Made by a program: the position numbers and the translations under genes. From Mizuhopecten yessoensis (Eukaryota): a stretch of 64,000 bases of DNA. Below the pieces are notes generated by a model. That model was given only the letters and a program-made list of their open reading frames with translations, was not told the origin of the DNA and ran no database searches. The stretch covers positions 37,865 to 101,864 of the forward strand of contig NW_018406103.1 of the NCBI RefSeq assembly GCF_002113885.1. The letters are read 5' to 3'. Positions 1 to 64,000 of this stretch are shown here, piece by piece. Within the stretch, counting starts at the first letter, position 1. Each line of letters opens with the position of its first letter.

Positions 1-1033
1 AAAAAAGTACAGAATAATGATGACAAGCTCGTGAACACATCTTGTCATACCACTCGATACTCTTGAGGTATACACATCGCTTTCCGCTATTTATTGTCAA
101 TTTGAATCTCTTGCAATCATGATACGGCTGACAGAAATTCAGAGACAGTGCTATTTGTCTAACCGGCATAATCGCATATGTACTACCACTGAAACCGCTA
201 ATGTTAAGGAGGCAATCATATTCGCCAACTTCACGCCAAAACTGTAAGGAACCGATTGCACGAGCTCAGTCGCGTGGGTCGTATGGCTTGGTTTGCCCAA
301 ACAACGATTTCCAATGAGGCAATGGGGAAAATTCTTTTTCACCGTCCCGGTTCACTCTTTTTTGTCCGGACGGTCGACGTCGTCGTGGGGAACGCTTCGC
401 CGACGCTTGAGAGGAATAGGTTTGGAAGTGGCTCGGTTATAGTCTAGGGACGGATATCTCACGGAGTAAAGTCATCGTGGATTGTGGTAGCCGGGAATTT
501 AACCGCTGTAACAAAGAAGAATAAAATCTTCCGTCCGGTTGCAGTTCCTTTTGTGCAACAACATCACCAAATTTTCCACCATGATAATGCCCGGCCCCAT
601 GCACCCAAAGTTTGTCGTGACTTTCTCACAAACCATAACATTTACCCACTAGACTGGCCGCCCTATAGTTAACATTTTCCCTAATTGAACATTTGTTGGA
701 CGAACTTGATAAGAGGGTAAGGAAGCGTCGGAATGTCCCCGATACTCTCGACCAACTAAGGACTTTCTTGTTGAAAGAGCGGAACAATATCCCAATGAGA
801 AGGATAAATGCACTGATGAACTCCATGCACAAGAGATCAGGGCTGTGCCAGATGACAAATCAATCGGTCTCACTCTGTGATATTGGGGGGTACTGTCAAA
901 TGTGCTCCATTATTTTGTTCATTAAAGATTTTTCTTTATACTTATATGAAGAAAATATTGTACATAACATTCAAATACTTAACATTAAATCACTTCAAAT
1001 GTTTACTCTGTGTTTTCTGATCTTTTCAGTATA
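1..1033 (+). mobile_element. Tc1/mariner-family DNA transposon relic (degenerate DDE transposase)
   Basis: Broken frames give Tc1 motifs: ERNRFGSGSVIV*G, HHDNARPHAPKVCRDFL..LDWPPYS, IEHLLDELDKRVRKR. There are stops and frameshifts. Likely right end at ...ttttcagtata (~1033); left end not seen. Confidence 0.85.
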
Positions 1034-1447
1034 TATATTTAAATGAAATACAACATAAAAAAACTGTTGCTTGAAAAATACCATATATTCACTAATAATA
1101 TATGATATGGAAAGTTAAAATAGCATAATTTTATGCAAATAAATGGCAAAACTATGTGATAAAGTTGAGAAATGAAAGAGTAAACACTTAAGAGTTAAGA
1201 TAAAACCGACATTGTTAAGTGTGCATCATTTAAAAAATGTGATCAAATGTGAATACAGGCTATTTGGAATAAATAGTTCCACAAACCTTTAGTCATGATA
1301 ATTGGTTAGGGATATCTCGGATTCCTCACAATTATACATCCTATGCACTACCAACTGGGTCAACAAGATTAATATAAGTTGATATAACATGTTATTTAAT
1401 AATTGAAGTAAATTAAATAAAGTCTTATTTAAGCAAAACGAACATAC

Positions 1448-4283
1448 CTTTGGCTTCAGTTACATTGCTCACAAACAGACTCGCAAGTAGCTTTGCTCTT
1501 GTTGTAAATATCTCCTTCTGAAGTGTAAGCCCGATATTTTCATAGCCTGGCTCTGCTTCTAGTACTTCGCCGCTTAGGCACGAAGCTAATTTCACAACCA
1601 CTTCTTTCACCGTTTGAAGGTTGTACTTTTCGATCCAGAGTAGGTATGTGACAATTCGAGATGGGGGTATGTATATATCTACCTCGGAGACAGACTCCAT
1701 GCGTTGTCGGATGACTTCTACAAATTCTGTGATCATTTTTTCTGACCGATATTCATCTGCTAAGGGAAGCACTGTATCGAGTGTTTTATCTGTGAATACG
1801 AAAGAATGCATTTGCATATTTCATGTGTGTAACATGTAGAGAGAAATAACATTCTAAACGGTAACGACAAAATCCATTTTATGATTTCCTTTCCCCCCAG
1901 TTATGGGTGTTCGTTTAATAAGGAGCCCCGTACCACTGCCAAACACTGTAAATAAGTTTTTGAAAATGTTTTTTTTCGAGCATGACTAGAGATTTGAAAA
2001 ATCATTTCCGAAAAAAAAGTATACCTCGTGGAACTTTAATGAGTAATAAGAGATGAATAAACAAAATATCAATAATTCAACAACAGTTGAATGAGTGTAA
2101 AACGATAAGAGGAGTTTGACTGGGATTCGAACCCTGGACTTCAGATTCCTATACAATCGCTTGAACTAAAAATGTCCATGGTCAATTAAACTGTGCTTCA
2201 GTTATGTCTTAACGAAAGTTAAGGGGAGGTAACTGTATATAAGGGAAAATACTGCAGTGAGACAGGGATCCTTAAGTACAGACATCTTCGCCTGGCAAGT
2301 ATATATGAAAAATATGATATATTCTTTCCTTCACTACTATTCTGACAAAGTGTAACACTCGGAAACCCGAATGCAGGAGATTAGTTTCGATTCGGTTTGA
2401 ATCTGACAAATATCAAATATACGCATGATTACGTAAACAGCGTGATTAAGTATCCTTTAATATCAGTGCATGTAATAGTTTTCTCTCGTGTAGATGATTT
2501 TTAGTAGCAAAATGAGACCAAACTGTTGATCCAGCTAGCTGCAGATCCGCTGGGTCTTCTGAAAGAACTTGACCTGAATTTAATCTATTTCTGTTAACCA
2601 ATCAGATATATGTATGCTTCATAATTACCTGTAACATTGTCAGCAAAATTGGGAAGAAGACATTTTAGGAATGTGACCATATCATCATATGTTTTCCCAG
2701 GGAATTTCAGCTCCCTTTTCGTGTCGTCAGTGCATTCGTCTTTTTGACACTCTTTCTTAAGCCAAGCCTCAAAAATAGGTGAAGCAGATTCCAGTAAAGT
2801 TTTGTTTACATGAAGATGTTCATCCTCAATTACAAGAACCACATTGTTTGGCAGGATGCCTGGATCAATCTAAGCAAGAAAGGGTTTACAAGAAATATTA
2901 CTTGACACATCAAAAGAGCCGTCTTGCATTGAATAATATTGAAAGCTTTGAGCAATTATTCTGGCAACCCATTGCATATATGCCTTCTTCCGATTGTTTA
3001 TATTGAAGGGCTATTTTTCAGGGTTATTGACTATAAAATGAGAATATACGTATACTTCAGCAGTTGCGCCTCTTTAACCAAAGCCACTAGGTTATAGAGC
3101 AATGATTTGCAGAATCTTACAAAGAACAAGTAACAAGTTATATGATTGCTGTGTTATGGAATGTTTTAACATCGATATGATCTGAAAAGATCTTATATTG
3201 ATTTGGTTTTGTATATGTTTATTACATTATGACACAAAACAATCAATACTCAATACAGTATATGTATTAATTGTATAACGTCATAATGTTGTAACCGAAA
3301 CATTTAAATCAATTGCCTGAAGATGGCAGTTTGACTTCAAAACGTTATTTACCGTGTTGATGTTCAATTTGTATGTCTACAGATATATAAATAAATATAT
3401 CTTTCAAACCAGTGAAATGTCACCATTTTCCCAATATGATATCGATTGATTAAATGATATGTTTAAGCGTCCTGTTACTTTGGGTTCACGTTTTATTCCT
3501 CACCTTCCTGTGCTGCTTTGGAGAAAGTGGTACATCATCTTTATCGTTATTCGACTCCTCGTCTGATTTCTCGTCATGATCACATGGGGCATTGAGGTTT
3601 GGAATTATAACATCGTCTTCCTGAAGTCTGTAGTGATTATAAAAGTTATCAGTTTTCCTGTTTTTCCCACTTAGACACAAGCCAAGTCTGACAGTATTTC
3701 TATGATTGCAACCTGAATTGAGACAATTCCTTGCGGCAATGTAAATCCACATATACATTCACTTTCGATTTGTCACTTACATTCCTAGTATGATGGTAGC
3801 CGATATGATAACACAACACATCATAAAAAATAAAGTTATATTCAAAACTGAAACCTTATTTCGCACGGAGAATGTATTTATCTTTCTTTGTGTCACAACA
3901 AATATTTAATAACCGGCTGCTAAATCGAAATATATTTTAGCTTAACAGATCCCATTCGGTTTTTATATACACCAAAATGATTAGATAGTTACTTAGTATT
4001 TTATTTTTTTTAGGCATTTTTGCTATTAGATCGACGAACGATGCTTAGTACCCTGGACGATTTTGCATTAAACTTTTAAGTTCAATTTGTCAAACCTTTG
4101 GCACAACAATGCTTTATTTCAATCAAAACTTAGACCATAGCACTGTTTGGATACCAAAAAGCATCCATTTTTTCAACGGAAGACTATCGGATGCTCACGT
4201 TTTCAATGAATGATTTAATGAAATTGGTGCTTAGATTCTGCTATGTCTGTGACAGAATCCATTTAAGCGCTACTCCAATACCG

Positions 4284-4324
<41 letters not shown>

Positions 4325-7300
4325 ATAACACCGCTAATATGTCGTACAAATACTCATGTACTTGTACATATATAGTTGAATATTAAACATAGTCGCCGAT
4401 GTAACGACACACGATAATAATAAATTGATCATGACTGATCCCGGACGAGTTTGCTAGTGCGGTTCTCATAGTTTCCATCTCAATCAGAGTCAACTGATCA
4501 TTGACTCCAACTGTTAGAAAATATGATGCCCGAGACGAGAATGTGTTTGTATCTTTTCTGAAAGTCATTCAAATATTATTTAGTGTTAAGTAAGATAAAT
4601 AACAAAAGCAACTAAGCACGTATTAACAGAAGTGATTAAGTCTAGTGTTGTATTTTTACTCAAGCGTATCATAAACAGTTTATTTCATATTTGGCAATGT
4701 GTAAATTAAAGAAATTGAAGTCCTCGTTCATAAACCACGTACTTTCACTTTCGTTTTGATTTCCGGGATACCATTAATCGGGCTATGTGTATTGGTTGTT
4801 TGCCAATCTCTTATTCGGTGAGATTAACGAAAAATACCCGATACCACAAAGTATGCAGGTGGAACACGAATGCTACTTATGCTAAGGAAACATTAAACTA
4901 CCGGTAACAGATCAGACGGCGACATACAGACCTACTATACGAATACATTTGTATATCAACCCCACTTTAAACCATTTGCCAATGTACGTCTATACCGAGA
5001 AAGATTGTCGACGGGTAAGAATTGACAGGCAGTAGATACAATACTGGGACAATACTTGTTATCTTCTTTATCAACTCCGGCCCACACAGGATAACAAAGA
5101 CTGCACATATATGTGCATTCCATGCAGAACCGGGTTTTTACTTTTGCTTTGGGGTCAGGGGAGAAGATACAAATTTGCTGTCCACATTGCCACATTTGTG
5201 ATTAAGATTTGTTTGTTTCCACTCCCTTATTCCTTCGTTTGTATGGTATCTCCCAATGTACTAGAATGGCTTTAACTTCTGTAAGAACGTTAATTTCTGT
5301 AATCCCAAACAAACAAACAAACAAACAAACAGATGTGTACATTATGTACACGTTTTCCAATTCTGTTGATCAAGTGTATATTGAAGAAGTATATTGAAGT
5401 CCACGTACATAAAACATGAACTTTCACTTTTGTGTTGATTTCCAGGATGCCCTAAATCGTGCTAAGTGTATTGGATGTTTGCAAATCTTTAATTCGTTAA
5501 GGAATAAAGAATGCAACAATAAGTGTAACAGGGAATTACATGGACTATAACTAGAGGGAGGGTTATGTAAATACTACATCCAAACACATGCATGATGTTT
5601 GTTTAAGTGCTCACCAACTGAACCTCTATCAAGTTACGAAATACTTACGGCATTGTATCGCCGTATCCGTTGCCAACAAGAAACATGTGATCCTGTTATG
5701 TACATGCACAGTATAAGGAATGGGAATGTTTGTACATGACTAATACAAATAACACTATATCATTCCAATGACCAGAATAGCCCCAGTATTTAGTCAAAAT
5801 AAAAAGACATTTAACAGATTACAGATATAATGAAATGTTCATCCCGTAAAATATTTAGCGAAACAGAATTGTACACTTTATAAATTAGTATCAGTGATAG
5901 ATATAAATACATAATATTGTCATAAATAATATAATATTATATTGTCTTATACTGTGTAAAACGAAACAGAAAATATATTGATTGTTACTTCCAACACGAA
6001 CACCGAGATTTAGTGTATAGTTTGCAGCTACATAGACAATTGATGGGTGACCACTAAATCATCGTTGTACAAATTCGATATCAATTATGAGATAAGGAGT
6101 TGATCGCGTTTACATAGTGTATGGATTAACTGAATATACAGTTTTATTTGTGTAACAAGAGCATTTATCACTGTAGTGATATGTTTACGTAGTGAAATGC
6201 CTGTAGTTTTTGTTTCTACTATTTTCATTTATGTATTTAGCTATTTAATTATTTTATCTTTTGTCCTGTTCACATAGAATAAGATTATATGGCGAATGTT
6301 ATCTGACCAGCATTCAGGTGATCAAATGGCGCAATTGATAGCGCATTCGTTTTTCATCAAAGACGGCCGGGGATCGATTACCTGTCAGACGTAAAATGTA
6401 CGGGGCGACCTGCTCGACCATGTGGGTTTCCGGACCAACAATAATGATTTCAGATTTTTAGCGCGCTTCCATCTGGGCCAACAAGAATAAGTTATATTAT
6501 CATAATTATTATAATCCGCGGTTCTTATATACCGCTTTATGCCAACCTAGGTCGTAGATCGTCTCACAAATTATTTTCCGTGGTTATTAGGCCTTTGCAA
6601 CCAGCCAATATCTTTCGCAACTCCTTGGAGAGCATACAGCCGGCGCTGCCACTTAGGCGCTAACAGCTAGCATTTAACAATTCCATCACTGCACAACAAT
6701 GTACTCATTTACAGCTGATTAGACTGGAACAGGAGAAGTAAAGTATGTTGCTCAAAAATACAACAAAGTGTCCTGACGCGACTCGAACTCGCAACCCTTC
6801 AGTCACGAGCCTGGCGTCCTACCACCAGACTACAGTGCCTTTTAATATAAGTTCGGGCTAGTACAGGTATGATATATCGAACGTGAGTGTTTATTTGTTT
6901 GCAAGTCCTTCATCGAGTTAATATTTCTTCGGCTTTGTGTTGATGAAAAAGAAAAAATATGCTATCCCCATTTAAACATTTGTAATCAAGATTTGTCTTT
7001 TTTCACTTCATCATTCTTTCGTTTCGGTGGTATCTCCCAATGCACTAGCCTTCGTATATTGAAGAAGTTGATAAGTCCTCGTACATTACATTACATTACA
7101 TTTACTTACACGTTTATTTTGAGATCGGGGATGCCCTAAATCGGGCTATGCGTATTTGTTGTTTGCAAATCCTTTAGTCGATGATTTTAAAGTGTGACAC
7201 CCGACACCGCAAGGTATGCATTAGAGAACCAATTTAACGCTACGATTAACATGTAAACGAGCTATTTAAACAAAGCATTAATATACCGATAACAGATCAG

Positions 7301-7792
7301 ACGGCGACATACGGACCCACTGTACGAACACATTTGTATGTAAACTCTAATTTAAGCACTTTGTCAATGTACGTCTATACCGAGAAAAATTGTCGACGGG
7401 TTAGACTTTACAGGCAGAAGATCATCTTTATCAACTCCGGCCCACACAGGGCAGCAAAGAATGCACATATCTATGCCTCCCGTGCAGAACCGTGTTTTTA
7501 CTTCTGCTTTGGGGTCAGTAAAGAAGGAAAAACTGCTGTCCCTGTTGCAACAATAGAAACCAAGAATTGTTTTTGTGTTCACTTCCTTGCTTTGCACTAG
7601 CCTTTGTGTGACTTTAGCTGTTGGGATAACGTTAAAATATGTAACCCACAATAAACAAACAAACAAAAATGAATATGAACTACATTGGTTAACTAGATAG
7701 ACGGTTATACAAACACTTCATACAGACACATATGTTAAGTTTGTTAAATAGCTCATCAACACATATGTCCTGTTACGAAATACTTACGCCAT
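1448..7792 (-). CDS. BTB/POZ-domain gene, paralog 1 (3' exon lies outside the window). Exons: 7788-7792 or 5649-5653 (alternative 5-nt first exons), 3504-3627, 2629-2869, 1448-1789
   Basis: GT-AG boundaries and phases 2/0/1/1 match the other paralogs. The BTB exon reads IDPGILPNNVVLVIEDEHLHVNKTLLESASPIFEAWL...LKFPGKTYDDMVTFLKCLLP. Exon 4 reads DKTLDTVLPLADEY... No stops in the visible exons. Exon 2 has no ATG, so the upstream micro-exon is needed. Confidence 0.85.
4285..4323. repeat. (CAT)n microsatellite
   Basis: Directly visible. Confidence 0.95.
4741..4769 (-). promoter_or_regulatory. IRF-E/ISRE (AAAACGAAAGTGAAAGT on minus strand) next to a GAS-like TTCCGGGAT, intron 1 of paralog 1
   Basis: The sequence actttcactttcgttttgatttccgggat matches the IRF consensus GAAA(G/C)(T/C)GAAA(G/C)(T/C). 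A related copy is at 5420-5448. Function is inferred. Confidence 0.55.
5643..5720 (-). promoter_or_regulatory. Proximal promoter/first micro-exon module of paralog 1 (ATGCC|gtaagt)
   Basis: Conserved block acttacggcat...aacatgtgatc...acatgcacagtataagg, shared with five other copies. Confidence 0.6.
6317..6500 (+). mobile_element. tRNA-derived SINE, degenerate
   Basis: A-box-like tggcgcaattgatagcgc, B-box-like gggatcgatt, internal catgtgggtttcc. The tail matches the fragment at ~1305-1390. Confidence 0.55.
6515..6840 (-). mobile_element. tRNA-derived SINE, CORE-like
   Basis: Minus strand reads tgtagtctggtggtag...gagttcgagtcgcg (A and B boxes), then a CORE-like ttgagcaac...cagctgtaaatgagtac, then an AT-rich tail. 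Confidence 0.7.
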
Positions 7793-7860
7793 TGTGGTGT
7801 CGTTTTGTTGTCAACAAGGAACATGTGACCTTGCTATACACATGCGTAGTATAAGGAATT
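7782..7860 (-). promoter_or_regulatory. Distal promoter/first micro-exon module of paralog 1 (ATGGC|gtaagt)
   Basis: ATGGC plus a canonical donor, with upstream E-box GTCACATG and an NRF1-like CGCATGTG. Confidence 0.6.
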
Positions 7861-10775
7861 GGCCTACACATATTGAGCATATCTTCGTATATGACTAAAA
7901 CAAATAACACTACATCCAGTCAATGACCAGAAGAACCACAGTGATTTGTTAACATATAATGACATTGTACCAGATGAAAGATATTATGAAAGGAATATAA
8001 AAGCTATTAAAGCCATGTTGGTCTCTGTGGAGTATTACATATAGATAGATATATCACGTAATATATCTATAGCGGCACAGACTATGTACACTTTAAAATT
8101 TAGTAGAAGTGATATATAGTATAACAAGTTATCACATTTTATGTAAAGCGAAACAGAAAACAATTTGCACCTTCATATACCAAATGATAGGGAATCGTGC
8201 AATTCTGATTTTTTCAAATTTAATTAACAATTATGAGATAAAGAGAAGTTCGCGTCTACGTGGTGTATAATTTAATTGAATATATAGAGGATATCTGACT
8301 TAATTTATTAAGTTGTTATCCACAGAAAATAAAAAAGAAATAACTAATTTGGTCAAACATGTAAGAATCGCTAGTAGAAAACAACAAAAATGAACTGAAT
8401 TAAGTCATTTGTATCTAGTGTTTGTCAGTCATAAATGAATATGTCCTTATCATCAAATATTATTCATTTATTAATAACATTATTTTAATCAGTGCAAGAT
8501 ATCTCTATACACTTCTAGGAGTAAGTGGGGAAGTGGTGTGTATGTGTGTTGTTGTTTAATTGTTTACTTTATGTTGCACTGTATATATGCACAACTGATG
8601 AGCTGTAAAGCTTAAGGAAATGAATGAAGTTTAACTTGAACTTGGACTTCAGTAATGCTTAATTTTTCTCACTCGTGTGGCTAATATTTTCATATATTTC
8701 ATGAGTGCGCAACACGAGTGAAAGAGATCAAAATATTAGCCACACGAGTGAAATATATTTGGTATTACTGAAGACTCTGTTCGAGTTTCTATTTCTTACA
8801 TTTTTTTTACGAAAAACGACCCCGGAACGCGAAGCGACATATCAAGCTGAAAATATTTGATCTCGATCTTTTTTACCACTTGCATGGTTAGAAAAACCGG
8901 TACCTATCAGATCAGATATCCTCTATATATTCAATTAACTTATACCCTACGTGTTTAGACAACATCTAAATTTCGACCAATCAGAGGCCTCCCTTTTAGT
9001 TAACATTGCACCTGATTTTTTTGAAACTGTTACCATCCCTGAAAACCCCTATGCACCAATTCTGGGCAGAATCAGACAACATTTAAATTTCGACCAATCA
9101 GAGGGTCAAATTTCGTTACCATGGCAACTGAGTTGTTCGAAACTGTTACCATTGTGTTTGGCATCGCTAAAAATCCTTATGTACTTATTTTGAACAGAAT
9201 CAGACAACTTCTTAACTTCGACCAATCAGAGGCCTCCATTTCGTTATCATGGTAAGTGAGCTTTTCGGAACTGTTACCATTGTGTTCGGCATCACTAAAA
9301 ACCCTTATGTACCGATTCCGGGGAAAATCAGACAACATCTATATTTGGACCAATCAGAATCCAGTATATGGTGGCCATTTTGTCAAATTAGAAAACAAAT
9401 GTCGCAGTTAAGTTTGCAATGCCATATTGCACATACATACTACATACAAACTAAATCGAACTACAACGGAGCTTCGACCAATCAGAAACCAGTATATGGC
9501 ATCCATTTTGTTTAATTAGAAAACGATGTCATAATTGTGTTTGCGGTACCATCATACACCTACATGCCAAATTTGGAATGCATTGGAAAATATATGTAAA
9601 ACATGTAAAATGGGATAGGTGACATTGGCTAACCTTAGCGAACACAAATTTTCAATTCCCAAAAATTTCAGAAATTCATAGCGGCCATCTTGGACTTCCG
9701 GTCGAGATAAAAATAGCTTGTTGCACACATAGAACCCCTAATGAGTATATGTGTGTAGTTTCATGATTATACACCCAGTAGTTTCTGAATTGGCCTACAC
9801 ATATTGCGCATATCTTTGTTTATGACTAAAACAAATAACACTACATCCAATCAATGACCAGAAGAACCATTTGTTAACATAGAATGACATTGTACCAGAG
9901 GAAAGATATTATGAAAGGAATATAAAACCCATTAAAGCCATGTTGGTTTCTGTGGAGTATAACATATAGATAGATATATCAAGTAATATATCTATAGCGA
10001 CACAGACTATGTACACTTTAAAATTTAGTAGAAGTGATATGTATTATAACATTATATGTAAAACGAAACAGAAAATACTTTAATTATCACTTTCCAAAAT
10101 GAAAACGGAGATTTAGTGTTAAATTTGCACCTTCATATACCAATTGATAGGGAATCGTGCAATTCTGATTTTCAAAAATTTAATTAACAATGATGAGATA
10201 AAGAGAAGTTCGCGTCTACGTAGGGTATAAGTTAATTGAATATATAGAGGATATCTGACTTAATTTATTAAGTTGTTATCCATAGAAAATATTTTTTTTT
10301 AAACTAATTTGGCCAAACATGTAAGAATCGCTAGTAGAAAACAACAAAAATGAACTGAATTAAGTCATTTGTGTCTAGTGTTTGTCAGTCATAAATGAAT
10401 ATGTCCTTATCATCAAATATTATTCATTTATTAATAACATTATTTTAATCAGTGCAAGATATCTCTATACACTTCTAGGAGTAGGTGCGGAAGTGGTGTG
10501 TATGTGTGTTGTTGTTTAATTGTTTACTTTATGTTGCACTGTATATATGCACAACTGATGAGCTGTAAAGCGTAAGGAAATATATGAACTTTAACTTGAA
10601 CTTGGACTTCAGTAATACTTAATTTTTCTCACTCGTGTGGCTAATATTTTCATATATTTCATGAGTGCACAACACGAGTGAAAGAGATCAAAATATTAGC
10701 CACACGAGTGAAATATATTTGGTATTACTGAAGACTCTGTTCGAGTTTCTATTTCTGACATTTTTTTTTTACGAA
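7856..10775. repeat. ~0.95-kb direct duplication (7856-8812 vs 9787-10775) flanking a repeat fragment
   Basis: Near-identical blocks, both beginning gaattggcctacacatattg and both containing the same palindromic element. Confidence 0.9.
8813..9786. mobile_element. Repeat-element fragment with ~128-bp internal tandem repeats (HINE-like)
   Basis: (c)gaccaatcaga recurs at about 8974, 9091, 9219, 9347 and 9475. Confidence 0.55.
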
Positions 10776-11059
10776 ATTAAATAAGATATTCCAAATGACT
10801 ATCATCATGCAATTATTTAAGTCCCGTCATATCAAATCAGATCATTACACATTGCTGATAAGAGCCGAATATAAAATGGCGGAGAGTTGGAAAATATAGA
10901 GTTGTTGTGCTATCACTTAGCCTCATCAATACCATCTATGTAAGTAATACTTAATCACTATCACTATCAGAGATGACCCCGTAATCACCTGTATGTGCGT
11001 TACTTTCAGAAAGGCTAAAATAATCAGGTCAAGGACAGTTGACAGATTACCAGCCTTAA

Positions 11060-11280
11060 ATTGATTGTTTGGGTTGAATGTACTATCAACAGCTAAGGTC
11101 ATTTAAGGATGTGCCTCAATGTGTGTTATGTGAGCGTGCATGTTGGTATGTGTGCTAAAGGGAAAGTATGTGGGTATACGTGCCACCTTGTGATAGCGCA
11201 GATCTGATTCCGACTATGTAGTGCTATCTCACTGAAATACCAAGCCGAAGGCACTCAGCACAGCATTCCGCTCGGCCTTG
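11060..11280 (-). mobile_element. SINE fragment (paralogous copy at ~61185-61410)
   Basis: ttgtttgggttgaatgt..caacagctaaggtcatttaagga and tagtgctatctcactgaaat resemble mollusc SINE 3' regions. Confidence 0.5.
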
Positions 11281-13244
11281 AGGGAATCAGGTAAATTGTT
11301 ACGGAATGTACCAGTATGATAAACTTTGGATCACTGTATTTTATAATCTGTATTATTTGTATTATAATATGTACAAGTTAATACTGTTCACGTACATATT
11401 TTAACAATGTGTTAGTATTATCTCTTTTGTCGCTTTAAGATTCCGCTTAATTATAATTACGCTGATTAATTATTTTGCATATTGTTTTCTATTGAGCATA
11501 TTGTGAGCTAATTTATTTATGCTAGATTTAATCCGCTCAATTCTAGAAAACGCTTAGATTTGAGTCCGCTAAAATCAGTACTTTTACAGTATAATATTTC
11601 AAACAGTAGGTACAATTCACTATTTCTCACGATAGTAAATTGCTATGCGCTGTACTACTTATCAATGTTGTAATTAATTCGCTAGACAGATACACGAAGT
11701 AAATTTGATGGGGTGGCTCTTGATATTGATGAGCAAGACAACAGATTAGAATTAGAACTTTATAACACTAAATTAGATAGGCCTGACTCATTAAAAAGGC
11801 CATTGCTACCGATATGAAAGTACAAAAGAGATTAGCACTGCTCTCGGAAAATAACACTGAGAAATTCGTTCAGAAAAAAAGACCCTAACCAAATAACATA
11901 AATGACATTCGTGTGAAACAAAAAAAGTGAAATGCGAGAAGCATCGAATTTCTATCGTTGCGTTGTGTTCCATTTTTTGAAAAAAAGGCTTCAGAAAAAT
12001 TAAGTACGCGAGTTGCAAAGGTTTCGAAACAAAACAAAGAGGCTTGAAACAAGATTATTGTTTTCTGTGATCATGATGTGTATGTATTGTTTATAACCGT
12101 GAGGAGGCTTTCATTGACTCAGCCAAGGTGCACCATTCCTTTTGTATAGAGCATTTATATACAATTCAACATCCTTAAAAAAACTTTTTACGGAAAATAC
12201 GAAACAAGGTACAATAGTTCATTTACTTATGCCGTCTTTATAAACACTCTCGGATTTTAACGTACTATAGTCTTCGTTTGTATTTTCTAAAACTAGCCAG
12301 AATAATAATTTGTGCTGGTACATATGTGCATGAAATGATATTATTTTGAAAATGTGATATTGACCGAGGCGAACCTCACATTTAAGGTTCATATCACATC
12401 TTATTATTTAGCTATATAATATATTACATTCGTATGTCTTTTCTGGCCGAGCAAACCAAACTCGGCCTATATTGATAAAATTACCACAACTCGGCCAAAA
12501 TTATTTTGGTCGACTTTTTCCCGATATTGGCCGACTTTCAATTCGACCAATATGAAAAATGCACCAAATCGAGCGTGCACTTCATTTGGAATTTATCGTG
12601 GTTTTTGGTTCTTTTTTACGTACCGTCCCGTGTCAACACAAACAACAACAATGGACGTGATGTAGGAGTCGCTGATCAAGAGGACAGATGATCAACATGC
12701 AAAAAGTGGGGAGGGTATGTTAGGGGTATTTATTGAAGACAGGTAGGATGTTCTATCCGAAATTGTTTCTACGGATAAAGAACTGACATTAACTCATGAG
12801 GAAATTGAAAATTCGAAGAATGTCAACATTGTTCCCCCAGCAGCAGACGACAGTGACGCTCGGGCTAACATCAGTAGATTTGTTGATGTCTGGGTTTGGA
12901 AAAGTATGAAATAAAATTGTTTTACTTTTTTATTCTTGAACTATTGTTTAAATTTATGTATTCCAAATATTCACTGTTAATTAATAAAAGGGTCATAAAT
13001 CAGCTGATATCATATTAGCCCAGTTATTAGGCCTTGGTCTGTGATATTGGCCCGAGGTCGAAGTCACATACCTCGTCCTAATAACTGGGTCAATATGATA
13101 TCAGCTGAATAATAACACTATATTATTCACTGGCAAAATTGTCAAGAATTTTATGAGATAACACCACAGTGGACATTATTGAATTCTTATAAAGTATATT
13201 GTTTTTGACCAAGGCCATGGTCATTTATTTATGTAACCTGAAAT

Positions 13245-13380
13245 AAGAGTAATCATAGCTATTCATATATGTTAAGTGAAATAGGTGTAATCATAGCTAT
13301 TCATATATGTTACGTCAAATAGGTGTAATCATAGCTATTCATATATGTTACGCAAAATAGGTGTAGCTATTTATAGGTGT
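13245..13380. repeat. ~39-bp tandem repeat, about 3 copies
   Basis: aataggtgtaatcatagctattcatatatgtta repeated. Confidence 0.85.
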
Positions 13381-14564
13381 TTGGTTCGGTTTGTTTGTGT
13401 TTTACGTCCTAATATTTACATTTGTGTTGCAGTGCCTCTAGTTAACAGTACCAACTGAAAATGTTTGCATGATTCAATAAAAGCAAGTGTGTAGTGATAG
13501 TAACAGTACTACATGTACCGTTACATGACCCCCCCCCTCCCAAACACACAGACAGACACAAACAAATCAAAACAAAACGAGATTGTTTATCAACGGTTAA
13601 GATACACGTAAATACATTTTAATAATCCTTTTTGTGATACTATCAACAAGAAATTACCATTTTTAAAGAAATTTAAGTCCGCGTACTCAAAGTCTAAAAT
13701 ACGTCGTGTGCTAGGCCTTACTCAAGCCACACACATTTATAAGAACCCCTGTGATCCAGCCAATATGTCTGACAGCGACGCCGCAGGCTTGTCCCTAAAA
13801 TATGGAATGACTGGTGTTTGAATCAAGGCACATCATCTTTATGTCGAGCCACCGAAGCGTATCCTATAACAGGTCCTTTTCAACGGAACAGAATCCGCAA
13901 GTGGCGAAGCAGGTGAAATCGTCCCGGCTAGTCGACAAGTCCCCTCATCGACAGTAACACATGCCGAAGGCTCAAACGATGAGCTAGTCTTGTTGACACA
14001 GTCAATCGACACAAGAAATCAGCCAACATCATCTTTTAGGTCGTCATCTGGTTTCTTAGGAAACTCCCCATTTCACAGATTCACAGATTCACTTTCTATC
14101 TTGTTGAAAGCGTAGCCGATGCACAACGGTTTTTTAATGGTCAGCTATCTCCGCCAACACGGAATAAATTTCTAACTTTTTGCAACTAAAATATTTGATA
14201 GGGTATTTTTGTTTTAAATTAAAATCTACTTTCAATTTTTAGGCTAATCAATGCTTGATAAACATGCTAGTTCTATACATTAAATCATTTAATTGCTCAA
14301 CTGTTCGTCAACGTTGACAACTCATCATCTTTCCCACGAAAAAGGCTGTTCAATTAATGTTGTTTTCATGACGGTGTTTTGCTTTTTAACGTGAAAAAAA
14401 GACATTTTTTTCTTAATTTCAAATAATAAAAGTTGATGTAATAGAACGTAAATATAAGGTTTGAAATGCATCACGCTAACGCGCAAAATGGATTATGTTT
14501 GAACGGAACTGTGTTGCATACCCTCATAAATGTTAAAAAGATGCATTTCAAACCTTAATTAAAA

Positions 14565-14700
14565 GGTTCGGTCGTTTAAGAACGTGCCAGGTTTTGATGG
14601 TGGAGGAAAGCCATAGTTTCCGGAGAAAACCCACCGACCAACGGCCTGTACCTGGCGACTGGCCCACGTAGGTCCAACCCCTTTGGCCACCGCGGGCCCT
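14565..14700 (-). mobile_element. SINE fragment
   Basis: ggtggaggaaagcc..ccggagaaaacccaccgacc..ggccaccgcgg has typical antisense SINE anatomy. Confidence 0.55.
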
Positions 14701-17504
14701 TTTGGTATAGGTGTAGTCACGAAGTTCTTTTTTTTTGTTCTGAAATAGGTGTAATCACGAATAAGGTGTTATTGTCGATGTGTCAGTTTCACATAGCATA
14801 AGAAAAAAAACTCTTGTTCTTTCCTATGCCTATTTCAAGACGAAACCGACCAATAATATTCCAACCAGTAAGACGTAACATCACACATATGCTGACGTAA
14901 CAAATATAAATCGTAGTCAATTTTCATTCAAATTCACGACAATAATCGCTTAAACTTCCTGGGATCACGAGTTATTCCTGAGCAATTTCGGAAAATGTTT
15001 CCACTGGATTTTTTTTTATTGGGAAAGTCGACCCTCACTAATTTTTATTTTTGAAGTATGAAATACATGAAATCAATATTTATGACAAATCCTTTTTATT
15101 GAACGTAATTACAAGTATTGACATATGTACAATGTAAAAGCTATCGAATTCATAAAGCATTTTGTGGTTACATTTTATGTAATACGAGCCCTATTATTAT
15201 ATTTGCTAATAAAAAATGTTAAACAAGACAAAGTTTATTATGAAACAAAATACAAGTAACAGTATTTACACAAATTGTTTGCTATGAATACTATATTACA
15301 TATGTGGTGTGAATTTATTACAGCGTACCATACTGTTGTATGTTTAAAACGACAGTATACTTTTCTATTGAAACCGACATCAAATTACTAGGTCTGACTT
15401 ATTTCATAAACGAACAACTCTGGTCAAACCGTTCCAATCGTTTGAATCGCGATAAACGAAAGCGGCCTAGAATAATACATACAAAACCCAGTAAACATTT
15501 TTTTTAGCGCTGGCATGTTTTGAAACATCCTCTACAGGAGCATGGAAGGAAGCAGTCACTCCACATGTGTATCTAGATTTATTACATTTTACCAGTTGAA
15601 TATCATGAATTATCCATTTGATAAAAACTAACATCTTCATTGCACTTCACTGAAATGTTACATCCTCACATGTGATGATATCACTTTTAATATTGTCCAA
15701 TCAGCATGGTCCTTTTTATTGATTGCGTAGATTTTCAGTTTCTAGTTCAGGTGAAGCGACGGTAGAATTAGTAGTTGATTTGGTATTTATGTTACTAAAC
15801 AATCGATATTATTTTTGTTTCTTAATCAAACCAGATAATAAAATTGCGCTTTGTCTTATGTTCAATCGTGACGTCATTAAAATCTGGCGTCAAATAGTAT
15901 GCTACTAATTCCTGCACCTTTTGATGCAGCAAAATTTTCGTGGTATCAAATGGAATAAATAATGAACAAAAAATGTTTTCCTTTTTAATACCATTTATAC
16001 TTCACGAGTATGTCAGAATATATCCTCTCTATATTACGGCACGATTAAGCCCTAGCAAAACTGATACATCAACAAAGGACTATAGATCATATCAAATGAG
16101 TGGGAAGTGATTAATATATCATGATCATTGTTTTTACTAACTAATCACTTCAACTCACTTTACACAACACTCTATGTTGTTACAAATTGGGTTGTTGTTA
16201 CAAATTGGGACGCAACAGAGCTATGAACAAGGAAACGAAAAGTCCATATTTGATTTTTTTTTTTTTTTTAAGTGCAATGTTAAACTACAATTAAGCAACA
16301 CGCCCATACTGATATTGAAGTATGAATTATTTCTTTAAAAAAATCCATAATTGATAAAGCTCTTCTCTCACCTCTTTGTATACAAACTACAGGTGTCTCA
16401 TGTAGAACACTGATGTGGGATAACTTTATCCGACAAAGTTGCACTTAATGACCCCGGTTAGGAGCTACCCACGTATGGGAAACCAGTGATCCTAGTTCTG
16501 GAACAAGTATAGTTTAAATATTGACTAGTGCGTGCGTGAAATCAACGTTTGCGTTCAATGTGTTCAGTACTAAATCGGCTGATGTTTCGAAACGTGAAGA
16601 CATTTCGATATGATACCTCACGTCATTAAATTGACATTTCTGTTCGTTGAAGAATATCTACTACCACAATATAGTAAGTATCTGACCACACGGATATAAA
16701 CAAAATTTAAACAAACTTGCCTAGGTTCTGACACCAATTAAATTATATACCCACGGGTACACTTTCCATATCACTTACACCTACATACTGTTCCCGACGT
16801 GCTATCACTTACTGAGAGTGAGATTATCACACTCAGTCAATGGACGTTTTAACGGTTGTTCGACTGTGGCATCATAAGACATTGCTGTCATCTGATAATG
16901 ACGCTATAATAGTAAAACGCAATGGATTCACTCATGTGGGATTACTAGAATGTTCCATACCGTTGGATATGAGATAGGAGGATGAAAGTCTCGAGGCTTT
17001 GCCGATGACCAGATATTAAAGAATCTTACGCTGATGGTTGAGATTTTTCTGTGTTACTCCATAAAAGGGAGTTATTATTTTTCTCCCACATTAAATACAA
17101 ATGGTAATTTTATGAAATGCAAATGTTGATTTCCTAATTTCCAGCAGATCGGAACGAACGTAATCTGCTATTGTTGATTTGACGTAATTGCATCGTTATC
17201 TCTGTCTTATAAGAGAGAATTAAAGAATTTATCACCCCCTTGGAGGTGTGATCGTGGAATTTTTTATCGAGGGTTGACATTCCCCCACCTCACCCTCAAG
17301 GGGGTGAATGATTCTTTTTCTCTTAATCTGTGTATCAGATGCATATTGTAGTGTTAACGTTTCAGGCTAAATTCAGGGTTGACGTGACGTTGATGCATTG
17401 TTGACGTGGCGTCATTGTATGTTTGACGTGACGTCTTACCATTGTTTTGAATAGGGGAACCCCCGTCTCAATTCTAGGGAGTGAAAAGGATATCTCACAC
17501 TGGG

Positions 17505-17797
17505 CATAAGTGTGGATACACCTGTCCAGGGTAAGAGCAAAGTATATCTTACAACGGCAAATGTGTGTATACACCTGTACAGGGTAAGAGCAAGTATATC
17601 TTACAACGGCAAGTGTGTGTATACACCTGTACAGGGTAAGAGCAAGTATATCTTACAACGGCAAGTGTGTGTATTCACCTGTACAGGGTAAGAGCAAAGT
17701 ATATCTTACAACGGCAAGTGTGGATATACCTGTCCAGGGTAAGAGCAAAGTATATCTTACAACGGCAAGTGTTTGTATACACCTGTATAGGGTAAGA
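17505..17797. repeat. 52-53-bp minisatellite, ~5.5 copies
   Basis: gtgtatacacctgtacagggtaagagcaaagtatatcttacaacggcaa repeated. Confidence 0.95.
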
Positions 17798-18670
17798 GAG
17801 AGGCGTGCACCATATAAATGCTAAGTATAAGACACGTGTTTCTTACATATCAAGAGTCGGGAGAAACACTTCGTTTATAGTTACAATCAAACAAACAGAC
17901 CAACGCATCATGATATAGTCACTTCATCATAAGACGTAAATGTTTTATGATTTGAGTACCTGATGCGAATATTTTATATGTATACAGTCTGTATACAAAT
18001 GTTTAAATTCACGATTTAAAGCAAATTCCAAGCAAGTGTCGTTCTTTACTAGCACGTGCATTATCAGTTATGTTTCGAATAATGTACTGATCAAAGATTA
18101 TTGGAAATATCCACCGTAAGTATGCAGTTACTTTAATAGTTACAAGCTTTGCTTTAGATTTACGAGAGTTTGAATTTATCACGTAAATATTTACATGCGT
18201 CATTAGCACCAATCGATGGTTTGTACTGCGACTTGTACGCAATCGAGGAAAAGTCAATACGTTCCAAATATTCATGCGCTGGGACGCTCCACCGTTTACT
18301 TGAAAAAGCATTGTCTGGTAGTGTTGATAATGCTAGATAGACTTTCACAATTTCTACTACATTTCTTTTCCATGCAGTCATATAGCACGTAGAGAGAGGG
18401 ATTTGGAATTCTTTCATTTTTCCTGCAATAGCAAAAACAACCACAAAATAACTTACTAAATATAATTGAAAGGAAATACAATCAACATGAAAATATAAAG
18501 GGTAATTCAAACAACATCATACCTTGATTTAACAATGAACATCTTAACTAGTACTTTCTTAACGCAAAAAGGTACATTCATTGGTGCATTTGTCGCTAAC
18601 ATTACCGTGCCGCAAAGTAATAAAGTTCATAAACTTATAAGAATATAGGTATGCAAATATTAAACTTCCA

Positions 18671-19450
18671 AAGACTTACATATATGTAAAGTATAAATGT
18701 AGAAAGCTTTATCCCGACTGCTACATATCTCATCGCGCTGAGGGTTGAAGCCATGTTTACGTTATTATCATGCATAAGCGAATTCATGATATGTCACAGG
18801 AGTGGAATCCAACGTATTGGTGATTATTTGTTCGACAGGGTCAGGGGTACTGTTCACGCAATAAACGTGCTTTCAACTTATTTATTTAGATCTATTACGT
18901 CACGTGGTATGCTAAACGACCCTTTAATTTAAGACTTACATATATGTAAAGTATAAATGTAGAAAGCTTTATCCCGACTGCTACATATCTCATCGCGCTG
19001 AGGGTTGAAGCCATGTTTACGTTATTATCATGCATAAGCGAATTCATGATATGTCACAGGAGTGGAATCCAACGTATTGGTGATTATTTGTTCGACAGGG
19101 TCAGGGGTACTGTTCACGCAATAAACGTGCTTTCAACTTATTTATTTAGATCTATTACGTCACGTGGTATGCTAAACGACCCTTTAATTTAAGACTTACA
19201 TATATGTAAAGTATAAATGTAGAAAGCTTTATCCCGACTGCTACATATCTCATCGCGCTGAGGGTTGAAGCCATGTTTACGTTATTATCATGCATAAGCG
19301 AATTCATGATATGTCACAGGAGTGGAATCCAACGTATTGGTGATTATTTGTTCGACAGGGTCAGGGGTACTGTTCACGCAATAAACGTGCTTTCAACTTA
19401 TTTATTTAGATCTATTACGTCGCGTGGTATGCTAAACGACCCTTTAATTT
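18671..19450. repeat. 260-bp unit x3, near-perfect, in intron 4 of paralog 2
   Basis: Units start at 18671, 18931 and 19191. I see one substitution (cacgtgg/cgcgtgg). Confidence 0.95.
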
Positions 19451-22400
19451 ATAAATGAAGTAGTATTAACAAATAAAAACGTGTGATAGCATGCCAGGAT
19501 GTGACAAGAAATATCGTCCTTATAAAAATGCCCATTGGAGTATGTGTGACATTATACACACTAAATCTTTATGGCAAGTAAGAAAACAAAATGTATTTCC
19601 TTTTTGTTTTATAACTTTGAAATAAGTGTGGTACATGTAGGAACGGGAAAAGTAATACAAATATTGCTGTTAGACAAATAGGAACTGCCGGTTTTAACAA
19701 GCTGTTATCCAGCTGATAAGAGCGAGGGTTAGCGGCCCTGGATCTTTAATGGTCACATAGTATTACGACTTAAGATTTTTTTTTTTTTTTTATCATGACA
19801 GAAATTAAGATTTCATAAACTGACACATACCGAGCTGAAAAATTTACTGACGAGCAGAAACTATCTATCCAGTGCACCCCAATACTTCAAACAGATCCTA
19901 AAAGATCTTTGTCTAAATGCAGGAAAAACAAAAGAGAATCCTACTGAATCTCGGTCTGGGCTTTATGTAATTTTACACTAAGAATACTGTTGCTAATTTC
20001 TATTTTGTTATCTTTTCTTTAAGAACACAATCAAAATGGAATGGGGATTGTCTGGAAGCTTTTTACTGATTCAGATAAAATTAGTGTAAAATTTTGCCTA
20101 ATCACGTTTGTCGTAAATTTTTAAAGTTATGTTTTAGGTAAAACTATCATGATAAATAATTTCAAACTTGTTATCCCTTTTTTGCGTTTGCCTAGTGAAA
20201 TATTATCCATCAAATTAAACTGGATATATAGGCTTACTTTCAGCTTCTATTACACTGGACACCATTAGACTCTCAAGTAGCTTGGCTCTGGCATTAGATA
20301 TATCCCGTTGAAGTCTTTTGCTGATATTTATGTAATCTGGAACTGCCTCAACCTCTTCAGTTGTTAGGAAAGAAGCTAATCTCACAACACATTTTTCAAC
20401 CGTGTTGAGATTATATTGTTCGATCCAGCGTAGGTATGTGACGACCTGTGATGGTGGTATATATATATCCCTCTCGGAGACAGACCCCACGTGCTTCCGG
20501 ATGACTTCTTCACATTCTTTGAGCAAGTTTTCTGTCCGATATTCATCTGCTAATGGGAGTACAGTTTCCAGTGTTGCAACTATGAATACACAAGATTTAG
20601 CGACAATGATTAGTTTTTTTTTTACTTCGGAAGTCGATGCAATTTGAAGTAGGTTTGGAGCATTTTCCAATAATCCTAGAATGTAACAGCTAGATATTTC
20701 TCAATCAAGAGTACGTTGTTCAGAATTGTTTAACCGCACGCTTACTGCATTAAATAATTTTGATCATTATTTTAACGATAACATCTAAACACTGAGTGAA
20801 CATGCTTTTCCTTCTGCAGAGAGTATGCCCTGTCAATGGAAGGAGTGGGTATGAAAACCAAAACGTTCCTATGCAATCAATGTACTATTGTCACTCTTTT
20901 AAATTTAATGCCATAAATGAGAAACGTTGGCCACTTCCTTTTGAAGTTGATGGCTAATTTTCATTAAATTACGTAAAACTTACCATAACTTAAGACAATT
21001 TCATAGGCCTTCCTTTACTTTTCTTTAAACATGTCTTCTTGAGTTGGGAGGCATATCATTTAAGTATAAAAAAGCCATACGTGCTTTCATATTTAGAGCT
21101 TTACATACTAAATATATGGCAATTATTACACTATGCTCGCCAAGTTTTAAGGTTGATACTTTTTAGTTGTGAAAGAAACAAACATTACTCTCATACGAAA
21201 GAAATATAGATACTCTATTTTAATTGATAAATCATACATCATTACTGCTTTAAGATTACCTAGTAGTTTGTCTTTAAAAAACATGTTCAGCCATATTTGC
21301 AACATTTTAACATGCAGATAGAGTGGCGAAAACAATGTTTCATCGTCATAATGGAAAGTGTTTCATGATGCAAACCATATTCGTGAGAGAATCTTAAGAT
21401 CATAAAATACATTTAACCTCCAAATGGCAGTGTAAACATGATGTCCATTTTGTCCCAAAAACCTTAAAAGGACACTATTGTGATTTGGTATAAGCTCGTT
21501 AAAAAGTTTAATAAAAAAACAGCACAATTACGGGTCTATCTATTATTTTACAAGCTGAAACTAGTAAATGTTCCACCATTTTGGGGCTTTTGCAAATGCT
21601 GAATGCTAATACCAAAATCAACAATGTTTAACCCTCATTTAAAGTATTGTTCCATACACATTATTCATAACTTAGAGTTATTCCTGGTGTGCTCAAAATT
21701 CATATTTATCTTGCAGAGAGTCTGATTATCAAAGTATTTCACTTCAAACGCTAAAATATGTATATATTTATAAATATTTGAGTTATATTTGTTTTAATCA
21801 TGTTTTAAGCCACGATTTCATTCCATACGTTTTAAAAAGTTCAAAATGCGTAAAAAATAATTTATTGTTCATATGGTAATACCTGGTTAATTTTGTTAAG
21901 TCGTGTTATTACTAAATGAGTATGTTTAAGGTCATATATTCATCATCGTGTTCCATAATTACTTGTAACGTGGTCAGCGAAAATGGGCAGAAGACATTTT
22001 AGGAATGTGGCCATGTCATCATATGTTTTCCCAGGGAACTTCAGCTCCCTTTTTGTGTCGTCAGTGCACTCGTCTTGTTGCCATTCTTTCTTTAGCCAAG
22101 CATCAAATACAGGTGAAGCTGTTGAGAGTAAATCTTTATTTACATGAAGGTGTATTTCCTCGACCACCAGTGTTACGTCGTTCAGCAGAAAGCCTGGAAA
22201 AATCTGAGCAAGAAAGTTGAAGGGAACATCAAAGAAACTATTCAAAGAGCAGTATTGTATCACATGATTTAAAAAAAAGTTTGAACCATAGCAAATATTT
22301 TTTTGTCTACCCATGGAGAGACTCTTGAATGATTTAAAGGTTATTCCTTCCATTTGACTATTTCCTCATGGTTTTTTTTCTTCAATACACTTTGTTTAAA

Positions 22401-22593
22401 TGAAAAATGACGATCAAATTGTGTTGGGACCCGTACCTATGTACATTCTTAATTGTCTTATTCGATATTTATATATGACCTTATCTAAACAAAAAGAAGA
22501 CAAAGGGCAACACTATATACAGTGTGAATCTTAAAGAGACGGGAATACTCAGCGCGATAGTTGTGTCATGGAGTGCATCACATATCAGTTTCA

Positions 22594-22735
22594 TGTGTCT
22601 GTCTCTCTGTGTCTGTCTCTCTGTGTCTGTCTCTGTCTCTCTGTGTCTGGCTCTGTCTCTCCGTGTCTGTCTCTGTCTCTCTGTGTCTGTCTCTGTCTCT
22701 CTGTGTCTGTCTCTTCCCATGTCTCTGTCTCTATC
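22594..22735. repeat. (TGTCTC)n-type microsatellite
   Basis: Directly visible. It produces the spurious low-complexity ORFs here. Confidence 0.95.
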
Positions 22736-25700
22736 TTTTTCCTCTCTTTTTTAAGCGATCGTCTACTTACAACACATGCTTAGTCAATTGTACCTTAATT
22801 GCTGTCTCTCTGTGTCTGTCTTTTCCCCATGTCTCTGTCTCTCTCGTTTTTTCCTCTCTTTTTTAAGCGATCGTCTACTTACAACACATGCTTAGTCAGT
22901 TGTACCTTAATATCTGGCTTTGCAACTGGTTTGATGTCATCTTTAGACTCGATTTCATCTTTAGACTCGATTTCATCTTCAGATTCGTCAGAGTAGCTGT
23001 CCGACTCACCATCATCCACACGTTTGCTAGGAAATCGAGCAGAATGAAAATGGAATTAAAATTGCACGATTTAAAATATAATACAACTTACTACATGCAT
23101 CGGTTATAGTTCAGCACTATATATTTTTACCTTCAAGCAGAACAAAAGGTAACAATGTCAGTGCACCATATGTCCATTTTGCCATAAAGGACTAAAATCA
23201 GATGAGGCAGAAGGCGGTTACACTTCTGGAACACCTGGTTATATTCTTCTTGTTCTTCATCAACGGTCTCAATGTAAATCCTTACTTTGGTCATATTTTA
23301 CCCTACTTTTAACGATCTTGAGATTTAATTAAGGTTTTGCTAGCATTTCAGTATTTTCCTATATTTGTTTTGAAACATGAATGTACGTAGAAAATGAAAA
23401 AAGGAGGGTGAACCTGCCAAAAATATCCTTACAAACCAGTTGCAAATTGACATTGCTTATTGACTGCTGCAGATAACTTATTCGCGTAGGAGTATTGTAT
23501 GTTTTCCGTGCAAAAAATGATATCCTGCTACAATATTATTGAAACCTCGGGGACTTACAGTTCACCAAGCAGAGGCAAGCCCGTTGTGAATTAAATAAGT
23601 ACTAGTAAGACCTTTTGAAACATGGAATACCTCGATGCTGAAAACCAAACAAATATATGACCAAGAAATGTGTAGAAAAAGAATAATAATAGGAAATCGT
23701 CTTCTACTTCATCGATGATACCCGCCGTGTTGCCAACTAATAATGTTCCATAGGTTGACCTCATTATGAAAGATATACAGTTAAGAACACACAAAATGAG
23801 TTATGTAAATATTAAAAGACCTAGTAAATATATTCTGAACTAGGTACATGTACCTCCAAACTACATGGATAATTTCAGTGATCTATATGGCATGGTTTTA
23901 TTTTTACAATATTATTCCAATATACGTTAACTTGTTCTTTCACTTTCGGTTTGTTTCCCACCTTCCCTGTATCATGATAATCGCTATGTCGACAAAATAA
24001 GATAAATCGCATTCAGGGCTTATTTCTGAAATTATGTTTAGAGAATAGATCTTTTAAAACACAAAATAATTTAAATACATCAGGTCAGTATAAAATCATA
24101 TTTTACATAATATGTGCATAGTAAAACCTTATCAAATCAAAATCGAGTCTCTGATATTTAAGCAATGAATGTTTATCGAATGTTGTTATGGTCCTATAAC
24201 ACTAATTACTATTAGGGCTTTATTTATGTAAGTTTGTCAGCAATAGAAATGTTGGTTATAGAACCATAACAATATTTGCTAAAGTATTCATTATGTTCAC
24301 ATTTTCAGATAGTAGTTATGCTTTATTTAGTTATTTCGTACAGTTCTTTGAACAGCAAATAAAGTTTTGACAGCAAAATATTGATGACGTCACAATAGAG
24401 TTTGAAGACGTTGCAATAGCAAATGATGCTATAGTCTCACAACATTTGCCTTCGCAATGCATTGCAATGGAAGGATGCAGAGCAAACATAAACATATTCA
24501 TACATAAACGAGTTACCTCTCTTTGCATTGATTTTAGATTTGTATGCTAGTCATGCCTGTCTATTGTCAATTTCATCCCTATTTTGAAATATTGACCAAT
24601 CAGAATACAGGACAAAACCGTTTTGTTGATGAATCCACCAGTTTGTCATGTTGAGTTCATCAACAAATAGCACACTTACAGAAATCCGGTGATGATAACC
24701 TCGCACGAACATTTGCACGGTCCAGCTACGCGCCTGGTGGAATAAACACAGTAAAATACGTGTATCTTAAATGTTTGCAGGTGACCGAACATATACATGT
24801 ATCACCACACAAACATTGTAGATTGAGAGATTCGAAATAACAGCTCGTCAGGAACGAGCACTGCTTCCACGATAAAATGTTCGCGTTATTCTTGTGGACG
24901 AAATACTTCATTACAACATTAGCATTTTTTTCCTTGAATATCAATATGTGATAATTGCTACCAACACTGAAATAGCCTCTTCTCAAACGCGAAATTAATT
25001 ACTTAAATATACAGTTACACTTTGCAGTACGGATGAAGTCGAATTCGGAAACGGTCTACACAAGGTATTTTTATGTTTATGCATTGAAAGAGTGTTTTCC
25101 ACGTCTATAACATTTATGCCAGCATATCGTTATCTTTCAGGCAATATATAGCGTCACCAAATAAGGATTTATTTTGATAAACATTATAACTTCGTAATTC
25201 TGATAAGAATAAGTCCAGGATTTTCGGATGCTCTATCAACTACACCCGCCATGTAAATGCAGGTAAAATTGAAACTTACATATTTAAATTGAGAACAAGG
25301 GTAAAGAGTGCACTGATAAGCATGATAAAAAACTTCAACCTTAATATCTCAAATAAAATATGGTGTTCTCAACCATAGAATTTGACCATAGTCTTCATCA
25401 AAATACATCATTAAATAAATAATATATGTTCAGAGCAACAGCTTCACTTTTCATTCCTCAAGTTATATCACAGTTTTTATATCGTAATGTTTTCTTTTTT
25501 CAGCAGCAAAAACGATATTCCGAAGTTATTTTGAGAGATTTAAACAACTTTTCCCGACGAAATGTCTCGGTGGGTTCATTGATACAGAATATGAATATTG
25601 CATTACTGCATTATTAATAAGACAAGCAAACAAACCTTTTAACGGGCTTCGGGGAAGGAGTTGACGTTTCTATTTCTGACGTAGCTTTCCTGAAAGATGA

Positions 25701-28700
25701 TGGCAAATCTTAAATCTTACATCATTAAGCGTAGAGTAAGATACAATAAATATTAACATAATATTGAATTTCTGAAATGTCATGATTCGATCTGATGCTT
25801 ATGTATATAAAAAAAAGCTCACCGGACACGGTGTTTGTGATTTGTGATGGTATGATATAATGTTTTTTTCATTATAGTTGATTTATTGTAGATCAAATAA
25901 CTTGATGTCGTAAGACATGCACTTTTACTGCGTGTTTGCATTGTTTAACAGGTCCCTGGTTTGAGGCTCACTTTCACTGTGTGTTTGTATTGTTTAACAG
26001 GTCCCTGGTTTGAGGCTATACTTGCGTTGATATCAGAAGCTTCAACATTATTTCTTATGCCATACCATAGTTTTAATATAAAAAAATAATAATTTGTTAA
26101 CAGTACTTTAAATATATTTCTATTTTTCATCTATTATTATTGAATCAAATTCTACCCGAAGAAATGATTAATTAAAAGACAATTTGCCTAATCATATTTT
26201 GTACCAATACTCATAAACATGCATCGTTGAACAATAAGCAAGTGACTCATGTAAGGACACTTTTTATTGGTTAATACATATTCAGTGCTTGGCAACAGAC
26301 ACGGCGTGCCTGTCGAATTTGTCTCATTGAACCACAAATTATCTTTTACGTCCTCCTGGGCGATTATTTAAACAATAACTTCTGGATCTCTTTGAAGATT
26401 TAAAAAAAAATAACAGTACATGTGTAGACGTTCGACTCTATTAGTTCCCATGTACGTCATCGTAAAATTGTAAAACAGGAGCATTATCTGCAGTGGTTAA
26501 AATATGTTGTGTCAGTTGTGCGGGTCTTGTTGGTGATATAAATATGGGGCATTGTGTGTAAAATATGTACATGGTTAAAAACGAAACATAAAAATTATAT
26601 AAAAGAACTGGATGATGAAGGTCATATGTCCTTGTAAGCACTCATGAGTTAGACACGAAATCACGCTTAATTACATTGTAGCATGATAGAAAAGATAAAA
26701 TCCGTATGTGTTTGTATATATATATAAATAGAAATTTCGAAATTTTGGAAGTGTCAGGACGCAGACTTGGAGATTATTAAACTTTTAAACATATTCTCTC
26801 CCATGGTGTTTATTCACCCACAATATACGTATGTATATTAAACATTTCTTAATGCTAATATCCCATAACTAGTTTAAATTCAATAAGGAAAACAAACCTT
26901 TTCAAAGGCAGCAAGGAAGAAGTTGCCGTTTCATTCCTGAAAATTAATAGAAAGTCTTTTTATATTCTAAAGGCTTAAGTAACATAAACTACATAAGCAT
27001 ATAGGCTATTATATCTGAACTGTAGTGCCCGGGTATTGTGTTTTCGTGTTACACAATTTTGTCATTTTGTAGAACTTTTTCCAATCTGTCGATTATTTTC
27101 AGATTGAACAAGTTAATAAGCCTTCGTACATATATCATATAATTCCATTTTCGTTCCGATTTCCAATAACAGTTTATCTCATATTATGTAGAACGACACG
27201 GAATACAAATTGTAACTTTACAAAATACAAGCGGAGATTTAGTGTAAAGTTTGCAGTTATATTAACAAAGTGATATGGAATAATATTTTTCATCATTTGT
27301 TTTTACATTGCAATATCTACGTAGTGCAAGGATTTACTGAAACTTTCGTTTCAATTTCAATAAAACCTAATTCATGCTATAGGTATGACCGCACCTAATG
27401 TGTGTGTGTTGTTTGTAAGCGCTTTGTCGGTGTGTTTTTGAGATGAGTCCCGATACCGCTAGGTATAATGGTGTGATACCCACACAGAACTCTCGACAAA
27501 AGTACAGGTAAATGTTAGTTTCCGTATAGTAAGCATTAAAATACGACTTCAACACCAATCTCTCGTCATAGTTCAGACGATCACATTGGAGCCTACTGTG
27601 CATATACCTCTACCCCACTTGAATAACTAGTGTCTATCAACGAGTTGTTCATGGTGTAGGGGACATGTTATAATTAGATGGTTTCATATCAACATACATG
27701 GTTAATGTATCTACTTAGCTATAAGACATATACAGAAATTGACACTGATGGCACATGTGGAAAAATTAGTTATGTAGATTTACATATATTGCATACAACC
27801 ATAAGAGTTAAATAGTTGATAAGAGGAACTTGTGACATATTTCAACATACTTACGCCATCGTGTCGTCGATTTCGTTGTCAACAAGGAAGTGGTGGTTAT
27901 GTTATGAACATGCGCAATATACAGAAAGATGTTGTCGTTTTAGCTATAGATATTGGTCATATTTTTGTATATGACTTATACCAATAGCATTGCATTCCAC
28001 CATTGATGTTTAGATTAAGTCTTTTAGCCAACACGGTATTATAGTTTCCAATAACAGTTTATGGCATACTATGTAGAACGACACGGAATACAAAGTGTAA
28101 CTTTACAAAACACAAGCGAATATTTAGCGTAAATATTGCTGTTATGTTGACAAAGTGATATTGAATAATGCTTTTTTTATCATTTGTTTTTTATTGCAAT
28201 ATCTACGTACATGTAGTGTATCGATTTACTGAGGCCAGTTTAATTATTCGTATAATCCGTCGTATATATCACATGTAATTTCACTTTCGTTTCAATTTTA
28301 ATAAAACCTCAAATCATACAATAGGTGTGACCGTACCTAATGTGAGTGTTGATTGTAAGCCCTTTATCGGTGAGTTTTTAAGATTAGTCCCGATACCGCT
28401 AGTTATAATGGTGTGACACCCACACAGAACTCTCGACAAATACAGGCAAATGAACGATACATTGCAGGTTAGTTTCCGCCTAGTAAACATTTAAATACTA
28501 CTTCAACACCAATCTCCCGTCACAGTTCAGACGACCACAATGGAGCCTACTATATAAATACCTCCACCCCACTATAACAATTAGCGTCAACCCCGAGTTA
28601 GACTATCGACGAATCGTTCATGGTGATTAGGGGACATAGTATGATAAGATATGTTTTCATATTAACATGTGAAAGACAGAATTGTAGTTTAAAACACCTG

Positions 28701-29559
28701 AATGAACATATCATGTATGTAACCAATAACAGTTTGAAATTGTTCTTGTCACTATTGGCGACTGGAGTGACATAAAACTATAATAGACGATATCAAAGGA
28801 TACGATATGTAACAACGAGTTGCTAATTTCTCCACTGATCTATAAGTCATATACAGAAATTGACACCGATGGCACATGTACCACAAATAGATATGTAGAT
28901 TTACAAATATTACACACGAACATATGAGTTAGATAGCTGAACTTGTTACGTGTTACAACATACTTACGCCATTGTGTCGCCGTTTTCGTTGTCAAAAAGG
29001 AACTGGTGGTTATGTTATGCACATGCGCAATGCACAATATGAGGTTGTCGTTTTAATTATAGATATTTTGGTCATGTTTTTGTATATTACTAATACTAAT
29101 AGCATTGCATTTCACCATTGTTGTTTAGATTCAGCCTTTTAAATATTCAAATACTAATTAATCAGCAATCTCTCGTCACAGTTTAGACAGCCACACTAGG
29201 GGCTACTGTACGAATAAGTCCACCCCACTTTGAGCACTTCAACAATTAGTGTCGATCCCGAGGTGGTATGCTTAATACACAGTTCTTAGTTGCTTATTAT
29301 ACTTTAACTAGACAAACATGTAAGGATACAAAATAATATCTTAAAAATATGCGAGAAATGATTTCATTTGAAAGATTTTTGAACAATCCTTTTCATCCGA
29401 TTTATTACCTGCAAACAACTGGAAAATGCAATTTTATGTGATATTTATTCGAAACTGGCTTGCAAAACAAAAATGAAACTTATGTATATTTGTTAATCAC
29501 ATAGACTGTTACGTCTTCTGTACATAACATACAAGTGATTTGCAAATGGAATTTGTAAT

Positions 29560-30130
29560 TCTTAAGATGACATCATCGAACTAATATGTGCTATTTTGAA
29601 TAGTAATATCATTTCTAATGTTATTTGCTGAATTAAATGAGGATGATCTGAAATCATTAAAGATATAACATTCCATGAAAAAGTGTAATTCCTCCTGTAT
29701 ATGATTAATATACATTTGTAGATATCTTACATACGCGTTCCTGAATTTGAAACATGAGCGTATCTGCTAGTTCCACTGTTAGAGATAGGAAATCACATCG
29801 TTTGCCCTTTTGTCGAACGAGCTTGACATAATGTGCTGGTGTAAACTCTGATATGAAAGTCCTGTAAGTTCTCAACTTGTTACTTATATTAATGTTATCA
29901 TAACATATAGATCCATACCATTCATCAGCATTTGAAATGATAAGTTTTTCTTTCACTCGTTTAATCTTGTGTTTTACAGAAAAAATGATTTTATCAGTGA
30001 GTGGTGTTAAACCATTGTTGATTTTTATACGACATTCATAGTTAAAATATAATGATTTAGTTGCATTTAAAATACATCCATTTATACCAAGATATTCTAA
30101 ATTAACCAATAACAGATCTCTGTTCACAAA
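29560..30130 (-). mobile_element. Non-LTR retrotransposon relic (RT fragment joined to C-terminal region; L2/CR1/RTEX-like)
   Basis: NRDLLLVNLEYLGINGCILNATKSLY..CRIKINNGLT is RT-like. NKLRTYRTF..ERVCK..EELHFFMEC is the C-terminal Cys/His region. Internally deleted. Confidence 0.7.
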
Positions 30131-33100
30131 ATATGTAGTCGCTTTATCAAATTAATTGAAAGAGCGATGGAGGGTAAGCTACCAAAATTAGAGGTAAAAA
30201 TGGTATAAGGAATACCAATCCTACCCTAAGACGTAAACAGTATTGGTAAACATTATTTGTTTTTATTAAGCTACAGGATTAAATGTATCATTCTTTTCCT
30301 CGCTAAGATTAAAACTATGTTCAATATTTTGATATGGAATACAAACGTGTGTGTGTATGATCGTTTATAATGATTCAGGGATAAATTAACTTCGATCATG
30401 CATATACAAAAAGAAACAGGCAATTAAATGAATCTCCATTTCATGAGACTTACAAAGTATAATATAACTTACACTTTTTGGCCACAAAATAGGAAATTTT
30501 ACATTGACAATTTAAAAAATAAAAGACATGCATGTAAATTAAAGTCTTCTTCTATTTCTTCGATATTACGAGAATTAATACTTGCATGAAAGCATGGTTG
30601 TTTACATTTAATATAGATAGAGATCTTCATATTTGAAAATACAAATTGACATGGAATAATTATATGTACATTTAATAACTCATTGTGAACTGTAATTTGC
30701 TTAAAACATATCACACATAACTATTGTAAAGATGACTACGTTGTTTTAGCTGCCATCGTTATCCCATTGCAATCATAACATCAATAATTCAATGTGATGT
30801 GGGATCCAGTGATTTACTTCAATTTCATTTTGACGATTTTCAACCGGTATCTGACAGGTGTTCCTTTTTTCCTTGAATTAATATTATTGTTTTGATGCGG
30901 AAGCGATTTTTTTATCAATTAGTGTTATCATCTCTCAAAGAAGACTACACTTGAGGTGAATATAAGAAATAAATTTTTACATTTAAAGCTGAAGCTGGTA
31001 CGGAGTACAGTTATCTGTAATATCTATAACAAAACATCGCTAGCGCAATTGTTTAAGTTGCCATTTGGTTTCAAAACAGGCACAAGAATAAAAACTATAC
31101 CATTAATATCCTTTATGAATCATATATAATACAACAAATATTCCATATTACAAAACTGTTACAGTTGTTGACCCACATGTAAAAGCGTAACATGAGATTT
31201 GGCCACTCTTATATATACTTAAAGGTTGGTATACACTATGCTTTATAACACAAATATGTGATGCAATAATCACGTAATGAATTATTAATAAATTTGCTAA
31301 TACAAAAGTCAACATGAACATATGAACTAAATACAATACTGAAATTTAATGAAGTTCTGAGGTGTGTTTTTTTCTTGGATAAATACAAAGCGTTTTATGA
31401 ATGAAACAAGAAATGCATCTCTCTAAGTAAACAACAATTTTTTAGAAAACGTATACATGCAGTGAGCTACAAATCTTTAACAAATTTATTGCACAGAACG
31501 TACACAAGTTCACAGTCAGGTAGTAAAGAATACTAGAAAACAATACCTATAAATAGAAACTTGTTCATTTGTCTTGACTGGTCAGACTTTTAAAATAAAA
31601 AAAAAATCTGGGTAAATTCAAGGACATGGTGACAAAAGTAATTTACGTAATTTACATAAAAACTCTTCCTCCTGTTGAGAAATGAAACTGTAATTCACAT
31701 AAATTTGTGTAGAAAACAAGTAATATTAGCAAGTATGTCAACAGGCGATGCTAATCAGGCTCTAAACATTTAACGAATCGTATTTATGATAAAAACTTTC
31801 TTATTTTGAATTATGTAACTCGTATAATTCACATGAAATGCCGTGAAGAATAAAATATCCCCAACACATAAACAATTATTTTAACAGGTGAAAAATATTC
31901 AGTCGTGACACAATTAAAGAAGCATATTGATAACAAAAACTGTTTTATGTTGACAAATGTGACTCGTGTAATTCACATTGAAAGCCAAGTATTTAAATAC
32001 AAAAATGTTCCTAACACTCGGTAATTACATTAATAAGTGAAAAATATTCAGTCACCAACAACTAACGATGTTTATAAATAATCAACAAAACTTGCCAGAA
32101 CATACCTGTTAAAGCTAAGCAGATCAACAATACAATATCGTACACATCTTCTACATTTAGAAATGTATGTAAAACCACAGGCTTATTACAGACTATTCTT
32201 TACTATGATGATGGTGTGTATGTACTGTTCATCAGTGAGAGGAGTACTAGCTAAGTTTTCATTCACTCTTAAGGTTCAACAATTCCCATTGTATAGCGCA
32301 TTTATATACGATTCAATATCCTTTAAAACCATTTTTTGGTTCGGAAAATATGCAACTCGGTTCTTTTGCCGTCTTCGTAAACACTCTCGGTTTTTAACGT
32401 ACTATAGTCTTCGTTTGTCTCTTCTGAAACGAGCCAGAACAATAATTTGACACCATTCCAATCAATTAACCTCTGCATGTAAGATTTCCTCATTTAAAAA
32501 ATATGGCATGTTAAAGTCTTTTATAAGTGTTTATGACTATATCAGAAGTACTAAGTTGTGTATTTTTTACAAAAATGCGTCTTTCTTGTTTTCTGTGATT
32601 GGTACTGATTTATTGGGGCTGATTTTAGCACTGTCGCATGGATGTTTGCCAAAAATATTTCATTGTTTAAATGTCATATACAATATCTGCCTTTTACACG
32701 AACATGGCTTAGAAGGCTCGTTTCGACTGCGGTAAGTCTGTAGCGTTAATGACATAAAAACCAACGAAATATATCTTGAAAACTATTTTTACGACGGCTT
32801 TCGAATCTACTCTGCAGGACTGTTGTAAACTCGTTTTATATATGTTACGTGAAAAGATGTAAATCATAGCTATTTTGAAATCACATGTTATTGTCGAGGT
32901 GTCTATTTGAAATACATACATTTAAATTGAAAACATAAATAACATAAATAACAAAATTCTATATACGAAAAACCCAACATTTTAATATGCAAATTTCTTG
33001 CACGTATTTTTGTGTATTTTATAAATTCCTGATATGAAAAACAACCACAATTTTGCTCAGTGTTCTAAGTGCAAAGGTTGGATACACGAAATCAATATTA

Positions 33101-33139
33101 ATGATAACTCCATTTAAATAAACGTAAATACGAGTTATA

Positions 33140-33965
33140 GAATCTGTACAATGTCAACAATTTCACAAGTAATAACCTCTGTACGATGTCATCGATAATA
33201 CAAGTAGTTACATCTAGTCAATGCCATCGATATCACAAATAATTATATAGCTGTACCATTTCACCGATATTACAAATAATTATATCTGTATTTCACCGAT
33301 ATTACAAACAATTACATCTGTTCAATGTCAACGATACTACAAGTAATTACCACTATACAATGTCATCGATATCACACGAAGGAACATCTGCAAAATGTCA
33401 CCGATATTACAAGTATTTACAAAAAATCATAACTGTACAATGTCACCGATATTACTAGTATTTAAATATGTACAATAACACCGATATCACCAGTAACTAC
33501 AGCTGTATAATGCCATTGATATAACAAGTAGTTGCATACATACAATGTCACCGATATTACAAATAATTACATACATACAATGTCACCGATATTACTAGTA
33601 TTTAAATATGTACAATAACACCGATATCACCAGTAACTACAGCTGTATAATGTCACTGATTTAACAAGTAGTTACATACATACAATGACACCGATATTAC
33701 AAGTAGTTACATACATACAATGTCACCGATATTACCAGTGATTACAGCTGTATAATGTAATTGATATTACAAATAGTTACATACATACAATGTCACCGAT
33801 ATTACAAATAATTAAATTTGTTTAATGTCACCTATATTACCAGTGATTACAGCTGTATAATGTCATTGATATAACAAATAATTACATCTGTACCATATCA
33901 CCGATATTACAGTACCAGTAATTACCAGTATACAATGTCACCGATATCAACAGTAATTACAGCTG
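33140..33965. repeat. 35-bp minisatellite, left arm
   Basis: Unit tgtcaccgatattacaagtaattacatctgtacaa. Confidence 0.95.
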
Positions 33966-33966
33966 C

Positions 33967-36900
33967 TTATCACATACTTAATTACTACTTAATACGCAAT
34001 TCCCGCCCTATATGATACAAAATGCATATCAGGATTTTCGGAACACCTCTTGACTATTCGGTCCGGAACACATATGGAGTTATCGTGCCGTTTCTATGCG
34101 TGCGCAGCAGACGAGATTCTATGAAAAAATGTCGCGTTCGGCTCAAGGTGAGATGATTTTGAACTCGTTGGCAAATAGGATAATGGAGTTGGACGATCTT
34201 ATTGACAAACAAAACATGGCGAAGGAACACGACGAAGCGGAGAATGTCGTTTTAACAGAAACTATTAATGAGGTCATGTGTGAGGACGAAACAGTGTGTA
34301 ACGAGGCCGAGCCAACTCACCATTTTGTGGAACAGATGAGAAATGTAAACACTGTACGTAAAACTGTATCTTACCTGAACAAGTTTACAACGTGGCTTAA
34401 ATCATAGAATGAACAGCGACAACTAGGAGAGTTGGACTGAAAGGAACTGGACCAATACCTTGCATTGTTTTTCATGAATGCACAGAAATCAAACGGTGGT
34501 GAATATGAACCGGACACTCTGAAATCAATCCCGACCAGTATTAATCGACACCTGAAACAGAAAGGGCTTACTGTTGATATTATTTCCGACAGAGAATTTA
34601 CATACTCAAGGGAAGAATTAGCATCAAAGAGGAAACTGTTGAAACAACACGGGAAAGTAAACCGTGCTAAGCAAGCGGAGCCTTTGACGACTGAGGAAAT
34701 TGACATCATGTACGAGAAAAATCTCCTGGGAAAAGGTAAACAAACACTTATGATTTGAATCATTTGATTATGTTATCATGCATATGCCACATTAAAGTTG
34801 GATAGCTAGCCGATACAATAGTTAATGACCACTTGTTTACTAATAATAGTAATATTCCAAGGTAAACTGGTCAGTTTCAAGTGAAACGTTACATTTCTGG
34901 TAATTTATTGAGTAAAGGGAGATAAATCTCATACTCATCAATGCACACTAACCAAATTAAGTACATTTGTAAATAAAATTGTTTATGACCATGGTGAGCT
35001 TATGCAATACCGCAGCGTCTGTCGTCCGTCGTCCGTCAACTTTTCCTTTAAAACGCTTCTAGTCCTGAACGGCCAAGTAGATTTTTACCAAATTTGGTCT
35101 GAAGCATCCTTAGGCCAAGGGGACAAAAATTTATATAAACGGTGGGTGTTGCCCCACTGGGGGCAGAGGGGCGGGGCCCATTATATGGGAAATACAGGTA
35201 AAACCTTTAAAATCCTTCTTCTACCGAAGGGATTAATGGATGATATCCTAATTTAGTCTGGAGTATCCTTGGGCCTAGGGGACTAAATTTTGTATAAATG
35301 GTGGGTCTGGCCCCTCAGGGGCCTGAGGGGCAGGGCCCAATAGGGAAAACATAGCAACATAATTATTCTTTAAAATCCTTTTTCTTCTGTAGGAATGAAA
35401 AGATTTGGTGTGGAGCATCCTTGGGAAAAGGGTCTTAATTTTGTATAAACGGTGGGTCTGGCCCCCCTGGGGACTGAGGGGCGGGGCCCAACAGGGGAAA
35501 TATAGTTATGTACTGGTATCATTCCATACAGCAAAATCATTTGAAAAAAGATAAACAAGTAAGTGTAATCTAGTAAAAGCGTCTTGTGTCTTTAACGAAT
35601 CTCTGAACCATCTCCAAGATACTTATATTCATATTGATATCGGGTCTTCGACATCCATAAAGAAAAGTCTGTGTATTTAATAGAATAATGTCATTAAGAG
35701 CATAAATGGAGGTCAGGAGAATTTGCCTTTGATTAGTATACAGAGTACAATGGAGCATCCTTGAGTAAAGGGGAACCAATTTAGTATAAACGTTTGGTGT
35801 GCCCCCCCCCCCCCCCCCCTCCTGGGACCTGAGGGGCGGGGCCCAATAGGGGAAATAGAGGTGAAACCTTTAAAATCCTTCTTCTACCGCAGGGATTAAG
35901 GGATTTTATCCTAATTTAGTCTGGAGGAGCCTTGGGCGAAGAGGACTAAATTTTGTATAAATGGTGGGTCTGGCCCCCCTAAGGGCTGAGGGGTGGGGCC
36001 GACTAGGGGAAATATAGCAAATTCTTTAATATCCTTCTTCTTCTGTAAGAATGAAAGGATTAGTTCCATATTTGGTCTGAAGCATTCGTGGGTAAAGGGG
36101 TCTCAATTTTGTATAAACGGTGGGTATGAAACCCTAGGGGCAGAGGGGTGGGGCTCTGTTTGAAGTTTGTTCTCGCTATATCTCAAGTACTGGATGGTTC
36201 TTTCTGAAATTTCATATGAAATTTTTTGTAAATTATGATTTACAGTTTATAATAATTTGTATTTACAGTAAATATGGCTGTATAGAAAAATAATACATTT
36301 ATTGTACTGTCAACAGGAAATCCGAGGTTTCCCGTCATGATGTATCAAGAGTTTGCAGCCAGACGGCCAGACAGCATAAAGAGGGACGAGGATCCATTCT
36401 ATCTGGGGGTACATAAGAAGTGCAATGAAAACAGCGAATACTGGTATGTGTCGCAACCAATGGGCAAAAATACCTTGGGGTGTATTGTGAAAACAATGTG
36501 CGAGAGTCAGGGATCCCAGGCCGAAAGGTCAATCATAGTGCTCGGAAAACCGCGATTAGCACGTTGGTACACGCTGGAGTGCCGCCGACACTGGTACAAC
36601 AACACTCAGGACACAAAAACCTTGCCTCTATTAACAATTACAGTACAGCATCAATCCAGCAGCAAAAACATATGTCTTCTATATTGTGTAGCTACTCCAG
36701 CTCGAAATCGACAATGGCGGCCTGCGTACCTAGTAATCTAGATGACATGCCGGGTCGATCATTTCAGGAATTGGTAGAGTCAATTTGAAATGATATCGAA
36801 CACTTTCAGGACATTGCTCCTATTACCGCCCAAAAAGAAGGAAAAGAAGTGATGTCTAACATTCCCAAGCCAACAGGATGCCCCAGTATGTTTTCTAGCG

Positions 36901-37385
36901 CGACCATTAATGGTGATGTAGTGTTTAACTATGGTAATAACAATACAAGTAAACGCATTCGCGTTATTTATGATTCTGATTCTGATTAAATTAATTTGTC
37001 AAATGAGCATCAGATCATAAGTGAAGCTGATCAGATGGACATCTGATAGAATCATCAAATGGACATAGGCCATATTATCGGACACCAAGATTAACGGAAA
37101 CAGACAGTTAGTTAAGGATTAACTTGAATATATTTTTCATGTTATAGCTCCATAACATAAAAAATATATTCAAGTTAATCCTTATAATTTAATCTACTAT
37201 ACACAATCCCTATGGAAATACACTTATATTGATGGACTATTTCTCATAGAAATTATTGCGCTGCTGTATCAGACAATCAACAGCGACGTTACAAACGGCG
37301 ACGTCATTTTTTTACGTTATGGGCTGATAACATAATTTTTTAAGCCAATGAAAATGCTTGTTACAAGCAAGATTAAATTATTCAT
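33967..37385 (+). mobile_element. Crypton (tyrosine-recombinase, DUF3504-like) transposon, inactivated, intron-containing
   Basis: 34096-34736 reads ELDQYLALFFMNAQKSNGGEYEPDTLKS..INRHL. 36317-36790 reads DPFYL..WYVSQPMGKNTL..NHSARKT..SGHKNLASINNY, with the YR catalytic H-x-x-R, H and Y. Stops at 34405 and 34438, frameshift ~36505. Right boundary approximate. Confidence 0.85.
34982..36160. mobile_element. HINE/Helentron-like non-autonomous element with ~155-bp tandem repeats, nested in the Crypton intron
   Basis: Terminal ggtgagcttatgc plus (gtcc)n microsatellite. Repeats of ttttgtataaacggtgggtctggcccc..ggggcggggccc. Confidence 0.7.
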
Positions 37386-37399
37386 ATATATTCTCTATA

Positions 37400-38645
37400 T
37401 AATGTCACCGATGTAACAAGTTATTACATCTGTACAATATCACCGATATTACAAAAAATAACACCTGTTTAATGTCAACGATATTACAAGTAGTTATATA
37501 CATAAAATGTCACCGATATTACAAGTGATAACAGCTGTATACTGTCATTGATATAACACGTAGTAACGTCTGTTAAATGTCACCAATATTACAAATAATT
37601 ACATCTGTACCTTGTCACCGATATCACCAGTAATTACAGCTGTATAATGTCACCGATATTACAAGTAACAACATATGTTCAATGTCACTGATATCACAAG
37701 TATTTGAATATGTACAATGTCACCAATATCACCTGTAATTACAGCTGTATAATGTCATTGATATTACAAATAGTTACATACATACAATGTCACCGATATT
37801 ACAAATAATTACATTTGTTTAATGTCACCGATATTACCAGTAATTACCAGTGTACAATGTCACCGATATTAAAATGAAGTTACATATGTCACCAATATTA
37901 CAAATAATTACAGCTGTATAATGTCATTGATATAACACGTAGTAACATCTCTTAAATGTTAGCGATATTCCAAGTTGTTACATCTGTACAATGTTACTGA
38001 TAATACATATAATTACACCTGTTTAATGTCACTGGTATTACAAGTAGTTACATACATACAATGTCACTGATATTACAAGTAATTACATCTGTACCATGTC
38101 ACCGATATTACAAGTAATTACATCTGTACCATGTCACCGATATTACCAGTAATTACCAGTGTCCAATGTCATAAATATCACCAGTAATTACCAGTGTCCA
38201 ATGTCATAGATATCACCAGTAATTACATCTGTTCAATGTCACTGATATTATAAGTATTTAAATATGTACAATGTCACCGATATTACCAGTAATTACCAGT
38301 GTCCAATGTCATAGATATCACCAGTAATTACAGCTGTATAATGTCACCGATATCATACGTAGTAACATCTGTACAATGTCACCGATATTACAAGTATTTA
38401 AATATGTACAATGTCACCGATATCAACAGTAATTACAACTGTATAATGTCATTGATATAACACGTAGTAACATCTGTTTAATGTCACCGATATTACAAGT
38501 AATTACATCTGTACAATGTCACCGATATTACAAGTAATAACATGTGTACAAGGTCACTGATATGACAAGTAATTACATATGTACAATGTCACCAATATTT
38601 CAAGTAATTACATTTGTACACTGTCACCAATATTACTAGTAATAA
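37400..38645. repeat. 35-bp minisatellite, right arm
   Basis: Same unit as 33140-33965; period 35 (e.g. 38097 to 38132). Confidence 0.95.
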
Positions 38646-38699
38646 CGTCTGGTGTTATTCTTCTATATGCATATAATCTGTATAAAAAACTTCATAATT

Positions 38700-38829
38700 T
38701 CAAGTGCATTTACACATCTGAAGCACATGTCGTTCCATTCCATCACGTACATTATCAACATCGTTCGAATAATGTGCTGACCACAGAGTTTTGAATTCTG
38801 ACCTGTTTATCGATAGTGACGTTAATCTA
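38700..38829 (-). CDS. 3' end of exon 5 of a probable additional BTB paralog, truncated by the N at 38830
   Basis: Reads ..SEFKTLWSAHYSNDVDNVRDGMERHVLQMCKCT*, homologous to the ends of paralogs 3 and 4. Confidence 0.6.
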
Positions 38830-38837
38830 NGATTCTT

Positions 38838-41800
38838 CTATATGTATACAACCCGTATCAAAAACTTCATAATTTCAAGTGCATTTGCACATCTGAAGTA
38901 CATGCCGTTCCATGCCATCCCGTACTTTATCACCGTCGGTCGCATAATGTGCTGACCAACGTTTTTAAATTCTGACTTGTTTATCTTTAGTGACGTTAAT
39001 CTGTTTATGCTTTTTGCATAACTTCTTGAGAGTTTCAACCGATCCCAAATAGATATGCATGCAAAGGTAGCAACATGTGCGATCGATGGTATAATTTGCG
39101 GCGTCATGTTGCTAACCACTTGCCCAAAGGGCACCCCAAAAGCCTGAGTAACCACTTGAATGTTTGGTGGGTGAAACATTGACTGGCCTGGAGCCGTATT
39201 TGGTGTTGTTGTTGATGCTATGAGAAACGCCTCCACAATTTCTATTACATTATTTTTCCATTCATCCATATAATGAATGGAGAGTGGAATTTTGAACTGG
39301 TTCATCTTTTCTGTAACAAAAAAATATATTAAAAATAATAAAAAAAGCTAATCAATTATTAAAATAATATTAACATGATAATTCAAACGCCACACCTTAA
39401 TTTAACAAAGAGCATCGATATAAGTACTCTCCAAGAGAAAAAAAGGTAAAGTCATTCGTATTCGTTAACAGGTAAGGAAGCACGGAATACGATCTAAGAA
39501 ACTTGTTAACATGGCAGACATTGGAATCCCATACATACTTATAACTATCAAGAGCACTCATATTCTTCAAATAGATTATTAAGGATACCCGTCCAACTGC
39601 AGGCATGGGGATCCTTGAATAGCAAATAATATAAACTCGCTAAAAAGGGGGTTCAGATGGTCTGGAATGTTACTACTAAGGGAAAGTTTAACGTAAAAGT
39701 TGCCCAATCACGTTTGTTGTAAAATTCGTTTGTGAAGTCACCATTATTGTAGGTGAAAACATGTCACGATATATTATTTCAAACATAATATCCTCTTGTT
39801 TTTTGTCTGGTGAAATGTCTCTATGAAATGAAACTAGATACATAGGCTTACTTTCCGCTTCTGTTACACTGAACACAAATAGACTCTCAAGTAGCTTGGC
39901 TCTGGCATTAGATACATCCAGTTGAAGTCCTGGGCTGACATTTTCGTAGTCTGCATCTGCCTCTAGCTCTTCGGTTTTCAGGTACGATGCTAACCTCACA
40001 ACACATTCTTTACCCGTGTGGAGATTATATCGGTCAATCCAGCGTAGGTATGTGAAGACCCGGGAAGGTGGAATGTATATATCAACCTTGGAGACAGACT
40101 CCACGTGGTTTCGGATGACTTCCACACATTCTGTGATCAAGTTTTCTGTCCGATACTCATCTGCTAAAGGTAGTACTGTATCCAGATTTTTATCTGTAAA
40201 TACACAGGATTTAGAGGGAAGTATGATTTATTTTGTTACTATAAATTCAGATGAAATTTTAAATATGATTCGACGCCATTTTCCTCCACATTTAAACAGA
40301 TAATCCTAATATTTATGTCTTGGACATACTTAAACATTATTTGAAAAGGTGTTTTGACTGAAATGTCACTCCAATGGAAAATATCTATGTCTACTCTAAT
40401 ACCATTAATCATTGAGTGATCCCGCGTTTCTGTCGTGTATAGAGTATATCCTGTACAATGTGAACAATCTCTGCCCTGAGCGCCAAGAACTGCGACACTT
40501 TGAAGAATCATCACCGACCAAAAGTTGTACCCGCAAATGATCCCATAAATTCAGTATTCAATCGATACACTATTATCCATCTTTCATCATCGAATATCAG
40601 GGGGCTACGTTCGATCACTTACGTTCTGTGCGCCCCTTTCATATGCCCTGGCAAAATTTAAGACAAATAATGAGTTATTTGATTGGTCGCAGGAAACAAA
40701 ACTGCCCCATCGCTAGGCTGATACTAGACAGGCGGGATAAACATCCGAGACGTTTTCAAACAATACTGTTTTTTTTTACACAAATATTTGAGACTGCTTG
40801 TGGAAATGATCATACCCAACCGAGACAGACTCAATATTGTGGAAGAATTTTTGTGAAATCTGTACAATTATGAATACTGAACTAGTCCTGTTCTTAGTCT
40901 ATTAAATGTGTCCTAGTAACGGCACGTTTCATCATTACCTGTGATTTTGTCAGGGAAAAAGGGCAGAAGACATTTTAAGAATGTGGCCATCTCATCATAT
41001 GTTTTCCCAGGGAACTCCAGCTTCCTTTTAGTGTCGTCAGTGCACTCGTCTTGTTGCCACTCTTTCTTAAGCCAAGCATCAAAAACAGGTGAAGCTGACT
41101 CTAGTAAGGCTTTGTTTACATGAAGATATTTTTCTTCTACTACCAGTATCACATCGTTTGGCAGAAAGCCTGGATCTATTTGAGCCTAAAATTTGAAAAA
41201 AAGTATTTACGGACATGTTCAAAAAATTCATTCAGTGTACATTACTTTTATTCATTCATTATCAATCCGATTGATACTATATCCAATCAGTTAGTGATTA
41301 TGGGAATTATATAAAGATGTTGAATTCGGAATCTTCATTCCTGAATTCTTAATTTAAAGTAAGGAAATCACCAGATTTTGTTCCTGATGTCAATTACGAA
41401 CGCTTTAGAGGAAAAACTATCCAACATCCTTACATATTACATATGGTGACCCTTCCTAAAGACATGGGCTGGTTTTTATATCTTCTTGTTTATTTAGTAA
41501 CATTGTAAAGTATAATCAGCTGAACTTGTGCATGAATAACATCTTTATAACTTGCAATATATATCAAATTTTCCGAACATAATAGCGATTGATAAAAGCA
41601 TACGTTTTAAGCGTGAGGCTACTTACTACACATGTTTCGTCCTTTACTTCAATATCCAGTATTGGCACTGGTTCGATGTGATCACCAGACTGATCTTTGT
41701 CGTATTCTAAACTTTCATCGCATTGGTTTTGAAGTACGACACCAGGTTCCTGCATTCTATAAAGATTAAAAAAAATGTTTTGAGTTAACGTACATATCAA

Positions 41801-44752
41801 TTGGCGGAGACATAAATATAAAACAAAATTAATATACAAAATTATATTTATATCATATTTGGTTACAGTCTTTCAGACTTTAAATGTAACCACCGTTATT
41901 CTTCAAATTGTATAAAAATAGATACGTGATGAAAATCGGATCCATTATCTACAACCCTTAAAACTGAGACATCCACTTTCATAACTTAAGAATGAATAAG
42001 GTGTAGATTGGATGCCATTAACGATAGTAAACAATGAATTGTTTCCTATTGAAGTTAAGTTGATTTTTTTAGGAGAATCAAGTATGGTAAAGAGAACAAA
42101 ATAAATGTCTTTATATTTTGGTATCATTATCTAGAAATCTGTTAGGATTCGTTGGAGTATATATCACAAAACCCCCCATTAAGAAATAGTAGGTTAAAGG
42201 CGTTGTAGCACAGCGGACAAACATGCATGCCAAAAGAGAACAAGGCCAGACTCTACTCTTAAGTCGGCAAACCTATTACAACGCAAAATAACTGCCATCC
42301 TTTCGGGGTACCTGCTCCGTTTGAAACAGCAACGACCGCTAGATAATACAACCGGTTTTGTTTAACGTAACAATTTGTAACTCAAAAATTGTCTCTAACG
42401 AGATAATCACATACCACTCTAAGTGGTGGATCACTCGGCTCGTGTGTCGATGAAGATCGCAGACAGGTTCGTAAATTAATGTGAATTGTAGTTCCTATTA
42501 AACATCGACATCTTGCAAACTGCAGGCACATCAACGTTGCGCCTTGTACCGTACACCTCCCAGTTATTGCATCGGGAGCGGTCTCAAATGATGAATCACA
42601 GTCTCCAAGCGACTAACATAAATACCAATTCGGCTGAAGAATCGCATACGACAAAAAAATCCTAAAGGTCAATCTTGTGTATTGTTATCTTATTATATCT
42701 TTAAAGACACAGCCTGATCGGTGCACGTCTTATCAAATGGGGAAAATGGCCCTTTAAAATACAGTGACAAGGAAGTTAAGGTCGCTATATGTGACGAAGC
42801 AATAGAGGTGATGGCAAGTCGTTGATGTCATTTAACGCAAAGTAAGATAACATTATAAACGTGTTTTTCTGAACTGTAGTGATAGTCTATTATTGTATGT
42901 CACTAAACAATATCATAAAAAGTTAATCTTTAAGAGTGCGTAAACAATTTCTAATCTAGTTGAATAATTGTAATTGTGCAATCGGGGTTCTTTGCACAAA
43001 TCACTCGACAAACATTGGTTGTTTCTTGTAGTTTATTACATTATCTTGGAATCCCTAAAATGATATAAAACACTTATTGTACAAAACAGACACATACTAG
43101 ACATATTGCGAATCAAACACACCGCACGGTAACTTTTACATGACGCGAACAATGGAATATTAAAAAGGACAAGAACACAATTCTATGACAACAACAACAA
43201 CCTAATCAGTTTAACCAAACAATGGAATAATAGTATCGTTACATGCAAATTTCAATTATAGAACATTCTCAGTATAGAATGTAATTCATATTTTACTTTT
43301 ACTTTTAGTCACGACTAATTCAGACAGAGGAATTTACGTCAAGTCTTAAATAAACACCTTCCAAATAATAATAATTGATTAATTACATGTATATATATTC
43401 TGTAAATGACTTACCCTGCATGTGGTGCTGAGGATAGCTTAGCTCAATTATCGATCAAGCATACCAATCAAATCAAGAAGCCATCGATGATATATATATA
43501 CTTTCCACTACCAGCATTAAATGTATGTCTAACCCCTTGTAAGTTAAGTGCCCAAGTGAACAAAGAGAGCAAGAAAAACGGAAAAGAAAAGAAGCGTCGC
43601 ATTGCGCATGCATGTCCGAAATGGTCAGTCCGGTCAACAAAAGAGTACAACACATAACACATATGTTACACAATCATAAGCAAATTTCAAGAAAAAATTA
43701 TTTATTTTCTATCAAATCCAAATAATCAATATTAAAGCCAAAATATTAATAAACACTTAATACAACAGGGTGCCACATAATCAACAGATGTACTTTCACA
43801 TTCCTTGACTATTTCAAGGACACCTTAAATGCTCGTTCCTAACATGTAGAAAAATGAACTATATTTATTGAGTATAAAATACACGTTTAGCTTAAAAACC
43901 TATTCTTCCATATAATCATCTTGTTAGTTAAACCCATGTGTTAGTTTAAAGATATACATTAATAATTTAAACAAAACTTATTTCTAAGATAATAACACTG
44001 TTATTCTCATTTACAATATCACAGAAAACATAAAGCTGAATTTAAGTGTGTGTGCTTTTGTTGTTTGCAGGCCATTTATTAGGTGGGTTTAAAGTGTGTC
44101 ACCCGATAACGCGAGGATATGCAGGTTGCGCAGCAATGCTACTTGTAACAGGTAAACGATCAACACATGCAAGGTTCTTCTTCAGCTATGTAAACACTAA
44201 AATACCGGTAACAGGTCAGACGCCGATATACTGTACGAATATGATCACTCCGCTTTAAGTCCTTTGCCAATTTACATATATCACGAGAAAAACTCTTGAC
44301 GGGTAAGACTTGACATGCCATGGATACAATAATGGGACACTACGAGTTAAAATAAAAGAGTAATTATTAACGAGTTCTGGACCACACAAGGCATCAAAGA
44401 ATGCATCTATATGTGTAGCCCGTGCAGAATAGGATTTTTTTCTGCTTTGCGGTCAATGAAGAAGATACAAATCTGCTGTCCCCATTGCAACATTTGTGAT
44501 CCAGATTTGTTTCTTTTTCACTTCCTTATTCTTTTGTTTCGTGGTGTTTCCCGATGCACTAGCCTTCGTATGACTTTAGCCGTTGTGTGAACGTTACTAG
44601 CTGTGACCCCCAAACAAACAAACAAAATAGCACATGACTACATTGTAAAACTAGATAGATGGTGATGCAAATACTGCATACAAGCACATATAGTATTATG
44701 TTAAATAGCACGCTAGCTGAACCTCTGTCCTGTTACGAAATACTTACGCCAT
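38838..44752 (-). CDS. BTB/POZ gene paralog 3. Exons: 44748-44752, 41627-41756, 40939-41185, 39852-40193, 38838-39310 (398 aa as assembled; ancestral stop at 38875)
   Basis: All junctions are GT-AG and in phase (5+130+247+342+473 nt). A 1-nt deletion at ~38960-38966 relative to paralog 4 changes the C-terminal frame. Confidence 0.85.
42415..42515 (+). pseudogene. 5.8S rRNA pseudogene fragment (5' ~100 nt), possibly with preceding ITS1 remnant
   Basis: actctaagtggtggatcactcggctcgtgtgtcgatgaaga..taatgtgaattg..aacatcgacatcttg matches the conserved metazoan 5.8S 5' half, with substitutions. No 18S or 28S nearby. Confidence 0.9.
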
Positions 44753-55800: not shown

Positions 55801-58800
55801 TCTGGAATGTTACTACTGAGGGAAAGATTAGTATTAAAGTTGCCTTATCATGTTTGTTGTAAAATTCGTTTGTGAAGTTATAATTATTNAAACTCAATAA
55901 AAGGGGGTTCGCAAAGTCTGGAATGTTACTACTGAAGGAAAGATTAGTATTAAAGTTGCCTTATCATGTTTGTTGTAAAATTCGTTTGTGAAGTTTAATT
56001 ATTGTCATATTTTAGGTGAAAACAGATCACGATATATTTTTTCAAACACATTATCCTCTTGCTTTGTGAATTATTTTCTTTTAAATGAAACTAGATAGAC
56101 AGACTTACTTTCAGCTTCTGTTACACTGCAAACAAATAGACTCTCAAGTAGTTTGGCTCTGGCATTAGATACTTCCAGTTGAAGTCTTAGGCTGACATTT
56201 TCGTAGTCTGCAACTGCCTGTAGCTCTTCGGATTCCAGGTACGAAGCTAACCTCACAACACATTCTTTACCCGTGTGGAGATTATATTGTTCGATCCAGC
56301 GTAGGTATGTGACGACCCGAGAAGGCGGTATGTATATATCCGCCTCGAAGACGGACTCCACGTGCTTTCGGATGACTTCCACACATTCTGTGATCAAGTT
56401 TTCTGTCCGATACTCATCTGCTAAAGGTAGTACTGTGTCCAGCTTTTTATCTGTAAATAACCGGATTTAGAGGGAAGTATGATTTATTTTGTAACTATAA
56501 ATCAAGATGATATTTAAATATGGTTCTACGCCATCTTCCTCCACATTTAAACAGACAATCCTAATATTTATGTCTCGGACATAATTTTATATTATTTGAA
56601 AAGGTGTTTCGACCGAAATGTCCATTGGAAAACATCTATATCCACTGTAATACCATTAATCATTGAGTGATCCCGCGTTTCCGTCAAGTACAGAGTATTT
56701 ACAACGGGAACAACCTATTCTCTGAGCGCCAAGAACTGCGACACTTTGAAGAATCATCTCCGACCAAAAGTTTTCGTACCCGCAAATGATCCCATACATT
56801 TAGTATGCAATCGATACACTATTATCCCTCTTTCATCATCGATTCCCGGGGGGCTACGTTCGATCACTTACGTTCTCTGAGCCTTTGTTTTTTGTCATAG
56901 CAAAATTTAAGACACACGATTAGTTATTTGATTGGTCGAAGGAACAAAAATTGCCCCATCGCTAGGCTGATACTAGACTAGCGGGATAAACATCCGAGGC
57001 GTATTCAAACAATACAGTGGGTCCTATTCTAAGTCTATTAAATGTGCTTATACTATTATTTATTTTGCAAACTAAAATTGTTACTAAAAAAATGATCATA
57101 GTTACAGCACATATTTATTATTACCTGTAACTTTGTCAGGGAAAAAGGGCAGAAGACATTTTAGGAATGTGGCCATCTCATCATAGGTTTTCCCAGGGAA
57201 CTCCAGCTTCCTTTTAGTGTCGTCAGTGCACTCGTCTTGTTGCCACTCTTTCTTAAGCCAAGCCTCAAAAACAGGTGAAGCTGATTCTAGTAAGGCTTTG
57301 TTTACATGAAGATTTTTTTCTTCGACTACCAGTATTACATCGTTCGGCAGGAAGCCTGGATCTATTTGAGCCTAAAATTTGATGAAGGTTTTTACGGACA
57401 TGTCCAAAGAATTCTTTCAGTGTCAGTTACTATTATTCATTCATTTGTCAAAAGTCTCATAATCAGAGTAATGCTATATTTAATAAGACAATGATTAGGG
57501 AATTATAAGAAAGATGTTGAATTGGGAAGCTTCATCACTGAATTCATAATTTAAAGTACGGAACTCACCAGATTTTGTTCCTGATGTCAATAACGAACAC
57601 TTTAGAGGAATAACTTATACAACATCCCTACATATTATATTTTGTGATCCTTACTATAGACATGGGCTGGTTGTTATATCTTCTTGTTGTTTTAGTAATA
57701 TTATAAAGTATTATCATCTGAACTTGTGAATGAATAACATCCTAATAACTTGCAACATATATCAAAAGTTCCGAACGTTATAGCGATTGATAAAAGCATA
57801 CATCGGCTACTCACAACACACGTTTCGTCCGTTACTTCAATATCCAGTATTGGCACTGGTTTGGTGTGATCACCAGACTGATTTGTGTCGTATTCTAAAC
57901 TTTCATCGCACTGGTTTTGAAGAAGAACACCAGGTTTCTGCATTCTATAAAGATTAAAAAAATGGTTTGCCTTAGCGTACATATCAACTGGTGGAAACAT
58001 AAATGTAAAAAATATAATATAAAAAAATACAATTTTATCATAATTAATTAGTCTTTCAGAGTTAAAATGTTAACACTGTTATTCTTCAAATTGTATAAAA
58101 ATAGATAAAATATCTACAACCCTTAAAACTGAGACATCCACTTTTATAACTAACTAACTAATAAATAAGTAAGGTAAAGATTGGATGCCATTAACGATAG
58201 TAAAAAAATCATTATTTCTTAATCAATTCAAGTTGATTTTTTTAAGAAGACTCCAGTATAGTAAAGTGAACAAAATGAATGTCACGGTTTCATTATCTAG
58301 AAATCTGTTAGGGTTCGTTGGAGTATATATCACCAAAAACATGAAGAAATAGTAGTTTCAAGGAGTGTTAACACAGGGGACAGGGCTAGACTGTATCCCA
58401 TGAGTGAAGGGGAATCCTGTCATGGATGTTGGATTCGGGGCTCTCAAACATTATTCATTTTGGAAAACATAGTTTTGACAAACTGCAACCTTTTTCGGGG
58501 TACCTGCTTTTGTTTAAAGAGCAACGGCCGCCCAAATCTATTTTCACGTAATAATTTGTAACCCAAAAATGTCTCTAACGTGATGATTACATACCACTCT
58601 AAGTGGGGGATCACTCGGCTCGTGTATCGATGAAGATGTTGTAGTGGCTTTTTTATTATTGTTTTTATGTTACTAAACCATATCATGAAAAGGCAATTTT
58701 TCAGATTGTGTACACTTATTCTAATTTTGTTGATTTATTGTAATTAAAAGGTATACTTTCACTTTCGTTTTGGTTTCCTTAAATTGGGCTTAAGGTATAA

Positions 58801-60316
58801 TCGTGCATAACATGTATAAAAAAAACTTTATTTATAGAGTATAAAAGACACGTTTAGCTTAAAAATCCAATCTTCCACGTGGTCCTCTTGCCAGTCAAAT
58901 ACATGTGTAAGTTAAAAGATATACATTATTTATTTACACAATTATTATTTCTAAGATGATATCACAGTTATCTTCATTTACAATATCAAAATACAAAAAG
59001 CTGAAGTAGATGTATGTGTTGTTTGCTAGTCCTTTATTTGGTGAATTTAAAGGGTGACACCCGAAAACGTGAGGTATACAGTTAGGGCACCAACGCTACG
59101 AGTAACAGGTAAACGATCATTACATGTAGGGTCCTTCTCCAGCTAAGTAACCTTTAAAATACTGGTAACAGATCAGACGCCGATATACTGTACGGATATC
59201 ACCACCCCGCTTTAAGTCATTCACCAATTAACGACTCTTGACGGGAGCGACTTGAATTGCAGTAGATACAATAACACGAAATTACGTGTTAAAATAAAGA
59301 TTCGTTATCAACGAGGTCTTGTCCAAACAGGGCAACAACAAAATCACATGTATCTGCAGCCCGTGCAGCCCGTGCATAATTAGATTTTTTTTTCTCCTCC
59401 TAAGGGGTCAATGAAGAAAATGTCCGCTGACTCATTGCCACATTTTTGTTCCAGATTCCTTTTCTTAATTCATGATTCTTTCGTCTCGGCGGTGTCCCCT
59501 TAAGCACTTACCTTTGTATGACTTTAGCTGTTGTGAGAACGTTACGAGCTTTAACCTCAAACAAATCTGCTGATCAAGTGTAAATTAAAGAGGTTGATCA
59601 GTCTTAGTACATAAATCATGCAATTTCACTTTCGTTTAGATTTCCAGGAAACCCTAAATCGGGCTATGTGTATTTGTTGTTTGCAAATCCTTTATTCGGT
59701 GAGTTTAAAGTGTGACACCCGATGCCGCAAGGTATGCAGGTGGGTCACAAACGCTACGAGTAACAGGTAAACGAGCTAAAAAGGGAAACATTAAACTACT
59801 GTTAACAGATCAGACGGCGACATACGGACCTTCCGAACGAATACATAGCTGTCTGCTCACGAACGTCTATCCCAAAAAGACTATCAACGAGTAAGACTTG
59901 ACATGAAGTAGATACATTACGGGGAAATTACGTGTTAAAATAAAGTTTCTTACACAGGCGACAAAAATAAGCCACATATATGTGCAGCTCATACAGTACC
60001 GTTTTATTTTCTTCAGCTTTGTGGTCAGTGAAGAAGAAAAAGTCCTCTATCCCCATTGTAACATTTGTGATCCTGATTTGTATTTTTCACTTCCTTATTC
60101 TTTCGTTTCTATGATCTCCCAATGCACTAGCCTTTGTATGACTTTAACTGTTGTGAGAAAGTTACTAGGTGTTATCCCAAACAAACAAAAATGTACATGG
60201 ACTACATTGTATAACTAAATAGATGGTGATGCAAATACTGCATACAAACACGTATACTATTACGTTAAATAGCAACATAGCTGAACCTCTGTCCTGTTAC
60301 GAAATACTTACGCCAT
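52900..60316 (-). CDS. BTB/POZ gene paralog 4, apparently intact, 381 aa. Exons: 60312-60316, 57815-57944, 57125-57371, 56109-56450, 52900-53321
   Basis: 5+130+247+342+422 = 1146 nt, open, all GT-AG. Reads MAMQKPG..AQIDPGFLPNDVILVVEEKNLHVNKALLESASPVFEAWL..ERHVLQMCKCI*. Confidence 0.88.
53683..55733. mobile_element. ~2-kb insertion in intron 4 of paralog 4 (unclassified; contains a SINE-like piece and a ~155-bp x3 tandem repeat at 55245-55700)
   Basis: Absent from the paralog 3 intron (gtccaactgcaggc at ~39591). Flanked by ccaaatgca / ccaactgca. Confidence 0.6.
58595..58637 (+). pseudogene. Shorter 5.8S rRNA pseudogene fragment, paralogous to 42415-42515
   Basis: actctaagtgggggatcactcggctcgtgtatcgatgaaga, with the same upstream flank (ttcggggtacctgct...). 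Confidence 0.85.
58755..58771 (-). promoter_or_regulatory. IRF-E/ISRE motif in intron 1 of paralog 4
   Basis: actttcactttcgtttt is identical over 17 bp to 4741-4757. Confidence 0.55.
59624..59650 (-). promoter_or_regulatory. ISRE plus consensus GAS (TTCCAGGAA) composite element, intron 1 of paralog 4
   Basis: tttcactttcgttt-aga-t-ttccaggaa. Confidence 0.6.
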
Positions 60317-63300
60317 TGTATCGCTGGCAACAAGGAAGATGTGATCCTGCTCTACACATGCGCAGACGGGGAGGGGATGGGTTTATCGCATCGATTACAG
60401 ATATTTTTGTACATATGACTTTAACAAATAACACTGCATCCCACCATTGGCTAGAACAGTCCCGGTCATAAGTCAACACAGAATGACATTTTACCAGATG
60501 ACAGATATTACAAAATTAATTTATCACGTAATATCAATATAGCAACACAAAATATGATCACTTTACAAAATAGCACCAGTTACATATAATTTAATGATGT
60601 TTCTCATACTATGAAAAGCAAAACAGAATATATATTGATTGTCACTTTTCAATATAAAGATTTAGTGCATAATGTGCAGCTACATAGACCAATCGATAAG
60701 GAACAATGAAATTATCATTTTTCAAATTTCTATATCAATGAGATATAGAGAAGGTCGTTTTTAAGTAGTGTATGGTATGTGTTAATTAAGTATATAGAAA
60801 ATATTTTTATTTTAAGTACATTATTAAGTATATATTTTCAAAAAAGTATGCCAAATTACTATCATAATGTATTTATATAATAAAAGACCCTTCATATCTA
60901 AGCACACAATCTAAAAGGGTGATTGTGGGGAAAATAAAGAGTTGTTGTGTCACCACTTATTCTGATGTTTAAATATCAACATCACCCATGTAAGTTATAC
61001 GTGATCACTATCACTGTAAGAGATGACCCCGTAATCACATGTATCTGTTTTACGTTTATCTGTGGAGATATGTAGGCAATCATATACTGATAAAAAATAA
61101 TTTAACCAATGTAAAAATCAGAGTTATATTTAGTAGAAATAGAGTGCGAAACCCAATATGGACAGTTGACAGGTTACCGGCCTTAAGTTGGTTGTTTAGG
61201 GTTGAAAGTCCTATTCACATCTTATTTCATTTAAGGATGTGTCTCAGTGTGTGTTGTGTAAGCGTGCATGTGTGTATGTGTGCTAGAGGGAAGGTATGTT
61301 GGAGTACTTGCCTCCTTGTGATAACGCGGATCTGATGCCGACTTTATAGTGCCATCACACTGGAATACCATACCGAAGGTACCCAGCACAGCATTTCACT
61401 CGGCCTCAAAGGAATCAGGTAAGTTGTTACTGTATTACATAAAATGTACCAGTATGATAAACTTTGCATTACTGTACACTTCTATGTATTAGAATATGTA
61501 CATTTGAATACTGTCAACGTATATATTTTAGCGGTGTTGTAATTTTAGATCCTTTCGCGCTTTGAAAATTCCGCTAAGTTATGATTACGTTAATAGAAAA
61601 TTTTACTTGTTTATAGCTTTCTATTGAGCATATTTTGAGTGCGTGAATGTATCTACACTGGCTTTAATCCGTTCAAATGCCATAAAACGCTAAGATTTGA
61701 CTCCGCTAAAATAAGCACTTTTACAGTATAATATTTCAAACAGTAGGTTAATTACCAAGTTTTCACGCTGGTTAATTACTATTGCGTTGCTCTACTTGTT
61801 GTAGCAATCCGGCAGACATTAAATCTCTTAAATTAGCATTCAATGTTGATACGCTTGACCGGTATATGAGTTGAATTTGATTGGGTGGTTTTGAGTTTAA
61901 TAACCAAGACAATAGGTTTTAATTTGAACATTATAACACNCGGACGAAAAGCGATTGGAATAGGTCACTTGAGCAAAGCTCAGGTGACTTAAAAATAATA
62001 AATTAACACTGGTCTCGGAAAGTGATATTGAGAAATTCGTTCAGACAATTAAGGACAACAACCAAATAACATACATTCGTGCGAAACAAATATTATGAAA
62101 TGCTTGTGCATCGAATTTTTATCGTTGCGTTGTGTTCCATGTTTTTGAAAGAAATGTTTATTAGCTTCAGAAAAATAAGGTACATTAGTTGCATAGGTTT
62201 CGAAGCAAAGTAAAGCAGTCTGAAACCAGACTATTGTTTACTATGGTGATGGTGTGTATGTACTGTTTATCGGTGAGAGGAGAACTAGCTAAGTTTTCAT
62301 TCACTCTTCCAGGTTCAAAAGTTCCTATTATATAGAGCATTTATATACAATTCAATATCCTTTAAAAGCATTTTTTTTTTTGGAAAAATATGCAACTCGG
62401 TTCTTTTGCCGTCTTCGTAAACACTCATTTTGTTAACGTACTATAGTCTTCGTTTGTCTCTTCTGAAACGAGCCAGAATAATAATTTAACATTATTCTAA
62501 TCAATTTACATGAGCATGTTAGATTTCCTCAGTTCAAAATATGGCACGTTAAAGTCTTTTATAAGTGTTTATGACTATATCAGAATTACTAAGTTGTGCA
62601 TTTTTTTCAAAAATGCGTCTTTCTTGTTTTCTGTGATTGGTACTGATTATTTGGAACGGATGTTAGCACTGTCGCATGGATGTTTGCCAAAAATATATTT
62701 CATTGTTTAAATACCATATACAATATCTGCCTTTTTACTTCCACAGACATGGCATGGAAGGCCCGTTTCGACTTCTGAAAGCCTGCAGCGATAAGGACAT
62801 AAAAAACAACGCAATATATATGGATAATTATCTTTACGACGGCTTTCAAATCTACTATGCAGAACTGTTCTAGTAGCTTTTTATATATGTTACGTGAAAT
62901 AATTGTAAATCATAGCTATTTTGATATATCACGTGTTATTGTTGAAGAGACGAAACTTTGAAATCGCTAATTAGCAAGCCTTTTTTTCATCTTTTCGCGT
63001 GTGATTTCTCTTCTTTTTTGTCTTTTCAACCACCGTAGGACAAAGACCTTGTCTTGGGTTTTGTCTTTGTTTTCACATATCCCTGTGCCGCACAGACAAT
63101 ACAGGCTACTTTGTCTGTTCTTTTCTACTATATCTCATGAAAACACCATATAGGAGTTTTTCGGCTTTACCTACTCGTATGTCTCTGGACAAAGACAAAG
63201 TGGAATGTGTTGTCTTTGTTTTTGTTTGTCTCTCATGGCTAAAGCATATAGCTGAGTGGCGCTGTCTATTCTATTATTATACTAGACACGTCAACGTGTA

Positions 63301-63919
63301 TCAATAAATCTGTCTGATTTTAGCGTGGAAAATTCAGAGAGCGTGCAGTCGTCCATCCGTCCGAAATATTTGTCCGTGTCATCACTTCTGACTTGCTCAA
63401 GCGTGCTCAATGAAATGTTAGGGTACATGGAGGATGGTAAGGTGATGTGTTGCGTATAACTATGCTATATTTTGTATAATTAATACGAAAATCGTAAGTC
63501 AATGGCTACTATGCCAATATACACGACGATGTCTTGGTCTAGAAATACACAAACGTCCGGTACTCTACATTAATAGTTAAACACTCTTCTTTGATATTCT
63601 ATTTCCACAAGTTAATAAAAGGCTTCAAATTGGTTAAGTTTTCTTAAGGCGTTCTTTGATATCATCTCAGTGTTACAAGTGGTTATATACTTAATAATGA
63701 TTATCTATATTTCCGATATAAAAAAACCTCTGGATGTTTCAAGGTCGTTGACCCGGAAAACGATTCTTCAAATCCAATCTACCAGACCTAAAGCTACAGA
63801 TAGATAGGTACGCAGATCATACCTTCCGTGTATTTTTCTTCTTGAAAATCGACATCAGGAGAATTGAGTGTGTATCTCACAAAAATATATAATACTGTTC
63901 ATCTCACTTACAAACCAAC

Positions 63920-64000
63920 ATAGAAAGTATTGTATATGTGTCTCACTAACACACAGAAATAGAAAGTATTGTGTATGTGTCTCACTAACACACAGAGATA
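63920..64000. repeat. ~40-bp tandem repeat running off the window
   Basis: atagaaagtattgtgtatgtgtctcactaacacacaga, two copies. Confidence 0.8.

What the first reader, a model, noticed from the sequence alone, without database searches (positions are those of the whole stretch)
1448..60316. Tandem family of BTB proteins with an unrecognised C-terminal domain: candidate diversifying immune Cullin-3 adaptor array
Seen: four head-to-tail paralogs share one exon/phase architecture (acidic exon 2, BTB, 114-codon helical exon, terminal domain W(K)NNVxEIVExFL...ACxxIxDRxKxS...LWxAHY...ERHVLQMCKC). They are in different states: intact, frameshifted, pseudogene, partial. Known: BTB plus BACK-like helices bind Cul3, and birth-and-death adaptor arrays such as nematode MATH-BTB and F-box genes are proposed to target foreign proteins. 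Inference: this is a lineage-specific equivalent. I recognise no Kelch, MATH or zinc-finger domain in exon 5.
Basis: partly seen in the sequence, partly recalled or inferred. Interest (0 to 1): 0.8.

Follow-up and report, generated by a model that had tools for sequence, protein, structure and literature searches.

The report
Scallop-only SPOP-like BTB gene array
This stretch of the Yesso scallop genome holds four tandem copies (of about fifteen genome-wide) of a scallop-only gene family that joins a SPOP-like ubiquitin-ligase adaptor scaffold to a small helical end piece with no recognisable relatives; the genes are real and one is transcribed, but nothing shows an immune role.

Summary
Four minus-strand paralogs share the same exon plan and splice phases: a short acidic exon, a 247/241-nt BTB exon, a 342-nt (114-codon) helical exon, and a terminal exon.

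- **Copy states:** D (LOC110450888, Mizuhopecten yessoensis) is intact, and RNA-run contigs carry its splice junctions. C has a 1-nt deletion in the terminal exon. B's terminal exon is truncated and decayed. A's terminal exon lies off-window and is frameshifted.
- **Exon 4:** it folds (AF2, pLDDT 85) like SPOP's 3-box/BACK region (Z 9.8).
- **Exon 5:** it adds one helix, a 24-63-residue disordered variable loop and a four-helix bundle. It has no hit in Pfam, PDB sequences, 1.84 billion protein representatives outside scallops, or fold libraries above helical-bundle noise.
- **Family size:** about 15 loci in two tandem clusters in M. yessoensis, and 2-3 each in Pecten maximus and Argopecten irradians. 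Thirteen M. yessoensis members form species-only clades.
- **Selection:** pairwise dN/dS is below 1 in every folded part (BTB 0.22, bundle 0.47). The loop diverges through indels, but no faster than the most rearranged non-coding DNA.

Cul3 binding is plausible but untested. The φ position is an invariant Trp, and the Glu of φ-x-E is not conserved. The immune and diversifying reading has no support. The scan also noted this family on another piece (s1-529826).

The parts
57815..57944 (-). Gene D (LOC110450888) exon 2: ATG at 57943, 43 acidic codons (9 D/E against 2 K/R), gtgagt donor after 57815
   Evidence: the RNA-contig joint 57370->57814 fixes the donor
57125..57371 (-). Gene D exon 3: BTB core, 247 nt, phase 0 in and phase 1 out
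   Evidence: Pfam BTB; RNA-contig joints 57370->57814 and 56450->57125, with GT..AG on the minus strand
56109..56450 (-). Gene D exon 4: 342 nt (114 codons) holding the last two BTB helices plus a 3-box/BACK-like helical region
   Evidence: AF2 model residues 1-114 match SPOP 266-367 at Z 9.8-9.9. A 16-letter overhang on an RNA contig at 56109 equals the start of exon 5
52900..53321 (-). Gene D exon 5: a linker helix, a disordered variable loop (P0001 residues 274-306 at pLDDT<50), a four-helix bundle (about 311-377) and the stop codon; the 3' UTR continues below 52900
   Evidence: no known domain found; covered by RNA-run contigs
41627..41755 (-). Gene C (LOC110450938) acidic exon
   Evidence: 84% identity to D exon 2 by tblastn
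40939..41185 (-). Gene C BTB exon
   Evidence: dN/dS against D is 0.09
39852..40193 (-). Gene C helical exon (342 nt)
38875..39310 (-). Gene C terminal exon, with a 1-nt deletion between 38962 and 38961 that shifts the frame inside the bundle
38657..38828 (-). Tandem 175-bp duplicate of the 3' end of C's terminal exon. Its ...LWSAHYSNDVDNVRDGMERHVLQMCKCT* reading is open. It is separated from the first copy by the masked N at 38830
22903..23049 (-). Unit B acidic exon (84-86% identical to the acidic exon of LOC110450887)
21963..22203 (-). Unit B BTB exon (open reading; acceptor 6 nt inside the D/C position)
20238..20579 (-). Unit B helical exon (342 nt, open reading)
18160..18422 (-). Unit B terminal exon: the open frame ends after ...DACKYLRDKFKLS*, and the remnant of the bundle downstream carries stops
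   Evidence: the same truncated type is seen in P0014 and P0022
3501..3632 (-). Gene A (LOC110450891) acidic exon (12 D/E against 5 K/R)
2629..2869 (-). Gene A BTB exon
1448..1789 (-). Gene A helical exon (342 nt). A's terminal exon lies about 3.2-3.6 kb beyond the window start and is frameshifted
25638..26935 (-). Two short 5' coding exons (26897-26935 and 25638-25694) upstream of unit B. They are 100% identical to residues 3-32 of LOC110450887 isoforms, whose BTB unit lies beyond the window start

Best explanation
The window covers four of six units of one tandem cluster. A second cluster with at least nine loci lies on another scaffold. Both belong to a Pectinidae-restricted gene family.

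Each gene encodes a soluble protein of about 340-410 residues with these parts:
- a short, variable acidic N-terminus;
- a SPOP-like BTB domain;
- a SPOP-like 3-box/short BACK region (exon 4);
- a family-specific C-terminal module (exon 5), made of a linker helix, a disordered S/T/P-rich loop of 24-63 residues, and a compact four-helix bundle ending in ...ERHxLxMCKC.

Shown: the architecture, the fold, the taxonomic restriction, the spliced form of copy D in RNA-run contigs, purifying selection on all folded parts, and the mix of intact and C-terminally broken copies.

Inferred: by analogy with SPOP, the BTB/3-box part docks onto the Cul3 N-terminus and self-associates. The C-terminal bundle, with its loop or the acidic N-terminus, holds the partner protein to be ubiquitinated. 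The array grew by recent local and segmental duplication in the Mizuhopecten lineage and loses copies by lesions in exon 5 (birth and death). The loop changes mainly by small indels that re-frame short stretches, as expected for a disordered linker kept open but not kept in sequence.
For: - **Four units, same exon lengths and phases:**
- **Annotation:** D equals XP_021354343.1/OWF50027.1 and is annotated only as 'uncharacterized'/'BTB domain-containing'.
- **RNA evidence:** contigs of two runs from different studies (X4 an RNA library on record; X10 only guessed to be RNA) cover D's exons but hardly its introns. They carry both BTB-exon junctions plus the exon 4/5 overhang.
- **BTB:** Pfam BTB E 2e-11 for P0001; 19 of 20 members match.
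- **Closest solved sequence:** the SPOP BTB, E 2e-4.
- **Fold:** the AF2 model of exons 4+5 has pLDDT 84.7 and pTM 0.78, with 13 helices and one disordered loop. Residues 1-114 match SPOP 266-367 at Z 9.8-9.9, rmsd 3.1-3.2 over 95-98 residues. Next come KBTBD4, KBTBD2, KLHL3, KLHL22, gigaxonin and vaccinia A55 BTB-BACK, several of them solved with Cul3.
- **Conserved Cul3-facing segment:** SPVFEAWLKKEWQ aligns to SPOP's Cul3-contacting α3-β4 segment and is the most conserved stretch of the family. An invariant Trp sits at the φ position. PMC3616122 describes the φ-x-E motif.
- **Taxonomic restriction:** an exhaustive phmmer search of exon 5 found only five real clusters, all scallop. Word and profile searches found 23 proteins, all Pectinidae or unlabelled.
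- **Tree:** 13 M. yessoensis members fall in three species-only clades.
- **dN/dS medians:** BTB 0.22, exon 4 0.37, N-helix 0.25, bundle 0.47.
- **Cluster maps:**
Against: - No experiment or complex prediction shows Cul3 binding.
- The Glu of φ-x-E aligns to Q/K/S/T/N/G. The register is uncertain because the family has three extra residues in this loop.
- The Pfam BTB match begins at profile position 12, and the preceding residues (IDPGFLP) look non-helical. The BTB dimer interface may therefore differ from SPOP's (partly from memory of the SPOP structure).
- The bundle was folded only together with exon 4, from 20 closely related sequences. A single-sequence fold of exon 5 alone failed (pLDDT 37).
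- Two raw-read RNA runs showed almost no reads on D, so expression is low or tissue-restricted.
- Half of the units in this cluster have a damaged exon 5. The C-terminal module may therefore be dispensable, or the family may be decaying.
Confidence: 0.6

Rival explanations
1. One reading: a diversifying intracellular immune repertoire. Each paralog would be a Cul3 adaptor whose hypervariable loop and bundle recognise a different foreign (viral or parasite) protein, as proposed for nematode MATH-BTB and F-box arrays.
For: - Lineage-specific expansion with copy turnover in TE-rich tandem arrays.
- The C-terminal bundle evolves fastest among the folded parts (dN 0.35-0.6 against about 0.1 for BTB), and 2 of 15 pairs have dN/dS above 1.
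- The loop is unalignable among the three closest paralogs although its flanks are 85-90% identical, and the frame stays open.
- PMC4334554 summarises the nematode precedent: selection on substrate-binding domains but not on cullin-binding domains.
Against: - No expression, induction or interaction data link the genes to infection.
- Median dN/dS is below 1 in every folded region.
- The loop is predicted disordered. Its divergence equals that of the lowest roughly 10% of non-coding windows between the same two copies, so relaxed constraint with indels suffices to explain it.
- Within the A-type subfamily the loop is moderately conserved (S.WP.T.AY).
- There are only about 15 genes, far fewer than in nematode or plant adaptor repertoires.
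Confidence: 0.15
2. These are not Cul3 adaptors. They would be BTB/BACK oligomerisation proteins that act as scaffolds, or as modulators or decoys of genuine SPOP-type ligases. Lacking a MATH domain, they could co-assemble through BTB/BACK and tune or block ligase assemblies. The truncated copies (A, B, C types) would act the same way.
For: - There is no MATH, Kelch or other known substrate domain.
- The Glu of φ-x-E is not conserved.
- SPOP's BACK mediates higher-order assembly (PMC3616122 mentions BACK-mediated higher-order structures of SPOP).
- Three units keep open BTB and BACK exons under dN/dS 0.1-0.5 although exon 5 is broken.
- The best structural neighbours of the bundle include dimerising four-helix bundles such as the KaiA C-terminal domain (Z 7.2).
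Against: - The Cul3-facing α3-β4 segment is the best-conserved stretch of the family.
- Identity to SPOP is only 18-19% over exon 4, so hetero-assembly with SPOP is doubtful.
- The bundle is under purifying selection in the intact copies.
Confidence: 0.2
3. A largely decaying, functionally marginal young gene family. Duplication in a repeat-rich region would have produced copies that are being lost, and exon 5 would be a lineage-specific extension of no particular function.
For: - Three of six units in this cluster have a damaged exon 5.
- Crypton, Tc1/mariner remnants and minisatellites are interleaved with the units.
- RNA depth is low in two raw-read runs.
- Several annotated models in cluster 2 are truncated.
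Against: - dN/dS is 0.2-0.5 across all folded parts, including the bundle, among at least six intact terminal exons.
- The family, bundle included, is retained in three scallop genera.
- Spliced mRNA of D is present in RNA-run contigs, and 14 runs from 9 studies held about the exonic share of the sampled words.
Confidence: 0.05

Closest known systems
SPOP / MATH-BTB (TD-POZ, BATH, plant BPM) Cul3 substrate adaptors
   Same: SPOP's BTB domain is the closest solved sequence (E 2e-4). Exon 4 superposes on SPOP residues 266-367, which cover the end of the BTB, the 3-box and the short BACK (Z 9.8-9.9). One paralog is auto-named 'BTB and MATH domain-containing protein 38-like'. Like nematode BATH genes, the family sits in tandem arrays with copy turnover.
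   Different: There is no MATH domain anywhere, and the N-terminus is a short acidic stretch of about 43-74 residues. About 140 extra C-terminal residues (helix, disordered loop, four-helix bundle) have no counterpart in SPOP. Identity to SPOP is only 18-19%. The Glu of φ-x-E is not conserved.
BTB-BACK-Kelch (KLHL/KBTBD) adaptors
   Same: A BTB followed by helical hairpins. KBTBD4, KBTBD2, KLHL3, KLHL22 and gigaxonin align to model residues 1 to about 105-134 at Z 5-8.
   Different: There is no Kelch propeller. The alignments stop before the terminal bundle. Pfam BACK is not matched (one member at E 0.13).
Nematode F-box and MATH-BTB birth-and-death adaptor arrays
   Same: Lineage-specific tandem expansion; a conserved cullin-side domain with a faster-evolving other end; pseudogenised copies (PMC4334554 for the nematode case).
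   Different: The family is tens of times smaller. No region-wide dN/dS above 1 was found here. The fast part is a disordered loop rather than a folded binding surface.
Generic up-down four-helix bundles (KaiA C-terminal domain, oomycete RXLR WY domain, a mitoribosomal protein)
   Same: Model residues 183-255 superpose at Z 6-8, rmsd 2.3-3.8 over 62-76 residues.
   Different: Z lies below the level at which helical bundles are informative, according to the tool's own note. Identity is 4-14%, and nothing suggests shared ancestry or function.

Membership tests
BTB/POZ domain proteins (Pfam PF00651) | Significant match to the BTB profile above the gathering score | tested here: met
   P0001 scores 44.4 bits (cut-off 20.5), residues 54-154 against profile positions 12-108. 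19 of 20 family members match. The BTB exon of unit B alone scores 29.3 bits.
Cul3 substrate adaptors of the BTB/3-box type | A pair of helices (3-box, the first BACK hairpin) directly after the BTB domain | tested here: met
   AF2 model helices 44-57 and 60-71 follow the BTB helices. The model superposes on SPOP BTB/3-box (3htm Z 5.9; full-length SPOP Z 9.8), KLHL3-Cul3 (4hxi Z 6.3) and KLHL11-Cul3 (4ap2 Z 4.7).
Cul3 substrate adaptors of the BTB/3-box type | The φ-x-E motif in the α3-β4 loop (KLHL3 M83-S84-E85, PMC3616122) | tested here: inconclusive
   In the HMMER alignment to SPOP, the segment FEHEMEE aligns to LKKEWQ(Q/K). The φ position is an invariant Trp (W86 of P0001). The Glu position is Q/K/S/T/N/G, with D/E one or two residues later, and the family has a 3-residue insertion there. 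Taking 'MEE' (M233-E235) as SPOP's motif rests on my own counting and memory.
Cul3 substrate adaptors of the BTB/3-box type | Physical binding to the Cul3 N-terminal domain | not testable with these tools
   No complex prediction or experiment was available.
SPOP / MATH-BTB family | A MATH (TRAF-like) substrate-binding domain N-terminal to the BTB | tested here: not met
   No MATH hit in any of 20 members at E<=1. The N-terminus is only 43-74 acidic residues.
SPOP / MATH-BTB family | SPOP-type short BACK after the 3-box | tested here: met
   The SPOP C-terminal domain 4hs2 (296-359) aligns to model residues 31-102 at Z 5.2, and full-length SPOP aligns through residue 367 at Z 9.8. There is no sequence-level Pfam BACK or BACK_BPM_SPOP hit.
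BTB-BACK-Kelch (KLHL) | C-terminal Kelch β-propeller | tested here: not met
   No Kelch hit. The model of exon 5 is all-helical.
Diversifying (positively selected) adaptor repertoires | dN/dS above 1 in the substrate-binding part but not in the cullin-binding part | tested here: not met
   Pairwise NG86 medians are BTB 0.22, exon 4 0.37, N-helix 0.25 and bundle 0.47, with only 2 of 15 bundle pairs slightly above 1. Site-level tests were not run, and the loop cannot be aligned.

The most novel reading that the evidence does not exclude
Scallops may have evolved their own class of Cul3 adaptors. In it, an orphan four-helix bundle carrying an indel-driven, frame-shuffling hypervariable loop replaces MATH or Kelch as the recognition module. 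The tandem arrays would then be a germline-encoded, rapidly turning-over repertoire for recognising foreign or selfish proteins.
Probability: 0.1. Interest if true: 0.75.

Novelty: new variant of a known kind. Interest (0 to 1): 0.42.

Why it matters
BTB adaptors are modular: a cullin-side scaffold joined to a substrate-side domain such as MATH, Kelch, a zinc finger or PHR. This family shows a scaffold of clear SPOP type joined to a C-terminal module that has no detectable relatives outside one bivalve family. It has recently expanded about five-fold in one genus.

If the module binds substrates, it would be a new recognition domain for Cul3 ligases. It would also be a compact case for studying how new adaptor specificities arise, and how disordered loops diversify by compensated indels.

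If it does not, the family is one more ordinary lineage-specific expansion of the kind bivalve genomes hold in large numbers. The genes are currently annotated only as 'uncharacterized', and I found no paper that mentions them.

Tried and rejected
**Searches with exon 5 alone that found nothing**
- Pfam and NCBIfam.
- Word-index protein search.
- PDB sequence search with the single sequence and with a 13-sequence profile. The best was E 0.24-0.83, on unrelated chains.
- ESM-Atlas features on the whole exon.
- A single-sequence AF2 fold, which was useless (pLDDT 37.5).

**Fold and profile searches**
- Foldseek against PDB gave no match at E<=1e-3.
- The Atlas shape search gave TM<=0.41, to generic helical repeats.
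- Atlas features for residues 300-379 gave scores of 0.87-0.91 to small clusters. Some are labelled BACK, BACK_BPM_SPOP or BTB. I keep this only as a lead that the bundle might be a very diverged BACK-type repeat.
- hhalign of the terminal module against exon 4 found no internal repeat (probability 0.3%). An origin by duplication of the BACK hairpins is therefore not supported.

**Look-ups and literature**
- Exact-protein look-ups failed for three GenBank or short-isoform models. They succeeded with the longest isoforms.
- Literature searches for the LOC identifiers and for BTB/scallop/expansion found nothing relevant.

**Ideas considered and rejected**
- One gene with alternative BTB units. 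Each unit has its own full exon set. Against this, the LOC110450887 model does splice from 5' exons upstream of unit B across B and A.
- A zinc site in ...H..L.MC.C. These residues are not invariant.
- The two clusters being haplotypes of each other. The nearest pairs are only about 78-85% identical in protein.


Full report
**Scope and rules followed**

Each exon was searched by reference. The exhaustive search with exon 5 returned the annotated protein P0001. It is identical to D's exon 5 over residues 242-379, and its whole sequence equals my exon-by-exon reading of D. From then on I used P0001 by its id. The single masked N letters at 38830, 50017, 55889 and 61940 were left as they are.

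Yes. Six-frame ORFs and tblastn of the exon peptides against the window show four units, all on the minus strand. They start about 15-19 kb apart.

Reading the DNA and frames gives the same plan in each unit:
- a short acidic coding exon;
- a BTB exon of 247 nt in C and D, and 241 nt in A and B, where the acceptor lies 6 nt further in; the phase is unchanged;
- a terminal exon.

The splice phases are 0, 1, 1. AG/GT sites sit at the homologous positions.

For D the exons are 57943-57815, 57371-57125, 56450-56109 and 53321-52900. That is 1137 nt, or 379 codons.

- D is intact.
- C has a 1-nt deletion between 38962 and 38961, inside the bundle. It also has a 175-bp tandem duplicate of the exon's 3' end, whose reading is open.
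- B's terminal exon ends after the first bundle helix, and the rest is decayed. B's BTB and helical exons are open. Two other loci (P0014, P0022) share this truncated type.
- A's terminal exon is outside the window. On the fetched flank it is split over two frames (L005 42172-42327 and 42386-42571).

**2. What genome and which genes?**

The exhaustive search and the cluster look-ups identify the genome as Mizuhopecten yessoensis.
- D is LOC110450888 (XP_021354343.1, OWF50027.1, A0A210QMR7), named only 'uncharacterized' or 'BTB domain-containing protein'.
- C is LOC110450938.
- A is LOC110450891.

The fetched flanks map exactly onto the window. L005 position x equals window position 38973-x, and L006 20828-29051 equals window 64000-55777.

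The order on scaffold NEDP02002776.1 is: a PX-domain gene, LOC110450890, D, C, unit B, A, then the BTB unit of LOC110450887. That makes six units in this cluster.

The LOC110450887 model starts inside the window at 28972. It uses two small coding exons, 26897-26935 and 25638-25694. It then splices across units B and A to its own unit, which lies beyond the window start.

A second tandem cluster lies at about 18-135 kb of NEDP02076746.1. It holds at least nine annotated loci.

**3. Is gene D expressed?**

Fourteen runs from nine studies held about 21-46% of the sampled words of the 5.3-kb gene; one is an RNA library on record and the others are only guessed to be RNA. For the eleven runs at 21-25% this is roughly the exonic share.

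I laid reads from four runs on D. Contigs of X4 (an RNA library on record) and of X10 (RNA only by guess), from different studies, cover the exons and hardly the introns. They carry these joints:
- 57370->57814 (X10 only) and 56450->57125 (both runs), both GT..AG on the minus strand;
- an overhang in X4 at 56109 that equals the first 16 letters of exon 5.

All three coding junctions of the model are therefore supported. Two deep raw-read RNA runs showed almost nothing on D, so expression is low or tissue-specific. I could not test units A, B or C.

**4. What are the domains?**

*BTB.* Pfam finds only BTB: P0001 residues 54-154, E 2e-11, and 19 of 20 members match. A family profile searched against PDB sequences finds only the SPOP BTB (E 2e-4).

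*Exons 4+5 model.* An AF2 model of exons 4+5 (P0001 125-379, built from a 20-sequence family alignment) is confident: pLDDT 84.7 and pTM 0.78. It has thirteen helices and one disordered stretch, model residues 150-182, which are P0001 274-306.

*Exon 4.* Model residues 1-114 correspond exactly to exon 4. They superpose on full-length SPOP residues 266-367 at Z 9.8-9.9, rmsd 3.1-3.2 over 95-98 residues, with 18-19% identity. Behind SPOP come KBTBD4, KBTBD2, KLHL3, KLHL22, gigaxonin BTB/3-box, KLHL11 and vaccinia A55 BTB-BACK, several of them solved in complex with Cul3. Exon 4 therefore holds the last BTB helices, the 3-box and a short SPOP-type BACK.

*Exon 5.* It adds a linker helix (about P0001 255-270), the disordered loop, and a four-helix bundle (about 311-377). 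The bundle's best structural neighbours are:
- a mitoribosomal protein (Z 8.0);
- the KaiA C-terminal domain (Z 7.2);
- oomycete RXLR WY domains (Z about 6).

All of these lie below the level the tool itself regards as informative for helical bundles. Foldseek gave no hit at E<=1e-3, and the Atlas shape search gave TM<=0.41.

A language-model feature search of residues 300-379 gave weak hits (0.87-0.91) to small clusters. Some of these are labelled BACK, BACK_BPM_SPOP or BTB. That is a lead, not evidence. hhalign finds no similarity between the terminal module and exon 4.

One caveat applies. 'No known fold' can therefore only be stated as 'no specific match found'.

**5. Distribution and history**

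phmmer of exon 5 against 1.84 billion representatives gave six hits. Five are real, and all five are M. yessoensis or Pecten maximus.

The word and profile searches gave 23 proteins:
- about 17 M. yessoensis entries, corresponding to about 15 loci;
- 2 from P. maximus;
- 3 from Argopecten irradians;
- 1 unlabelled transcript.

A maximum-likelihood tree (20 rows, midpoint root for drawing only) gives these groupings:
- M. yessoensis LOC110443536 pairs with P. maximus LOC117316064 (support 100/100).
- The other 13 M. yessoensis members fall in three well-supported species-only clades: the D type, the B type and the A type.
- Each of these three clades has members in both genomic clusters.

This pattern fits an expansion in the Mizuhopecten lineage followed by, or interleaved with, duplication of the whole array. 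Sampling of other scallops is limited to annotated proteomes.

**6. Selection**

I computed pairwise Nei-Gojobori estimates on codon-threaded alignments, using window copies plus paralogs from fetched loci. Median dN/dS values were:

| Region | Median dN/dS |
|---|---|
| BTB exon | 0.22 |
| Exon 4 | 0.37 |
| Terminal N-helix | 0.25 |
| Four-helix bundle | 0.47 (range 0.31-1.15; 2 of 15 pairs above 1) |

All folded parts are thus under purifying selection, weakest in the bundle.

The loop behaves differently. Among the three closest paralogs (D, C and LOC110443549) the flanks are 85-90% identical at the DNA level. A stretch of about 100-146 nt between them is only 44-49% identical and differs in length.

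A gap-tolerant alignment of the D and C loops still scores above shuffles: 35 against a mean of 3.3, sd 8.8 and maximum 31. It contains many indels that are not multiples of three, so short stretches are read in different frames while the overall frame stays open.

However, 5 of 56 non-coding 90-nt windows between C and D are equally diverged, against a median of 85%. Within the A-type subfamily the loop is recognisably conserved. The loop therefore evolves like unconstrained, indel-prone DNA whose frame is kept open. That pattern does not require diversifying selection, and it does not exclude it either.

**7. Is there a Cul3 interface?**

PMC3616122 describes four Cul3-contact regions in BTB-BACK adaptors. 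It also describes the φ-x-E motif in the α3-β4 loop (KLHL3 M83-S84-E85). It notes that the BACK/3-box region contributes to Cul3 binding in KLHL3 and is required for full binding in SPOP.

In the HMMER alignment to SPOP from the SPOP-Cul3 crystal entry 4EOZ, the family's invariant SPVFEAWLKKEWQ aligns to SPVFSAMFEHEMEE. The φ position is an invariant Trp, W86 of P0001. The Glu position is variable. Acidic residues follow one or two positions later, next to a 3-residue insertion.

My numbering of SPOP (M233-E234-E235) comes from counting back along the printed alignment and from memory. It agrees with the chain ranges reported by the structural aligner.

The verdict is that Cul3 binding is plausible and not shown. 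The Pfam match starts at profile position 12, and the residues before it (IDPGFLP) look non-helical. The N-terminal helix that forms much of SPOP's dimer interface may therefore be absent. I could not fold the BTB domain to check this.

**8. Mechanism and rivals**

The best-supported reading (confidence about 0.6) is a scallop-specific SPOP-like BTB/3-box/BACK scaffold that most likely docks on Cul3. It has swapped MATH for a C-terminal helical module and evolves by local duplication and loss.

The rivals are:
- non-ligase scaffolds or decoys (0.2);
- a mostly decaying family (0.05).

**9. Novelty**

The genes are in RefSeq as uncharacterised proteins. No paper mentions them. The architecture is a new variant of a known kind: a SPOP-type scaffold joined to an orphan C-terminal module. 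It is a moderately interesting, lineage-restricted family.

The scan has also noted this family on another piece of the genome (s1-529826), and it has noted the loop on this same stretch (s1-529764).

Noticed in passing
window 34096-36788 (+), flanked by 33142-33965 and 37394-38651: ORF fragments matching QRICH1, DUF3504 and the Phage_integrase C-terminus, i.e. a Crypton-type tyrosine-recombinase element. They lie inside a 35-bp minisatellite (23 and 36 copies) just 3' of gene C. The same minisatellite (9 copies) sits 3' of gene D at 52352-52671.
   Followed up: partly
window 25638-26935 (-) and 28972: The RefSeq model of LOC110450887 begins at 28972 and uses two small coding exons upstream of unit B. 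It then skips units B and A (about 40 kb) to reach its own BTB unit beyond the window start. This read-across transcription in the array may mean that 5' exons are shared or hijacked between units.
   Followed up: partly
window 18671-19451: Three head-to-tail copies of a 260-bp unit at 99-100% identity, in the intron between the helical and terminal exons of unit B. This is a very recent tandem triplication.
   Followed up: no
window 693-1046 (+) and about 400-600 (-): An ORF that I read by eye as a remnant of a Tc1/mariner-like transposase C-terminus; Pfam gave no hit for it. It lies downstream of A's helical exon. RefSeq isoform X2 of LOC110450891 ends in a short exon (...AVKFPATTIHDDFTP) read from the opposite (minus) strand a little downstream of it. 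An isoform of LOC110450890 has the same ending, so this alternative end is duplicated along with the unit.
   Followed up: partly
window 4699-6124, 7054-7999, 44051-45134, 59578-60775: A block of about 1 kb, 67-75% identical between copies, recurs upstream of units A (twice), C and D. It could be a shared promoter or first-exon region, or a repeat family. The annotated start of gene D (60316) falls inside it.
   Followed up: no
window 49285-51069: A satellite array with a period of about 145 bp (6-10 copies, 70-77% identity) between genes C and D. Long spurious ORFs run on both strands.
   Followed up: no
window 53685-53861: A segment in D's intron 4 with very high RNA-contig depth (187-414) and many loose ends in all four runs. 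It is probably a transcribed repeat or TE fragment rather than part of the gene.
   Followed up: no
L004 6112-12055 (NEDP02076746.1): LOC110443536 is the M. yessoensis ortholog of P. maximus LOC117316064. It is annotated without its BTB exon, which is called as a separate 117-residue gene just upstream. This is probably a split gene model.
   Followed up: no

What the first reader, a model, noticed from the sequence alone, without database searches (positions are those of the whole stretch)
3758..59650. IRF-E/ISRE motifs, some paired with GAS, recur in the 5' regions of the paralogs
Seen: TTTCACTTTC(G)TTT-type motifs (minus strand GAAAGTGAAA) at 3758 (partial), 4741, 5420, 23937, 27342 (variant), 28279, 58755 and 59624. 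They are degenerate in paralog 3 (~43295, ~43792). At 4741, 5420 and 59624 a GAS-like TTCCnGGA(T/A) follows within a few bp, and it is perfect at 59642. Known: these are the IRF1/2 and STAT consensus sites, and bivalves have IRF/STAT-based poly(I:C) responses. Inference: the BTB genes are interferon-stimulated-like antiviral genes. Caveat: the copies are partly paralogous, so not independent, and the DNA is AT-rich.
Basis: partly seen in the sequence, partly recalled or inferred. Interest (0 to 1): 0.8.

Follow-up and report, generated by a model that had tools for sequence, protein, structure and literature searches.

The report
Conserved IRF-type switch in scallop BTB genes
Four neighbouring scallop-specific BTB genes each carry, in their first intron, a short DNA module that looks like a vertebrate interferon-response switch. 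Its core is kept at the same place in three scallop genera, so it is very probably a working control element, but nobody has yet shown that infection switches it on.

Summary
The motifs are real and are at the stated coordinates. The window is from Mizuhopecten yessoensis. It holds four tandem minus-strand paralogs of a BTB family known only from scallops (P4 = LOC110450888, P1 = LOC110450891).

- **ISRE core:** GAAAGTGAAA occurs 5 times, all in gene sense, against about 0.4 expected. It is the core of a roughly 50-bp module, GG-(T)TCCnGGAAA-n6-8-GAAAGTGAAAGTA, present in 10 copies.
- **Location:** The modules are not in the 5' flank. They lie in intron 1, 0.2-0.95 kb downstream of a 5-nt coding first exon (ATGGC|GTAAGT).
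- **Conservation:** The same layout holds in a second M. yessoensis cluster, in Pecten maximus and in Argopecten irradians. Across genera, only exon 1a and the ISRE core align in 1.9 kb. The chance of the 12-mer in one such segment is about 2.5e-4.
- **GAS half:** It is weaker. An intact TTCN3-4GAA survives in at least one copy per genus with a variable spacer, but it has decayed in most Mizuhopecten copies and is not enriched window-wide.
- **Internal promoter:** In P4 a splice donor 112 nt after the distal ISRE is used, which suggests an internal promoter.

IRF or STAT binding and induction by dsRNA or virus remain untested. This scan found similar conserved ISREs at other genes of this genome. 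I class it as a new member of a known kind.

The parts
59613..59665 (-). P4 distal module: GAS TTCCTGGAA (59642-59650), then 8 nt, then ISRE GAAAGTGAAA (59624-59633). It lies 679 nt downstream of exon 1a.
59512..59590 (-). P4 putative alternative first exon 1b. The donor CAAAG|GTAAGT has its last exon base at 59512, 112 nt after the ISRE. The 5' end is not mapped; about 59590 is a guess.
   Evidence: joint 56450>59512 in 3 reads of run X24, with GT..AG on the minus strand; sequence. Isoform X2 lacks the exon-1a start.
58746..58790 (-). P4 proximal module with a perfect IRF-E 12-mer GAAAGTGAAAGT (58755-58766). No GAS. It lies about 810 nt upstream of exon 2.
60312..60316 (-). P4 coding exon 1a, ATGGC, followed by donor GTAAGT. 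Isoform X1 (MAMQKPG...) uses it.
57814..57944 (-). P4 exon 2, with the internal ATG at 57943-57941.
   Evidence: joint 57370>57814
57125..57370 (-). P4 exon 3 (BTB domain).
   Evidence: joints; Pfam BTB
56109..56450 (-). P4 exon 4.
   Evidence: joint 56450>57125 and 63 loose ends at 56109 that read into exon 5; 100% match to P0001.
52900..53322 (-). P4 exon 5 (C-terminal domain and stop codon).
43783..43831 (-). P3 module with a decayed core (GGAATGTGAAAGT) and a decayed GAS (GTCCTTGAA). It lies 945 nt downstream of exon 1a.
44748..44752 (-). P3 exon 1a (ATGGC|GTAAGT).
28268..28318 (-). P2 distal module. The GAS is replaced by further GAAA repeats (GAAAttGAAAcGAAAgtGAAAt). It lies 680 nt downstream of exon 1a (28968-28972).
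27342..27378 (-). P2 duplicate of the distal module, cut short by a roughly 50-bp deletion right after GAAACGAAAGT. It lies downstream of the duplicate exon 1a (27855-27859).
23929..23978 (-). P2 proximal module (GGGAAAcaaaccGAAAGTGAAAG), about 0.9 kb upstream of the P2 acidic exon 2 (about 22905-23025).
7098..7147 (-). P1 outermost module, decayed (AAATAAACGTGTAAGT). It lies 674 nt downstream of the intact exon 1a (7788-7792).
5411..5463 (-). P1 module (TCCTGGAAA ... AAAAGTGAAAGT), downstream of a damaged exon-1a copy (ATGCC, 5649-5653).
4732..4784 (-). P1 module with a perfect IRF-E 12-mer (4741-4752) and a GAS half site TCCCGGAA.
3747..3797 (-). P1 proximal module, partial (GAAAGTGAAT), 129 nt upstream of exon 2 (3504-3627).
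15733..15755 (-). Separate composite outside the module family: TTCACCTGAA, then 3 nt, then GAAACTGAAA, in the spacer between P1 and P2. It is kept in the second M. yessoensis cluster (L005:6672-6694).
25648..25676 (-). Separate composite in P2 intron 1: GAAATAGAAA, then 10 nt, then TTCCCCGAA.

Best explanation
The motifs are the core of an ancient cis-regulatory module in intron 1 of a scallop-restricted BTB gene family. The ancestral layout was a STAT-type GAS palindrome (TTC-N3/4-GAA), 8-14 nt of spacer, and then an IRF-E/PRDI-type site (GAAAGTGAAAGTA). The module lies 0.2-0.95 kb downstream of a 5-nt coding first exon, which has its own promoter.

The most likely mechanism is as follows. 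Scallop IRF proteins bind the tandem GAAA half-sites, possibly together with STAT where the GAS survives. The module then acts as an inducible intronic enhancer. In at least P4 it also acts as an internal promoter, giving a transcript that starts just downstream of the module (exon 1b, donor at 59512) and translates from the ATG in exon 2 (isoform X2).

Shown:
- The motif is present and non-random.
- It is conserved in position and sequence across three genera.
- The exon-1b donor is used.
- Expression varies strongly between runs.

Inferred:
- IRF or STAT binding.
- Induction by dsRNA or virus.
- An antiviral role for the protein, which looks like a SPOP-like BTB adaptor.

Tandem duplication of a roughly 0.65-1 kb unit (exon 1a plus module), and of the whole gene, multiplied the module to 10 copies in this window. 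Several of these copies are decaying.
For: - **Non-random motif:** exact 10-mer 5 against about 0.4 expected, all in gene sense. A module HMM finds 10 copies, all on the minus strand and all inside the paralogs' 5' parts.
- **Gene structure:** database isoforms MAMQKPG (X1) and MQKPG (X2) and the ATGGC|GTAAGT micro-exon place the modules in intron 1.
- **Same architecture elsewhere:**
  - M. yessoensis second cluster: L005 exon 1a at 10001, module at 10741; L005 24867, module at 25403; L006 18373, module at 19028.
  - P. maximus L001: 6337, module at 6802.
  - A. irradians L003: 10001, module at 10452-10488; and 22735, module at 23067-23098.
- **Footprint:** in cross-genus comparisons of 1.9 kb, the only colinear matches are exon 1a and the ISRE core.
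- **Specificity:** the 12-mer AAAG[TC]GAAAGTA occurs at +349 to +472 in 3 of 4 non-Mizuhopecten exon-1a introns and nowhere else in 105 kb. The chance per segment is about 2.5e-4.
- **Inverted copy:** a more distant A. irradians paralog (L004) has an inverted composite, GAAAATGAAACT with TTCGAGGAA 14 nt away, at +330 in intron 1. An element that works in either orientation points to DNA-level protein binding rather than an RNA signal.
- **GAS:** the half-sites are kept and the spacers vary: TTCCTGGAA, TTCATGGAA, TTCTGGGAA, TTCGGGGAA and TTCTGGGGAA.
- **Composite enrichment:** GAS+ISRE 4 against 0.27 expected in the window.
- **Internal promoter:** donor 59512, 112 nt after the ISRE, is used.
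- **Variable expression:** P4 exon depth is about 100 in run X24, against 0 in X19 and about 1 in X22, at similar read numbers.
- **Literature:** oyster IRF2 and IRF8 activate mammalian ISRE and IFN-beta reporters and are induced by poly(I:C) (PMC5557890).
Against: - No binding or induction data exist for these genes.
- The conditions of runs X19, X22 and X24 are unknown, so the expression difference could reflect tissue rather than induction.
- Within the most recent duplicates, the flanks are as well conserved as the motif. The excess conservation therefore rests on the older and cross-genus comparisons.
- The exon-1b joint rests on 3 reads, and it skips exons 2-3.
- No joint into exon 2 was reported, so the main start site in X24 is unresolved and may lie just upstream of exon 2.
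- The exon-1b donor is not visibly conserved in Pecten or Argopecten.
- GAS is intact in only 1 of 10 window copies and is not enriched window-wide.
- One family gene shows no module (P. maximus L002), and L004 has only the inverted variant.
- The GTG-type core is equally a consensus PRDM1/BLIMP1 site.
Confidence: 0.6

Rival explanations
1. The conserved core is mainly a PRDM1/BLIMP1-type repressor site. A Blimp-1 homolog would bind AAGTGAAAGT and keep the genes silent in most tissues, with or without IRF competition. It would then be a developmental or tissue switch rather than an antiviral one.
For: The scallop core (A/C)GAAAGTGAAAGTA matches the in-vivo BLIMP1 consensus AAGTGAAAGTGAA. It also matches human shared BLIMP1/IRF-E probes such as the BTN3A3 and SP110 sites (AAAAGTGAAAGTA/T). 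It is the G-type rather than the C-type (AACTGAAACT) that excludes BLIMP1 (PMC2938208). P4 is nearly silent in two of three RNA runs.
Against: - Such G-type sites in vertebrates are typically shared with IRF1 and IRF2, so this reading overlaps the main one rather than excluding it.
- The adjacent GAS palindrome and the extra GAAA repeats in P2 fit IRF/STAT better.
- The L004 variant is C-type (GAAAATGAAACT), which BLIMP1 would not favour.
Confidence: 0.17
2. The module is a conserved element with a function unrelated to IRF, STAT or BLIMP1. Examples are a site for another factor that reads GGAA/GAAA repeats (ETS, NFAT/Rel-like), or an RNA-level signal in the intron or 5' leader such as a splicing or polyadenylation control.
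For: - Orientation is the same in nearly all copies.
- An AATAAA lies about 25-30 nt upstream of a-type modules.
- Low RNA coverage spans 60355-58998 and then drops.
- The GGAAA just upstream of the ISRE is better conserved than the TTCC half of the GAS.
Against: - The best-conserved 12-16 nt are exactly an IRF-E.
- The L004 copy is inverted yet keeps the GAS-ISRE arrangement, which argues against a strand-specific RNA signal.
- Shared orientation in the other copies follows simply from common descent.
Confidence: 0.12
3. There is no function. An AT-rich chance motif was copied along with a locally duplicated segment or transposon.
For: - The ten window copies arise from tandem duplication of a 0.65-1 kb unit and of the genes.
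- Young copies show no excess conservation of the motif over the flanks.
- Several copies are decaying (7105, 27349, 43794, 3757).
Against: - The core is kept at the same intronic position in three genera, where nothing else but the micro-exon aligns.
- RNA-contig depth over the unit is only 2-3 times that of single-copy intron, so it is not a high-copy transposon.
- Groups of copies whose flanks no longer align still share the core.
Confidence: 0.03

Closest known systems
IRF-E / PRDI-type IRF binding element (vertebrate IRF1/IRF2 sites, such as PRDI of the IFN-beta enhancer and the IRF-Es of PSMB8, BTN3A3 and SP110)
   Same: The sequence GAAAGTGAAAGT fits G(A)AAA(G/C)(T/C)GAAA(G/C)(T/C) exactly. 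It has tandem GAAA half-sites 2 nt apart with an AANNGAAA context. It lies in the 5' regulatory part of its genes and is conserved across genera (consensus as cited in PMC2938208).
   Different: It lies in intron 1, downstream of a start-codon micro-exon, rather than within about 200 bp upstream of a mapped start site. The host is a mollusc with only a few IRFs and no proven ISGF3. Binding and induction are untested.
Composite GAS + ISRE/IRF-E promoters of vertebrate interferon-gamma/IRF1-type genes, and the interferon-inducible alternative promoter of ADAR1 (own knowledge, not tested here)
   Same: A STAT-type palindrome lies within 8-14 nt of an IRF site. There is a second, possibly inducible, first exon downstream of a constitutive-looking promoter. 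Two protein isoforms differ at the N-terminus, MA-MQKPG against MQKPG.
   Different: GAS is intact in only a minority of copies. The isoforms differ by just two residues. The inducibility of either promoter is unknown.
Conserved ISRE promoters noted earlier in this scan for other M. yessoensis genes (a cGAS-like receptor, s1-517146; 'gene C', s1-517121)
   Same: Same genome, same kind of motif, and the same argument from conservation across scallop genera.
   Different: Those sites are described as lying just upstream of the genes, with an ISG15-like core. Here the core is the G-type IRF-E, it is intronic, it is multiplied by tandem duplication, and it belongs to a scallop-only BTB family. I did not re-test those notes.
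PRDM1/BLIMP1 binding site
   Same: The core AAGTGAAAGT is the BLIMP1 consensus (PMC2938208).
   Different: There is no evidence for a scallop Blimp-1 role. A GAS lies next to the site, and a C-type variant occurs in a paralog.

Membership tests
IRF-E / ISRE (IRF-binding cis-element) | Tandem GAAA half-sites with a 2-nt spacer that match G(A)AAA(G/C)(T/C)GAAA(G/C)(T/C) | tested here: met
   Perfect 12-mer at 4741-4752 and 58755-58766. Exact 10-mer at 5 sites. One mismatch at 4 more.
IRF-E / ISRE (IRF-binding cis-element) | More frequent or better conserved than background or flanks | tested here: met
   5 against about 0.4 expected. Across genera, only exon 1a and the core align. The 12-mer is present in 3 of 4 foreign introns at a chance of 2.5e-4 each. 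Not met within the young duplicates.
IRF-E / ISRE (IRF-binding cis-element) | Sits in a promoter or enhancer of the regulated gene, near a transcription start | tested here: inconclusive
   It lies in intron 1, 0.2-0.95 kb after exon 1a. One copy is 112 nt upstream of a used donor, supported by 3 reads. No start site is mapped.
IRF-E / ISRE (IRF-binding cis-element) | Bound by an IRF protein | not testable with these tools
   Only indirect evidence: oyster IRF2 and IRF8 activate mammalian ISRE reporters (PMC5557890).
Interferon-stimulated-like (dsRNA- or virus-induced) gene | Transcript rises after poly(I:C), virus or an IFN-like cytokine | not tested
   Only a more than 50-fold difference between three RNA runs of unknown condition. 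No paper names the genes.
GAS (STAT-binding element) | Palindrome TTC-N3-GAA (N4 for some STATs) | tested here: met
   - **N3:** 59642-59650 in the window, L005:25418, L003:10452 region, L003:23068 and L004:10657.
- **N4:** L001:6780.
- **Not met:** 9 of the 10 window modules lack an intact palindrome.
GAS (STAT-binding element) | Enrichment over background | tested here: not met
   TTCNNNGAA: 16 against about 22 expected. TTCCNGGAA: 2 against about 1. Only the pairing with an ISRE is enriched, 4 against 0.27.
GAS (STAT-binding element) | Bound by STAT | not testable with these tools
   No data.
PRDM1/BLIMP1 site | Match to the (A)AGTGAAAGT(G) core | tested here: met
   AAGTGAAAGT is present in 4743, 5422, 23938, 58757, L001, L003 and L005. 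Consensus taken from PMC2938208. Binding is not testable.
BTB/POZ domain proteins (Pfam PF00651) | Significant match to the BTB profile above the gathering score | tested here: met
   44.4 bits, E = 2e-11 for P0013, and all five family members tested pass. Single exons also pass. The nearest solved structure is the SPOP BTB domain, but only at E about 1e-3. No BACK, MATH or Kelch domain was detected.

The most novel reading that the evidence does not exclude
A scallop-only, tandemly expanding family of SPOP-like BTB adaptors forms a lineage-specific set of interferon-like response genes. Another reader of this window noted a hypervariable C-terminal loop in these proteins. The family would be driven by an ancestral STAT+IRF composite element that has stayed in intron 1 since before Mizuhopecten, Pecten and Argopecten diverged. 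That element would work as an inducible internal promoter beside a constitutive one. This would give a concrete, testable cis-regulatory read-out of a JAK/STAT-plus-IRF programme in molluscs, with ubiquitin-ligase adaptors as fast-evolving effectors.
Probability: 0.3. Interest if true: 0.6.

Novelty: new member of a known kind. Interest (0 to 1): 0.42.

Why it matters
Molluscs have IRFs, STAT, RLRs, cGAS/STING and an interferon-like cytokine. Very few native target promoters are known, and most reporter work uses mammalian ISRE constructs (PMC5557890, PMC8218723).

This finding offers a short native element, conserved across three scallop genera, with a clear wild-type and decayed-copy series inside one locus. 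The copies range from perfect to one mismatch to deleted. That gives a ready-made substrate for EMSA, DAP-seq and reporter tests of scallop IRF, STAT and Blimp-1.

It also flags an undescribed scallop-restricted BTB family as candidate immune effectors. Only 12 representatives were found among 1.8 billion proteins.

It does not reveal a new kind of control. The same scan has already found conserved ISREs at other genes in this genome.

Tried and rejected
- **Word-index protein search** with exon 4 alone: blank because of the length limits. The exhaustive search was then used, with exon 4 by reference only.
- **Bacterial-type promoter/terminator scan** of 57900-60800: irrelevant for a eukaryote and ignored.
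- **Transposon-borne motif:** rejected. RNA-contig depth over the unit is only 2-3 times that of single-copy intron, and the element sits at an orthologous intronic position in other genera.
- **'Motif more conserved than flanks' within young duplicates:** not true. The argument had to be moved to the older copy groups and to cross-genus comparison.
- **Proximal promoter upstream of the gene:** rejected for most copies once the ATGGC micro-exon was found.
- **Mapping the start site from RNA reads:** the single read-laying run gave 194-nt bins and no joint into exon 2, so the main start in X24 stays open.
- **Literature searches** for these gene IDs, for BTB genes among bivalve antiviral responders, and for scallop ISRE sites found nothing specific.
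- **NF-kappaB reading of GGGTTTCC** in the P4 module: considered by eye only. It is not conserved in other copies and was dropped.
- **Position weight matrices (JASPAR IRF1/STAT1):** not available offline, and I did not type them from memory. IUPAC consensus counts against Markov-3 and dinucleotide-shuffle backgrounds were used instead.


Full report
**What the window is.** The 64-kb window carries four tandem paralogs of one gene, all on the minus strand (self-BLAST and repeat families). Their exons encode a BTB/POZ domain (Pfam PF00651) followed by about 220 residues with no known domain.

I searched exon 4 alone, by reference, and did not join exons. The word-index search was blank. The exhaustive search found only 12 representatives among 1.84 billion proteins. 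The named ones come from Mizuhopecten yessoensis, Pecten maximus and Argopecten irradians; the weakest hit is an unnamed JGI/IMG protein.

Paralog 4 (P4) is LOC110450888 at 100% identity. P1 is LOC110450891. The genome is therefore the Yesso scallop, and the family appears scallop-restricted. The nearest solved structure is the BTB domain of SPOP, but only weakly (E about 1e-3). 'CUL3 adaptor' is an inference.

GAAAGTGAAA occurs exactly at 4743, 23938, 28279, 58757 and 59624. All five are on the minus strand, which is gene sense. The expectation is 0.35 in dinucleotide shuffles and 0.43 in Markov-3 simulations, and no simulation reached 5.

One-mismatch copies sit at 3757, 5422, 27349 and 43794. 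GAAANNGAAA gives 19 hits against 6.9 expected, and 15 of them lie in the paralogs' 5' parts.

The perfect GAS is at 59642-59650. At 4761 and 5440 only TCCnGGAA remains. GAS alone is not enriched. A GAS(N3-4) within 25 nt of an exact ISRE core occurs 4 times against 0.27 expected.

**The motif is part of a module inside a duplicated unit.** In gene sense the sites share about 50 bp:

GATTTAGGG - (T)TCCnGGAAA - TCnAAAC - GAAAGTGAAAGTA - CATG

A profile built from eight copies finds ten copies in the window. All are on the minus strand and all are in the paralogs' 5' parts:

| Paralog | Module copies |
|---|---|
| P1 | 3797-3747, 4784-4732, 5463-5411, 7147-7098 |
| P2 | 23978-23929, 27378-27342, 28318-28268 |
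| P3 | 43831-43783 |
| P4 | 58790-58746, 59665-59613 |

The copies belong to a 0.65-1 kb unit that has been duplicated in tandem within each paralog and along with the genes.

Within young duplicates the flanks are as conserved as the motif. One copy (7105) is decayed and another (27349) is cut by a deletion. Between older groups of copies whose flanks no longer align, the densest conserved block is CA-AAACGAAAGTGAAAGTAC. I found those groups by searching for the motif, so this alone is biased.

**Where the modules really are.** Two database isoforms of P4 differ by an N-terminal 'MA'. That 'MA' comes from a 5-nt coding first exon, ATGGC followed by donor GTAAGT. This micro-exon is present once or twice per paralog:

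| Paralog | Exon 1a |
|---|---|
| P4 | 60316-60312 |
| P3 | 44752-44748 |
| P2 | 28972-28968 and 27859-27855 |
| P1 | 7792-7788, plus a damaged ATGCC copy at 5653-5649 |

The modules therefore lie in intron 1, 0.2-0.95 kb downstream of exon 1a. They are not in the 5' flank.

Exon 1a has its own conserved upstream box, CTGCGCATGT, about 55 nt before the ATG. This box is shared by Mizuhopecten and Argopecten.

**Cross-genus evidence.** I fetched the loci of the family's database proteins. The ATGGC|GTAAGT micro-exon is present in each of them except L002. An ISRE module follows it in gene sense:

| Species and locus | Exon 1a | Module |
|---|---|---|
| M. yessoensis second cluster, L005 | 10001 | 10741 |
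| M. yessoensis second cluster, L005 | 24867 | 25403 |
| M. yessoensis second cluster, L006 | 18373 | 19028 |
| P. maximus, L001 | 6337 | CGAAAGTGAAAGTA at 6802 |
| A. irradians, L003 | 10001 | 10452-10488 |
| A. irradians, L003 | 22735 | 23067-23098 |

In pairwise comparisons of 1.9 kb around exon 1a between genera, the only colinear matches are exon 1a itself and the ISRE core.

The 12-mer AAAG[TC]GAAAGTA lies at +462, +472 and +349 in three of four non-Mizuhopecten introns. It occurs nowhere else on either strand of 105 kb. A Markov-3 background gives one such hit per 4000 segments of 1.5 kb. The two Argopecten copies are paralogs, so they count as one lineage. Even so, chance is excluded.

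The fourth intron belongs to the more distant paralog L004. It has an inverted composite at +330: GAAAATGAAACT with TTCGAGGAA 14 nt away. An element that keeps its two-part layout when flipped points to protein binding on DNA rather than a strand-specific RNA signal.

One family gene, P. maximus L002, shows no module.

**The GAS half.** An intact TTC-N3-GAA lies 8-14 nt from the ISRE in P4 (TTCCTGGAA), L005 (TTCATGGAA), both L003 copies (TTCTGGGAA and TTCGGGGAA) and L004. P. maximus has the N4 form, TTCTGGGGAA. The half-sites are kept and the spacer varies. The background chance of such a palindrome in a 30-nt stretch is about 1%.

This fits an ancestral GAS+ISRE composite. Nine of the ten window copies have lost it, mostly by a single base change (ATCC..GGAA). 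In P2 it has been replaced by further GAAA repeats. The GGAAA next to the ISRE is better conserved than the TTCC half. A reading as a third IRF half-site, or as a site for some other GGAA-binding factor, cannot be excluded.

**RNA evidence (one call only).** Run X24 (poly-A RNA) covers P4 exons at depth about 100. Runs X19 and X22 give 0 and about 1 at similar read numbers. Their tissues and treatments are hidden, so this shows strong regulation but not induction.

Joints confirm introns 56450>57125 and 57370>57814. Loose ends at 56109 read into the ORF at 53316, which is exon 5.

Three reads join 56450 to 59512. That donor, CAAAG|GTAAGT, lies 112 nt downstream of the distal ISRE. With isoform X2 lacking the exon-1a start, this suggests an alternative first exon 1b driven by the module. 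However, the joint skips exons 2-3, rests on few reads, and the donor is not visibly conserved in other genera.

No joint into exon 2 was listed, so the main start site in X24 is unresolved. It may lie just upstream of exon 2.

Low coverage (2-8x) spans 60355 to 58998 in both X24 and X5 and then drops. Many of these reads differ from the reference at fixed positions, so they come from another allele or a close copy.

**Interpretation.** The best-conserved sequence is a textbook IRF-E/PRDI-type site. Oyster IRF2 and IRF8 are induced by poly(I:C) and activate mammalian ISRE and IFN-beta reporters (PMC5557890). An oyster IFN-like receptor activates ISRE, STAT3 and GAS reporters (cited in PMC8218723).

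The most likely reading is an IRF-responsive intronic enhancer, ancestrally IRF plus STAT. In P4 it may also serve as an internal promoter.

The main rival is PRDM1/BLIMP1. Its in-vivo consensus AAGTGAAAGTGAA and the shared BLIMP1/IRF-E sites of human BTN3A3 and SP110 are nearly identical to the scallop core (PMC2938208). In vertebrates such sites are contested by both factors, so the two readings overlap.

Chance and passive hitch-hiking on a duplicated segment are excluded by the cross-genus data.

**Novelty and score.** The kind of element is known. This scan has already reported conserved ISREs at two other genes of this genome (s1-517146 and s1-517121). I did not re-test those notes.

New here:
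- The target is an undescribed scallop-only BTB family.
- The element is intronic, behind a 5-nt coding exon.
- The ancestral layout is a GAS+ISRE composite.
- The locus holds a natural series of intact and decayed copies.

No paper in the library names these genes. I class it as a new member of a known kind, with interest 0.42.

Noticed in passing
window 60312-60316, 44748-44752, 28968-28972, 27855-27859, 7788-7792 (minus); L001:6337, L003:10001 and 22735, L004:10304, L005:10001 and 24867, L006:18373: The family's start codon sits in a first exon with only 5 coding bases (ATGGC) before a GTAAGT donor. This layout is conserved in three scallop genera. P1 exon 2 has no in-frame ATG and depends on this micro-exon. 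A second P1 copy reads ATGCC.
   Followed up: yes
window about 60365-60375 and matching places upstream of each exon 1a; L003:9940-9950 and 22680-22690: A CTGCGCATGT box about 55 nt before the exon-1a ATG is shared by all Mizuhopecten paralogs and both Argopecten L003 genes. It resembles an NRF1-type half-palindrome and may mark the constitutive promoter.
   Followed up: partly
window 61132-61500: RNA depth here is enormous: mean word depth up to about 32,000 per bin, and over 100,000 at single places, in run X5, and about 100 in X24. Hundreds of loose ends cluster at 61293, 61308 and 61352. A 45-60-nt piece is therefore shared with a very abundant transcript or high-copy repeat. The region is homologous to window 11196-11435.
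   Followed up: no
window 18671-19450: Three head-to-tail copies of a 260-bp unit at 100% identity, inside P2 between exons 4 and 5. This is either a very recent duplication or an assembly artefact.
   Followed up: no
window 22560-22920: A long (GAGACA)n-like microsatellite with a roughly 75-bp higher-order repeat lies just downstream of the P2 acidic exon 2. It produces spurious ORFs on both strands.
   Followed up: no
window 56450>59512 (run X24): A spliced form joins the putative exon 1b directly to exon 4 and skips the start-codon exon and the BTB exon. It rests on 3 reads and may be a non-coding or truncated isoform.
   Followed up: partly
window 59689-59694 and 59032-59037 (minus): An AATAAA sits 25-30 nt upstream of the a-type module, in the conserved stretch CACCGAATAAAGGATTTGCAAAC. 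RNA coverage that begins near 60355 drops at about 58998, roughly 35 nt after the second AATAAA. A short upstream transcript may end there.
   Followed up: no
window 60115-60510 (run X5 contigs): Contigs from another sample skip 145 bp (60319>60465) or go back 396 bp (60510>60115) around exon 1a of P4. This suggests structural variation of the duplicated unit between individuals.
   Followed up: no
window 5963, 8150, 10065 (plus strand): Each P1 upstream unit also carries an antisense ISRE-like site, AAAACGAAACAGAAAA. The matching places in P3 (about 45117) and P4 (about 60620) are decayed.
   Followed up: partly
L005 and L006 (M. yessoensis scaffold NEDP02076746.1) against the window: A second cluster of the same BTB family is 65-89% identical to the window over long stretches and keeps the gene order. 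It is either a diverged segmental duplicate or a very divergent haplotype assembled separately.
   Followed up: partly
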